Source: Chloroflexia bacterium
Lineage (GTDB): Bacteria > Chloroflexota > Chloroflexia > QHBQ01 > JADMIH01
Reading direction: 5' to 3'
DNA: 46,966 nt
Assembly: GCA_038246925.1 (NCBI GenBank)
Contig: JBBRVL010000001.1
Span: 1 to 46,966, forward strand
Shown piece by piece: positions 1 to 46,966 of this stretch. Both the position numbers and the translations under genes were made by a program. Numbering within the stretch: position 1 is the first letter of the stretch; every line of letters starts with the position of its first letter. The notes under the pieces are model-generated. The model was not told where the DNA came from. It did not search any database and worked only from the letters and a program-made list of their open reading frames with translations.

Positions 1-92
1 CCGACCGTTAAGGCTTCCTCCTCTTTCAGCGGAGGTAGAGAGCGAAACGTGAAACATGACGTAAGCTAATTCACGTTTCACGCTTCTTCCTA

Positions 93-101
93 TGATATAA
101 T
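93..101 (+). promoter_or_regulatory. Extended -10 promoter element (TGaTATAAT) placed for a leaderless transcript of the DUF971 gene
   Basis: tgatataat at 93-101 with the hexamer tataat at 96-101. The ATG at 108 is the 7th nt after the hexamer. The 6-nt gap leaves no room for a Shine-Dalgarno sequence. Confidence 0.45.
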
Positions 102-107
102 GCACCT

Positions 108-461
108 ATGAACGACAACGCGGCGGACATCGGCCCGGTTGAGCCTCATTCAGTGGTGATGGAAGAGGCAACAAACCGGCTTTTTATTGAGTGGAGCGAT
201 GGTGTCACAACTCAGTACCCAATCGAGTGGCTCCGCTGGCAGTGCCCCTGCGCCATGTGCAGAGGCGAGATGGGCGCGCCGGGCAGGCTCGACCACGTGA
301 AGACGCTGGCCCTGGAAGAGACCCAGCTTGTGAACGTTCAGCCTGTCGGACGGTATGCCGTGATGCCATTCTGGGCCGACGGCCATCATGATGGCATCTT
401 TACATATCAGTGGTTGCGTGCGAACTCTCAGGACGATGTCCTGGCCCGCCCCGAAGCATAA
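108..461 (+). CDS. DUF971 family protein (gamma-butyrobetaine hydroxylase-like N-terminal domain)
   Basis: 117 aa. Contains FIEWSDG...YPIEWLRWQCPCAMCRGE and a C-terminal FWADGHHDGIFTYQWL, the typical DUF971 pattern. Confidence 0.8.
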   Translation: MNDNAADIGPVEPHSVVMEEATNRLFIEWSDGVTTQYPIEWLRWQCPCAMCRGEMGAPGRLDHVKTLALEETQLVNVQPVGRYAVMPFWADGHHDGIFTYQWLRANSQDDVLARPEA

Positions 462-1424
462 GTGGACGCACCCTCAAAACGCACCGGCGCTGGGTCGCCA
501 CCAGCCAACACCCACATGCAGTCTGGAGATGACTCTCCCATAAGCCTACTTGCAGATTCCGCGTCGGATCAGGCGCTTGAAGCCCGCATCGAAGCGGCTA
601 TAGACCCGTGGCTGGCGCATATGGCCTGGCGCAAGGACTTTGCCCAGTGGCGCGACAGGCGCATCTGGCAGGAAGAGCACCAGGCCACCAGCTTGAAGGA
701 TGTCAAGGCGGCTCTTGGCCCCAGTGTGGGCGAGAAGCATGTGCTTGATCTCGGTGCAGGGATGGGTGGGCTATCTGTAGCGCTCTTGCGCGAATTAGGC
801 ACAGAGGGTCTGCGGCTGGAGGCTATGGATTACAATCACGCGTATTGCCTGATTGCACGCTTGCGGGCTCAGCGATATGGACTGCGTTTGCCGATAGTAG
901 TTGCCGCCGGTGAGCAATTGCCTTACGCCTCAGCCGTGTTTGATCTGGTAATCTGCCTGGATGTTCTTGAGCACGTAGCCGATGCGCCTTCTGTCCTGCG
1001 TGAGATGTACCGAGTGGTGCGGCCGGGCGGTACAGTATTGACGACAGTTCCAAATCGTCACGCCTTCCGCGACCCGCATTACCATCTCCCATTGATCAAT
1101 TGGCTGCCGCGTGCTCTAGCGGAGCGTATAGTGGAACGTGCGGGTAGGTCGAAATCCGGTGGACCTCTGCATGATCGGCAAGCTCTATCCGAGTTAAATA
1201 CCTATACCTGGGGACAGTTCCAGCGTCTTGCTGATACTACAGGGTTTCGTGTGCGGGATCAGGTATTTGAGCGGATACAAGGCGGCGAAATCAGATTACT
1301 AACGGGATTGCGCCGGACGTTGCTTTCCAGGCTCGCCCGAACGCCACTTCTGAGGCTCCTCTACAGCTTGTACAGGTATGGATGGCAGGGCACGTTTCAG
1401 ATTACTATGGTCAAACCCAGGTGA
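462..1424 (+). CDS. Class I SAM-dependent methyltransferase
   Basis: Motif I VLDLGAGMGG, then DLVICLDVLEHV and RVVRPGGTVL. The GTG start directly abuts the upstream stop, but the real start could be the internal ATG near 516. Confidence 0.8.
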   Translation: MDAPSKRTGAGSPPANTHMQSGDDSPISLLADSASDQALEARIEAAIDPWLAHMAWRKDFAQWRDRRIWQEEHQATSLKDVKAALGPSVGEKHVLDLGAGMGGLSVALLRELGTEGLRLEAMDYNHAYCLIARLRAQRYGLRLPIVVAAGEQLPYASAVFDLVICLDVLEHVADAPSVLREMYRVVRPGGTVLTTVPNRHAFRDPHYHLPLINWLPRALAERIVERAGRSKSGGPLHDRQALSELNTYTWGQFQRLADTTGFRVRDQVFERIQGGEIRLLTGLRRTLLSRLARTPLLRLLYSLYRYGWQGTFQITMVKPR

Positions 1425-2578
1425 AGATAGCTCTTTACAACCTCACTACCACCACGCGTTGGGGCGGTGTCGAGATGTTCGTCTGGGAGGTCGCTGCTCA
1501 ATTAGCCGGGCGCGGTCACAGGGTTGACATCATAGGTGGACGTGGGCCGCGCGACCTTGTGAGAAGCACACCCGGCGTCAGGGTGTTCCGGCTTCCCTAT
1601 TTAGACCGTGATATCTGGCGGAAACTTCCTTTAGTTTCCAGGCAATATACCCTTACCAAGCTGCTCGAACGGCTGAGTATGCTCCCATTTGCTGTCCCAC
1701 GCTTGTTGTCCGGGCGCTACGATATAGTTCACATCCAGAAGCCCTACGATTTGCCGGTTGGTCTCTTTACAAAGTTAGGTAGGGCCAAACTGTTGTTCGG
1801 CTGTCATGGTAAGGACTTCTGGTTTGGTGACAAGGCTTTCGTCCCTCTATCCGATGGCGCGGTCGCCGCGAGCAAGTATAATGCAACGCAAGTCGAGCGA
1901 CGGTATAAGATCAACCCCGTGGTGATCTATAACGGGGTTGATCTCGAGCGCTTCAGGCCAGAACCACTTCATCCCGGAACTGACGACGCGGTACTGGCAA
2001 GGCTAGGTTTGGAGCGATCTACAAGCCTCGAACCTGCAATCCTATATGCAGGTAGGCTGATTCGCTGGAAGGGCGTTGAGTACCTGATCAAGGCACTTCC
2101 TCTGCTTGAGCCAGCATCGACCCGCCTGTGGATAGCCGGAGAAGGGACATATCGCAGTGATTTGGAGCGTTTGGTAAGCGAGCTTGGCGTAGAAGATCGC
2201 GTACGATTCCTTGGCAAGCTGGAACAAGACGATCTGGTGTCACTTTACAGGTCAGCCGCAATGCTGGTGGCAACATCGTTTGTCAACGAGACCTTCGGCA
2301 TGGCGCTCTGCGAAGCGATGGCTTGTGAGGCAGCGGTGGTAGCGACCAACTTCGGTGGATTCCGCGAAGTGGTGCAGGATGGGATCACAGGCTTGTTGGT
2401 GCGGCCCCAGGACCCGGCTGATCTGGCGGCGAAGATAAATACCCTTCTGGCCGACCCGCAGCGAGCCAAAGAGTTCGGGCGGGCAGGGCGAGCGCGCGTA
2501 ATCAACGAATTCAGTTGGAGTGCGGTAACGGACAGGTTGGAGGAGGTATACAGGTGTCTCGTCCCCTCCTCTACGTAG
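1421..2578 (+). CDS. Glycosyltransferase family 4 (GT-B fold)
   Basis: N-terminus VKIALYNLTTTTRWGGVE. C-terminal EX7E-type motif ETFGMALCEAMACEAAVV. The GTG at 1421 overlaps the upstream TGA as GTGA. The ORF track's 1382 start would overlap the upstream gene by about 40 nt. Confidence 0.85.
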   Translation: MKIALYNLTTTTRWGGVEMFVWEVAAQLAGRGHRVDIIGGRGPRDLVRSTPGVRVFRLPYLDRDIWRKLPLVSRQYTLTKLLERLSMLPFAVPRLLSGRYDIVHIQKPYDLPVGLFTKLGRAKLLFGCHGKDFWFGDKAFVPLSDGAVAASKYNATQVERRYKINPVVIYNGVDLERFRPEPLHPGTDDAVLARLGLERSTSLEPAILYAGRLIRWKGVEYLIKALPLLEPASTRLWIAGEGTYRSDLERLVSELGVEDRVRFLGKLEQDDLVSLYRSAAMLVATSFVNETFGMALCEAMACEAAVVATNFGGFREVVQDGITGLLVRPQDPADLAAKINTLLADPQRAKEFGRAGRARVINEFSWSAVTDRLEEVYRCLVPSST

Positions 2579-3762
2579 CATACCCGATGAAACTGGACCT
2601 CGGCGCCGCCAATGCGATCCAGACATATCACACGGTGCGTGAGCTAAGCAAGCTGATACCTGAAATGCGTTTGGTCGTACCACGCTGGCTTCGTGAAAGA
2701 AGCGCGTTCTCAACTCTGAATGCGCTGCACCTGCCGCGTCCTGCCGTCAACAAGCTGTCCAGATTTATACCGTGGTCCGGCTGGTCATACGTGGAACGCA
2801 CCCTCTACAGCCTTATGCTCGTTGTACTGTTACTGATCTGGAGGCTGACGGGTCGGGGCTACAAAGTAATTTACGTCAGGGACACGGTATGCGCGGCCTG
2901 GCTTGCTCTGTTACGTCGGGTGCATGGAGCCTGCCTTATCTACGAAGTGCATGACCTGGAAGCGTCGCATCCGAGCAAGGCATCGAAGTGGCCCAACGCA
3001 TTATGGAGACGATTTCTTCCGTGGCTGGATCGACTGTCGCTTCAGCGCGCAGACAGGATTGTCTCACTTACCGGCACTTTCAAGGAGTGGCTTGTGGAGG
3101 GTGGATTGCGCAGGGCAGAGGATATCTTTGTCGTACCGGATGCCTTTGTGCCGCCGGTCGAAGGTTACCCGACCAGGCGTAGTGCGCGCCGCGATCTGGG
3201 CCTGCCCGCCGGTGCGTTTATTGTGGGATACGCGGGACTAACCTTTGCATACCGTAGGCTCGACCTGCTGGTTGGGGCTTTCGCACGTCTGGCGAGTATA
3301 AATAACGGGGCTCTTCTTATGCTGGTCGGGGGCCGTCCGTTCGAGGTGAGTGAGTTACGTTCTCTTGCGGACAATCTTGGGATTGCTAAGGAGCGGATAA
3401 TCACCCCAGGGCAAGTAGAGCATGATCGCACCCCTCTCTATCTTGCGGCTGCTGATGTCCTGGTGATACCCGATACGGTTACTCAGATGACCGCCTCTCC
3501 GCTTAAGCTCTTCGAATATATGGCGGCAGGACGCGCGATAGTCTGCAAGGAGATGCCTGCGCTGCGTGAGATAGTCGATGAGAGTTCTACTCTCTTTTTC
3601 CCCGAAGGAGATGCTGATGCCCTTGCTGCATCTCTGCTAAAGCTCAAATTAGAGCCTGCGATATGCGAGGCGCTAGGTGGGGAAGCACTCAAGCTCTCAG
3701 TGAAGTATACCTACAGCGCGCGCGCCAAGACGATAGCTGAAGTGGTGGCGAGTTGCAGGTAG
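2554..3762 (+). CDS. Glycosyltransferase family 4
   Basis: N-terminus VSRPLLYVAYPMKLDLGAANAIQ. C-terminal SPLKLFEYMAAGRAIV. Start choice is uncertain between GTG 2554 and ATG 2587. Confidence 0.8.
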   Translation: MSRPLLYVAYPMKLDLGAANAIQTYHTVRELSKLIPEMRLVVPRWLRERSAFSTLNALHLPRPAVNKLSRFIPWSGWSYVERTLYSLMLVVLLLIWRLTGRGYKVIYVRDTVCAAWLALLRRVHGACLIYEVHDLEASHPSKASKWPNALWRRFLPWLDRLSLQRADRIVSLTGTFKEWLVEGGLRRAEDIFVVPDAFVPPVEGYPTRRSARRDLGLPAGAFIVGYAGLTFAYRRLDLLVGAFARLASINNGALLMLVGGRPFEVSELRSLADNLGIAKERIITPGQVEHDRTPLYLAAADVLVIPDTVTQMTASPLKLFEYMAAGRAIVCKEMPALREIVDESSTLFFPEGDADALAASLLKLKLEPAICEALGGEALKLSVKYTYSARAKTIAEVVASCR

Positions 3763-5204
3763 CGATCCCGCCACCACCCGTTACCACACCGCCACGTAGA
3801 AGCCGCTGGTGGCACGAACGGCCTCTCTTGCTGCTCTGTCTGCTGTTCATCGTGGTTGCGCCGCTTGTTACCAGCCGCATTTATGCCAGCGACGAGATCC
3901 AGTACTTTGCTTACACACACTCGATCTTCTTCGATGGCGATCTCGATTTCAGCAATCAATACTTGCACTTTTACGAATCGGATAAGGTGAAGTTCGAGCG
4001 GATATATGAGGACCTCTACAAGAAACGTGAGCCGCTAACCAACCTCCCACTAAACGTGGCTCCTATAGGTACGGGCCTGCTCTGGCTCCCTTCATTCGGT
4101 CTTGCCCACGTGTTTGTGCTTGTGGCTAACGCCCTTGGCGCATCGATCCCGGCCAACGGGTACTCTCAGCCTTATATCGTGGCGATCTGCCTGACTTCTT
4201 ATGCTCTAGGCTGCATCGGACTTCTCCTCTCCTATTCTCTTGCGCGTCGCTACTTTGACCCCTGGGTAGCTGCCCTGAGCGTTGTAACTATGTGGCTTGC
4301 GACACCTCTCATCTTCTACACGGTGGTTGCGCCCCCATGGTCACATGCTACATCGCTGTTCGCGGTAACTCTGTTCTTGTGGTATTGGGATAGGACTCGT
4401 AGCGCAGCCAATCGCACGATGCGCCAATGGGTCTTCCTGGGCGCGTGTGCTGGGTTAATGATGCTGGTTCGTGAGCAGGATGCGCTGTTCATTCTAGTAC
4501 CTATCATAGAAGCGGCAGCACGTCTATGGACCGCCTTTCGGGAGCGCGACGCGGCAGTGCGACAGGTAGTATTCTCGTGGATGAGCGGACTCTTCTTGAT
4601 GGGGGTGACGGCAGGCTTGATCTTTGTGCCGCAACTGATAGCCTATCGTATCATAACGGGCGCGTTTGGACCGTCTAAAGTCGTCTTGGGTAAGTTCACC
4701 TGGACATCGCCCAATTTCCTCAACGTGCTTTTCGCGCCGGACCATGGTCTGATTCCCTGGACACCTGTAGTTCTGTTGGCTGCTATAGGGCTTGTACTTC
4801 TATGGCGGCGTGATAAGCTCCTAACTACGGCGCTGGCGGCTGCGATGTTGGTGCAGGTATACGTGGCCGGGTCATTTCTGACGTGGCAAAGCGCGGGGTC
4901 GTTTGGGCAGCGGCGCTTCATCAATAGCACGTCTATCTTCGTGCTTGGGGCGTGCGCGCTGGTCGCATTCGTGTTGGCGCATGGAATGCCCAGGTGGGTC
5001 CCTGTCGTTGTAGCCCTTATCTTTGTCGCGTGGAACGGGGGGCTGTTGATGCAGTATGCCCTGTGGTGCTCGCCCCAGCGCCAGGGCCTCGACTGGGCAA
5101 CCGTTCTGAGGGGCCAGTTGGAGATGCCTGTCCGAGCCTCTCAGTTGCTATGGGACTATGTCACTGATCGGAGTAAGTTTTACCGGAGCACCCGCCAGTG
5201 TTGA
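3753..5204 (+). CDS. Polytopic membrane protein, putative GT-C fold glycosyltransferase (ArnT/PMT-like)
   Basis: 483 aa with about 11-12 hydrophobic segments. An acidic DE motif follows the first TM segment (YASDEIQYFAYTHSIFFDGDLDF), as in GT39/GT83-type enzymes. The TTG start overlaps the upstream gene by 10 nt. Confidence 0.55.
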   Translation: MQVAIPPPPVTTPPRRSRWWHERPLLLLCLLFIVVAPLVTSRIYASDEIQYFAYTHSIFFDGDLDFSNQYLHFYESDKVKFERIYEDLYKKREPLTNLPLNVAPIGTGLLWLPSFGLAHVFVLVANALGASIPANGYSQPYIVAICLTSYALGCIGLLLSYSLARRYFDPWVAALSVVTMWLATPLIFYTVVAPPWSHATSLFAVTLFLWYWDRTRSAANRTMRQWVFLGACAGLMMLVREQDALFILVPIIEAAARLWTAFRERDAAVRQVVFSWMSGLFLMGVTAGLIFVPQLIAYRIITGAFGPSKVVLGKFTWTSPNFLNVLFAPDHGLIPWTPVVLLAAIGLVLLWRRDKLLTTALAAAMLVQVYVAGSFLTWQSAGSFGQRRFINSTSIFVLGACALVAFVLAHGMPRWVPVVVALIFVAWNGGLLMQYALWCSPQRQGLDWATVLRGQLEMPVRASQLLWDYVTDRSKFYRSTRQC

Positions 5205-5280
5205 CCTGCACCTGCGTGAGTGCTAGAATCCAGTCCGTGGCTAGCCCTCGCTACATGCTTGCGTCCCATAGGAACTTTTC

Positions 5281-6366
5281 TTGATTTCTAAACGCTTACT
5301 GAACGCTATCACCTGTATATCCAGCGAGTGCGCCGGGCGTGGTTCCCGACTAATCGCGCATTCTAACTCTGCCGACATTACCTCGCTGCGCTGCACAGTA
5401 TGTGACCGCGCCTACCATGTTGCTGAGGGCTATATCGACTTGATGCCGCCTTCTGACGCTGACGATACCTCCCATACTTCCCTGTATGTGGTGCATGAGG
5501 AGGAGTTCGCTGCTACCCTCGATTACCGGGCCATCTCCGTTCCGTTGCTTGGAGCCGGGGTGCGGCAGCGGGCCATCCGGCGGTTGCTCAAGCTGACCAG
5601 GGATGATCGTCTGATCGAGCTTGGTTGCGGCAACGGTAAATTTCTCTTTTGGAACCGCAAGCAGGCTGATTGGGTTGTTGGTATCGACCCCGCACCCTTA
5701 TTTGCGGAGGAGGCGTTGAGACGCATCGATCTCTGCCGGGCCGATGCGCGCAACTTACCTTTCGCTGATGGCACCTTCACTGCTGCCATGTCGATAGACG
5801 TGCTTGAGCATTTGACCCTCGATGGCGTAAGAACATACCTCGGTGAGGCGCGCCGTATTCTGACGCCCGGTGGGCGGCTCTTCCTATTCTCCAATACGCG
5901 TGAAGGCTCTCGGCTGGACTTCGTTGTAAGGGGAGCGCGCATCATGTCGAAATGGCTAGGCGATATTGGTCTCATCGACAATAAGCGGGACAACCTGAGG
6001 AAATCAGACCATGTCAAGGCGATTGCCACCTACGATGAGCTTGAGAGTGTGCTAAGGGGTGCGGGATTCAGGGTAGAGAAGGTGGTGTTCTGGAATGGGT
6101 TATTCCAGAGCTTGATAGAGAACCTGGTGGTCAAGCTCGGCGAGGCGGCGCTCCGCAAGCGTAGCAAATCAGTTATGGTGGAGACAACCAGTGTTGCGGG
6201 GAGTGATGCCGTCAGATCATCGGTTCGAAATGTGCTGGCACGGCGTGGTGTTGAATACAGACTTCTCCTGTTACTTACGGAGTTGATGTGGCTTGATCTC
6301 GTACTCTTCGGATCGTGGCGGGCCGGGCCATACTTTCTTCTTGCGCGATGCGAGGAGACGCCTTGA
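5281..6366 (+). CDS. Class I SAM-dependent methyltransferase with N-terminal Trm112-like zinc-ribbon
   Basis: N-terminal Cys pairs CISSEC ... CTVCDRAYHVAEGYIDLMP. Methyltransferase motifs IELGCGNGKF, SIDVLEHL and RILTPGGRLFLFS. The TTG start is uncertain. Confidence 0.8.
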   Translation: MISKRLLNAITCISSECAGRGSRLIAHSNSADITSLRCTVCDRAYHVAEGYIDLMPPSDADDTSHTSLYVVHEEEFAATLDYRAISVPLLGAGVRQRAIRRLLKLTRDDRLIELGCGNGKFLFWNRKQADWVVGIDPAPLFAEEALRRIDLCRADARNLPFADGTFTAAMSIDVLEHLTLDGVRTYLGEARRILTPGGRLFLFSNTREGSRLDFVVRGARIMSKWLGDIGLIDNKRDNLRKSDHVKAIATYDELESVLRGAGFRVEKVVFWNGLFQSLIENLVVKLGEAALRKRSKSVMVETTSVAGSDAVRSSVRNVLARRGVEYRLLLLLTELMWLDLVLFGSWRAGPYFLLARCEETP

Positions 6367-6388
6367 GAATATTGCCTTGAGAATATTG
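6361..6388. repeat. Perfect 14-bp tandem duplication (ccttgagaatattg x2) at a gene junction
   Basis: Copies at 6361-6374 and 6375-6388 are identical. Copy 1 holds the methyltransferase TGA stop; copy 2 holds the TTG start of the next GT4. Confidence 0.9.
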
Positions 6389-7564
6389 TATGTGGCCTCG
6401 GCAGTGGAGGCGAGCGGGACCTCAGGTGGCTCAACACACGTGCAAGAGGTGGCCTGCGGCTTGACTGCCCTCGGCCACGAAGTTCTGGTGTTAGCACGAC
6501 AGGCAACCGGCCATAACCAGAGTAGATTTGACTGTGGCGCCAGGCTGCGGCGGTCAACTTTGCCAAAGGAGCTTGCCTTGCTTGGCCGCGCTCAGATAGC
6601 GAGGGCTTTCCATCTGTTCAAGCCTGACGTCGTTATGGAGAGGTTCTATAATTTCGCCGGAGGCGGAATCTGGTTGGCCCATCGGCAAGGCGTACCCGCC
6701 CTTCTTGAAGTAAACGCCCCGATGATCGACCCACCTGGCGCTCTCAAGACGAGACTCGATAGGCTTCTTTTCGGCGTAATGAGGCGGTGGGCTGTACGTC
6801 AAGCCAACTGGGCATCGGCAATTGTGACGCCTCTTGCGTCAACAGTGCCACCCGAGGTTTCCAGGGAAAAGATTCACGAGCTAACGTGGGGTGCGAACGT
6901 CGCTACGTTCACGCCCCATTTGCGAGTGAGTCGCCCGGCAAGACTCGCCGCTCTTGCTGAGGAATTAGGGTTGCGATCCAATGGTCAGGTAGCGGTTTTC
7001 CTCGGGAGCTTTCGAGCGTGGCATGGTGCGCGACATTTCGCTGAGGCTGCCAGAAATTTGATCAAATCAGGCAGCGATCTCTCGTTCCTGGCGGTCGGTG
7101 GCGGGCCTGAGCTAGGGCCTGTGTCGGAAGAAGCCAGGCGGTGGGACCTTCCGCTTGGACGTTTGGTCTTCACCGGACCCCAGCCGCATGACAAGATTCC
7201 CGATATTCTGGCGCTCGCAGACATAGGTGTGGCACCATTTCATCTGGACGCGTACCCCCCTCTCAAGACATTCGGCTTTTACTGGTCGCCTCTAAAGGTA
7301 TTTGAATATATGGCGTCTGGGCTGCCTGTGGTCACCATAGATGTCCAGCCGCTCAATTCTATCGTACGGCACGAGCAGGAGGGTCTGCTGTTCAAGTCAG
7401 GCGATGTAAACGGCCTGGTGACTGCTATCAGGCGGCTTGAAAGTGACCGTGATCTCGCTGTGAGGCTCGGGGAGAGTGCGCGTGCCAGGGTTGTGCAGAA
7501 TTATAGCTGGGAGCGTCACTGCCAGGAATTGGACCTGCTCCTGCGGGGTATGGCCGGTGCGTGA
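6377..7564 (+). CDS. Glycosyltransferase family 4
   Basis: With the TTG at 6377 the N-terminus reads (M)RILYVASAVEASGTSGGSTHV. C-terminal SPLKVFEYMASGLPVV. The ORF track's 6293 start lies inside the upstream gene. Confidence 0.8.
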   Translation: MRILYVASAVEASGTSGGSTHVQEVACGLTALGHEVLVLARQATGHNQSRFDCGARLRRSTLPKELALLGRAQIARAFHLFKPDVVMERFYNFAGGGIWLAHRQGVPALLEVNAPMIDPPGALKTRLDRLLFGVMRRWAVRQANWASAIVTPLASTVPPEVSREKIHELTWGANVATFTPHLRVSRPARLAALAEELGLRSNGQVAVFLGSFRAWHGARHFAEAARNLIKSGSDLSFLAVGGGPELGPVSEEARRWDLPLGRLVFTGPQPHDKIPDILALADIGVAPFHLDAYPPLKTFGFYWSPLKVFEYMASGLPVVTIDVQPLNSIVRHEQEGLLFKSGDVNGLVTAIRRLESDRDLAVRLGESARARVVQNYSWERHCQELDLLLRGMAGA

Positions 7565-8891
7565 CTATTTCAGCAATCAGCTCAAGGTTGCGCTTGTGAC
7601 CGATGTCTTCCCTCCTCGGAGCGGTGGCAGTGGGTGGAGCACATACTATCTTGGTAAAGCACTCGCCGACCGTGGGCACATAGTACGTGTTGTGCGGCCG
7701 GTCTACGGTACGCAGGTCGTGAGGCCCACGCACAAGGTATCATCTTATGGTGGCTTACCTGTAGATGAGCTTTATGTACCATCATCGCCGCGCTGGACAC
7801 TTCGGGCAGGAATCGGTCGAGCGTGGGAGGAGCAAAAAGCCATCCGGCTCCTCAAACGTCGGTGTGCGCGGTTATCCGCCGATAGTGAAGTGGATGTCTT
7901 TCATGGTCAGCATCAAGTATCAGGCATTGCGGCTACGTTGAGTGCGCTGGCGGCCCGGCGTCAAGGCCAGCGAGTAATATCGGTGGTGACGGTGCGTGAT
8001 TACTGGCCCTTATGCCCTTCAAGTACGCGTCTTTTCCCGGCTCGCAGTGGAAAATCTGAGGAGTGCGGAGACTGCCACAACTACTCGAAATATATGTCAT
8101 GTCTATCAAACAGGGGTAAGCGCCGCGCGGCCAGATTGATTGACATGGCTCGCTGGCTGCGTACTCGCGCCCAATCCCGCATGCTTGCAAAGGCTGACGC
8201 AGTGATTGCTGTGAGTAACTATGTACGATCTGAGTTGGAGCGTAGTGGCAGGTTTTCCAGTGACAAGCTCCATACTATTCACAATCTAGTAGACCCGGAG
8301 AGCGTTGACAAGGCGGTGGCTCAAGGCAATGAGGTAAGCAAGACACTAGATGGTCGGTATGCACTCTTCGCGGGGAAGCTGGACGAGAATAAGGGCGCGC
8401 AGCTACTTCCAGAGGTGATGGAGGCTTCAGGGATTCGATTGCCTGTGCTCCTCGCAGGGGACGGGCCACTACAGTCGCTTCTTCAATTTGAGGCTGAAAG
8501 GCGTGGCCTCGATTTCCGCTTCCTCGACTGGCTGGACAACGACGCGCTGCTGCGCCTGATGCGTGACGCGAGGTGCCTGCTGTTCCCATCTTGCTGGCAA
8601 GAGCCTCTTAGCCGGGTTTTGCTTGAGGGCTGTGCTGCGGGTGCTGCGATTGTTGCCCTCGACTCGGGTGGTACAAGTGACGTAATCACGCACAGCGTGA
8701 GCGGCTGGCTCGCGCACGACACTGCCGGCTTCATCGAAGGGGTTAGGCTGGTATGCACTGATGATAAGCTCAACGAGACTCTGCGTCATGGCGCGCGACA
8801 AACCGCAACCACGACGTTCTCGGCACCGGTTGTGGCGCATCAGTTAGAAGACCTCTACGTGTCCCTGCTCACGAGGTTGGGCGCGTCATGA
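7557..8891 (+). CDS. Glycosyltransferase family 4
   Basis: LKVALVTDVFPPRSGGSGWSTYY near the N-terminus. C-terminal EPLSRVLLEGCAAGAAIV. The GTG at 7557 overlaps the upstream stop. Confidence 0.8.
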   Translation: MRDYFSNQLKVALVTDVFPPRSGGSGWSTYYLGKALADRGHIVRVVRPVYGTQVVRPTHKVSSYGGLPVDELYVPSSPRWTLRAGIGRAWEEQKAIRLLKRRCARLSADSEVDVFHGQHQVSGIAATLSALAARRQGQRVISVVTVRDYWPLCPSSTRLFPARSGKSEECGDCHNYSKYMSCLSNRGKRRAARLIDMARWLRTRAQSRMLAKADAVIAVSNYVRSELERSGRFSSDKLHTIHNLVDPESVDKAVAQGNEVSKTLDGRYALFAGKLDENKGAQLLPEVMEASGIRLPVLLAGDGPLQSLLQFEAERRGLDFRFLDWLDNDALLRLMRDARCLLFPSCWQEPLSRVLLEGCAAGAAIVALDSGGTSDVITHSVSGWLAHDTAGFIEGVRLVCTDDKLNETLRHGARQTATTTFSAPVVAHQLEDLYVSLLTRLGAS

Positions 8892-10141
8892 GGGTCGCCT
8901 ATTGTATTAGGGCGCTTTTCCCACAGCACGGCTATGGCGGGCTGGAGCGTGCAGGCACCGAGCTTATGAAAGAATTGCTTGCATTGGACGTTGACATAGA
9001 TCTGCTAACGCGCCGCCTGCCCAGGAACGAACCGATACGCGTCGGGCGTGCGAACGGCCACTTGAGGGTGCATACTGCGGAATATGGACGACTCCCGCTT
9101 CGCCCTAATGGTATCCCGGCGCGCCTCACGAATTATAGGAGCTTTGTCGAAGAGATCGGTACACATGTTTCAGGGCTTGCACGAGAGAGATTGGTTAATG
9201 CTATCTATGCTCATGGATTGTGTGCATGGGGCGTGAGACGGGCAGGCGAGTGGGGTGTGCCGCTTGTGGTCAATCCTCACGGGATGGAAGAGTTCAAATC
9301 CACCGACCGGCTGAAACGGTTGGCCTATGCGCCCTTTAGAGCATGGATGAGAGCAGCGAGCCAGGAAGCAGACCGTGTAATCGCCACCGACGCCGCCATG
9401 CGTGATGATGTCGCTCGGCTGCTCAAGATTGACCCTCGCAAGGTGGTTGTGTTACCGAATGGTATCGACCTGATGTCTATTGCGGCCCATACCGATCCAC
9501 AGGTTCAAGCTGGTCTCATCGGTCGGTGGCCCTATCTGAGCGGAGGTAGCGGCGGATTGCGTGGGATCAGCGTGGGAAGGCTAGAACAGAATAAGGGCTT
9601 CGAGTATCTGGTACGCGCATTGGGCATGGCGAAAACTGAACTTGGTTCGGAATGGGGCTGGACACTTGTGGGCGAAGGCTCACAGAGGTCGCAATTGGAG
9701 CGTCTATCTGGAGAGCTTGGCCTGGAACGGCATCTATTTTTCGCCGGGCATTTAAGCGATAGCGAGCTTCATAATCTGTATGAGCTCTCAAACCTGTTTG
9801 CTCACCCGACCCTGTTTGAAGGTAGCTCACTCGTAACGCTCGAAGCAATGGCCCATGGCTTGCCCGTGGTGGCGAGCACGACAGGCGGCATCCCGGACAA
9901 GGTGTCCAATGGGGTGAACGGGTTTCTTGTGAAGCCTGGCGATGCCCCGGGCCTGGCGGACCGACTTGTTTGGATCGCAGCCCACACGGATGAGAGGGCA
10001 GAGATGGGCCGACGAAGCGTCTCCGCAGCGCGACAATTCGACTGGTCGCATATCGCTCAGGCTACAAAGCGGCTGTTAGCGGAATTGGTCGAGGAAAAAG
10101 TGCCTTGCGGGGATAATGAGGTGCAGCCACGAGCGCTATAG
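8888..10141 (+). CDS. Glycosyltransferase family 4
   Basis: MRVAYCIRALFPQHGYGGLE at the N-terminus. EGSSLVTLEAMAHGLPVV supplies the EX7E motif. ATGA start/stop overlap with the upstream gene. Confidence 0.85.
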   Translation: MRVAYCIRALFPQHGYGGLERAGTELMKELLALDVDIDLLTRRLPRNEPIRVGRANGHLRVHTAEYGRLPLRPNGIPARLTNYRSFVEEIGTHVSGLARERLVNAIYAHGLCAWGVRRAGEWGVPLVVNPHGMEEFKSTDRLKRLAYAPFRAWMRAASQEADRVIATDAAMRDDVARLLKIDPRKVVVLPNGIDLMSIAAHTDPQVQAGLIGRWPYLSGGSGGLRGISVGRLEQNKGFEYLVRALGMAKTELGSEWGWTLVGEGSQRSQLERLSGELGLERHLFFAGHLSDSELHNLYELSNLFAHPTLFEGSSLVTLEAMAHGLPVVASTTGGIPDKVSNGVNGFLVKPGDAPGLADRLVWIAAHTDERAEMGRRSVSAARQFDWSHIAQATKRLLAELVEEKVPCGDNEVQPRAL

Positions 10142-10143
10142 AT

Positions 10144-12939
10144 GTGCTGAGAACGCTGCTCGGCATCGCCCTTTTACCAGTATATCTGTACGTTCCGGGC
10201 GCGGTGCTACTTAGTGGGGTTGGGAGACGGGCAGGTGGCCCTCTGCCGTTCGCCGGCCGCGAGGAGTGGGTCTTCGTTGCTGCCGTTGTGAGCTTGCTTG
10301 TAACCGGCGTTGTGGGGTTGACGCTCGCGCAGATCGGGCTTTTTAGCTGGTGGCTTGTTCTTCTGGTGAACATCCTGTTGTCGGTTGCTCTTTCCATGAG
10401 GGCCTGGAACGGTGTGTGGTCATATCGTGGACTCCTTCAAGCTCTCGCGCCACCACGGCCCGCGCCCCAGCGTATGGAAGACCGCAAGCAGGCGCGTTTG
10501 CAACGATTTGGCCTCCTGGGTGTCGCTCTGCTGGCCCTGGTTCTGTTCTCACGACCCGCCGAGATGTTGCGGGGCGCTCTCGACTCAGGGGTCTATATCA
10601 ATTCGGGTGTTGGCATCGGCAGGACAGGCGCGATATTCCAGCGAGACTTACTCATGCGCCAGCTCAACGACGACGCGGGCGAGGGTAGGCAAGTAATGCA
10701 GGAGTTGAACCGGGACAGATACACGCTGTACCGCCTGAGGATGCCGGGGTTTTACGTGTACGATAAGCAGGCCGCCCTGGTAGTGCCGCAGCATTACTCA
10801 TTATTCCCTGTGTGGATAGGGCTTCTCTACTCCTTGTTTGGGATCTGGGGAGCGCTATATGCGACGCCACTGCTCGCTTTCTTGTCGGTCGTTACGGTTT
10901 ATTTCTTTGCTCGGCGGGCGCTCACACCGGGCGCGGCGCTGTTGGCGCTATTGTTCCTGGTGCTCTGTCCCGTCACGATATGGTTCGCCCGCTATCCGAT
11001 AGCCGAGGTGCTTACTGGTCTACTCGCATTTATCGGCTTCTATGCGTTCATGCGTATGATACAGGCAGATCGCCTCGCCTATGTGACGGGTAGCCAATTG
11101 ACTTCACCCGTTGAACCGCCCGCGCCGTCTGCTCGACCGTGGGCTTTGTTCTGGGGCGCGCTCGCGGGTGTCGCCCTGGGGCAGATTGCACTGGCACGTG
11201 CTGACTTCATCTTCTATCTAGCGCCTATCGTACCATATCTACTCTATTGGCGACTTGGCAGGCGATGGCGATCCGAATACAGTTGGTTCGCTGGCGGGCT
11301 TCTGATGATGCTTGTGCTTTTCCTGGTCCATTTCTTCTTCTTCAGCTTTGGATACACCTTAGATCTCTATCACAATGTTCTTCAGGACATTCGCCGCCTC
11401 TGGTCTCCCCTCTTGCTCGCACTGTATGTGGGGGTGCCGTTGCTCATTTTGCTCGACAGACTCTATTCACGTCTCGCGCCGGTATGGTTGCGTGCAGGCC
11501 GTTGGATAAAGCAGTACGCCTGGTTACTTGTGGGCGCTATAGTTCTCGCCGTAGGGGTTTACGCTATATATCGCTACCTTGTCGGACCCTGGCTCCCTAA
11601 TCTTCGCACAGACAATGCGGGGCGAGCCTTGCCGCAGGAGGTCATCACAACCTGGCAGAGCTATATTGGCGCGCCCGTCGACTTGGGCGAGCGCTATAAC
11701 CTGCTGAGGATTGGCTGGTACCTCTCTCCGCTTGGTATGCTGCTTGGTGTTGTCGGATTCTTACGTCTGATATGGAATAGACTCAATGCCGCAACCGGGC
11801 TCTTTTTTGGCGTATTCTTTGTTTTAACCTTTATCTTCCTCGAAGAGAGCTATACCGACCCACATTATATCTACACTATGCGTCGCTACATCGCCGTGAC
11901 TCTGCCCGGTTTACTTTTAGGGGCTGCGTGGGCCTGCCAGTTTTTGTGGGCGCGCCTGCGTCCTCGGACGGTTGGGCGGGTGTTGGCTGGAGCGCTCGCT
12001 TCTGCACTATGCATCTTCTTCATATATACATCGCAAACAATCGTAAAGCACGTTGAAGCCAATGGGGCCGTCCAACAGTTGTCTGATCTAGCCGCTCGAA
12101 TACCCGAGAAGTCGGTAGTGCTTTTTAGCAATGAGCGTGACGAGCCTTTTGTAGTGGCAACACCCTTACAATACATTTTCGGTATCGAGAGTTTTGTGCT
12201 GAACCGTCCCTATCCGGATGTGAAGAATGAGGTTCTCAATGGCATGGTTGAGAGGTGGCGCAAACAGGGATACAATGTCTGGGTATTGATGAGCGCGAAC
12301 GGCGGCAAACTGAATCTTCCGAGTTATTCGTTGAAGGAAGAGGGAGCGTGGGATTACGACGTTCCAGAATTCGAGCAGCTACTTTACCAGAAGCCGTACA
12401 ATGTTTCGCGGTCATACCTGCCGTGGGGCCTCTATTCTGTTCAAGCTAAAACTCCTTCGCAAGGGCTACCCTTTAGTCTAGATATAGGCGTCATGGATTA
12501 CAAATGGCTGGTCGCAGGCTTCTACTTGCAGGAGCAGGCTGAAGCGGATAGCTCACCCTGGCGGTGGACCGGCGACCACTCCGTTCTGCGGCTGCCATTA
12601 GAGAAAGCGGGCGATGGTAAAACTTTCACGGCAGCCACTCTCAAACTTCGTTTGCGTCCTGAAACACCTGTCACCAATCAGGGTGCGGTGCGGAAGGAGC
12701 CGGTGACGGTCACACTCCGGCTTGGCGAGAGTAATATTGGTCAGGTAACAGTGCCCCCAGGTACGGGTTTTGTCGATTACACCGTGAGGATACCGGCAGG
12801 GGTGGCAGTGCAGAGTGATGAGCCTGACGGCGCTCTTCTGCATATCTTAGCGCCAACATGGTCAGGCCAACGCGCCGGAATCAGTTATGACCAACGGGCG
12901 CTCGGTATTCAAATCGATTCTGTCGAAGTAACACCTTGA
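10144..12939 (+). CDS. Large polytopic membrane protein (931 aa), putative GT-C-like glycosyltransferase with a roughly 300-aa C-terminal soluble domain
   Basis: Many hydrophobic segments run through about residue 635, followed by a hydrophilic, beta-rich-looking tail. Sits inside the GT cluster with a GTG start 2 nt after the upstream stop. No family signature could be confirmed by eye. Confidence 0.5.
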   Translation: MLRTLLGIALLPVYLYVPGAVLLSGVGRRAGGPLPFAGREEWVFVAAVVSLLVTGVVGLTLAQIGLFSWWLVLLVNILLSVALSMRAWNGVWSYRGLLQALAPPRPAPQRMEDRKQARLQRFGLLGVALLALVLFSRPAEMLRGALDSGVYINSGVGIGRTGAIFQRDLLMRQLNDDAGEGRQVMQELNRDRYTLYRLRMPGFYVYDKQAALVVPQHYSLFPVWIGLLYSLFGIWGALYATPLLAFLSVVTVYFFARRALTPGAALLALLFLVLCPVTIWFARYPIAEVLTGLLAFIGFYAFMRMIQADRLAYVTGSQLTSPVEPPAPSARPWALFWGALAGVALGQIALARADFIFYLAPIVPYLLYWRLGRRWRSEYSWFAGGLLMMLVLFLVHFFFFSFGYTLDLYHNVLQDIRRLWSPLLLALYVGVPLLILLDRLYSRLAPVWLRAGRWIKQYAWLLVGAIVLAVGVYAIYRYLVGPWLPNLRTDNAGRALPQEVITTWQSYIGAPVDLGERYNLLRIGWYLSPLGMLLGVVGFLRLIWNRLNAATGLFFGVFFVLTFIFLEESYTDPHYIYTMRRYIAVTLPGLLLGAAWACQFLWARLRPRTVGRVLAGALASALCIFFIYTSQTIVKHVEANGAVQQLSDLAARIPEKSVVLFSNERDEPFVVATPLQYIFGIESFVLNRPYPDVKNEVLNGMVERWRKQGYNVWVLMSANGGKLNLPSYSLKEEGAWDYDVPEFEQLLYQKPYNVSRSYLPWGLYSVQAKTPSQGLPFSLDIGVMDYKWLVAGFYLQEQAEADSSPWRWTGDHSVLRLPLEKAGDGKTFTAATLKLRLRPETPVTNQGAVRKEPVTVTLRLGESNIGQVTVPPGTGFVDYTVRIPAGVAVQSDEPDGALLHILAPTWSGQRAGISYDQRALGIQIDSVEVTP

Positions 12940-12967
12940 GGCAATGACGAATTGGCTATCAGCTATT

Positions 12968-13081
12968 GGTTCAAGGTTCAAGGTTCAAAGTTGCTAATGC
13001 CTAATCCAAACAATAAAAATCTTGGCGGTTTCTTGGCGCTCTTGGCGTCTTGGCGGTTCCGTCCTAATTCGTAATTCGTAA
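12968..13081. repeat. Three adjacent short tandem repeat arrays: GGTTCAA x3, CTTGGCG x4 (variable 1-4 nt spacers) and TAATTCG x2.4
   Basis: GGTTCAA array at 12968-12988. CTTGGCG copies at 13021, 13032, 13041 and 13049. TAATTCG array at 13065-13081. All lie in the 154-bp spacer before the flippase gene. Confidence 0.85.
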
Positions 13082-13093
13082 GAAGATCACTTT

Positions 13094-14704
13094 ATGGCAG
13101 CAGAGAGCAAAAGGCAGGCGAGCAAACCACTGGTCGAGCGGGCAGGTTGGGCCGTGTTATGGAACGCGGCCTTCTTTCCGATCAAGATACTGGTTCCGTT
13201 CGTATCGAGCGTGATAGTGGTGCGCTCACTACGCGGTGAGGGCTTTGCGATCCTTAGCCTGGCAACGGCGCTGCTGACCTTTCTTGGGCTTTTCGCCGAC
13301 CTCGGGATCGAGCGGACCCTGCCTCGTTTTTACCCTGAAATCGAGATGCGTTACGGGAGGCGCGGCACCGTCCGTCTCCTCTTCATGGTAGCGCTCATAA
13401 AGGGTGGTGTGCTACTCCTCCTGATAGGGGCATTAGCACTCTTCCCCGATTACTGGATTAGAACTTTCAATCTCGGCGAAACGGGCGGGTGGCTTCTCTT
13501 TTTCATTGCTATACTCCTTGTTCTGGGGGCAGCTTCGGATGTGTCGGTGCAGTTTCTGTACGCGCATTTTCGCCAGAAGGTAACGAACTCGCTGGACGTG
13601 CTTGCCGCCGTGGTATATCCAACTCTCACCGCGCTGCTGGTGCTGGCGGGCTGGAATGTGCTGGGCGCGATTCTGGCTCTCCTTATCACGACTATTCTCT
13701 CAGTGGCGCTGGCCTTGTGGCAGGTCTGGCGACTCCTGCGCGAGATGCCCGAGGAGCCGCATAGGAAAGCCTCGGAAGTGAAAATTCCCTCTAGCCGCTC
13801 GCTCCGACAGAGATTGGTCTCATTTGCCGGGCTGAATTATCTGATCAACTGGACTGTCTACCTGTACGACCTCCCGTTCGTGGTGCTGACCGTCAGCCTA
13901 CTGGTCACGGCGCCAAAGGATAAGACACTAGAAGTGGCAGTTGTAGCCCTGGCCTATAAGTTTACCAAGCAGTTCTTACGTGCGCTTGTTGTGCCGCTAA
14001 CCGGGGTACAGACGCCATTGTTCGCCCGTCTGTATGCGGAGGGCCGCATCGAGGGGCTGAACACAGCGTATGCCACTATAACCAAGTTTTTACTGCTTGC
14101 CCTGCTTCCCTCTGGTGTCGGGCTTGTGTTGATCGCGCGTAATGTGCTTCAGGTACTTTATGGGCAGGTAGGGCTTGATGCGGTGGTCACCCAACTCACT
14201 ATGCCAACGATAATTGCCTGCACCGCAATCCTTGCATTCGGGCTTTTCGGCGAGGCCATTATCAGCGTTGCGCTCAATGTCTTGATGGTTTATGAGGATT
14301 ATCGTGCGGTGATCACGGCCCGGTTAGTGGCGCTGGTAAGTATTCCATTGATGCTATTGCTTGTGCCTGAGTTTGGGGCGGTGGGGGCAGCGCTGGCGGC
14401 GGCAACTGCGGGACTGGCTTCTCGTGGAGTCGCCCTCGGCTATGCTGTTACTCGTTTGGATTTGCGATTCCCTGGACGTTTTTTCGTGCGGGTTGGCACT
14501 TCCTCTTTACTCATGGGTGTGGCGCTTCTCCCCTTTCTCGCGTTCCTCCCACCCAATATTCTCTCTACGATCCTAATGCTGCTGACAGGCGTAGCAGTCT
14601 TCTATGCAGCGTTCAAATTGCTCGGGGGAATGGACACGGAGGACAAGGACAGGTTCGCGGCATTACGCATCCCGTTCGCCCAGACTCTTCTGAGGTTCCT
14701 TTAA
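13094..14704 (+). CDS. Polysaccharide/oligosaccharide flippase of the MOP superfamily (Wzx-like)
   Basis: 536 aa with about 14 TM segments. The N-terminal pattern (IKILVPFVSSVIVVRSLRGEGFAILSLA) is typical of polysaccharide biosynthesis protein (Wzx) families rather than MurJ. Confidence 0.75.
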   Translation: MAAESKRQASKPLVERAGWAVLWNAAFFPIKILVPFVSSVIVVRSLRGEGFAILSLATALLTFLGLFADLGIERTLPRFYPEIEMRYGRRGTVRLLFMVALIKGGVLLLLIGALALFPDYWIRTFNLGETGGWLLFFIAILLVLGAASDVSVQFLYAHFRQKVTNSLDVLAAVVYPTLTALLVLAGWNVLGAILALLITTILSVALALWQVWRLLREMPEEPHRKASEVKIPSSRSLRQRLVSFAGLNYLINWTVYLYDLPFVVLTVSLLVTAPKDKTLEVAVVALAYKFTKQFLRALVVPLTGVQTPLFARLYAEGRIEGLNTAYATITKFLLLALLPSGVGLVLIARNVLQVLYGQVGLDAVVTQLTMPTIIACTAILAFGLFGEAIISVALNVLMVYEDYRAVITARLVALVSIPLMLLLVPEFGAVGAALAAATAGLASRGVALGYAVTRLDLRFPGRFFVRVGTSSLLMGVALLPFLAFLPPNILSTILMLLTGVAVFYAAFKLLGGMDTEDKDRFAALRIPFAQTLLRFL

Positions 14705-14705
14705 G

Positions 14706-15926
14706 ATGAGGGTTGCTATCGTTACGACCGCGGGAGTAACCAGGCAATTCAGGCAGTGGCCCGAGGCGATACTTGGGCGGGCTCTTATAGCGCGTGGCCA
14801 CACTGTTTCGGCATTCACTTTGCGCGAGAAAGGCTCTGCCATAACCGGAGAACGCTGGGAGGATGTTGATGGAATAGATGTGCGGCGTGTTGAGGTCAGC
14901 AAGGCATGGACAGCACCGGCCTTGCCGCTCGCGCTGGCTAGCTTCGGGCCTGATGTCATCCACCTTTTTCACCTGAGGAACGCTCTGAACTGGCAAGCAA
15001 TAATCGTTGCGCGCCTCTTACGCGTCCCGGTCGTGTTCACCGTAGTAGGCCCGTTCCACGACCCCTACCTCGTTGACGACCGTGAGCGGCCATATTCGGG
15101 GAAAATGTACCCACGACGTTTGATTTATACTCCAACCAGATTACTACGTCGTCTGGCACAGTCACGGGGCCGCAAGCCGCTGGCGATCTGGCAGAACTGG
15201 TGTATGCACTACCCGATGGCCGCAGCGGACCGGCTGATTGCACTTTCTCGTCATGAGGTTGGGTTGCTTCGGATCATGGGATTTGGTCCCGCGAAGGTAA
15301 GGCAGATCCCTCTCTGGATTGACGTGCTATATATCAGGTCGGTGCCGTTTGGCGAGTCTCTAGCTGCGTCGTACACATCGCCCCATATCCTTTTCCTCGG
15401 CCAGCTAAAGGAGCGTAAAGGTTATGATCTCCTTGCGCGTGCTATGCCAAGTGTACTCGCCCAGTTTCCAACAGCCACATTTCTCTTCGCGGGACAGAAC
15501 CCGGCCCAGGCAGGCAATTTGACCAGGATATGCTCTCAGAATGGAAGTCTTGAGCGTACGGTGCTGCTTGGCCGCGTCGAGGAAGAAGACAAGGTGAGGC
15601 TGATGCGCTCGTCCGACTGCCTGGTGTATCCAACTCGCTACGAGAGCTTCGGTCTGCCTCCGATCGAGGCAATGGCCTGCGGGTGCCCTGTGGTAGCGAC
15701 GAATATTCCGGTCGTAAACGAGATGATCACACATGGCGTGAACGGCATCCTTGTAGAACGGGAGGACCCAGTTTCGTTGGCCGAAGGTATCATTCGTCTG
15801 CTGAAAGATAGCTCGCTCCGAAAGGCTCTTGTTGCTGGGGGGTACCAGACACTGGAACGATACGCGGAGCCAATCCAGATAGCCCGTATGGAGAAGCTCT
15901 ATATGGAACTTACGGCAAGATCATAG
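14706..15926 (+). CDS. Glycosyltransferase family 4
   Basis: MRVAIVTTAG at the N-terminus. ESFGLPPIEAMACGCPVVATN supplies the EX7E motif. Starts 1 nt after the flippase stop. Confidence 0.85.
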   Translation: MRVAIVTTAGVTRQFRQWPEAILGRALIARGHTVSAFTLREKGSAITGERWEDVDGIDVRRVEVSKAWTAPALPLALASFGPDVIHLFHLRNALNWQAIIVARLLRVPVVFTVVGPFHDPYLVDDRERPYSGKMYPRRLIYTPTRLLRRLAQSRGRKPLAIWQNWCMHYPMAAADRLIALSRHEVGLLRIMGFGPAKVRQIPLWIDVLYIRSVPFGESLAASYTSPHILFLGQLKERKGYDLLARAMPSVLAQFPTATFLFAGQNPAQAGNLTRICSQNGSLERTVLLGRVEEEDKVRLMRSSDCLVYPTRYESFGLPPIEAMACGCPVVATNIPVVNEMITHGVNGILVEREDPVSLAEGIIRLLKDSSLRKALVAGGYQTLERYAEPIQIARMEKLYMELTARS

Positions 15927-16010
15927 TAGAGCATATCATTGTAGCATGATGATCGCTGCTTACTCGCAATTTACTCAACCATGCTAATTACATGGGAGTG
16001 ATAACACTAC

Positions 16011-16019
16011 TGTTATAAT
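16011..16019 (+). promoter_or_regulatory. Extended -10 promoter element (TGtTATAAT) 6 nt upstream of the GTG at 16026
   Basis: tgttataat at 16011-16019. Its spacing to the start codon is the same as for the element at 93-101. Confidence 0.4.
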
Positions 16020-16025
16020 AACGCG

Positions 16026-17336
16026 GTGATTCTACAAATCCAAAATCCAAAATCCAAAATCCAAAATCCGCTACGCGTTCTCTATTTGATTGGCTCTTAT
16101 GGACCCCATGTAATGGGTAACGCCAGCCACGAGCAGATGGTACTCGCGCTCCGGGCACGCGGCCACGATGTTGATGTATTCACCCAGATTACAGAGCCGG
16201 GGAAGCCGCTCTACACAAAAGCGGTCTATTCAGGTGTTACTGTCTATCAGGTGAACCTGACCGCTTCGGGTAGCCGTCTGGGTGGTTGGGTGCGTCCACT
16301 CGCAAGTAAGCTGCTACAGTACGAATACCTACCACAGATCGTCGCGGCATTTCGACGGCATCTTCGCACTCGTGAATATGACCTCCTACACGTAGAGGGA
16401 GCTTATCCTTTTGGTCTGGTTGCCGCGCTTACAGCGGGGAAAACGCCGTTTCTGGTGAATGTACAGGGTGCGGATGTCATCAGACTTCCTGAGGCGGACT
16501 ATGGGTATCGCCGCTTCCGACTACCCAGGGCGGCAGTATCATTCGTTTTCAAACGGGCGTCACTTGTGCGCTCTATATCGCCCCTCCTTGCGGATTACAT
16601 CGTGGGCGAAGGACTGGTAGAACGGGAGCGCGTCGAAGTGATTCTACGTTCTATCGAAGACTCGGCCTTTCCCCCGCCAGGAGAGCAACTTGATGATTTC
16701 CGGTCGGACAGCAGGCGTGAGATTGGCGACCGCTACGGGGTTGGGTTGAACAGGCCAATAGTTATTGCCCTCAGTCGCTTACACCCGTTCAAGGGCCTGG
16801 AATACCTTGTGGATGCTATTCCGCAGGTAATAGCCGCCCGGAATGCAGAGGGTAAACAGCCGCCCTGGTTCTTGATATGCGGGCCAAGCAGAAGTACGCC
16901 CAACTTTGGCGATTACCGCGAGTTTCTTCTACATCGAGCTGCCGACAACGGCGTCGCGTCACACATTGTATTCACCGGGCAGGTTCCGCATGACGAAGTA
17001 CGTTGCCACCTTGCCTCGGCGCACGTGCTGGTCTGTCCATCGATTATTGAGGCTCAAAACAAGGTTGTGCCGGAGGCGTGCGCGGTTGGTACGCCGTCCG
17101 TTGTCACTTCTACTACAGGCATCACCTCTTATCTGGCACCGCTCGATGCCTGCATATCTGTGCCTCCGCGAGATGCCGATGCAATTGCGGAAGGGGTGCT
17201 TGATATGCTGAACTCTTCCGAGGCCTACAGCCATTTGCAGCAAAGGGCGTTGCGTGCAGCCGAGACGCTGCGTACTGAGACGCTAGCGCCAAAGTTGGAA
17301 AGTCTTTGGTACCGCACGGCTCAGCAGAAGGGCTAG
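16026..17336 (+). CDS. Glycosyltransferase family 4
   Basis: LRVLYLIGSYGP forms the first beta strand. EAQNKVVPEACAVGTPSV supplies the EX7E motif. The only canonical in-frame start upstream of that strand is the GTG at 16026, which places the heptamer tract in the coding sequence. Confidence 0.75.
   Translation: MILQIQNPKSKIQNPLRVLYLIGSYGPHVMGNASHEQMVLALRARGHDVDVFTQITEPGKPLYTKAVYSGVTVYQVNLTASGSRLGGWVRPLASKLLQYEYLPQIVAAFRRHLRTREYDLLHVEGAYPFGLVAALTAGKTPFLVNVQGADVIRLPEADYGYRRFRLPRAAVSFVFKRASLVRSISPLLADYIVGEGLVERERVEVILRSIEDSAFPPPGEQLDDFRSDSRREIGDRYGVGLNRPIVIALSRLHPFKGLEYLVDAIPQVIAARNAEGKQPPWFLICGPSRSTPNFGDYREFLLHRAADNGVASHIVFTGQVPHDEVRCHLASAHVLVCPSIIEAQNKVVPEACAVGTPSVVTSTTGITSYLAPLDACISVPPRDADAIAEGVLDMLNSSEAYSHLQQRALRAAETLRTETLAPKLESLWYRTAQQKG
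16035..16069 (+). repeat. Heptanucleotide tandem repeat (CAAATCC followed by AAAATCC x4) inside the 5' end of a GT4 ORF
   Basis: Five contiguous 7-bp units fill 16035-16069 and translate as QIQNPKSKIQNP in the GT4 frame. Confidence 0.9.
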
Positions 17337-17941
17337 ACTTCCTGAGGAGAGTCGTTCTCGGAAATTATCGTCTGATAAAGCTCCGGTCTCAGGACACCGA
17401 TGAAAGGTAGATTCCTGTAAATCTGGTTGAAGTCCAGGCCGTACCCGACCACGAACTCATCAGGAATGTCGAAGCAGACGTAATCGACCGGCACGTCTAC
17501 CTGCCGTCGCTCTTTTTTGTTGAGTAACGCGCAGACTCGCAGGCTGGCAGGGTTGCGTGCGCGCAATGTCTCCAATGTGTAGTTGAGGGTTAGCCCGCTA
17601 TCAATGATGTCTTCCACGATCAATACGTGCTTGCCCTCAATAGAGCTGTCGAGGTCTTTCAGGATTCGGACGATTCCGCTCGTCTTGGTTGATGCGCCGT
17701 AGGAAGCAACGGCCATGAAGTCGATTGTTACGGGTAGGTCGATTGCCCGTGCCAGGTCTACCATAAACATGATCGCACCTTTTAGCACGCCTACCAGCAG
17801 CAACTCTTTCCCTGCGTAGTCCGCCGATATGCGGTCTCCGACTCGCCCGATCTCCTCTCTAAGCTGCTCGGAGGTGACTAGGATGTGGTCGATGTCGGGC
17901 TCGAGGGTTGACATCCTTTTTTCTACGGTTGTCTCTGGCAC
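17333..17941 (-). CDS. hpt: Hypoxanthine phosphoribosyltransferase
   Basis: LLLVGVLKGAIMFMVDLARAI and the PRPP-binding motif VLIVEDIIDSGLTL. The GTG at 17941 lies 1 nt after the tilS stop. An alternative ATG lies at 17914. Confidence 0.9.
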   Translation of the reverse strand: MPETTVEKRMSTLEPDIDHILVTSEQLREEIGRVGDRISADYAGKELLLVGVLKGAIMFMVDLARAIDLPVTIDFMAVASYGASTKTSGIVRILKDLDSSIEGKHVLIVEDIIDSGLTLNYTLETLRARNPASLRVCALLNKKERRQVDVPVDYVCFDIPDEFVVGYGLDFNQIYRNLPFIGVLRPELYQTIISENDSPQEV

Positions 17942-17942
17942 C

Positions 17943-19520
17943 TCAGTCTTCTCCTTCTGAACCCGATTTCAGATCGAATTGAAATCTTAGAACGCTCTCT
18001 GTCGCTTCGTTGACCGGCGCATGTGAGGAGCGCCTACCGCCACGCCCTGGGACCCATAGAACCTCGCCCCCCTCACGAAAGGCAAGGATAGGAATCCGGC
18101 GGCGGTAGTCCACGGGGATTTTAGCATCTACGAATAGGTCCTGCAAGCTCTTGCTGCCGCCAAGCCCGAACGGCGCGATGTGGTCTCCCGGTCTCCTGGT
18201 TCTGAACACAAGGCTCGATGCAGCACCCAGGATATTTGAATCGAAATGTGCAGTTAGATTGTCTTCGTCAGATGTAAAGGGTAAAGCCGGCTCCAACGTC
18301 ATGTTCAGCTTCCAACCCCTATCGAGGTCGATTTCTTCGCCCGGTATTACGTCGTAGACGGTCCCCTGTTGCATCGTGGGCCAGGATGATGAGCCTGCCG
18401 TGCAGTTAGCCTGCGTGTGACTGCCACGCAGCCCAAAGTAAACCGTCTGCTCACTGCGTTCAACCGAGATGCCGTTGGGTAGGTCGGTGGAAGACCTGAT
18501 TGACGCTGTGGGTGTGAATAAGTTGGCAACCACCGCTATGTGTTCATGCTCAAAACCCTCAAGAGTACCTGCCACTTCACGCAAGGCGCGTCTCGCTACA
18601 CGGCGTTTGATGGCGTCTGGCTCTCCGGCTAGCTTCGATACCTCTATTCGTAACTTCCCTGGCGGTGAATCCTCCAAAATGAGGGTAGGCCAGAGCTTTT
18701 CGACTACGGCTTCCATTGCATCATCTTCCTCTGCGGCTACTTCGGCTAGCTGCCACAGGTGACGCTTGACGGAGCTATTGTAATTCGTGCTCAACAGAGG
18801 GATTAGCTCATGCCGGACTCTGTTCCTGCGGTAGGCCATGTCGAGGTTTGAAGAATCAAACCGTGGGTGAAGCGAATTGATTCTGCAATATGCCTCGATT
18901 TCCTCGCGCCAGGTCCCAAGCAGAGGACGAAACAGGTGGGTGGAAGTAGTTGGGCTTTGGCTTCCGAGGGTGGTCAAATCTGCATCGCCATGTATGGGTG
19001 GCAAGCTGCTAAGCCATCTCATACCGCCGAGACCGCTAATCCCTGTGCCCCGAATTATGTTCATCAAGACAGTTTCGGCCTGGTCGTCGGCTGTGTGAGC
19101 TACAGCCACGCTTGCGTTTCGCTCCTGTGCAAGGCGTCCGAGGAAAGCATACCGTGCGCGCCGAGCCGCGTCCTCGCCTGAGAGCCTGTGAGCAGCCGCA
19201 TAGGCAGGGACGTCAAACGTTGCGGCTATGAAACTAACCCCCCACTCCTGGCAGAACGACGCAACGAACTCCAGATCTGCCGCCGATTCTGTGCCCCGGA
19301 AGCGATGGTCGAGATGCCCGACACGAAGCGTTTTACGAGCCGTTCCGGATCGGAGCTCCAATAAAATATGCAGCAGGGCAAGTGAGTCCGCGCCCCCTGA
19401 CACTCCAAGCATAATCGGCTCATGCAACAAAATAGCCCCCAGGCCACGGGCTTCGCACATAGCAAGTACCCTGGACGGTAGCTTTGCGGCATCTATCTTT
19501 TTCCTGGTGCGCTTGGCCAA
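17943..19520 (-). CDS. tilS: tRNA(Ile)-lysidine synthetase
   Basis: PP-loop motif LGVSGGADSLALLH. Long form with a C-terminal substrate-binding domain. Shows the conserved tilS-hpt linkage. Confidence 0.9.
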   Translation of the reverse strand: MAKRTRKKIDAAKLPSRVLAMCEARGLGAILLHEPIMLGVSGGADSLALLHILLELRSGTARKTLRVGHLDHRFRGTESAADLEFVASFCQEWGVSFIAATFDVPAYAAAHRLSGEDAARRARYAFLGRLAQERNASVAVAHTADDQAETVLMNIIRGTGISGLGGMRWLSSLPPIHGDADLTTLGSQSPTTSTHLFRPLLGTWREEIEAYCRINSLHPRFDSSNLDMAYRRNRVRHELIPLLSTNYNSSVKRHLWQLAEVAAEEDDAMEAVVEKLWPTLILEDSPPGKLRIEVSKLAGEPDAIKRRVARRALREVAGTLEGFEHEHIAVVANLFTPTASIRSSTDLPNGISVERSEQTVYFGLRGSHTQANCTAGSSSWPTMQQGTVYDVIPGEEIDLDRGWKLNMTLEPALPFTSDEDNLTAHFDSNILGAASSLVFRTRRPGDHIAPFGLGGSKSLQDLFVDAKIPVDYRRRIPILAFREGGEVLWVPGRGGRRSSHAPVNEATESVLRFQFDLKSGSEGED

Positions 19521-19581
19521 TTCATGCCTCGACGTGGCTTCCCTTTCGGTTTGTAAGGATTATTGTTGTAGCGGCGCTTGG

Positions 19582-20358
19582 TCATTTTTCCTCCTCGCCG
19601 AGAAAGATGACCAAAGAAGGCACCTTGTCCTGGAGAAAACTATAGCTGCTAATAGTTATCTGGAACGTGCCGGGTGCCGCGCCCTTCCATCGGTCAAGCC
19701 CCAGACCCAGCTCCGGTAGTGCATTAATTACAGTTGCAAGAGATGCGCTGCTATAGAGATCGACGGTATACGTGGGATCGCCACCCTCTCCAACCGCCTT
19801 GTAGCTCTTGAGCAACTTGGCATCTTTTGGTATAAGTTGCTTGCTCTCGAACCGGGCATCTTCGACGCTCACCGGGTTTCGATCTCCATAAGTTACCCAG
19901 ATCATCTGGATGGGTTCGCTGTCAAAGCTAACGACCTCATATCTTTCATTCTCATAGTAGGTGCCGATTATAGCTTTCTTGCCTGGCGGCCCATGCCTGC
20001 TTTCCCATTGCTGAATGCTACTGCCAAGGCCACCTGATTCAATCGCCGGTGGTGCCTGCGTGGATGTGGCGGGAATAGAGGTCTCAGTTGGAGGTACTGG
20101 AGTGTCAGTAGGGGGCGGCGGGCTACTAGTCGGTGGCACCGAAGTTTCTGTTGGCAGGACGGGCACGGGAGTCTGGGTAGGGATCACCGTTGAAACCAGC
20201 GCAGTTGTTTGTGTTGGCCGCTGAGTTGGCACGGATGTGGCCGGCAGGGTTGTGGCTGTGGGTTGCGTGGTCGCTGTTGGTGGCGCGGCCTCTCCGCCAC
20301 ATCCGGCAAGCAAAATACAAAGAGCTAAGCCGAAGACAGCAATGAAGTGTTTAAACAT
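19582..20358 (-). CDS. Hypothetical lipoprotein with a Thr/Pro-rich linker
   Basis: From the ATG at 20358 the signal peptide and lipobox read MFKHFIAVFGLALCILLAGCGG. A roughly 90-aa T/P-rich region precedes a globular C-terminal domain of unknown family. Confidence 0.65.
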   Translation of the reverse strand: MFKHFIAVFGLALCILLAGCGGEAAPPTATTQPTATTLPATSVPTQRPTQTTALVSTVIPTQTPVPVLPTETSVPPTSSPPPPTDTPVPPTETSIPATSTQAPPAIESGGLGSSIQQWESRHGPPGKKAIIGTYYENERYEVVSFDSEPIQMIWVTYGDRNPVSVEDARFESKQLIPKDAKLLKSYKAVGEGGDPTYTVDLYSSASLATVINALPELGLGLDRWKGAAPGTFQITISSYSFLQDKVPSLVIFLGEEEK

Positions 20359-20640
20359 ATCGCCCCTTATTGGTCCTTCTCGAAGCACTCGGGCCTGAGA
20401 GTAGAGGTTATCCCCTGTTCCGCAGCGAACGACACAGCTGGCCTCATATAGGCCGTGACAGTCGCTTTTGCTTTGTTGGATGCCAGGAGGGAACGCCGGA
20501 GCGATTCACCGGGGTGCAGTATTTGTCCAGTTCCTTGCTCTATCCGCGTCGTCCTACTTCGATAAGAGCTTTCTATAGCCGCATTTCCAACAGTTCATTG
20601 GTGAGTACAAGCGTGGATTATGCTCCAACCTACACGACGG

Positions 20641-20712
20641 TGGCGAGGGGCAGATTTGAACTGCCGACCAAGGGCTTATGAGTCCCCTGCTCTGCCACTG
20701 AGCTACCTCGCC
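20641..20712 (-). tRNA. tRNA with CAT anticodon (elongator Met or lysidine-dependent Ile2)
   Basis: The reverse complement folds as a cloverleaf: GGCGAGG-TA-GCTC-AGTGGCA-GAGC-A-GGGGA-CTCATAA-GCCCT-TGGTC-GGCAG-TTCAAAT-CTGCC-CCTCGCC-A. The 1-72 pair is G-C, so it is not an initiator. CCA is not encoded. Confidence 0.85.
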
Positions 20713-20920
20713 TTGCTCCTGGCTTTTTCCGCGCCTGGAATCACTGATTCTGTATGGCTGTTGCTCGAAAAATAAGCCTCAAGTTTGATATGTCGAACCA
20801 ATTTCTTAGTCATGCCAAACTTCAACCTACATTATAACTCCATGCCTGACTCTTGTCAAAATCGTGTATACTAAATGACGCCTCCTTAGAGATGGAGTCA
20901 TCTTGGTTGCCTGGGGCACG

Positions 20921-22201
20921 TTATGGATTTGGGCACTTTGTTCTTTTAAGATGCGCCATGATGCCAGCGCGATGTGGGTCCCAGGAACTTCCCACAGCCC
21001 AAACTTCATCTTTCCAAGCTACTACATTCGCCAGAGCTTCTTTCCCTGTACCCTGTGTCCCAAACGAATGGGGACTTGGAATGGGAACGTGCCTCCAAGC
21101 CTTCCTATCCCAATACAAAACCTGAGTGCGTTGCCACGAATAGTCACCATAGTGCCCTACTGCCCAAGCCTCTCCATTTGCTGTGGTTGTCACATCACCT
21201 AGACCTTGATCTAAGGCCAACTTGGGTGTTGGGGTAAGACTCCATTCTCTTCCGTCCCAGTGCATAACCAGGTTCTCATAAATGGCGTTCTGCTCGTCAT
21301 TGCTGCACGAACCTACTGCCCATACGTCTGTCGGACTCCTCATTGCTACCCCTACGACCTTGTTCACCAATTTGCAGGGGTTAGGGCTTGGCACAACGTT
21401 CCACGCTTTGCCATCCCAATGCAACGTGAGCGTATACGCTCCACCAGTGTTGTTGGTGTTATCAGTCACATAATGGCCTACTCCCCATGCATCATCAGGC
21501 CCTGTAGCGAAGACAGCCTGCAATTCATTTCTGATAGCCTTAACATCAGGACTATTAGGGCTTGGTACAACGCTCCAAGCAAGACCGTCCCAGTGCATAA
21601 CGAGTGTTTCTTCCCCAGCTATAGGCCGATAATAGCCCACTATCCACACATCATCGTTTGAGACACCATGTATACCTGAGAAGCGTGCCCCTGGTATGTT
21701 GGGATGCGGAACCATGCTCCATCTTGACCCCTCCCAATGGAGAATAAAGGTCTGGTTTGGATAATGCGCTACGCCAACTGCCCACACGTCATCCGTTGCC
21801 AAGGCTACCGAGTCATAAATGCCGACGTGCTCAACATCTTTTCCGCTGGGGGTTGGACTATCTACTTGACCCCATCTCGCTCCATCCCAATGCTGTATGA
21901 GTGTTCCTTCGCTCGATTCACCAAATGCCCAAACATCATCGCTAGATACAGCAGAGACACTACCAAACCAGATATTACCTGCGAAGAGTCCTGCACTCTG
22001 CATAGAGGAGACTGTCCATGTACCGCAAACAGGGAAGCTGACTGTAGAGGTTCTCGTCTTTGGTGCGTTAGCTCCGAAAGCAAGGCCAGTGAATACGCAC
22101 ACCAGCACCAACAGTCCAACTGTTACTTTGAGACGCCTTACTCTCTTTGACGATCGGCCTGGTGTCTGTGTACTAAGCGTTTCTTCCATATTGGCCTTCA
22201 T
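20921..22201 (-). CDS. Secreted or membrane-anchored repeat protein, probable 7-bladed beta-propeller
   Basis: N-terminal hydrophobic segment VGLLVLVCVFTGLAFGANA. About seven repeats of HWDG..W..VP.P ... DDVWAVG. Confidence 0.65.
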   Translation of the reverse strand: MKANMEETLSTQTPGRSSKRVRRLKVTVGLLVLVCVFTGLAFGANAPKTRTSTVSFPVCGTWTVSSMQSAGLFAGNIWFGSVSAVSSDDVWAFGESSEGTLIQHWDGARWGQVDSPTPSGKDVEHVGIYDSVALATDDVWAVGVAHYPNQTFILHWEGSRWSMVPHPNIPGARFSGIHGVSNDDVWIVGYYRPIAGEETLVMHWDGLAWSVVPSPNSPDVKAIRNELQAVFATGPDDAWGVGHYVTDNTNNTGGAYTLTLHWDGKAWNVVPSPNPCKLVNKVVGVAMRSPTDVWAVGSCSNDEQNAIYENLVMHWDGREWSLTPTPKLALDQGLGDVTTTANGEAWAVGHYGDYSWQRTQVLYWDRKAWRHVPIPSPHSFGTQGTGKEALANVVAWKDEVWAVGSSWDPHRAGIMAHLKRTKCPNP

Positions 22202-22277
22202 GCTTCATCTATCTCTTACTTCTACTTCCATCCTAAAAAATATCTATGTAGTATTCTCTGCATGCTCTTGTAGTGGC

Positions 22278-24080
22278 TTATAGAGCCAGAAGCCTCTCCA
22301 GTTCGTCCAGATTGCGCCCGAACTGCTGCAACGCCTGATTTACAGGTTTAGGGGTGGTAACATCGACGCCCGCGTTCTTCAATAGGTTAATCGAGTAGTC
22401 ACTGCCGCCCCCGCTGAGGAAGTTCAGGTAGCGGTCGACGGCAGGTTGGCCTTCGCTGAGTATCTTTTGCGACAGGGCGACAGCTGCTGAGATGCCTGTC
22501 GCGTACTGGTAGACGTAGAAACTCCTGTAAAAGTGCGAGATCCGCGCCCATTCTATCTCGATCTCTTGCTCTACTTCGACACTTTCTCCGTGATATTTAC
22601 GGTTCAGATCGTAGTGGATGCTGGAAAGTAGCTCGGCGGTGAGGGCCTCACCAGCTTCGGCGCGCTCGTGGGCTATCTTCTCGAACTCAGCGAACATCGT
22701 CTGGCGGTAGAGTGTCGTCCTCACTTGTTCCAGGCTGTGGTTGATAACCGCCAGTTTCACCGAACGGTCGTCGGTGCTGTTCAACAGGTGATGACTGAGC
22801 AGCTCCTCGTTGAGCGTAGAGGCTACCTCGGCTACGAAAAGAGTGTAATTGTGGTAGATATAAGGCTGGTTCTCATACGAGTAATAGGTGTGCATCGAAT
22901 GGCCCATCTCGTGAGCCAGCGTGAATACATCGTAAAGGGTGTCCTGGTAGTTGAGGAGCATGAATGGGTGGACCCCATAGACTCCCCAGCTATACGCGCC
23001 CGATGACTTGTTTGGTGTCTCGTAAACATCGGTCCAGCGCGAGCTGAATCCTTCTTTTACACCTGATAAATACTTATCGCCCATCGGGGTAAAGGCTTTG
23101 GTAACAATCTCTGTGGCCTCGCCGAACGGTATCTTGTTGTCAGCTTCGGGAATAAGGGGTACGTGCAGGTCGTACATGTGTAGCTTGTCCACGTCTAATA
23201 GCCGCCTGCGTAGCTCCATATAACGGTGTAGTAGCGGGAGATTTTCATGAACCGCCGATATTAGACCGTCGTAAACAGCGACAGGTATGTTGATTCCAAA
23301 GAGCGCGGCCTCTAGCGACGAGCCATACTTCCTCGCACGAGAATAAAAAATATCGGATTTAACCTGGGTGGAGTAACAACTGGCGAGGGTATTGCGATTC
23401 TGTGCGAACGCCTTGTGGAACGTATAGAAGGCGTTCTTTCTAACGCTCCGGTCTTTCGAGCGGATGTAGCGGACGTAATTGCCCTGAGTAAGCACGACTT
23501 CTTCGCCGTCCTCATTTGTGATGGTGCCGTATTTCATGTCGGCATCCGTCATCATCTCGAAGATCAGGCCTGGTCCGGCGGCTATCTCGCCCGCACCCGC
23601 GAGCAAGGCCTCCTCTGCCTCGCTAAGCATATGTTCCTTTTCGCGGAATAGCTCGTCGAATTGCTGCCGGTAAATCTGCAATGGTTCATGTTCGTTGATG
23701 AAGCCTTTTACTTTTTCTTCACCGACTTGTAGAAGCTCCGGACTGAAGAATGAAAGAGCCTCTGAGACACGGGTCCACTGCGCACGCGCCCGGTCTTCTA
23801 GGGCCTGATAATGCGAATTGGTCGTATCCTCATCACGCCTCATGCGTGCGTAGGCATAGATGCGCTCCATGCTCTCGAAGAGCCTGTCTCTTGCCTGTAA
23901 TGCCTCGACAAGAACGGGTGCGCTCTCCCCCAGGCGTCCCTTGAACTCAACAGTCGATTCGAGCAGAGGCGTGATTGCCTCCAGGTCGTTCTCCCAAAGA
24001 GTATCCTCGGCATAAACTGCTTCGAGATTCCACTTGTAATCTGCCGGTACGTCGTTGCGTGTCTGAACTGTCGTTACCAT
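22278..24080 (-). CDS. pepF: Oligoendopeptidase F (M3B metallopeptidase)
   Basis: 600 aa. Zinc motif TLAHEMGHSMH. Typical PepF N-terminus WNLEAVY and overall length. Confidence 0.9.
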   Translation of the reverse strand: MVTTVQTRNDVPADYKWNLEAVYAEDTLWENDLEAITPLLESTVEFKGRLGESAPVLVEALQARDRLFESMERIYAYARMRRDEDTTNSHYQALEDRARAQWTRVSEALSFFSPELLQVGEEKVKGFINEHEPLQIYRQQFDELFREKEHMLSEAEEALLAGAGEIAAGPGLIFEMMTDADMKYGTITNEDGEEVVLTQGNYVRYIRSKDRSVRKNAFYTFHKAFAQNRNTLASCYSTQVKSDIFYSRARKYGSSLEAALFGINIPVAVYDGLISAVHENLPLLHRYMELRRRLLDVDKLHMYDLHVPLIPEADNKIPFGEATEIVTKAFTPMGDKYLSGVKEGFSSRWTDVYETPNKSSGAYSWGVYGVHPFMLLNYQDTLYDVFTLAHEMGHSMHTYYSYENQPYIYHNYTLFVAEVASTLNEELLSHHLLNSTDDRSVKLAVINHSLEQVRTTLYRQTMFAEFEKIAHERAEAGEALTAELLSSIHYDLNRKYHGESVEVEQEIEIEWARISHFYRSFYVYQYATGISAAVALSQKILSEGQPAVDRYLNFLSGGGSDYSINLLKNAGVDVTTPKPVNQALQQFGRNLDELERLLAL

Positions 24081-24200
24081 TCATCTTCTCCCATGGCTGG
24101 TTATCATAATATCTGGATCGCGCACCATCTTAGTGATGTAGCGCGATCTCCCCGTAAACTTTGCGGGTTAATGAGAAGTATAATCGAAAAGCAGGGCAGC

Positions 24201-24224
24201 AAAAAAGGGCCGAAAGGCCCTTTT
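24201..24224 (-). terminator. Rho-independent terminator downstream of tRNA-fMet
   Basis: On the - strand the stem-loop GGGCC-TTTC-GGCCC is followed by TTTTTT. It lies 4 nt after the tRNA 3' end. Confidence 0.7.
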
Positions 24225-24227
24225 CTG

Positions 24228-24302
24228 TGGTAGCGGGGGTAGGATTCGAACCTACGACCTTTGGGTTATGAGCCCAACGAGCTTCCGCTGCTCCACCCCG
24301 CG
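24228..24302 (-). tRNA. Initiator tRNA-fMet (CAT)
   Basis: The reverse complement is CGCGGGGTGGAGCAGCGGAAGCTCGTTGGGCTCATAACCCAAAGGTCGTAGGTTCGAATCCTACCCCCGCTACCA. It has a 1-72 mismatch, three G-C pairs closing the anticodon stem, an encoded CCA, and is near-identical in plan to E. coli tRNA-fMet. Confidence 0.92.
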
Positions 24303-24313
24303 TCAACATGCTT

Positions 24314-24342
24314 ATTATACGACCTTCTTATCAGGGTGTCAA
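24314..24342 (-). promoter_or_regulatory. Consensus sigma-70-type promoter for tRNA-fMet (TTGACA-17 nt-TATAAT)
   Basis: On the - strand, TTGACA occupies 24342-24337 and TATAAT 24319-24314 with a 17-nt spacer. The hexamer ends 11 nt before the tRNA 5' end. Confidence 0.7.
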
Positions 24343-24360
24343 GTTGGGCCCGGCACATGG

Positions 24361-24822
24361 TCACGGCGAGCCACCTGGTGGGCTGAAAAGACCAAGCCAT
24401 GCCTGCCAGACCGGCTTTTCTGAGAGCTGTATGGGGATCATGTTTTTATGCGACTTGTTAGGTGTCGTTACACTCGTATCGCGTCCGTTGTCGGATGCTT
24501 TAGTGGGAACAACCTCTTCCTTGATTGGGATAAGGACTTCCTCATCAGCTCTTCGGAGGTTGAGGTCTTCGCGGGCGCGCTGCTCTATATATTTGTCGGA
24601 CTGGTAATAGAGGAGGCTTGACTTGAGGCGTGTGTTGAAGTCGTCCAGAGCCGTGTTCTCGGCACGCTGCACAGCGATCCTCTCTTTGAGGTCATGCTCT
24701 AATAGCAGTTGCTGGCCGTAGATCACAAGGAAGAAAATCGCGGCAAGCCCGAATACCAGCCACATGATGGAGGTGGACCAGGTTTTCGGCTTTGCTCGTC
24801 TTGTTTTTATTACTATACTCAT
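24361..24822 (-). CDS. Septum formation initiator family protein (FtsB/DivIC-like)
   Basis: A single N-terminal TM segment (IMWLVFGLAAIFFLVIYG) is followed by a coiled-coil and the conserved YIEQRAREDLNLRRADEEVL segment. Confidence 0.7.
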   Translation of the reverse strand: MSIVIKTRRAKPKTWSTSIMWLVFGLAAIFFLVIYGQQLLLEHDLKERIAVQRAENTALDDFNTRLKSSLLYYQSDKYIEQRAREDLNLRRADEEVLIPIKEEVVPTKASDNGRDTSVTTPNKSHKNMIPIQLSEKPVWQAWLGLFSPPGGSP

Positions 24823-24870
24823 TCACTTCTCACAGTTAGGGACCGTGCAAGTGTAAACGAGCAGCAGCTT

Positions 24871-26370
24871 CTAAGTGAGGTTTTCCACGCGCAGATCGGG
24901 TGTGTGCAGGTGCCAGTCGCTATTGGACTGGTAAGCATGAGCTACTCGAAGCAAAGTAACCTCGTCGAAATGCCTGCCGAGGAACTGCAACCCTATTGGA
25001 AGGCCGTCAGCAAAACCGCATGGAATAGACACGCCCGGAATGCCCGCGAGATTGGCAGGCACAGTATACACGTCGTTCAGGTACATAGCGAGTGGATTGT
25101 CGCTCTTTTCGCCGATGCGGAATGCCACGGTGGGAGAAGTCGGGCCTACTATAACATCGACTTCTTTGAAGGCCTCTGTATAATCCCCGGCTATCAGGGT
25201 GCGTACCTGCTGCGCCTTTTTATAGAATGCTTCGTAATATCCGGCGCTCAGAGCGTATGTGCCTAGCATTATGCGCCGCTTGACCTCAGCTCCGAAGCCG
25301 AAATCGCGTGTCATCAGCATCGAGTCAATCGAATTCATTTCGCCGGGAGCGCGATAACCGTATTTCATCCCGTCATATCTCGCCAGGTTAGAGCTAGCCT
25401 CGGCGGGAGCAATAATATAATAGGTCGAGAGGGCATATTCAGTGTGGGGCAGGGTGATGTCATGCAGCTCGGCTCCCATTGTGCCTAGCATCTCTATAGC
25501 GGCTTTCACGCTCTGTTCGACCTCAGGTTGGAGACCTTCTCCCCAGAACTCACGCGGTATGCCAACCTTCAGCCCTCTGAGCGATTGCCCTTCATTGTCG
25601 AGCGCGGCGACATAGTCAGGAACTTCGATTTGCTGTGAAGTAGAGTCCCTGGGGTCGTGCCCGGCGATTGCCTGCAATACATAGGCGGCGTCGCGCGCGG
25701 TCCGCGTGAACGGACCTATCTGGTCGAGTGAGGAGGCAAATGCAACGAGGCCGTACCTGGAGACGCGCCCATAGGTAGGCTTCAACCCGGTCACACCGCA
25801 AAGCGATGCGGGTTGCCTTACGCTGCCGCCGGTGTCTGTACCCAGTGAGTAGACGCCCATGCGGGCAGCTACAGCCGCCGCCGAGCCACCGCTTGACCCA
25901 CCGGGAACGTACTCCGGGTTCCACGGATTGCGGCTCGGTCCCCACGCCGAGTTCTCTGTAGAAGAACCCATTGCAAACTCGTCACAATTGGTCTTCCCAA
26001 GCAGCACTGCCCCTGCCTCGGCGAGCTTTCGTGACACTGTACCATCAAAGGGTGGGACAAAATGCTCAAGATGCCTGGAGCCGCAGGTTGTCCGAACGCC
26101 CTCTGTTATCAATACGTCCTTCAGACTCATCGGGATTCCGTCCAGTGGTGAACGAACTTCCCCGGCTGCTCTACGATGGTCAGACTGCTGCGCGGCAAGC
26201 AGCGCACCTTCAGTGTTGACATAACAATAGACGCCGAGCCTGCCGTCGAGAGCACCGATACGATCCAGCGTTTCCCGCGTCAAATCCTCCGAGGATACCT
26301 CGCCGCTATCCAGGAGCGTTCGGGCATCTTCAAGCGTCAATTTTTCAATTGTGTTTGGGCTGCCTGACAT
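24871..26370 (-). CDS. gatA: Asp-tRNA(Asn)/Glu-tRNA(Gln) amidotransferase subunit A
   Basis: Amidase signature GGSSGGSAAAVA and GTDTGGSVRQPA. The ATG at 26370 is preceded by GGAAGGAA. The track's TTG at 26391 overlaps the gatC stop. Confidence 0.9.
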   Translation of the reverse strand: MSGSPNTIEKLTLEDARTLLDSGEVSSEDLTRETLDRIGALDGRLGVYCYVNTEGALLAAQQSDHRRAAGEVRSPLDGIPMSLKDVLITEGVRTTCGSRHLEHFVPPFDGTVSRKLAEAGAVLLGKTNCDEFAMGSSTENSAWGPSRNPWNPEYVPGGSSGGSAAAVAARMGVYSLGTDTGGSVRQPASLCGVTGLKPTYGRVSRYGLVAFASSLDQIGPFTRTARDAAYVLQAIAGHDPRDSTSQQIEVPDYVAALDNEGQSLRGLKVGIPREFWGEGLQPEVEQSVKAAIEMLGTMGAELHDITLPHTEYALSTYYIIAPAEASSNLARYDGMKYGYRAPGEMNSIDSMLMTRDFGFGAEVKRRIMLGTYALSAGYYEAFYKKAQQVRTLIAGDYTEAFKEVDVIVGPTSPTVAFRIGEKSDNPLAMYLNDVYTVPANLAGIPGVSIPCGFADGLPIGLQFLGRHFDEVTLLRVAHAYQSNSDWHLHTPDLRVENLT

Positions 26371-26387
26371 CTTATGTTCCTTCCCTA

Positions 26388-26711
26388 TCAAGGGCGGTTC
26401 GCGTCGGTCGTTCCGCCTACCTTCGCGTCGTCCATCACAGCCGGGACACGGAAGAACCCATCTTCGGTGCGTGGTGCGTTCAGCAATACTGCCTCTGGTT
26501 GCAAAGATGGTATGGTCTCATCAGGGCGGCTTGTATTTCTCTGCGTGAGTACCTGGGCTGTCGGCGCTATTTGGGATGTATCTAGCTTATCGAGCATGGC
26601 GATGTGGTCCAACACGTCCGATAATTGGACGCGGAGCGATTCAACTTCCTCATCGGTCAGACCCAGGCGGGCTAGCATGGCAACGTGTCTTACCTCTTCA
26701 GGTGTCAGCAA
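26388..26711 (-). CDS. gatC: Asp-tRNA(Asn)/Glu-tRNA(Gln) amidotransferase subunit C
   Basis: LTPEEVRHVAMLARLGLTDEEVESLRVQLSDVLDHIAMLDKLDT. TTG start preceded by GGGAAGGGA. Confidence 0.9.
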   Translation of the reverse strand: MLTPEEVRHVAMLARLGLTDEEVESLRVQLSDVLDHIAMLDKLDTSQIAPTAQVLTQRNTSRPDETIPSLQPEAVLLNAPRTEDGFFRVPAVMDDAKVGGTTDANRP

Positions 26712-26798
26712 GGTTCTATCCCTTCCCTGTACTACTCGTGTTCGACCTCATCTAAATGTATTCTAAATGTATTCGCAAACGCCGGATACCAACAAAGT

Positions 26799-27545
26799 TT
26801 AACCTTCCAGCACCTGTCGAAGGAAAGCGACAACCGTTTCCGCCAGGTCCTCCTCCCGTCCCTCGAAGAAGTGGCCCGTGTTGCGAAGGGTCACAATGGT
26901 GGCAGGCTCAGGTAATCCGGCTACATACTCGGCCAGGAGATCAGGCGGACAGAAGTCGTCTTTTTCGCCTGTGATGAAGAGCTTGGGGTGTGGCCATTGC
27001 CCGTAATCTGAAAGGTCGCGCCATGCAACAGGCAGTCCGATGCAGACAACGGCTCTTATATCTGCCTTGTCGGGGTTTGCTGCCAGGAAGGCAAGTGCGA
27101 TGCGTGCCCCAAACGAGTGCCCAACTATGGCGAGTCGGGAATCGTCTACGCCTTCTTGCATAGCGAGGAACTGTAACGCGGCGCCAACGTCCGCCGTCTC
27201 AGCGGTCCCCTCGGGCGCTACCAGGGTCTTACCTGGCGATTTGGAGACAGCGCCCTCACTCTTTCCAATGCCCCTCGAATTGTAGCGGAGTGTGGCGATG
27301 CCGAGTTCCGCAAGACTGCTCTCAATAGCGAGCATCAACTGCATATCCATGTTGCCACCCGCGGCCGGGTTAGCATGGCAGAGAACAACGCCGGCGTGAA
27401 GCATTCCATCGGATGGGACGGCAAGACGCCCCTCTAGCTCAGGCGCGGATTCTCCGTCGAGAGCGTGTCCAGGGAAAGAAATGAGCCTAGCGTGCGAATG
27501 GCGAGCGCTGCTTTCTTCATGCCCCGGCGAGAATGGATTAGCCAC
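26799..27545 (-). CDS. Alpha/beta hydrolase (COG2945-like)
   Basis: VVLCHANPAAGGNMDMQL...LRYNSRGIGKSEG and the nucleophile elbow IVGHSFGA. The upstream ~100 codons of the tracked ORF overlap rodA out of frame. The GTG at 27545, 9 nt after the rodA stop, is the plausible start. Confidence 0.65.
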   Translation of the reverse strand: MANPFSPGHEESSARHSHARLISFPGHALDGESAPELEGRLAVPSDGMLHAGVVLCHANPAAGGNMDMQLMLAIESSLAELGIATLRYNSRGIGKSEGAVSKSPGKTLVAPEGTAETADVGAALQFLAMQEGVDDSRLAIVGHSFGARIALAFLAANPDKADIRAVVCIGLPVAWRDLSDYGQWPHPKLFITGEKDDFCPPDLLAEYVAGLPEPATIVTLRNTGHFFEGREEDLAETVVAFLRQVLEG

Positions 27546-27553
27546 TGGACGCC

Positions 27554-28723
27554 TTACCTGGGTCTCAGCGTGGTACGTGCCGACTTTGCCCAGCCGTGAC
27601 TCAGCTTTTCGCCGCCGAACATGACAGGGCTTGAGCGTAGCGCCACGCTTTGGACCAGGCCGAGGCCGAGGAGAATGCTCATCAGGGATGAGCCTCCATA
27701 GCTGATGAAGGGTAGCGGTATCCCCGTGACAGGCAGCAACCCGATATTCATGCCGACGTTGATGAATATCTGCATACCTATCCACGTAGCGACGCCGATA
27801 GCCAGGAGGCTGCCGTATGTCTCTTTGGCGCGTGAGGCTACCACCAGGCAACGCCAAACGGCGATGAAAAGCAGCGCGACGAGGATCATTGCGCCTATGA
27901 AACCGAACTCCTCAGCCACCACCGAGAAAATAAAGTCACTATAACCGACCTTGAGGAACTCACCCTGGCTCTGGGTGCCCGCCATGTAGCCCTGCCCGAA
28001 CCACCCTCCCGAGCCGATGGTTATCCGTGCCTGGAGAATATTGTAGCCTTCATTCAGGAGGTCCTTCTCCGGGTCCAGGAAAATAAGGAAGCGTTTCTGC
28101 TGGTAATCATGCATGACATAATTCCAGAAGACGTAAAGGGCAGGAATTGAGAGCAACGCCGTACCGAGGTAAATGCGCCAGTGAACCCCCGCCGCCACAG
28201 TCATGCCCAGGAAAATCGCGCCCAGCATAATCGCGGTCCCGAGGTCGGGCTGCTTGAACACTATTACCGCGGGTATTGCCGTAATTATGGCCGCAAAGAG
28301 GAACCACTTGACTTTATGCAACTCGCGCGCCCGATCTGACAGGACTTTCGCAAGAACGACTATCAGAGTCAGTTTCGCTAGCTCGCTCGGCTGTATCGGG
28401 AAGAGACCCAGGTTTATCCAGCGTTGCGAACCGCCTGCGATTGTGCCTAGCAGCATAACCACTCCGAGAAGGCCCAACGTGCCCAGGTAAAGCGGAAGCG
28501 TGAAACTTTCGAGGAACCGATAATCGATCCGCGAAATTACAAACATCAGCACAATGCCGATTAATCCGTACACTGCCTGACGGATAGTAAAGTCGTTCAG
28601 CCCTGCGCCTTCAAGATGGGCACTCTTCGTTGCGCTGTATACCATGATAATGCCGACCGCAGTAGCGGCCAGCGTACTTAGCACCAGGGCGAAATCTAAA
28701 TTGTGCAGGCTTCCTGCGCGCAA
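27554..28723 (-). CDS. rodA: SEDS-family peptidoglycan glycosyltransferase (RodA/FtsW)
   Basis: About 10 TM segments, QPSELAKL, and LPVTGIPLPFISYGGSS near the C-terminus. Assignment as RodA versus FtsW is uncertain. Confidence 0.75.
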   Translation of the reverse strand: MRAGSLHNLDFALVLSTLAATAVGIIMVYSATKSAHLEGAGLNDFTIRQAVYGLIGIVLMFVISRIDYRFLESFTLPLYLGTLGLLGVVMLLGTIAGGSQRWINLGLFPIQPSELAKLTLIVVLAKVLSDRARELHKVKWFLFAAIITAIPAVIVFKQPDLGTAIMLGAIFLGMTVAAGVHWRIYLGTALLSIPALYVFWNYVMHDYQQKRFLIFLDPEKDLLNEGYNILQARITIGSGGWFGQGYMAGTQSQGEFLKVGYSDFIFSVVAEEFGFIGAMILVALLFIAVWRCLVVASRAKETYGSLLAIGVATWIGMQIFINVGMNIGLLPVTGIPLPFISYGGSSLMSILLGLGLVQSVALRSSPVMFGGEKLSHGWAKSARTTLRPR

Positions 28724-28818
28724 TCTTTACAAACTCCTTTAGCGTACGAGTCTCGGAAACTATCATAACATAATTTAACATCGTCAAGCCACTGCCATTA
28801 AGTCCCATGGTATAAGTA

Positions 28819-28989
28819 GTTCACCGAGTTCACCGCAGAGGCGCAGAGACGCAGAGTGTTTTATAAGGGGTTGTGTGTATCTACCAGGGGTTAGGGGTTA
28901 GGGGTTAGGGACGATAACGAGATAACGACCAACCATATTAATCTCTGCGCTCTCTGCGTCTCTGCGGTGAACTCGGTGAACTCGGTGAA
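28819..28989. repeat. Composite palindromic intergenic element built from short tandem repeats (non-coding, MITE/REP-like)
   Basis: Left arm 28819-28856 is (GTTCACCGA)x2 plus (GCAGAGnC)x3. Right arm 28943-28989 is its imperfect reverse complement with one extra 9-mer. The 86-nt loop holds GGGGTTA x3.4 and GATAACGA x2. Confidence 0.85.
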
Positions 28990-29034
28990 TTTATCTCAAC
29001 CTCAACTCTGAACTCTTACCTTTCTGCCGCCCTA

Positions 29035-29063
29035 TTGACACCTATGACCCAAGACACTATAAT
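29035..29063 (+). promoter_or_regulatory. Consensus sigma-70-type promoter (TTGACA-17 nt-TATAAT) upstream of the darA-like gene
   Basis: ttgaca at 29035-29040 and tataat at 29058-29063 with a 17-nt spacer. It lies 25 nt before the ATG at 29088. Confidence 0.7.
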
Positions 29064-29087
29064 CACGCCACTGGGGGTGCGCATAAG

Positions 29088-29393
29088 ATGAAGCTGATAC
29101 TGGCGGTCGTGTCGAACCAATCCGCCGAGGGGATAACCGACGGTTTGCTGGCGGCAGGGTTCCGCGCCACAAGGCTTGCATCTACCGGCGGGTTCCGACG
29201 CGAGGGCAATACCACTGTCATGGTCGGTGTTGACGACGAGGATGTTGATCCGGTCCTTGCGATCCTGAAGAGCGGTGTGCAGACAGCAGCTTCAAGAAAA
29301 GCTGCGGTTGCGGCCGCCGCTCAGGGCCTCCCTCCTCCTACCGGACGGGGGGCCGTCTTTGTTCTACCACTTGAAGGCTATATTCGCCTTTAA
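29088..29393 (+). CDS. darA: Cyclic-di-AMP receptor, PII-like (DUF970; DarA/YaaQ family)
   Basis: MKLILAVVSNQSAEGITDGLLAAGFRATRLASTGGFRREGNTTVMVGV closely follows the YaaQ/DarA pattern, with an extra Ala-rich C-terminal stretch. Confidence 0.75.
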   Translation: MKLILAVVSNQSAEGITDGLLAAGFRATRLASTGGFRREGNTTVMVGVDDEDVDPVLAILKSGVQTAASRKAAVAAAAQGLPPPTGRGAVFVLPLEGYIRL

Positions 29394-29441
29394 GCACACG
29401 TCCCGGCGCGGGCCGGTCCTCCATATCTTCCCTGCCCAGCC

Positions 29442-31019
29442 ATGACCCAACAGCTACTACCAGAGTTACACACGCCCATAACTTTCAATGATATGGCCTA
29501 TGGCGGTGATGCTGTTGGTCGCGACCCCGAGACCGGGGTGACTGTATTCGCCTGGCCCGCGATTGAGGGCGAGGTAGCACGAGTCGAAGCGAAGTCGTCC
29601 CGTCACAATCTGGTTCGGGGTATCGTTAGCGAGCTAATCGAGCCAGCAACTTCGCGCACGATGCCACCCTGCCCATACTTTGGGACCTGTGGCGGCTGCC
29701 AGTGGCAGCATATTGCCTACGACGCTCAATTAGGCTTCAAAAACAAGATCCTGCGATCTCAACTTGAGAGGATTGGCGGTGTGGAAGGTAGCGACGCTTT
29801 ACTGCTCCCGCCTATTGCCTCACCCCGCGAGTTTCATTACCGCAATAGTTCTCATTTTGCAATAGACGCAGGCGCTAGAAAGCTGGCCTATTTCCGACGG
29901 GACACTCATTCAGTAGTCCCTATAGAATTGTGTCCAATCTCGAACAACGGCATAAACCAGGCTATCCCAGCGCTGAATTCCATACTAGAGTTAGGGATTT
30001 TGCCTGAGGAAGTAGGGAGCGACATCCGAGGTTTGATGCCTCTGTGGAAAGTGGCTGTCCGTTCCAGCGATGTCACAGGACAGACGGTGGCGATCTTTTT
30101 CAGCCGCTCCGCTGCAAGGGCTGTGAGTGGACGACCCGACAGGCGTGACCGAAGGCGACATAGCCCGCGTGCCACGCGCCCTGAGAACGGCCCGGTTACG
30201 GATATAGATCAGGGTTCAAGCCCAATGCTCTTGTTGTCGCGTAGAGAGGTTCGCAGGGCCATAAGCGCGCTTCGTGTCGGAGATGATCCACTTGCTCTTA
30301 CCGCCATTGAAGTAATGGAAGATGGGACCGTCAACATGCTCGGTGAGACCCGCTCGGCAGCCTCTGGTGTTGCGGACGCTCACGCGGAAGCTGTAACAGG
30401 ATCGCTACTTGGAGGGAAACGACGCGACGCGGAGCTTATCGGAAGCCCGCCGCTTGGTTCCTGGGTTGAGAGGCTGGGTTCTACGAACTATTGGGTCCCA
30501 CCGCAGGCATTTTTCCAGGTAAATAGTGAGGGTGCTGAGCTGATGTTGGCCGAGGTGATGCAAAGTTTACCTCCACGCCCAAACCTGGTTGTAGACGCAC
30601 ACGCAGGCGTCGGCACCTTCGCCATCCCGATAGCCGGGCGAGCAGGTAGAGTCATAGCCTTCGAGACGGAGGCCGAGGCAGTTGCGGGAGCAAGATGGAC
30701 GGCCCGTGCCTACAATATAACCAACCTTGAAATACGTCAAGGGCGTGCCGAGGAACTCTTCACCACCCTTAAGGAGGATGACCATCCCGATGCTGTGGTG
30801 CTTGACCCGCCCCGCGCAGGGTGTCATCCCTCGCTATTGATGGGAATTGCCCGCAAGCGCACGCCTCGGATCGTCTACGTCTCATGCGATCCGAGCACGC
30901 TGGCCCGCGACATAAAGCTCCTCTCGCAAGACTACTCCCTGACCTCGGCGCGTGTCATCGACATGTTCCCTCAGACCTATCATATCGAGACCATAGCCGT
31001 GCTTGACCTGAAGTCCTGA
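29442..31019 (+). CDS. rlmD: 23S rRNA (uracil-C5)-methyltransferase, RumA/RlmD family, with a large internal insertion
   Basis: TRAM-like N-terminus. Fe-S cluster cysteines CPYFGTCGGCQWQH. Methyltransferase motifs VVDAHAGVGTF, VLDPPRAGC and IVYVSCDPSTLARD. The exact target nucleotide cannot be called. Confidence 0.75.
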   Translation: MTQQLLPELHTPITFNDMAYGGDAVGRDPETGVTVFAWPAIEGEVARVEAKSSRHNLVRGIVSELIEPATSRTMPPCPYFGTCGGCQWQHIAYDAQLGFKNKILRSQLERIGGVEGSDALLLPPIASPREFHYRNSSHFAIDAGARKLAYFRRDTHSVVPIELCPISNNGINQAIPALNSILELGILPEEVGSDIRGLMPLWKVAVRSSDVTGQTVAIFFSRSAARAVSGRPDRRDRRRHSPRATRPENGPVTDIDQGSSPMLLLSRREVRRAISALRVGDDPLALTAIEVMEDGTVNMLGETRSAASGVADAHAEAVTGSLLGGKRRDAELIGSPPLGSWVERLGSTNYWVPPQAFFQVNSEGAELMLAEVMQSLPPRPNLVVDAHAGVGTFAIPIAGRAGRVIAFETEAEAVAGARWTARAYNITNLEIRQGRAEELFTTLKEDDHPDAVVLDPPRAGCHPSLLMGIARKRTPRIVYVSCDPSTLARDIKLLSQDYSLTSARVIDMFPQTYHIETIAVLDLKS

Positions 31020-31095
31020 GCCGTCAGAATTCGGCTTGCAAGTCGTTCTCCAGGCGATGTGAGCGTAAGGGTTGAGAATTGTGGCGCTATAGCCG

Positions 31096-31235
31096 GTAAT
31101 TCACCGCAGAGACGCAGAGGCGCGGAGATCAATGTGGTTGGTCGTTCGTGGTTGCTGGTCTGAGATCATGCCGGGTGAATGAGCACAAACCCCTATATAA
31201 TATCTCTGCGCCTCCGCGCCTCTGCGGTGAATTAC
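31096..31235. repeat. Second copy of the palindromic intergenic element family seen at 28819-28989
   Basis: The arms at 31096-31129 and 31202-31235 share TTCACCGCAGAG(A/G)CGCAGAG modules with the first element. The loop ends match the reverse complement of the loop ends of the first element. Confidence 0.85.
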
Positions 31236-31280
31236 TTCCCACCTCAAGTCTGAACACTTACATGGCACGGCGGCGATGCT

Positions 31281-31309
31281 TTGTCAAAGCGGCAGGGGTA
31301 TGGTATAAT
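31281..31309 (+). promoter_or_regulatory. Sigma-70-type promoter (TTGTCA-17 nt-TATAAT) for rpsF-ssb-rpsR
   Basis: ttgtca at 31281-31286 and tataat at 31304-31309 with a 17-nt spacer. It predicts a leader of about 135-140 nt. Confidence 0.65.
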
Positions 31310-31398
31310 CGCTGATAGTGCGGGTCGATACTCAAGATTAGATAGGTAAACCTCACCCGCGGTTTTTACCTTTCTGCTACGCGACGGAGACGGGCGAT

Positions 31399-31448
31399 CA
31401 CACCTCCCGGCTCGAAAGCGCGCAGCAATCCCATGGGAAGGAGGTGTG
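31399..31448 (+). promoter_or_regulatory. Anti-Shine-Dalgarno hairpin in the rpsF 5' leader (candidate S6:S18 autoregulatory leader)
   Basis: cacacctcc (31399-31407) is exactly complementary to ggaggtgtg (31440-31448), which contains the rpsF Shine-Dalgarno sequence. Confidence 0.45.
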
Positions 31449-31452
31449 TGAT

Positions 31453-31746
31453 ATGGCTATGCGTGACTATGAGCTGATGTATATTCTCCGGCCTACTGTC
31501 GGTGATGAGCAGCTTGACGCAGCGACCGGGAACGTTGATACCCTCATCAGCAATCTCGGCGGCGAGGTTGGCGATAAGAACCCCTGGGGCAAGCGCAGGC
31601 TCGCTTATCCGATCCAGAAACATGAAGACGGCTACTATATGGTTGCGAAGATAAAGCTCGAACCAGACCAGATAAAGGCCCTGGAAGAGCAGCTTCGCAT
31701 TACCGAAGATGTGATTCGCCACATGATTATCGTGCCGGAAGCCTAG
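31453..31746 (+). CDS. rpsF: 30S ribosomal protein S6
   Basis: MAMRDYELMYILRP...WGKRRLAYPI. The ATG at 31453 lies 8 nt after GGAGG. The tracked GTG at 31444 sits inside the Shine-Dalgarno sequence. Confidence 0.9.
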   Translation: MAMRDYELMYILRPTVGDEQLDAATGNVDTLISNLGGEVGDKNPWGKRRLAYPIQKHEDGYYMVAKIKLEPDQIKALEEQLRITEDVIRHMIIVPEA

Positions 31747-31809
31747 CGCTGTCTGGCGATTTGGCGACCTGAGTTTTTAGAGCTAAGTAGAGGAAAGTGG
31801 AGGCCGAAA

Positions 31810-32277
31810 ATGGCACGCGGACTGAATAAGGTAATGATCATCGGCAACCTGGGCAAAGACCCGGAGATGAAATACACCCAGCAGGGGAAGCCCGTTACTA
31901 CCTTCTCGGTGGCTGTCAGCCGTACCTGGAAGGATCCTGAGGGCCAGATGAAGGAAGAGACTGAGTGGTTCCGTGTCGTGGCATGGGAGAAGCTTGCCGA
32001 ACTTTGCAACGAATATCTGCGTAAGGGGAGCAAAGTCTATATCGAGGGGCGTCTGAAGACGCGTGAATACCAGGCCCAGGATGGCCAGACGCGCTATATG
32101 ACCGAGGTAGTGGCCTTCGACATGCAAACTCTGGACAGCCGTCAGCAAGGTGGCTCGTCAAGTGGCTACGACGACAGGCAAGCAGCGCCTTCTCGCTCCG
32201 GCGGGGGAGGCAGCTCCGCAGGCTCGAACAGCATTGATGACGACTCCGATATGGATGCCGACGACATTCCGTTCTAG
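31810..32277 (+). CDS. ssb: Single-stranded DNA-binding protein
   Basis: LNKVMIIGNLGKDPEMKYT OB-fold N-terminus, Gly/Ser-rich linker and acidic tip DDIPF. Confidence 0.92.
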   Translation: MARGLNKVMIIGNLGKDPEMKYTQQGKPVTTFSVAVSRTWKDPEGQMKEETEWFRVVAWEKLAELCNEYLRKGSKVYIEGRLKTREYQAQDGQTRYMTEVVAFDMQTLDSRQQGGSSSGYDDRQAAPSRSGGGGSSAGSNSIDDDSDMDADDIPF

Positions 32278-32320
32278 CACTCGACATATTTGGTTATATT
32301 ATCCAAAGAAGGAAAGGTAA

Positions 32321-32860
32321 ATGGCAGATCAGACAGAAAATATGAATAACGAGGTCGAGCAGCCCGCAATGACGGGAGGCTCATCTACTCAATCTCCCGG
32401 GCAGCCGATGGGCGGACCAGGTGAAGGTGGACAACAGGCTCCTGGCGGCGGTGGCTATCGCGGCCCAGGTGGTGGCGGAATGGGACCTCGCCCCGGTGGT
32501 GGAGGCGGCGGCTATCGCGGCCCAGGTGGTGGCGGAAGTGGAGGCGGAGGCGGTTTCCGTAACGGTGGCGGCGGAGCTGGTGGAGCAGGTGGCGCCAGAG
32601 GTGGACCTGGCGGCAGGCCGCGCGGCCGGGGTGATCGCTTTGTACCTCGCCGACGAGTCTGCGGCTTCTGCGTGGACAAAGTCGAGCATGTTGATTACAA
32701 GGATGTTGCACGCCTGCGCAAATACCTGTCTGAGCGTGCCAAGATTGAGCCGCGACGAAAAACCGGCACATGCGCTCGGCACCAACGCGCCCTGAGCGTG
32801 GCTTTGAAGCGTGCCCGTCACATGGCGCTGCTTCCCTATATTGGCCCCCACTCTCGCTAG
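32321..32860 (+). CDS. rpsR: 30S ribosomal protein S18 with a roughly 100-aa Gly/Arg-rich N-terminal extension
   Basis: The C-terminal 75 aa ([64 protein letters not shown]) form a canonical S18. No in-frame ATG/GTG/TTG exists close to the core. Confidence 0.85.
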
Positions 32861-32942
32861 AAGGAGTCATAGTGTGAACAGGGCTTCCCGGCCCGCGCTT
32901 GTGCGGTCTTGAGGCTGGCTCTTCCTTTCACGCGTCCCGATT

Positions 32943-34415
32943 ATGGCAAAGAAGAAGAAAGTCGAATCGAAAGCACCTGTGCCGTTGACACGCGGGCAGC
33001 TTTCGCGTGCCCGCCAGGAACAAAAGCGGATCAGGAACCTGTACACAGCAGCAGCTGCCATAGGTACCCTGGTAGTGCTCCTATTCGGTCTGGCGGCTGT
33101 GAGTACCTTCGTGTTGCGCCCGAACCAGGAAGTGGCCCGCGTAAATGGGAAAGTCATAAACAGGGCTATCTACGATAAGCTGCGCCGCTGGAGCATCTTC
33201 CAGACCATGCAAAACCAGGCGATCCAGGAGCAGTTCGGCCAGGCTGGTGGAACGGGTACAATGGAGGCTCTTCAGCTACAGCTTAGGAACGTCGAAGAAG
33301 AGACCACGCTTGACCCTGAGATCGTGGGGACCCTTGTCGATGCGGAAGTGCTTCGCCAGCAGTCTGCCTCGGAGTTCCAGATTAACCCCACACGGGACGA
33401 ACTGAAAGCTGCCGCGGTAAAGGATTTCATACCGGAACCGACGCCCCCACCGACAGCTTCTCCCACTATTGATCTGACCCCGACCATCACGGAAACCGAG
33501 GCGATTACCCCAACGGCTACATCTTCCACGACGGCAGGGTCCCCTACAACTACTCCTACTATTACACCAACCCTCCCGCCCGTGGCTGGCGCACAGCAAA
33601 CGGCTGAGACGGTTTATCAACGATATGTTACCTCCCTTGACCAGTCTACCGGCGTGCATCCTAACGACGCATTCTGTGGTGCAGGATGCCCGGACCTATC
33701 TGAAGAGGATTATCTCACTTTGCTTATGGACCCTCGGGTCAGAAGAGACAAGGTGATCGAGAAGCTGTCAGCGACATCGGTGATGACTGAGGTAGAGCAG
33801 GTCAACGCACAGCATATACTCACTGACACAGAAGAGGGGGCGAAAACCCTGATTACTCGGCTCGACAAGGGGGAAGACTTCACCCTTATCGCGAATACCC
33901 AGTCTTCCGAGCAACTGACGAACCAGCAGAACGGCCAGACCCCGACGGGTGGGGTCCTCGGCTGGTTCCCGAAAGAAGGTTCCAGCTTCGACCAGACGTT
34001 TGTAGATGCCGCTTTCCTTGTAGAGACCGGCAAATACAGCCAGCCCGTCAAGACCCAGTTCGGTTGGCACATCATCAAAGTGCTAGAGCGCGACCCCAAG
34101 CGACCACTCGACGCAACCCAGATCGAAGCTAAGAAGAACAAGGTCTATGACGATTGGTTCACGAAGGCCAAGGCGGCGGCGGACATCGTGCCGAGGCCAA
34201 CCGCAACGGCTGTCATACCGACCCAGCCAGCTATAATCGAGCCGACCGCAGTTCCTGGGACGGTTTCTGCGAGTGATGCCGCCGTGTCTCCAACTGTACT
34301 ACTAACACCGTCGGTGGCATCCACGCCTGCGGCTGGCAGCTCACCAACAACCAGCCTTACTGCTCAACCGGCTTCATCTCCCGCGAGTTCGCCTACTGGG
34401 ACTAAAGCTCCATAA
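32943..34415 (+). CDS. Membrane-anchored parvulin-type peptidyl-prolyl isomerase (PrsA/SurA-like)
   Basis: N-terminal TM segment LYTAAAAIGTLVVLLFGLAAV. PpiC domain VNAQHILT...GGVLGWFPKEG...QFGWHIIKVLER. Thr/Pro-rich linkers. Confidence 0.8.
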   Translation: MAKKKKVESKAPVPLTRGQLSRARQEQKRIRNLYTAAAAIGTLVVLLFGLAAVSTFVLRPNQEVARVNGKVINRAIYDKLRRWSIFQTMQNQAIQEQFGQAGGTGTMEALQLQLRNVEEETTLDPEIVGTLVDAEVLRQQSASEFQINPTRDELKAAAVKDFIPEPTPPPTASPTIDLTPTITETEAITPTATSSTTAGSPTTTPTITPTLPPVAGAQQTAETVYQRYVTSLDQSTGVHPNDAFCGAGCPDLSEEDYLTLLMDPRVRRDKVIEKLSATSVMTEVEQVNAQHILTDTEEGAKTLITRLDKGEDFTLIANTQSSEQLTNQQNGQTPTGGVLGWFPKEGSSFDQTFVDAAFLVETGKYSQPVKTQFGWHIIKVLERDPKRPLDATQIEAKKNKVYDDWFTKAKAAADIVPRPTATAVIPTQPAIIEPTAVPGTVSASDAAVSPTVLLTPSVASTPAAGSSPTTSLTAQPASSPASSPTGTKAP

Positions 34416-34435
34416 AAGTAATCAACAGCAAATCA

Positions 34436-34465
34436 AAAAGGCGTACGCAGATGTGCGCCTTTTTG
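34436..34465 (+). terminator. Rho-independent terminator after the PPIase gene
   Basis: AAAAA-GGCGTAC-gcagat-GTGCGCC-TTTTT: a 7-bp stem containing one G-U pair. Confidence 0.7.
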
Positions 34466-34499
34466 ATCCAATAAGTAGCTCCAAAAGTTTGTGAAAAAC

Positions 34500-34528
34500 T
34501 TGACAATCTCATTGCCTCTTGTTATAAT
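34500..34528 (+). promoter_or_regulatory. Consensus promoter P1 of the ATP synthase operon (TTGACA-17 nt-TATAAT with a TG extension)
   Basis: ttgaca at 34500-34505 and tataat at 34523-34528. The spacer is 17 nt and ends in tgt. Confidence 0.7.
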
Positions 34529-34604
34529 CCGGGTGTAAGAACTGCCGAGCGGACCACTACGTTATCGCGGAGCAACGTAAAGCGGACACCGAGACGGCGC
34601 CCGC

Positions 34605-34633
34605 TTGATTCTTGCCCGGACGCGTGATATAAT
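34605..34633 (+). promoter_or_regulatory. Second promoter-like element P2 (TTGATT-17 nt-TATAAT with a TG extension)
   Basis: ttgatt at 34605-34610 and tgatataat at 34625-34633. Confidence 0.5.
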
Positions 34634-34666
34634 TCCGCGTTCTGCCGGGAGAGGCAGATTAAAGGC

Positions 34667-34960
34667 TTGCTGAAACAGGGAGAAAGCAGCGTAATGCGCG
34701 ACAACAGTATGGCGCAGGCACTTGCTCTGATTGGGCAGCTTGGTTTCGCAATAGCGTGTCCAATGGTAGCCTTCATAGGAGGCGGGGCATGGCTGGACGG
34801 GAGGCTGAACACGACGCCGTGGCTGCTCTTCCTGGGAATCCTGCTGGGGGTACTTGCAGCCGCAGGCGCGCTCTATAAATTAACGACCGGACTTTCGCGG
34901 AAGAGCAGTGCAGCATCAACTGATGTTCCTTATAAGGTCGAAAAGGGCACTGAAACGTAG
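34667..34960 (+). CDS. AtpZ/AtpI-like small membrane protein of the F-ATPase operon
   Basis: Two TM helices with QALALIGQLGFAIACPMVAFIGGGAWLDGRL. First gene of the atp operon. Start is uncertain among TTG 34667, ATG 34694 and ATG 34709. Confidence 0.7.
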   Translation: MLKQGESSVMRDNSMAQALALIGQLGFAIACPMVAFIGGGAWLDGRLNTTPWLLFLGILLGVLAAAGALYKLTTGLSRKSSAASTDVPYKVEKGTET

Positions 34961-35081
34961 GGTACGAGTCGTGCTAACAAGCAGAAGCACAATGGGCGAT
35001 AGAAATCGTAAGGTGCCATCTGCCCACCGGAAGTCCGGTAGTTGCATTAGTCTTAGCTTCAATGGAGAAGACTCATAATCT

Positions 35082-36107
35082 ATGGACGTGGATTTCGGTA
35101 CAAAACTTCCTCCTATCAGCATCAAGGCCGAGCCTCTTTTTACGATTCCCACGCCGCTCGGTGAGTTCATATTCACGAACTCGATGCTTTATACGCTGAT
35201 CGTAATTGCCGCGATCACAATCTTTTTTGCCCTGGCGACCCGGCGTATGAGCCTTCGTCCTAAAGGCGCCCAGAACTTTGCGGAAGCGATAGTAGAGCTA
35301 CTTCTCGGTATCACCGAAGGGACGGCGGGGAAACGTGTGGGCCGTCGCATATTCCCCCTGATTGCTACTCTCTTTATCTTCATCTTGGTGGCTAACTACT
35401 CAGGGCTGTTGCCTGGCGTCGGCACCATCGGCTTCTGTGGTGAGGAGCATGGGGTGGCCGCTGAGCACGCGCAGGTCTCCACCGCTGAAGGGGCCCCGGC
35501 CGTAGCTCAGGAAAAGCAATCAGGCGGAATGCCTAAAGTAGATTGTGCCCCAGTTGATGGTAAGGAACGCGTATTTATACCCTATCTACGTGCCCCCAAT
35601 GCAGACCTCAACACTACTCTGGCTATGGCGCTCCTGGCTGTTGGGATAGTACAAATAGCGGGAATTGCTTCGCACGGTATAGGTGGGTATATCAAAGAGC
35701 TTACGACGCCTATTTTGCTGGCGCCGATTCACATCATGGGCGAGATCTCGCGTGTCATATCGCTCAGCTTCCGTCTTTTCGGCAACATCTTTGGAGGCGA
35801 GGTCCTTGTTACGGTCATGTATGCGCTGCTGGGTGGTATCTTCCTGGGGTTTGGCACGTTTATCTTCCTGGGTCTTGAGCTTCTGTTTGGCCTGATACAG
35901 GCGCTCATCTTCTCTATCTTAACGTTGGTTTACATCGCCACTGCCGTCGGTGGACACGGCTCTCACGAGGAAGCGCACGCGGTTCCTCAAGGTTCGGTTG
36001 AAGAACTCGGCCATAAAATTGCCGATACGATCACCGGACGGCATACAACCGGAGAAGATGTGCCGGGCACAGAGCCAAAGAGTGGGACCGAGCGTCACAT
36101 GGGCTAG
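35082..36107 (+). CDS. atpB: F0F1 ATP synthase subunit a
   Basis: NADLNTTLAMAL and the essential-Arg motif SFRLFGNIFGGE. Longer than usual (341 aa), with a loop insertion and a hydrophilic His/Glu-rich C-terminal tail. Confidence 0.9.
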   Translation: MDVDFGTKLPPISIKAEPLFTIPTPLGEFIFTNSMLYTLIVIAAITIFFALATRRMSLRPKGAQNFAEAIVELLLGITEGTAGKRVGRRIFPLIATLFIFILVANYSGLLPGVGTIGFCGEEHGVAAEHAQVSTAEGAPAVAQEKQSGGMPKVDCAPVDGKERVFIPYLRAPNADLNTTLAMALLAVGIVQIAGIASHGIGGYIKELTTPILLAPIHIMGEISRVISLSFRLFGNIFGGEVLVTVMYALLGGIFLGFGTFIFLGLELLFGLIQALIFSILTLVYIATAVGGHGSHEEAHAVPQGSVEELGHKIADTITGRHTTGEDVPGTEPKSGTERHMG

Positions 36108-36263
36108 GTCGTAAGGTAAAGGGCAAAGGGGTAACTGGTAGGTTCATTCAACTAGTGAGAATTGGGAGGCGTAACGCTTTCCGGCTCAGAGGAGAGCCAA
36201 GATTGGCGGCCCAGCGGTTGGGCAACTGATGATAAGACAGCTTAGACAAGGGAGGAACATTTC

Positions 36264-36545
36264 GTGGATCAACTATTGTTGAATATCGTGGCACAGACAC
36301 AAACGACCGGCGGCTTATCTCCAGAATCGGCCCGCCTGATCGCTGCCGGGCTTGCAATGGGCCTCGGCGCAATCGGCCCCGGCATCGGCCTCGGTATTGG
36401 TACTTGGGGTGCGACACAGGCAATTGGCCGTAATCCCGACGCGGAAGGACCCATTCGTACGGCCATGATCCTGGGTCTGGGCTTTGCCGAAGCGGTCGCT
36501 ATTTATTCGCTGGTTGTGGCCCTGGTTCTGATCTTCGTCGGTTAG
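36264..36545 (+). CDS. atpE: F0F1 ATP synthase subunit c
   Basis: GLGAIGPGIGLGI...RNPD...GLGFAEAVAIYSLVVALVLIF. The GTG start lies 8 nt after GGGAGG. Confidence 0.9.
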   Translation: MDQLLLNIVAQTQTTGGLSPESARLIAAGLAMGLGAIGPGIGLGIGTWGATQAIGRNPDAEGPIRTAMILGLGFAEAVAIYSLVVALVLIFVG

Positions 36546-36667
36546 GATTCTCGCGTCGCGCCCTGGCTTCTTCCTTGTTGTCCTGCTAATGGGCAACATT
36601 GGTGGCCGGTGGCGCACGCGAAATCTGAACCCGTCTGGAGTGATGAGAGCGGAAGGATTCCCCGTTT

Positions 36668-37183
36668 ATGTTTGATGCACTAGGTATACTGTGGGGCAAC
36701 TTACTCTGGCAATGCCTGGCGTTCGGTTTGCTGATTTTCCTGTTGTCACGGTTTGCCTATAGTCCCATCGTGAAAATGCTCGATGAGCGCGCAACCCGCA
36801 TCAGCGACAGCATACAGCAGGCCGAACAGATCAAAGCAGATAACGCCGCAGCCGCCAAACGTGCGCAGGAAGTTATCGCCGAGGCACAGCAGACGACACG
36901 CGAGATGCTCGCACAGGCCCAGCAGCAAAGCCAGCGCACGATAGCCGCGGCCCAGGCTGAGGCACGTGAACAGCGTGAGAAGCTGCTTACTGACGCGCAC
37001 GCGCAAATCGAGACTGATACCGCACGCGCAAAAGAAGAACTCCAGCGTGAAGTGGCCCGCCTGGCTATCATGGCTGCCAGCAAGGTAGTCGGTAAATCGC
37101 TGGACACAGAGGATCATTACCGTCTCGTAGATGAGGCCCTCGCCGACGCTGAGCGCGCTCGAGGTAATTTCGGAAAAGGCTAA
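36668..37183 (+). CDS. atpF: F0F1 ATP synthase subunit b
   Basis: A single N-terminal TM helix is followed by a long charged Ala/Gln/Glu-rich helix. Position in the operon fits. Confidence 0.85.
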   Translation: MFDALGILWGNLLWQCLAFGLLIFLLSRFAYSPIVKMLDERATRISDSIQQAEQIKADNAAAAKRAQEVIAEAQQTTREMLAQAQQQSQRTIAAAQAEAREQREKLLTDAHAQIETDTARAKEELQREVARLAIMAASKVVGKSLDTEDHYRLVDEALADAERARGNFGKG

Positions 37184-37261
37184 TGTTTGGTAGTTGGTAG
37201 CAACTGGTGACAAGAACGAAACAACAACTAATGACTAACAACTCGTGACAAGGGGCAATAC

Positions 37262-37801
37262 GTGGCACTAAGAGGGACAGCAGGAAGAAGATACGCTCAG
37301 GCTGTTTTTGACCTGGCAAAGGAACAAGGAACTCTCGACCGCTGGCTGAGTGATCTGAAGGTACTCAACGGCGTATTCGGGACCCCGGACGCCGTGTCCA
37401 CCCTTGAAGACCCAAAGATCACGGAAGAGGACCAACGCCGGATGGTATCCGAGCACCTGCCAAAAGGCCTAGTGTCGGACCTGGCTTTGAACCTGCTCCT
37501 ACTGCTAGTCCAGAGGGGTCGCCTTGCTCTCTTCCCTCGCATTTCCGAGCTATTTCAGGAGATGTACAACAAGGAAAAGGGCATGGTCGTGGCGGACGTT
37601 ACTACGGCCGTCCCTCTTGATGCGGAGCACCAGAAGCGTGTTGCCGACCAGCTTTCCAAGATCACGGGTGGTAAAACGGTCGAGCTTCGGCTGCATGAAG
37701 ACCCTCGCATCCTGGGCGGCATGATCGCAAGAATTGGTGATGAATTGATCGATGCAAGTGTTGCAACTCGCCTCGCTGACTTGAGCGACAGATTATCGTA
37801 G
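37262..37801 (+). CDS. atpH: F0F1 ATP synthase subunit delta
   Basis: RRYAQAVFDLAKE at the N-terminus and ILGGMIARIGDELIDASV near the C-terminus. GTG start. Confidence 0.85.
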   Translation: MALRGTAGRRYAQAVFDLAKEQGTLDRWLSDLKVLNGVFGTPDAVSTLEDPKITEEDQRRMVSEHLPKGLVSDLALNLLLLLVQRGRLALFPRISELFQEMYNKEKGMVVADVTTAVPLDAEHQKRVADQLSKITGGKTVELRLHEDPRILGGMIARIGDELIDASVATRLADLSDRLS

Positions 37802-37874
37802 GACCTGTGCGGCAGAATCAGGCAATAATATTTCACGCCAGAATATAGACTGAGAATTATAGAAGGAGATCGGC

Positions 37875-39410
37875 ATGACTCTACGAGCAGAAGAAATCAG
37901 CTCCATAATTCGTAAAGAGATAGAGAGCTTCGGGCAACCTGTCCGCTCGGTTAACGTCGGCTCGGTTGTTGAGGTAGGCGACGGTATCGCTCGTGTACAT
38001 GGCCTATCGAACGTAATGTCCTCCGAGTTGGTGGAGTTCGAGAGTGAGACAGAAAGAGGACGCAGCACCGTGATGGGCATGGCGCTGAACCTCGAAGAGG
38101 AGTCGGTCGGTATCGTGATCCTCGGTCCCTATACGGACATTCAAGAAGGCGATACCGTTCGCACGACGGGCCGCATAGTGGAAGTGCCTGTGGGCGATGC
38201 TCTGCTTGGTCGAGTAGTAAACGCTCTTGGTGAGCCTATTGACGGCAAAGGTGATCTGCCTTCGGATATTAAGACACGTCCCATCGAGCGCGTCGCACCG
38301 GGCGTCGTCTACCGCCAGAACGTAGATACACCTGTGCAGACCGGCATCAAGGCCATTGACGCCATGATCCCGATTGGCCGAGGCCAGCGTGAGCTTGTGA
38401 TCGGCGACCGCCAGACTGGTAAGACAGCCATTGCGCTCGATACTATCATCAACCAGAAGGGTGGCGACATGCTCTGCATCTATGTCGCCATCGGCCAGAA
38501 GTCGTCACAGGTGGCCCAGATCGTCGGCATCCTGGAGCAAGCGGGAGCAATGGAACATACGATTGTGGTGGCCGCAACCGCAGCCGACCCGGCGGCGCTC
38601 CAGTTCCTTGCCCCATTCGCAGGCTGCGCCATGGGTGAGGAGTTCATGGAAACGGGTCGCCACGCCCTCATCGTGTATGATGATCTGAGCAAGCACGCAT
38701 GGGCCTATCGCCAGATGTCGCTGCTGCTGCGCCGACCGCCGGGACGAGAAGCCTATCCTGGCGATGTATTCTATCTGCACTCACGCCTGCTGGAGCGTGC
38801 CGCCCGTCTGAGCGACGAGCACGGCGGAGGCTCACTGACGGCGCTACCCTTTATAGAAACGCAGGCCAACGACATCTCGGCCTACATACCGACCAACGTA
38901 ATCTCGATCACCGACGGCCAGATATTCCTCGAGCCAGACCTTTTCTACGCAGGTATTCGACCTGCAATCAACGTCGGTGTGTCGGTCAGTCGCGTGGGCG
39001 GTGACGCTCAGATAAAAGCATACCGCCAGGTGGCCGGACGCCTGAAGCTCGACATGGCTCAGTTCCGAGAGCTTGCGGCCTTCGCCCAGTTCGGCTCCGA
39101 TCTCGATAAGGCTACCAAGGCGCAATTGGACCGTGGTCTTCGCATCCAGGAAGTGCTCAAGCAGCCACAATACCAGCCGCTAAAGGTGGCGCAACAGGTG
39201 AGCATTATATACGCGGTAACTAACGGCTACCTCGATGATGTTCCCATCGACAGCGTGCGTGATTGGGAGACGCAGTTCCACGACTTCATGAAGAACTCTC
39301 GCCCGCAGATTCTAGAGAAGATAACCGCAGATAAAATGATCAGCGACGAAACAACTGAGACATTGAAGGCTGCTATTGTGGACTTCAAGAAGACCGTCAA
39401 CTTCCAATAA
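37875..39410 (+). CDS. atpA: F0F1 ATP synthase subunit alpha
   Basis: Walker A motif [20 protein letters not shown]. Length 511 aa. Confidence 0.95.
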
Positions 39411-39459
39411 TTACTATCGCGCGGGAAAGTACCAAGCAGCCCGCGCCGGAAAGCCTGAT

Positions 39460-40368
39460 ATGCCAAGCACAAGAGACATTCGCCGCCGCATCAAGTCGGC
39501 AAAGAACATATCGCAGATCACCCGCGCAATGGAAATGGTCGCGGCATCCCGCATGAGGCGCGCCCAGCAGGCGGTGGTTGCAGGCCGCCCGTATGCAGAA
39601 AAGATCGCATCGGTTATTTCCAACCTCTCCGCCCGTCTCGCCGCGTCGGATGATGACTTACACCCGCTGTTGCAGACCCGCCCGATCAAGAAAGCCACCG
39701 TCGTTATGATTACTGCGGACAAAGGGCTGGCGGGTGCGCTCAACACTAACATTATCAGGCGAACGACTCGTTTTATCCTGAACGAGGCAAATGCGGACGT
39801 CAACATAGTAGCTGTGGGCCGCAAGGGGCGCGATTTCATGCTTCGCTACGGACGGCCCATGGTCGCTGAATTTACCAACCTGGGGGATGCTCCTGGCCTG
39901 GCAGACATCCGTGCCATTGCTCGCGTCGCCGCCGATGAGTATACGTCGGGCCGCGCCGACGCTGTATATATCGTCTACACCGACTTCGTGAACACACTTA
40001 TTCAGAAGCCGACCCTCTACCGTCTACTGCCTACGGATGTGCGCCTTGCCGGGGAAGAGGGAACGTTGCCCGGCGACAATCAGGTAGAGCCGCCATCCGA
40101 CAATGCTGTCGAGTATATATATGAGCCTAGCGAGCGTGAAGTGCTGGCGCAACTTGTACCGCGTTACATCGAAGTCCGTCTCTATCAAGCGCTGCTGGAG
40201 CATCTCGCGTCCGAACATAGCGCTCGTATGGTTGCCATGCGTAACGCCACCCAGAGCGCGAAGGACATGATCCAGGACCTGACCCTGGCCTACAACAAGC
40301 TGCGCCAGGCCAATATCACAAGGGAAATCATCGAAGTATCAAGCGGAGCGTCGGCACTGACAGGGTAG
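39460..40368 (+). CDS. atpG: F0F1 ATP synthase subunit gamma
   Basis: MPSTRDIRRRIKSAKNISQITRAMEMVAASRMRRAQ matches the canonical gamma N-terminus. The tracked 39376 start overlaps atpA. Confidence 0.9.
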   Translation: MPSTRDIRRRIKSAKNISQITRAMEMVAASRMRRAQQAVVAGRPYAEKIASVISNLSARLAASDDDLHPLLQTRPIKKATVVMITADKGLAGALNTNIIRRTTRFILNEANADVNIVAVGRKGRDFMLRYGRPMVAEFTNLGDAPGLADIRAIARVAADEYTSGRADAVYIVYTDFVNTLIQKPTLYRLLPTDVRLAGEEGTLPGDNQVEPPSDNAVEYIYEPSEREVLAQLVPRYIEVRLYQALLEHLASEHSARMVAMRNATQSAKDMIQDLTLAYNKLRQANITREIIEVSSGASALTG

Positions 40369-40423
40369 TTCCACCCCGCCCAACTAGACCGTCTTACCAG
40401 AGTAACAGAGGCAACCACTAATT

Positions 40424-40909
40424 ATGGCCCAAGTTTATCACCCAAAGAAGATGTCAACCAAGTTGTTGGAGGGGGCAGTCGCGGGACTGCTCGGAGGGGC
40501 GGTTGTCGCATTATTGATGATGATATGGGATGGCCTGGTCTATGGCAACTGGTTTCTCACTTCTAATGCTCTCGGCTGGCTTGCAACAGGCACTCCAAAC
40601 CAGAGCATGACTTCGACGTTGATTGGGCTGTTGATCCACTTCCTGCTCTTCGCCCTGATCGGACTTGGTTTTGTACAGTACCTGCCCCTCTTTCGGCGCT
40701 TCAAAATCAACCCTATTCTGGGAGGCGCGATCTACGGGGCAATCATAGGGCTGCTGATATTCTTTGTCTTCCTCAATGCGATCAAGCCCGACATTATAAA
40801 AACTATTGATAACAAGGCACTATTAGTAGCAAGCGCGATAGGTGGGTCGGTAATCGGCTGGTGGCTCAGCAGACCTGCTCCGGACACTACAACTGAAGCA
40901 CAAAGTTAG
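40424..40909 (+). CDS. Hypothetical 4-TM membrane protein encoded between atpG and atpD
   Basis: 161 aa with four clear hydrophobic segments. Same strand as the operon, with 55-nt and 28-nt gaps to its neighbours. No family recognised. An alternative start lies at 40451. Confidence 0.55.
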   Translation: MAQVYHPKKMSTKLLEGAVAGLLGGAVVALLMMIWDGLVYGNWFLTSNALGWLATGTPNQSMTSTLIGLLIHFLLFALIGLGFVQYLPLFRRFKINPILGGAIYGAIIGLLIFFVFLNAIKPDIIKTIDNKALLVASAIGGSVIGWWLSRPAPDTTTEAQS

Positions 40910-40937
40910 CATCCATTTAGACTAGAGGAGTCAATAA

Positions 40938-42362
<1,425 letters not shown>

Positions 42363-42473
42363 GCAGGGCGGACACACGGGTCCGCCCCTACGTAAAGCTG
42401 ACCCTGGCTATAGCAGAACGTAAAACTGGTGACGAGGCCGCATCCTGGTGTGGCCTCGAACCGCGTATAGATG

Positions 42474-42649
42474 CAGGGCTGATGCAAAGTCGGAGACTGC
42501 GTACCGAGCCAGGAGTGTCATTCTGAACGAAGTGAAGAATCAGTCTCCTTAAGACTCACTCCCCCGTAGTGATTCTTCACTTCGTTCAGAATGACAAAAT
42601 ATAGTGGGTTCGCGTCCTTGAAATCTACTCTGACTTTGCATCAGCCCTG
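42474..42649. repeat. Nested perfect palindromic element in the atpD-atpC spacer (non-coding, MITE/REP-like)
   Basis: The outer 18-bp arms at 42474-42491 and 42632-42649 are perfect reverse complements. So are the inner 26-bp arms at 42517-42542 and 42570-42595. Confidence 0.9.
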
Positions 42650-42687
42650 GTAGAAGAGCTAAGAGGCTACGCTCATCGGGCTTAGTT

Positions 42688-42696
42688 TGATATAAT
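42688..42696 (+). promoter_or_regulatory. Extended -10 element (TGaTATAAT) upstream of atpC
   Basis: tgatataat at 42688-42696, about 40 nt before the atpC ATG at 42737. Confidence 0.4.
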
Positions 42697-42736
42697 GGGC
42701 GGAATCTGCATTAATGAGGGAAGCGAGGTCTATGGT

Positions 42737-43165
42737 ATGCCACTCAAATTGGAAATTGTCACCGCAGAGCGACTGGTGCTCGCGGACGAGAACATCGATA
42801 TGGTAGTTGCGCCGTCAGTGGATGGTGAAGTAGGTATTCTGCCGCATCACGCACCACTGATCGCGGTCCTCCAGATTGGAGAGCTACGAGTTAAGAAAGG
42901 GGCCGACGAGCAAAGTATTGTTGTTGCGGGTGGGTTTATGGAAGTGCTCGACGACAAGGTGACGATTCTCGCGGATACAGCCGAGCGCTCCGAGGAGATC
43001 GATGTTGCTGCGGCAGAGCAGGCTCGCACACGAGCGCAGGAAGCTCTCACAAACAAGGACGCGGGCCAGGCCGATCTCGAAATGGCACAGGCGGCGATGA
43101 GGTTGGCGTCGCTCAGATTGCGGGTTGGACAGCGCCGTCGGCGTAACAGACCCGAGGAGGGCTAA
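42737..43165 (+). CDS. atpC: F0F1 ATP synthase subunit epsilon
   Basis: MPLKLEIVTAERLV...GILPHHAPLI. The ATG at 42737 follows GAGGT. The tracked ATG at 42695 lies inside the -10 element. Confidence 0.9.
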   Translation: MPLKLEIVTAERLVLADENIDMVVAPSVDGEVGILPHHAPLIAVLQIGELRVKKGADEQSIVVAGGFMEVLDDKVTILADTAERSEEIDVAAAEQARTRAQEALTNKDAGQADLEMAQAAMRLASLRLRVGQRRRRNRPEEG

Positions 43166-44176
43166 TTGTTCTCTCGCTCTATTGGTATAGACCTGGGAAC
43201 CGCCAATGTCCTGGTATTTGTCAAAGGTAAGGGAATCGTCCTGAACGAGCCGTCTGTTGTGGCGATCTCAACCAAGGATGGACGTGTGAAGGCGGTTGGA
43301 AGGGCTGCGTATGATATGCTTGGGCGTACTCCTGACACAGTTGAAGTGGTAAGACCCCTCCAGAATGGCGTTATTTCCGACTATCTTGTGACTGAGGCGA
43401 TGCTCAAGGCGTTCATCGCTCGCGCCGTTGGTCGGTTCAGTATGTTCAAGCCGAAGGTCATGATTTGCATACCCGCCGGTGTCACGAGCGTTGAGCGCCG
43501 CGCTGTGCGTGACGCGGCGATGCAGGCAGGAGCGCAGGAGGTCTTCCTGATAGGTGAGCCGCTTGCCGCCGCCATAGGCGCCCGCATTCCAGTCGACTCG
43601 CCCACCGGCAGTATGATAGTTGACATTGGTGGCGGTACGACCGAGATCGCGGTTATCGCGCTCAATGGTATTGTAGAGAAAGCCTCACTAAGAGTGGGCG
43701 GAGATAAGCTCGACCAGGCTATTGTATCTTACATAAAACGCAAGTATAATCTGCTGATAGGAGACCGTACCGCTGAGGAGCTAAAGATACGAATCGGCAG
43801 TGCGTTACCGCTCGATCCGGCTGAAGAACTGACGATGGAAGTACGTGGACGTGACCAGGTGGCGGGCCTCCCGAGAACCATTGAAGTACGTACGAACGAG
43901 GTAGTTGAAGCGATTACCGAGCCTCTCGAGCAGATAGTAGGTGCGGTTCGGAAGGTGCTTGAGCGGACGCCACCGGAGCTGGCATCCGATATCATCGACC
44001 GGGGCATGGTTATGACAGGCGGAGGCGCTCTGGTGAAGCACATCGATGAACTGCTAACCCAGGTCACCGGCATACCTTGTTTCGTTGCGGACAATCCGTT
44101 GGCCTGTGTGGCCCTGGGCACCGGCATGGCGTTGGAGAACCTGGAAGTTCTGAGAGACTCTTTGTCGGACGACTAA
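43166..44176 (+). CDS. mreB: Rod shape-determining protein MreB
   Basis: [18 protein letters not shown]...[14 protein letters not shown]...MTGGGALV. The TTG start immediately follows the atpC TAA stop. Confidence 0.9.
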
Positions 44177-44269
44177 ACTTCGCCGCGAACACTCGTTATG
44201 GTGTCGTTTAGCGACTATTGTGGTATGATTTCTGGTGTTTACTTGCGCGTAGTCTAAAGGAGGAGAGAA

Positions 44270-45424
44270 ATGGCGAACGTACAATTTGACAACGTCGTAA
44301 AGATGTACGGTAACGTTCAAGCCGTGAGCGACCTCAACCTGGTAGTCCAGGACAAGGAGTTCATGGTGCTCGTCGGACCCTCCGGGTGCGGAAAGTCGAC
44401 CGCGCTCAGGATGATTGCGGGCCTTGAGGAAATCTCCGCGGGTACGATCTCAATTGGGGATCGCGTAGTAAACAACGTTGCGCCGAAAGACCGAGACATC
44501 GCAATGGTCTTCCAGAACTACGCGCTTTACCCGCATATGAACGTTTTCGACAACATGGGCTTTGCTCTGAAGCTCAGACGTATGCCGTCAGAGCAGATCA
44601 AGACGCGAGTTGAGGCGGTTGCCGACAGCCTGGGCATCAAGCACCTTCTGGCGCGCAAGCCGAGGCAGCTTTCAGGCGGGCAGCGCCAGCGCGTAGCCCT
44701 GGGCAGGGCTATCGTACGCGAGCCGCAGGTCTTCCTGATGGACGAGCCACTATCTAACCTTGATGCAAAGATGCGCGTCCAAACACGAGCCGAGATCAAC
44801 AAGCTGCACCAGCGGCTCCAGACGACCACGGTCTATGTTACCCATGACCAGGTGGAAGCCATGACTATGGGCGACCGGATCGCCGTCATGAAGGATGGAC
44901 TTCTGCAGCAGGTTGATACTCCCAAGAACATCTTCAACAACCCGGTGAATATGTTCGTGGCCGGTTTCATCGGCACACCCCCGATGAACATCAATTCCAT
45001 GCGTGTAGTAAGGCAGGGCGAGGAGCTTTATCTCACTGCCGCCAGTACAGGCCCTGATGGTGAAATCAAGCTAAGGGTGCCTTCCCGCTTCCGCAAGAAT
45101 ATCGAGCAATATGTTGACAAGGACGTAATGTTTGGACTACGCCCCCAGGACATCCATGATGCGCGTTATGCGCACGGCATGGCAGACGAAAACGACGACC
45201 CTCAGGACTTCGTGACTGTACGGAGCCAGGTTGACGTTGTAGAGCCGATGGGCAGCGAGATAAACCTTTACATACTGGTCGGCCAGCACTCGTTCATATC
45301 CCGCGTTGACGCTCGTACTGAAGTGTCGCCGGGCCAGACGTTCGACGCAGCATTTAACATGGACAAGATGCATGTCTTCGACCCAGAGACCCAGGCGTCG
45401 CTGATTGACAAGAATGCAAACTAG
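44270..45424 (+). CDS. ABC transporter ATP-binding protein, carbohydrate-importer type (MalK/UgpC/MsiK-like)
   Basis: Walker A motif GPSGCGKST. Signature LSGGQRQRVALGRA. Walker B motif VFLMDEPLSNLD. C-terminal regulatory (TOBE-like) domain. Strong Shine-Dalgarno sequence AAAGGAGGAG. Confidence 0.9.
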   Translation: MANVQFDNVVKMYGNVQAVSDLNLVVQDKEFMVLVGPSGCGKSTALRMIAGLEEISAGTISIGDRVVNNVAPKDRDIAMVFQNYALYPHMNVFDNMGFALKLRRMPSEQIKTRVEAVADSLGIKHLLARKPRQLSGGQRQRVALGRAIVREPQVFLMDEPLSNLDAKMRVQTRAEINKLHQRLQTTTVYVTHDQVEAMTMGDRIAVMKDGLLQQVDTPKNIFNNPVNMFVAGFIGTPPMNINSMRVVRQGEELYLTAASTGPDGEIKLRVPSRFRKNIEQYVDKDVMFGLRPQDIHDARYAHGMADENDDPQDFVTVRSQVDVVEPMGSEINLYILVGQHSFISRVDARTEVSPGQTFDAAFNMDKMHVFDPETQASLIDKNAN

Positions 45425-45452
45425 AAACTAGGTTTGGAGGACTTCACAAGTA

Positions 45453-46145
45453 ATGGCAAACGAACACAAAACGTATGAGTTGACGGTTGAGCCTCGCACG
45501 GTAATCGGCAAGCAGAGCAGGCAGTTGCGTAGGCAATATCTCATTCCGGCCGTGGTCTATGGCCCTAATATCGACCCACAGAGCATTCAGGTGCCAATTA
45601 AGGAGCTTGAGCGTGTCTACCTGCGGGCAGGCAACATCACCCTTATAGACCTCAAGGTTGGCGACGGAACCACGTCGCGCAAGGTGTTCATTCACAATGT
45701 GCAGCGCAATCCGGTCAACCACGGTCTGATACATGTTGATTTCCTTGAAGTGAACCTGCGCGAAGAGATGACCGTCTCTGTCCCCATCAATTTGGTTGGG
45801 GAAGCGCCCGCTGTCCATCGTCACGAAGGCCTGTTGATGAGCGCGCTCGATCACGTGCAGGTACGCGCCTTGCCGATGGACCTGCCGCCTGGCCTCGACC
45901 TTGACATAAGTAGTCTCGAAGAGGTCGATCAGGCGCTCCACGTGTCTGACCTGACCATACCCGGCAACGTAACTCTACTCACCCCCGAAGACGAGATGGT
46001 AGTCAAAATCACCTCGCTGCCGGTGGAAGAGGTTGAGGAAGTTGAAGAGGCTGAAGAAGGTGCTGAGGGCGAGGCTGCCGAAGGTGGAGAAGCGGGCGAG
46101 TCGGCTGACAATGCCGGTGGCGCTGCTTCCGAAGACGAAAGCTAA
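45453..46145 (+). CDS. rplY: 50S ribosomal protein L25/general stress protein Ctc with an acidic C-terminal tail
   Basis: GKQSRQLRRQYLIPAVVYG...IHVDFLEV. The tail is rich in Glu/Ala/Gly. Confidence 0.85.
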   Translation: MANEHKTYELTVEPRTVIGKQSRQLRRQYLIPAVVYGPNIDPQSIQVPIKELERVYLRAGNITLIDLKVGDGTTSRKVFIHNVQRNPVNHGLIHVDFLEVNLREEMTVSVPINLVGEAPAVHRHEGLLMSALDHVQVRALPMDLPPGLDLDISSLEEVDQALHVSDLTIPGNVTLLTPEDEMVVKITSLPVEEVEEVEEAEEGAEGEAAEGGEAGESADNAGGAASEDES

Positions 46146-46178
46146 CGTTCACACAAGCTCCGTTACAACACGAGATAG

Positions 46179-46207
46179 GGAGGCTGCCAGAGAGCAGCCT
46201 CCTTTTT
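46179..46207 (+). terminator. Rho-independent terminator after the L25 gene
   Basis: GGAGGCTGC-cagaga-GCAGCCTCC followed by TTTTT. Confidence 0.75.
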
Positions 46208-46281
46208 GTGAGGATACGCTTGTAACGCAGGGGAGGATATAAGCGTATGTTTAATGTGAAACAATGTAAGAGGACTATTTA

Positions 46282-46545
46282 ATGAATGAGCTCTTTCAAG
46301 TCGCCAATTTTCTGCTGACTGTGATAAGCCTCGCAGTGCTTGCGCGGGCACTGCTCTCATGGTTTTATCCTGTGGGCAAGGACCCCTGGACCCGACTTCT
46401 GGTGGACGTTACCGAGCCGCTACTCGCCCCCGTTCGCGCCTTACTCAGTCGGGTGATGCCTATCCCGATTGATTTCTCGCCCTTTGTCGTTCTAATTCTC
46501 ATCCGATTATTGCAGGGCATGCTCGTTACGGCGTATTACGGCTGA
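46282..46545 (+). CDS. YggT family membrane protein
   Basis: 87 aa with two TM segments. LARALLSWF...DPWTRLLVDVTEPLLAPVR is the typical YggT pattern. Confidence 0.8.
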   Translation: MNELFQVANFLLTVISLAVLARALLSWFYPVGKDPWTRLLVDVTEPLLAPVRALLSRVMPIPIDFSPFVVLILIRLLQGMLVTAYYG

Positions 46546-46568
46546 TACTCCGTGCAATTTAAGATGGC

Positions 46569-46602
46569 AAAAGGGGGCAGAGATCACTTCTCTGCCCCTT
46601 TT
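46569..46602. terminator. Bidirectional rho-independent terminator between yggT and the convergent SLH gene
   Basis: AAAA-GGGGCAGAGA-tcact-TCTCTGCCCC-TTTT: a 10-bp perfect stem flanked by an A-tract and a T-tract. Confidence 0.75.
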
Positions 46603-46620
46603 GCTGGTAAGAGAATTAGC

Positions 46621-46966
46621 TTATTCTTCTATGTTCTCGCCTGGTTCATTCGGTTTCGTCTGCTCAGTGTATTTTAGCGCCCGATAAATAACAATGCTAA
46701 CGTCGCTTCGCGTGGCTGCTGCATCAGGATAGAAATTGCCATCGGTGTCGGCGGCGATAATGCCGCGCACTCTTGCCGTCTCAATATATGCCGACAGGGG
46801 ATGTCGGGCGGGCACATCGAGGATAAGACCAGCGCTTGATTTGCTCAGGGGCCAGCCCGCCGATTGCACAAGCGACCTTATCAGCTCGCCACGCGAAATC
46901 GCGCTATTGGGCCGGAAGGTGCCGTCCGAGTAGCCGCGCATCACGCCTCTAGCAGAAACGGTCTCA
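46621..46966 (-). CDS. S-layer homology (SLH) domain protein, C-terminal part (5' end lies outside the window)
   Basis: RGYSDGTFRPNSAISRGELI and DGNFYPDAAATRSDVSIVIYRAL are SLH-type repeats. The reading frame stays open to the window edge. Confidence 0.7.
   Translation of the reverse strand, partial: ETVSARGVMRGYSDGTFRPNSAISRGELIRSLVQSAGWPLSKSSAGLILDVPARHPLSAYIETARVRGIIAADTDGNFYPDAAATRSDVSIVIYRALKYTEQTKPNEPGENIEE

Follow-up and report, generated by a model that had tools for sequence, protein, structure and literature searches.

E. coli O-antigen clusters depend on a distant primer gene, wecA, and a glycan locus lacking its own primer is not unusual. The locus analyzed here is likewise primer-less, and its composition is best read as resembling the logic of mycobacterial LM, LAM and arabinogalactan assembly, and not that of Wzy polymerisation or of glycosylating proteins en bloc. 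It is located at the start of a window of 46,966 bp, the stretch of Chloroflexia DNA that was analyzed, which is an entire MAG contig. The locus is uncharacterised but made from known families: none of the curated NCBIfam models names any of its proteins and a literature search retrieved no paper on it, as anticipated by the first-pass annotation, which could not map it to a characterised pathway. We propose, with a probability of roughly 0.6, that this vertically inherited locus serves envelope-glycan assembly by a split-compartment route, yielding a partly methylated glycoconjugate.

Thirteen tightly packed ORFs (g1 to g13) occupy positions 108-17336, all on the + strand. Their coordinates, junctions and three spacers were all confirmed from the sequence, and Pfam confirmed the enzyme classes of a glycan-assembly locus: one DUF971 protein, two SAM methyltransferases, seven GT4 glycosyltransferases, one Wzx/MOP flippase and two polytopic proteins. 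Genes overlap at GTGA 1421-1424 (g2/g3) and ATGA 8888-8891 (g8/g9), are separated by 2 nt at 10141/10144 (g9/g10) and 1 nt at 14704/14706 (g11/g12), and leave spacers at 5205-5280, 12940-13093 and 15927-16025. The remainder of the window consists of housekeeping genes, and there is no GC anomaly. Bac_transf, MraY/WecA, Wzy_C, Wzz, ABC-exporter and sugar-nucleotide domains were found in none of the substantial window ORFs, in agreement with the absences reported by the first-pass annotation. The locus also contains neither a GT2 polyprenyl-phosphate-sugar synthase, as needed for GT-C donors, nor an acyltransferase or Ppm1-like gene.

The gene that had previously been left unnamed, g1 (108-461, +), encodes a small DUF971/GBBH-like_N protein of 117 aa (PF06155, E 3.5e-22), which is syntenic in close relatives and missing from the Thermomicrobiales and Acidobacteriota versions of the locus. 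Methyltransf_11/25 domains occur in two proteins. The first, g2 (462-1424, +; 320 aa; Methyltransf_11, E 3e-19), is a class I SAM methyltransferase for which no NCBIfam model attains its cut-off, and its conserved counterpart heads the compact locus of Thermomicrobiales. The second, g6 (5281-6366, +; 361 aa; Methyltransf_11, E 3e-16), carries an N-terminal Cys4 motif; the earlier count of two methyltransferases stands, and the Trm112-like label could not be verified, the Cys4 region having no match to Trm112p even at E <= 10. In one relative (L087), g6 and a g7-type GT4 form a single fused protein, pointing to a functional linkage of methyltransferase and GT4. As both are generic class I methyltransferases, we infer their substrate from the context.

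Seven proteins combine Glycos_transf_1 and Glyco_transf_4 domains in Pfam, confirming the number of GT4 enzymes. The EX7E motif ascribed to all seven is canonical in five only: g3 (1421-2578, +; ETFGMALCE; Glycos_transf_1, 148 bits), g8 (7557-8891, +; its N-domain has a Cys-rich insertion), g9 (8888-10141, +; 116.6 bits), g12 (14706-15926, +; 130 bits) and g13 (16026-17336, +). The other two have an SPLK[LV]FEYMA variant, i.e., SPLKLFEYMA in g4 (2554-3762, +) and SPLKVFEYMA in g7 (6377-7564, +). For three of these genes the likely start lies inside the longest ORF: GTG 2554 for g4 (ORF from 2515), preceded by a GGAGGAGG Shine-Dalgarno (SD) sequence, with orthologues of 401-402 aa; TTG 6377 for g7 (ORF from 6293); and GTG 7557 for g8 (ORF from 7476), with an orthologue of 446 aa in L002. 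A 14-nt duplication is associated with g7.

Both large membrane proteins, earlier described as GT-C-like, adopt a GT-C fold in high-confidence AF2 models, whose membrane parts have exclusively GT-C enzymes as significant PDB matches in Foldseek. Conserved more widely than any other of these genes, g5 (3753-5204, +) encodes a PMT_2-family protein of 483 aa with ~10 TM segments (PF13231, 33.1 bits against a cut-off of 26.1), and its model (pLDDT 91.9) matches ALG12, AftA, ArnT, STT3, PglB, Pmt4 and Emb. The 931-aa product of g10 (10144-12939, +) has no match in Pfam and is assigned by AF2 (pLDDT 90.9, pTM 0.91) and Foldseek. Its model comprises three additional N-terminal TM helices, a GT-C core at about residues 111-635, an alpha/beta domain (~642-716) and two beta-sandwich, carbohydrate-binding-like domains (~728-931) with CBM-like Foldseek matches at the C-terminus. 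In an hhalign comparison g10 and g5 are related with 73% probability (E 3e-5). The first extracytoplasmic loop of g5, after TM1, contains SD47EIQY with an invariant D47, while E140 and D147 in the loop following helix 111-135 of g10 are 97-98% conserved. The positive-inside charge distribution places both loops outside, and these acidic residues are predicted to be of the catalytic type.

In Foldseek, g10 scores best against STT3, PglB and AglB (E 5e-8 to 3e-6), next to ALG12, ArnT, AftD, Emb, DPY19 and Pmt4. Combined with a weak NCBIfam match to archaeal STT3 (E 2.9e-4) and a PMT_2+TPR protein in the full locus of relatives, an architecture that occurs in protein-glycosylating GT-C enzymes, this would suit a lipid-carrier oligosaccharide that is flipped and moved en bloc to a protein, e.g., of the S-layer, with g10 as the oligosaccharyltransferase. 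We regard such a transfer as very unlikely, because the TM-scores to STT3, PglB and AglB (0.3-0.4) are on par with those to ALG12, ArnT and AftD, the STT3 model reaches 19 bits against a cut-off of 450 bits, and neither WWDYG nor any W[WFY]D[YWF][GA] is present in g10 or its 61 aligned relatives. Also the ~10 GT-C-type proteins of the full locus far exceed the need of an en-bloc transfer. In addition, the C-terminal module of g10 shares homology with the N-terminal ectodomain found in paralogues encoded upstream (hhalign 98.7% probability, E 1.8e-16); these carbohydrate-binding-like beta-sandwich domains, common to four upstream GT-C-type paralogues, fit glycan acceptors. The missing motif, the poor STT3 score and the shared module thus disfavour the oligosaccharyltransferase-like end step proposed before and suggest a glycan acceptor with stepwise extension, as in Emb and AftD. 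The SLH proteins invoked earlier were not recovered either: the window ORFs scanned show no SLH domain, and no S-layer gene turned up in the window.

The contig starts inside the locus. Positions 1-38 (+) correspond to the 3' end (last 12 codons) of a DUF2079-family membrane protein gene: frame 3 reads DR*GFLLFQRR*, compared to a C-terminal DREGFLLFRRR* in the L003 orthologue. The remnant contains an in-frame TAA at 9-11. In L003, L005, L007, L009-L016, L026, L029 and L083, g1 is immediately preceded by a DUF2079 gene, whose 3' end at the contig edge here shows that the locus runs on beyond it. In syntenic relatives ~14 further co-oriented genes follow upstream, bounded by IleRS, adding two GT4, a third methyltransferase, a Trm112-like gene and ~8 GT-C-type membrane proteins (PMT_2+TPR, PMT_2-like, YfhO/DUF6311-like, four paralogues and DUF2079). 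The full locus, reconstructed from L085+L005, L086 and L083, reads IleRS, cytochrome c, GT4, PMT_2+TPR, PMT_2-like, Trm112p, GT4, YfhO/DUF6311-like, four paralogues, methyltransferase, DUF2079, g1-g13 and hpt tilS. The membrane parts of the four paralogues show a weak GT-C link (hhalign 30% probability; ArnT E 2.4e-4). With ~27 genes over 35-40 kb, the locus totals nine GT4, three methyltransferases and ~10 GT-C-type proteins. Judging from the relatives, g1-g13 are therefore the downstream half of a conserved ~27-gene locus and not, as first described, a 13-gene locus beginning at 108. The roughly heptasaccharide-sized glycan deduced from seven GT4 loses its basis accordingly.

The Wzx-like MOP flippase g11 (13094-14704, +; 536 aa, ~12 TM by hydropathy) scores 40 bits for Polysacc_synt (cut-off 28.2) and 34.5 bits for Polysacc_synt_3 (cut-off 23) in Pfam, with no match in NCBIfam. 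Such a gene alongside many GT4 genes is also what an ordinary Wzx/Wzy locus for EPS or a wall polymer would offer, with primer, polymerase and chain-length regulator encoded elsewhere, or with an unannotated polytopic protein as polymerase or ligase. Distant primers are common, WaaL-type ligases are GT-C-like as well, and several polytopic proteins of the full locus have no Pfam family. Yet, Bac_transf, Glycos_transf_4, Wzy_C and Wzz are absent from the Pfam lists across the ~38 kb reconstructed locus in several genomes, and the region just upstream, where by the first-pass annotation a primer and Wzy/Wzz set would have marked an ordinary EPS locus, carries GT-C-type, GT4 and methyltransferase genes up to IleRS in syntenic relatives. 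The matches that Foldseek listed for the two proteins g5 and g10 include no WaaL, Wzy or SEDS structure. Strain-variable EPS and O-antigen islands differ moreover from a locus whose order and hpt-tilS position are conserved across orders, and there is no GC anomaly. We consequently judge this explanation unlikely.

At least 14 Chloroflexia MAG contigs, independent of one another, share the gene order at 52-85% amino-acid identity, which is more than chance. The carriers of the full locus are uncultured soil Chloroflexia of one lineage; a cultured carrier was not identified here. Thermomicrobiales have a compact 12-gene version with housekeeping genes on both sides, adjoining the same hpt-tilS genes. 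This conserved position and the lack of a GC anomaly indicate vertical inheritance. A five-gene core (g5-g9) is found in Acidobacteriota, with no Wzx nearby.

In the split-compartment route that we favour, the GT4 enzymes (seven in the window, nine in the full locus) would use nucleotide sugars to glycosylate a lipid-linked acceptor at the cytoplasmic face, and the SAM methyltransferases (two and three, respectively) would methylate the glycan. The intermediate would then cross the membrane via g11. At the outer face GT-C enzymes, g5 and g10 in the window and ~8 more beyond the contig end, may use polyprenyl-phosphate-linked donors to extend, decorate or attach the glycan, and the beta-sandwich of g10 and the four paralogues could keep these enzymes on the same polymer. 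Donor types, step order, sugar methylation and the nature of product and acceptor are what we infer for this pathway. Its initiating enzyme and polyprenyl-phosphate-sugar synthases would be encoded elsewhere, or the first GT4 would start on a membrane lipid.

The latter option leads to a more specific version of the split-compartment explanation, a primer-free route of the PIM/LM/LAM or GPI type. Here, the first GT4 glycosylates a glycerolipid or diol lipid instead of polyprenyl phosphate, the MOP protein flips the glycolipid and GT-C enzymes elongate it outside to a membrane-anchored lipoglycan. No version of the locus has a phosphoglycosyl transferase, not even the compact one of Thermomicrobiales, multiple GT-C enzymes per locus mirror mycobacterial LM/LAM logic, and GT4 includes lipid-initiating enzymes such as PimA, PIG-A and monoglucosyl-diacylglycerol synthases. 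The GT4 proteins indeed show weak sub-threshold NCBIfam matches to the lipid-acting GlcN_PG_synth and MGlcDAGSynMgs, yet these are far under the cut-offs and no better than those to soluble-acceptor GT4 families. Furthermore, the locus lacks an acyltransferase and a Ppm1-like gene, a distant primer (wecA, tagO) is a common arrangement, and Wzx-type flippases are classically tied to polyprenyl-diphosphate-linked units. A lipoglycan is thus a tentative option with an appreciable, albeit minor, chance.

The flippase and the last two GT4 may form a separable module, as suggested by L002, which keeps g1-g10 but has unrelated genes at the g11-g13 site, and by a promoter-like box before g13. Spacers precede both g11 and g13; the former (12940-13093, +) contains three short tandem arrays (GGTTCAA x3.6, TCTTGGCGC x2.9 and TAATTCG x2.4). 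Two juxtaposed pathways, one comprising g1-g10 with the upstream genes and the other g11-g13, would account for these features. In the other syntenic contigs that reach far enough, however, g11-g13 follow g10, and the Thermomicrobiales version mixes g11, g12 and g13 among g2, g3 and g4 within a single tightly packed block, which argues for one pathway and makes two unlikely. The box before g13, TGTTATAAT (16011-16019, +), is -10-like, lies 6 nt 5' of the GTG and has a counterpart in L001 (TTTATAAT, 7 nt before ATG); it is likely a separate promoter of the leaderless type. A leaderless-type promoter is also likely before g1, where an extended -10-like box, TGATATAAT (93-101, +), is positioned 6 nt 5' of the ATG and also precedes the ATG in L003. 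The 5' coding end of g13 itself carries a heptamer array of 4.9 copies (16036-16069, TRF).

The 13 co-oriented ORFs found on the + strand between 108 and 17336 (g1 to g13, in 5' to 3' order) are the downstream part of a locus that is cut by the contig end. The window corresponds to a whole MAG contig, as the identical g10 protein is recorded on one NCBI contig with a length of 46,966 bp. Its bases 1-38 encode in frame 3 the peptide DR*GFLLFQRR*, the counterpart of the C-terminus DREGFLLFRRR* of the DUF2079 protein encoded before g1 in L003, the closest relative (a related locus with 80-85% identity). The in-frame TAA at 9-11 in this remnant, where the closest relative has GAA (Glu), lies 9 codons before the normal stop and reflects either a slightly shortened DUF2079 protein or a contig-end error. 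When g1-g13 were mapped by tblastn on 80+ related loci, at least 14 Chloroflexia MAG contigs proved fully colinear, with identities of 52-85%. By walking upstream in the related loci L085+L005 (NCBI JBDTQH010000013), L086 (JGI, 424 kb) and L083, we have reconstructed the full order: IleRS, a small cytochrome c, a GT4, a 712-aa PMT_2+TPR protein, a PMT_2-like protein of ~500 aa, a 61-aa Trm112p-like protein, a second GT4, a YfhO/DUF6311-like protein of ~750 aa, four paralogous polytopic proteins of 650-700 aa, a methyltransferase and DUF2079, followed by g1 to g13, hpt and tilS. In one genome a further YfhO-like protein (718 aa) is located between g13 and hpt. The window thus holds 13 of ~27 genes, and the full set comprises nine GT4 enzymes, three methyltransferases, one Wzx and ~10 polytopic GT-C-type proteins, two of which are encoded in the window and ~8 in the upstream half in relatives. 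The first-pass annotation had described a 13-gene unit producing a glycan of approximately heptasaccharide scale; the unit is in fact about twice as large and starts outside the contig, and the size estimate is not upheld either. Bac_transf, MraY/WecA, Wzy_C and Wzz are absent from both the precomputed and the fresh Pfam lists over the ~38-kb reconstructed stretch and its flanks. Just upstream of the window, where a primer with a Wzy/Wzz set would make this an ordinary exopolysaccharide locus, the relatives carry more of the same unusual content.

Seven window genes (g3, g4, g7, g8, g9, g12 and g13) encode GT4-type proteins according to Pfam (Glycos_transf_1 with Glyco_transf_4/4_4). All of them score 59-148 bits on PF00534 and have N-domain matches. 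The EX7E motif initially ascribed to the whole set is canonical in g3, g8, g9, g12 and g13, whereas g4 and g7 carry a variant in which the second Glu alone is kept (SPLK[LV]FEYMA). Pfam further identifies g2 and g6 as class I SAM methyltransferases, g1 as a DUF971/GBBH-like_N protein and g5 (483 aa) as a PMT_2 protein (33.1 bits versus a gathering score of 26.1). With 40 bits against a cut-off of 28.2 and ~12 hydrophobic segments, g11 belongs to the Polysacc_synt (Wzx/MOP) proteins and is predicted to act as a flippase. No Pfam family is found for g10 (931 aa), and all locus proteins stay below the cut-offs of the NCBIfam models. Judged from sequence, the seven GT4 enzymes are best classed as generic, g5 as a PMT_2 member and g11 as a Polysacc_synt member, while g10 and most upstream polytopic proteins fall outside every curated family. 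A Cys4 motif is present at the N-terminus of g6, yet the Trm112-like ribbon proposed there finds no support: an HMM search yields no Trm112p match at E ≤ 10 and BLASTP no match to the true Trm112p-like gene of the relatives. Nor were the presumed SLH proteins recovered, as no ORF scanned contains an SLH domain. Pfam searches of the window ORFs revealed no priming transferase, Wzy, Wzz, ABC exporter or sugar-nucleotide enzyme; the other 30 kb consist of housekeeping genes (hpt, tilS, pepF, divIC, gatA/C, ftsW/rodA, ssb, rpsR, the ATP synthase operon, mreB and rplY).

The tight packing of the genes is confirmed in the sequence, with the overlaps GTGA at 1421-1424 and ATGA at 8888-8891, a 2-nt gap at 10141/10144, a 1-nt gap at 14704/14706 and three spacers (5205-5280, 12940-13093 and 15927-16025). 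At the g6/g7 junction (6360-6388) there is an exact 14-nt tandem duplication (GCCTTGAGAATATT x2.1), the first copy of which holds the g6 stop (TGA, 6364-6366) and the second the likely g7 start (TTG, 6377). In relatives both genes overlap by 4 nt, and the duplication seems to have split the overlapping stop/start into two copies. A promoter/terminator consensus scan stayed at background level (12 promoter-like sites versus 10.0 expected; 14 terminator-like sites versus 16.9). Two boxes, TGATATAAT at 93-101 and TGTTATAAT at 16011-16019, stop 6 nt short of the g1 and g13 start codons, respectively, and similar boxes precede the orthologues in L003 and in the related locus L001. Boxes so placed point to leaderless transcription and to a locus with two or more transcription units.

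The locus is conserved in position as well as in order. In Thermomicrobiales, four MAGs (L033, L038, L041 and L048) have a compact 12-gene form with the order methyltransferase (g2), Wzx (g11), GT4 genes g3, g12, g13 and g4, GT-C gene g5, a methyltransferase, methyltransferase g6, and GT4 genes g7 and g8. Its neighbors are a dihydrolipoamide-dehydrogenase-like gene at one end and trmA-like, ftsH, hpt and tilS genes at the other, and no primer occurs within these housekeeping bounds. The block g4-g5-g6-g7 is kept across many Chloroflexota lineages; Acidobacteriota (Vicinamibacteria, Marinacidobacterales) have only g5-g6-g7-g8-g9. When the neighborhood of one acidobacterial locus (L077) was searched for a primer or a clue to the pathway, only a GNAT protein, one unassigned protein and a GT4 were found upstream, and unrelated genes downstream. 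Chloroflexus, Roseiflexus, Oscillochloris and Herpetosiphonaceae encode g5 homologues of ~40% identity, either alone or with g13-g4. In a more distant relative (L087, on a 2.6-Mb contig, g10 orthologue with 42% identity) a g6-type methyltransferase and a g7-type GT4 are fused into one 677-aa protein (5374-7407), which ties the methyltransferase to the glycosylation steps. A TMEM260_N (DUF2723) GT-C protein is encoded near this fusion. We rejected a horizontally acquired exopolysaccharide island on account of the uniform GC over locus and flanks and of the position beside hpt-tilS; as this position is kept across two orders, it favors a core envelope function that has been inherited vertically. 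Divergence points in the same direction, since it is of similar extent in locus proteins and flanking proteins (in L001, 75% identity for HPRT and 42% for TilS).

Both large membrane proteins have a GT-C fold, as had been proposed. AlphaFold2 models were built from alignments of 62 (g10) and 56 (g5) homologues and reach pLDDT values of 90.9 and 91.9, respectively, with a pTM of 0.91. When their membrane parts were compared with the PDB using Foldseek, all matches with E ≤ 1e-3 were GT-C enzymes, although the TM-scores are modest (0.3-0.5). For g10 these are STT3, PglB and AglB (E 5e-8 to 3e-6), followed by ALG12, ArnT, ALG9, AftD, EmbA/B, DPY19 and Pmt4; for g5 they are ALG12, AftA, ArnT, STT3, PglB, Pmt4 and Emb. 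Sequence and profile searches against the PDB gave no match for either protein, and g5 and g10 thus represent distant GT-C families without solved relatives. Their cores are weakly homologous to each other (hhalign probability 73%, E 3e-5); g10 has no PMT_2 match itself and is linked to this family through distant PF13231-bearing homologues and the alignment to g5. An invariant Asp47 in g5 is part of a D-[ES] pair in the sequence S-D-E-I-Q-Y directly after TM1, whereas in g10 E140 and D147 are 97-98% conserved and situated in a long loop after helix 111-135. Based on the charge distribution, these acidic loops are predicted to face outside. By analogy with other GT-C enzymes, g5 and g10 probably use polyprenyl-phosphate-linked donors, and the locus contains no donor-synthase gene.

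The first-pass annotation had suggested an oligosaccharyltransferase-like or ArnT/PMT-like end step, and the best fold matches of g10 are indeed STT3, PglB and AglB, with which it has in common a GT-C core and, C-terminal to it, a large extracytoplasmic region. Motif, HMM and domain evidence all speak against an oligosaccharyltransferase function, which we do not favor. The WWDYG-like motif W[WFY]D[YWF][GA] is absent from g10 and its 61 aligned relatives, TIGR04154 scores only 19.3 bits on g10 against a cut-off of 450, and Pfam gives no STT3 match. g10 also differs by three extra N-terminal helices in its model and by its C-terminal region, an alpha/beta domain with two beta-sandwiches that resemble carbohydrate-binding modules and similar jelly rolls in fold. 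This C-terminus is common to paralogues: its final 157 residues have homologous counterparts in the N-terminal ectodomains of the four upstream 650-700-aa proteins (hhalign probability 98.7%, E 1.8e-16). In L083, L085 and L086, each of these proteins opens with a single TM helix and a ~150-aa beta-sandwich ectodomain, which ends in a recurring D-x-R-x-L-G-[VI] strand motif. The shared ectodomain is matched by no Pfam model and is rare: a single-sequence search of 1.84 billion proteins gave 56 cluster representatives, with matches mostly C-terminal in proteins of 800-1000 aa. That a single locus encodes five membrane enzymes with this ectodomain is most readily understood if they have a polymeric glycan substrate in common, by analogy with the soluble domains of Emb and AftD, which are understood as binding such a substrate. 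Given this parallel, we favor a stepwise extracytoplasmic elaboration over en-bloc transfer to protein.

Taken together, we propose a route divided over both sides of the membrane. Inside the cell, the GT4 enzymes and methyltransferases would build a methylated, lipid-linked oligosaccharide, which would then be flipped by the MOP protein g11. Outside, the GT-C enzymes would extend, decorate or attach the glycan, using polyprenyl-phosphate-linked donors made by enzymes encoded elsewhere. Two starts can be envisaged. Polyprenyl phosphate may be primed by a distant WecA/WbaP-type enzyme, a common arrangement exemplified by wecA in E. coli. Alternatively, a GT4 enzyme may glycosylate a membrane lipid directly, as PimA or PIG-A does. 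The absence of a primer from every locus version, including the compact form bounded by housekeeping genes, leaves room for such a direct start, which we regard as rather unlikely; the NCBIfam matches of the GT4 enzymes to lipid-acting families are sub-threshold and non-specific. It is possible that a divergent, unannotated polymerase is present among the locus proteins. A cytoplasmic polymethylated polysaccharide similar to the mycobacterial MGLP/MMP type was considered and rejected, as the MOP flippase and outward GT-C proteins are integral to every Chloroflexota version. A bolder reading, to which we assign a probability of roughly one in four, is that of a GT4-initiated, flipped and methylated lipid-linked glycan elongated outside by ~10 GT-C enzymes that are tethered to it via the shared module, independent of Wzy, ABC exporter or synthase and outside Actinobacteria, the product being the non-peptidoglycan outer layer of Chloroflexia or a peptidoglycan-bound polysaccharide.

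Among known systems, the closest logic is, by analogy, that of the mycobacterial PIM/LM/LAM and arabinogalactan pathways and of eukaryotic lipid-linked oligosaccharide and GPI assembly. In mycobacteria, GT4 enzymes (PimA, PimB) act inside, and GT-C enzymes (PimE, Mpt, Emb, Aft) act outside with polyprenyl-phosphate sugars. The locus resembles this route in the cytoplasmic GT4 steps, in the multiple GT-C proteins that characterize a PIM/LM/LAM-type pathway, in the lack of Wzy, ABC exporter or synthase, and in the presence of Emb and AftD, GT-C enzymes with carbohydrate-binding-type soluble domains, among the g10 fold matches. It differs by belonging to another phylum, by having no sequence-level homology to any solved GT-C, and by encoding a Wzx-like flippase and two to three internal methyltransferases while Ppm1-like or DPPR-type donor genes are missing. 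The eukaryotic route starts with cytosolic GT-B steps, including the GT4 enzymes ALG2, ALG11 and PIG-A, and continues after the flip with lumenal GT-C enzymes (ALG3/9/12, PIG-M/V/B). The same order of inside, flip and outside is proposed here, and ALG12 and ALG9 are among the top fold matches of g5 and g10; yet the locus is bacterial, lacks an ALG7-type primer and has extra methyltransferases, so that the likeness is one of logic and not of family membership. In the case of ArnT/PMT (GT39-GT83), g5 is similar in its PMT_2 score, the Asp-Glu pair in the first outward loop and its ArnT, Pmt4 and AftA fold matches, but it lacks a soluble domain, is not accompanied by arnC/arnEF-like or dpm1-like genes, and is set between GT4 and methyltransferase genes in a conserved block. 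Similar to O-antigen, capsule and exopolysaccharide loci of the Wzx/Wzy type, a Wzx-like MOP flippase is combined with several GT4 genes and possibly a distant primer. In contrast, Wzy, Wzz/PCP and OPX are missing, ~10 GT-C-type proteins are present, and position and order are kept across orders where Wzx/Wzy islands are hypervariable. The conclusion that this is not an ordinary Wzx/Wzy locus holds, as does the GT-C assignment, in contrast to the unit size, product size and oligosaccharyltransferase-like end step originally proposed. The system is an uncharacterized variant made of known enzyme classes. What sets it apart is its number of GT-C-type paralogues, an ectodomain that several locus proteins share and that had not been described, and its conservation at a constant place on the chromosome in both Chloroflexia and Thermomicrobiales.

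What Chloroflexota have outside their peptidoglycan has puzzled researchers for a long time: the layers are given as 'polysaccharides or proteins', and images look diderm-like although outer-membrane genes are missing (PMC13319060). The chemistry of peptidoglycan-polysaccharide complexes was reported as early as 1989 (Jurgens et al., cited in PMC3368417), and one such complex, in Herpetosiphon, is cited as ref. 32 in PMC3368417. Our literature search returned no paper that deals with the locus, describes DUF2079 as a glycosyltransferase or treats GT-C enzymes of Chloroflexota. The locus, being large, vertically inherited and located beside hpt-tilS, offers a concrete genetic candidate for an outer or wall polymer of this phylum. 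Polysaccharides of such peptidoglycan complexes reportedly contain O-methyl sugars, and we know of no genes assigned to these complexes. If the bolder reading is true, an independent, LM/LAM-like way to build an outer envelope layer would exist in a phylum with a debated envelope architecture. Even an ordinary wall-polymer pathway with a distant primer would still document an unusual concentration of GT-C enzymes. Since Thermomicrobiales have cultured members, the compact 12-gene form may open the way to genetic testing. In addition, several GT-C families without solved or named relatives and a Pfam-less ectodomain become available for glycoenzyme discovery.

Short tandem repeats occur at several sites in the window. 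A perfect heptamer array (AAATCCA x4.9) at 16036-16069 lies in the 5' coding end of g13, just past the GTG; the L001 orthologue lacks it. Gain or loss of units would alter the reading frame and could act as an on/off switch, but the array could also be one more short tandem array of this genome. The spacers 12940-13093, 28818-28989 and 31105-31226 contain several such arrays with 7-9-nt units in 2-4 copies. Within 28818-28989, arrays recur in mirror image as reverse complements (AGTTCACCG...CGCAGAGA...AGGGGTT...TCTCTGCG...CGGTGAACT), giving a long composite hairpin, and CGCAGAGA / CTCTGCGC units recur at 31105-31226. These spacer arrays look like a genome-wide intergenic repeat family. Among the housekeeping genes, a 161-aa ORF without Pfam family (40424-40909) separates atpG from atpD in the ATP synthase operon, and two tRNA-Met (CAT) genes (20639-20712 and 24228-24302, - strand), 3.5 kb apart, flank pepF and a 426-aa ORF without assigned function. 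Ribosomal protein S18 (32321-32860) carries a Gly-rich N-terminal extension of ~120 residues encoded by imperfect 27-30-nt repeats (32443-32553).
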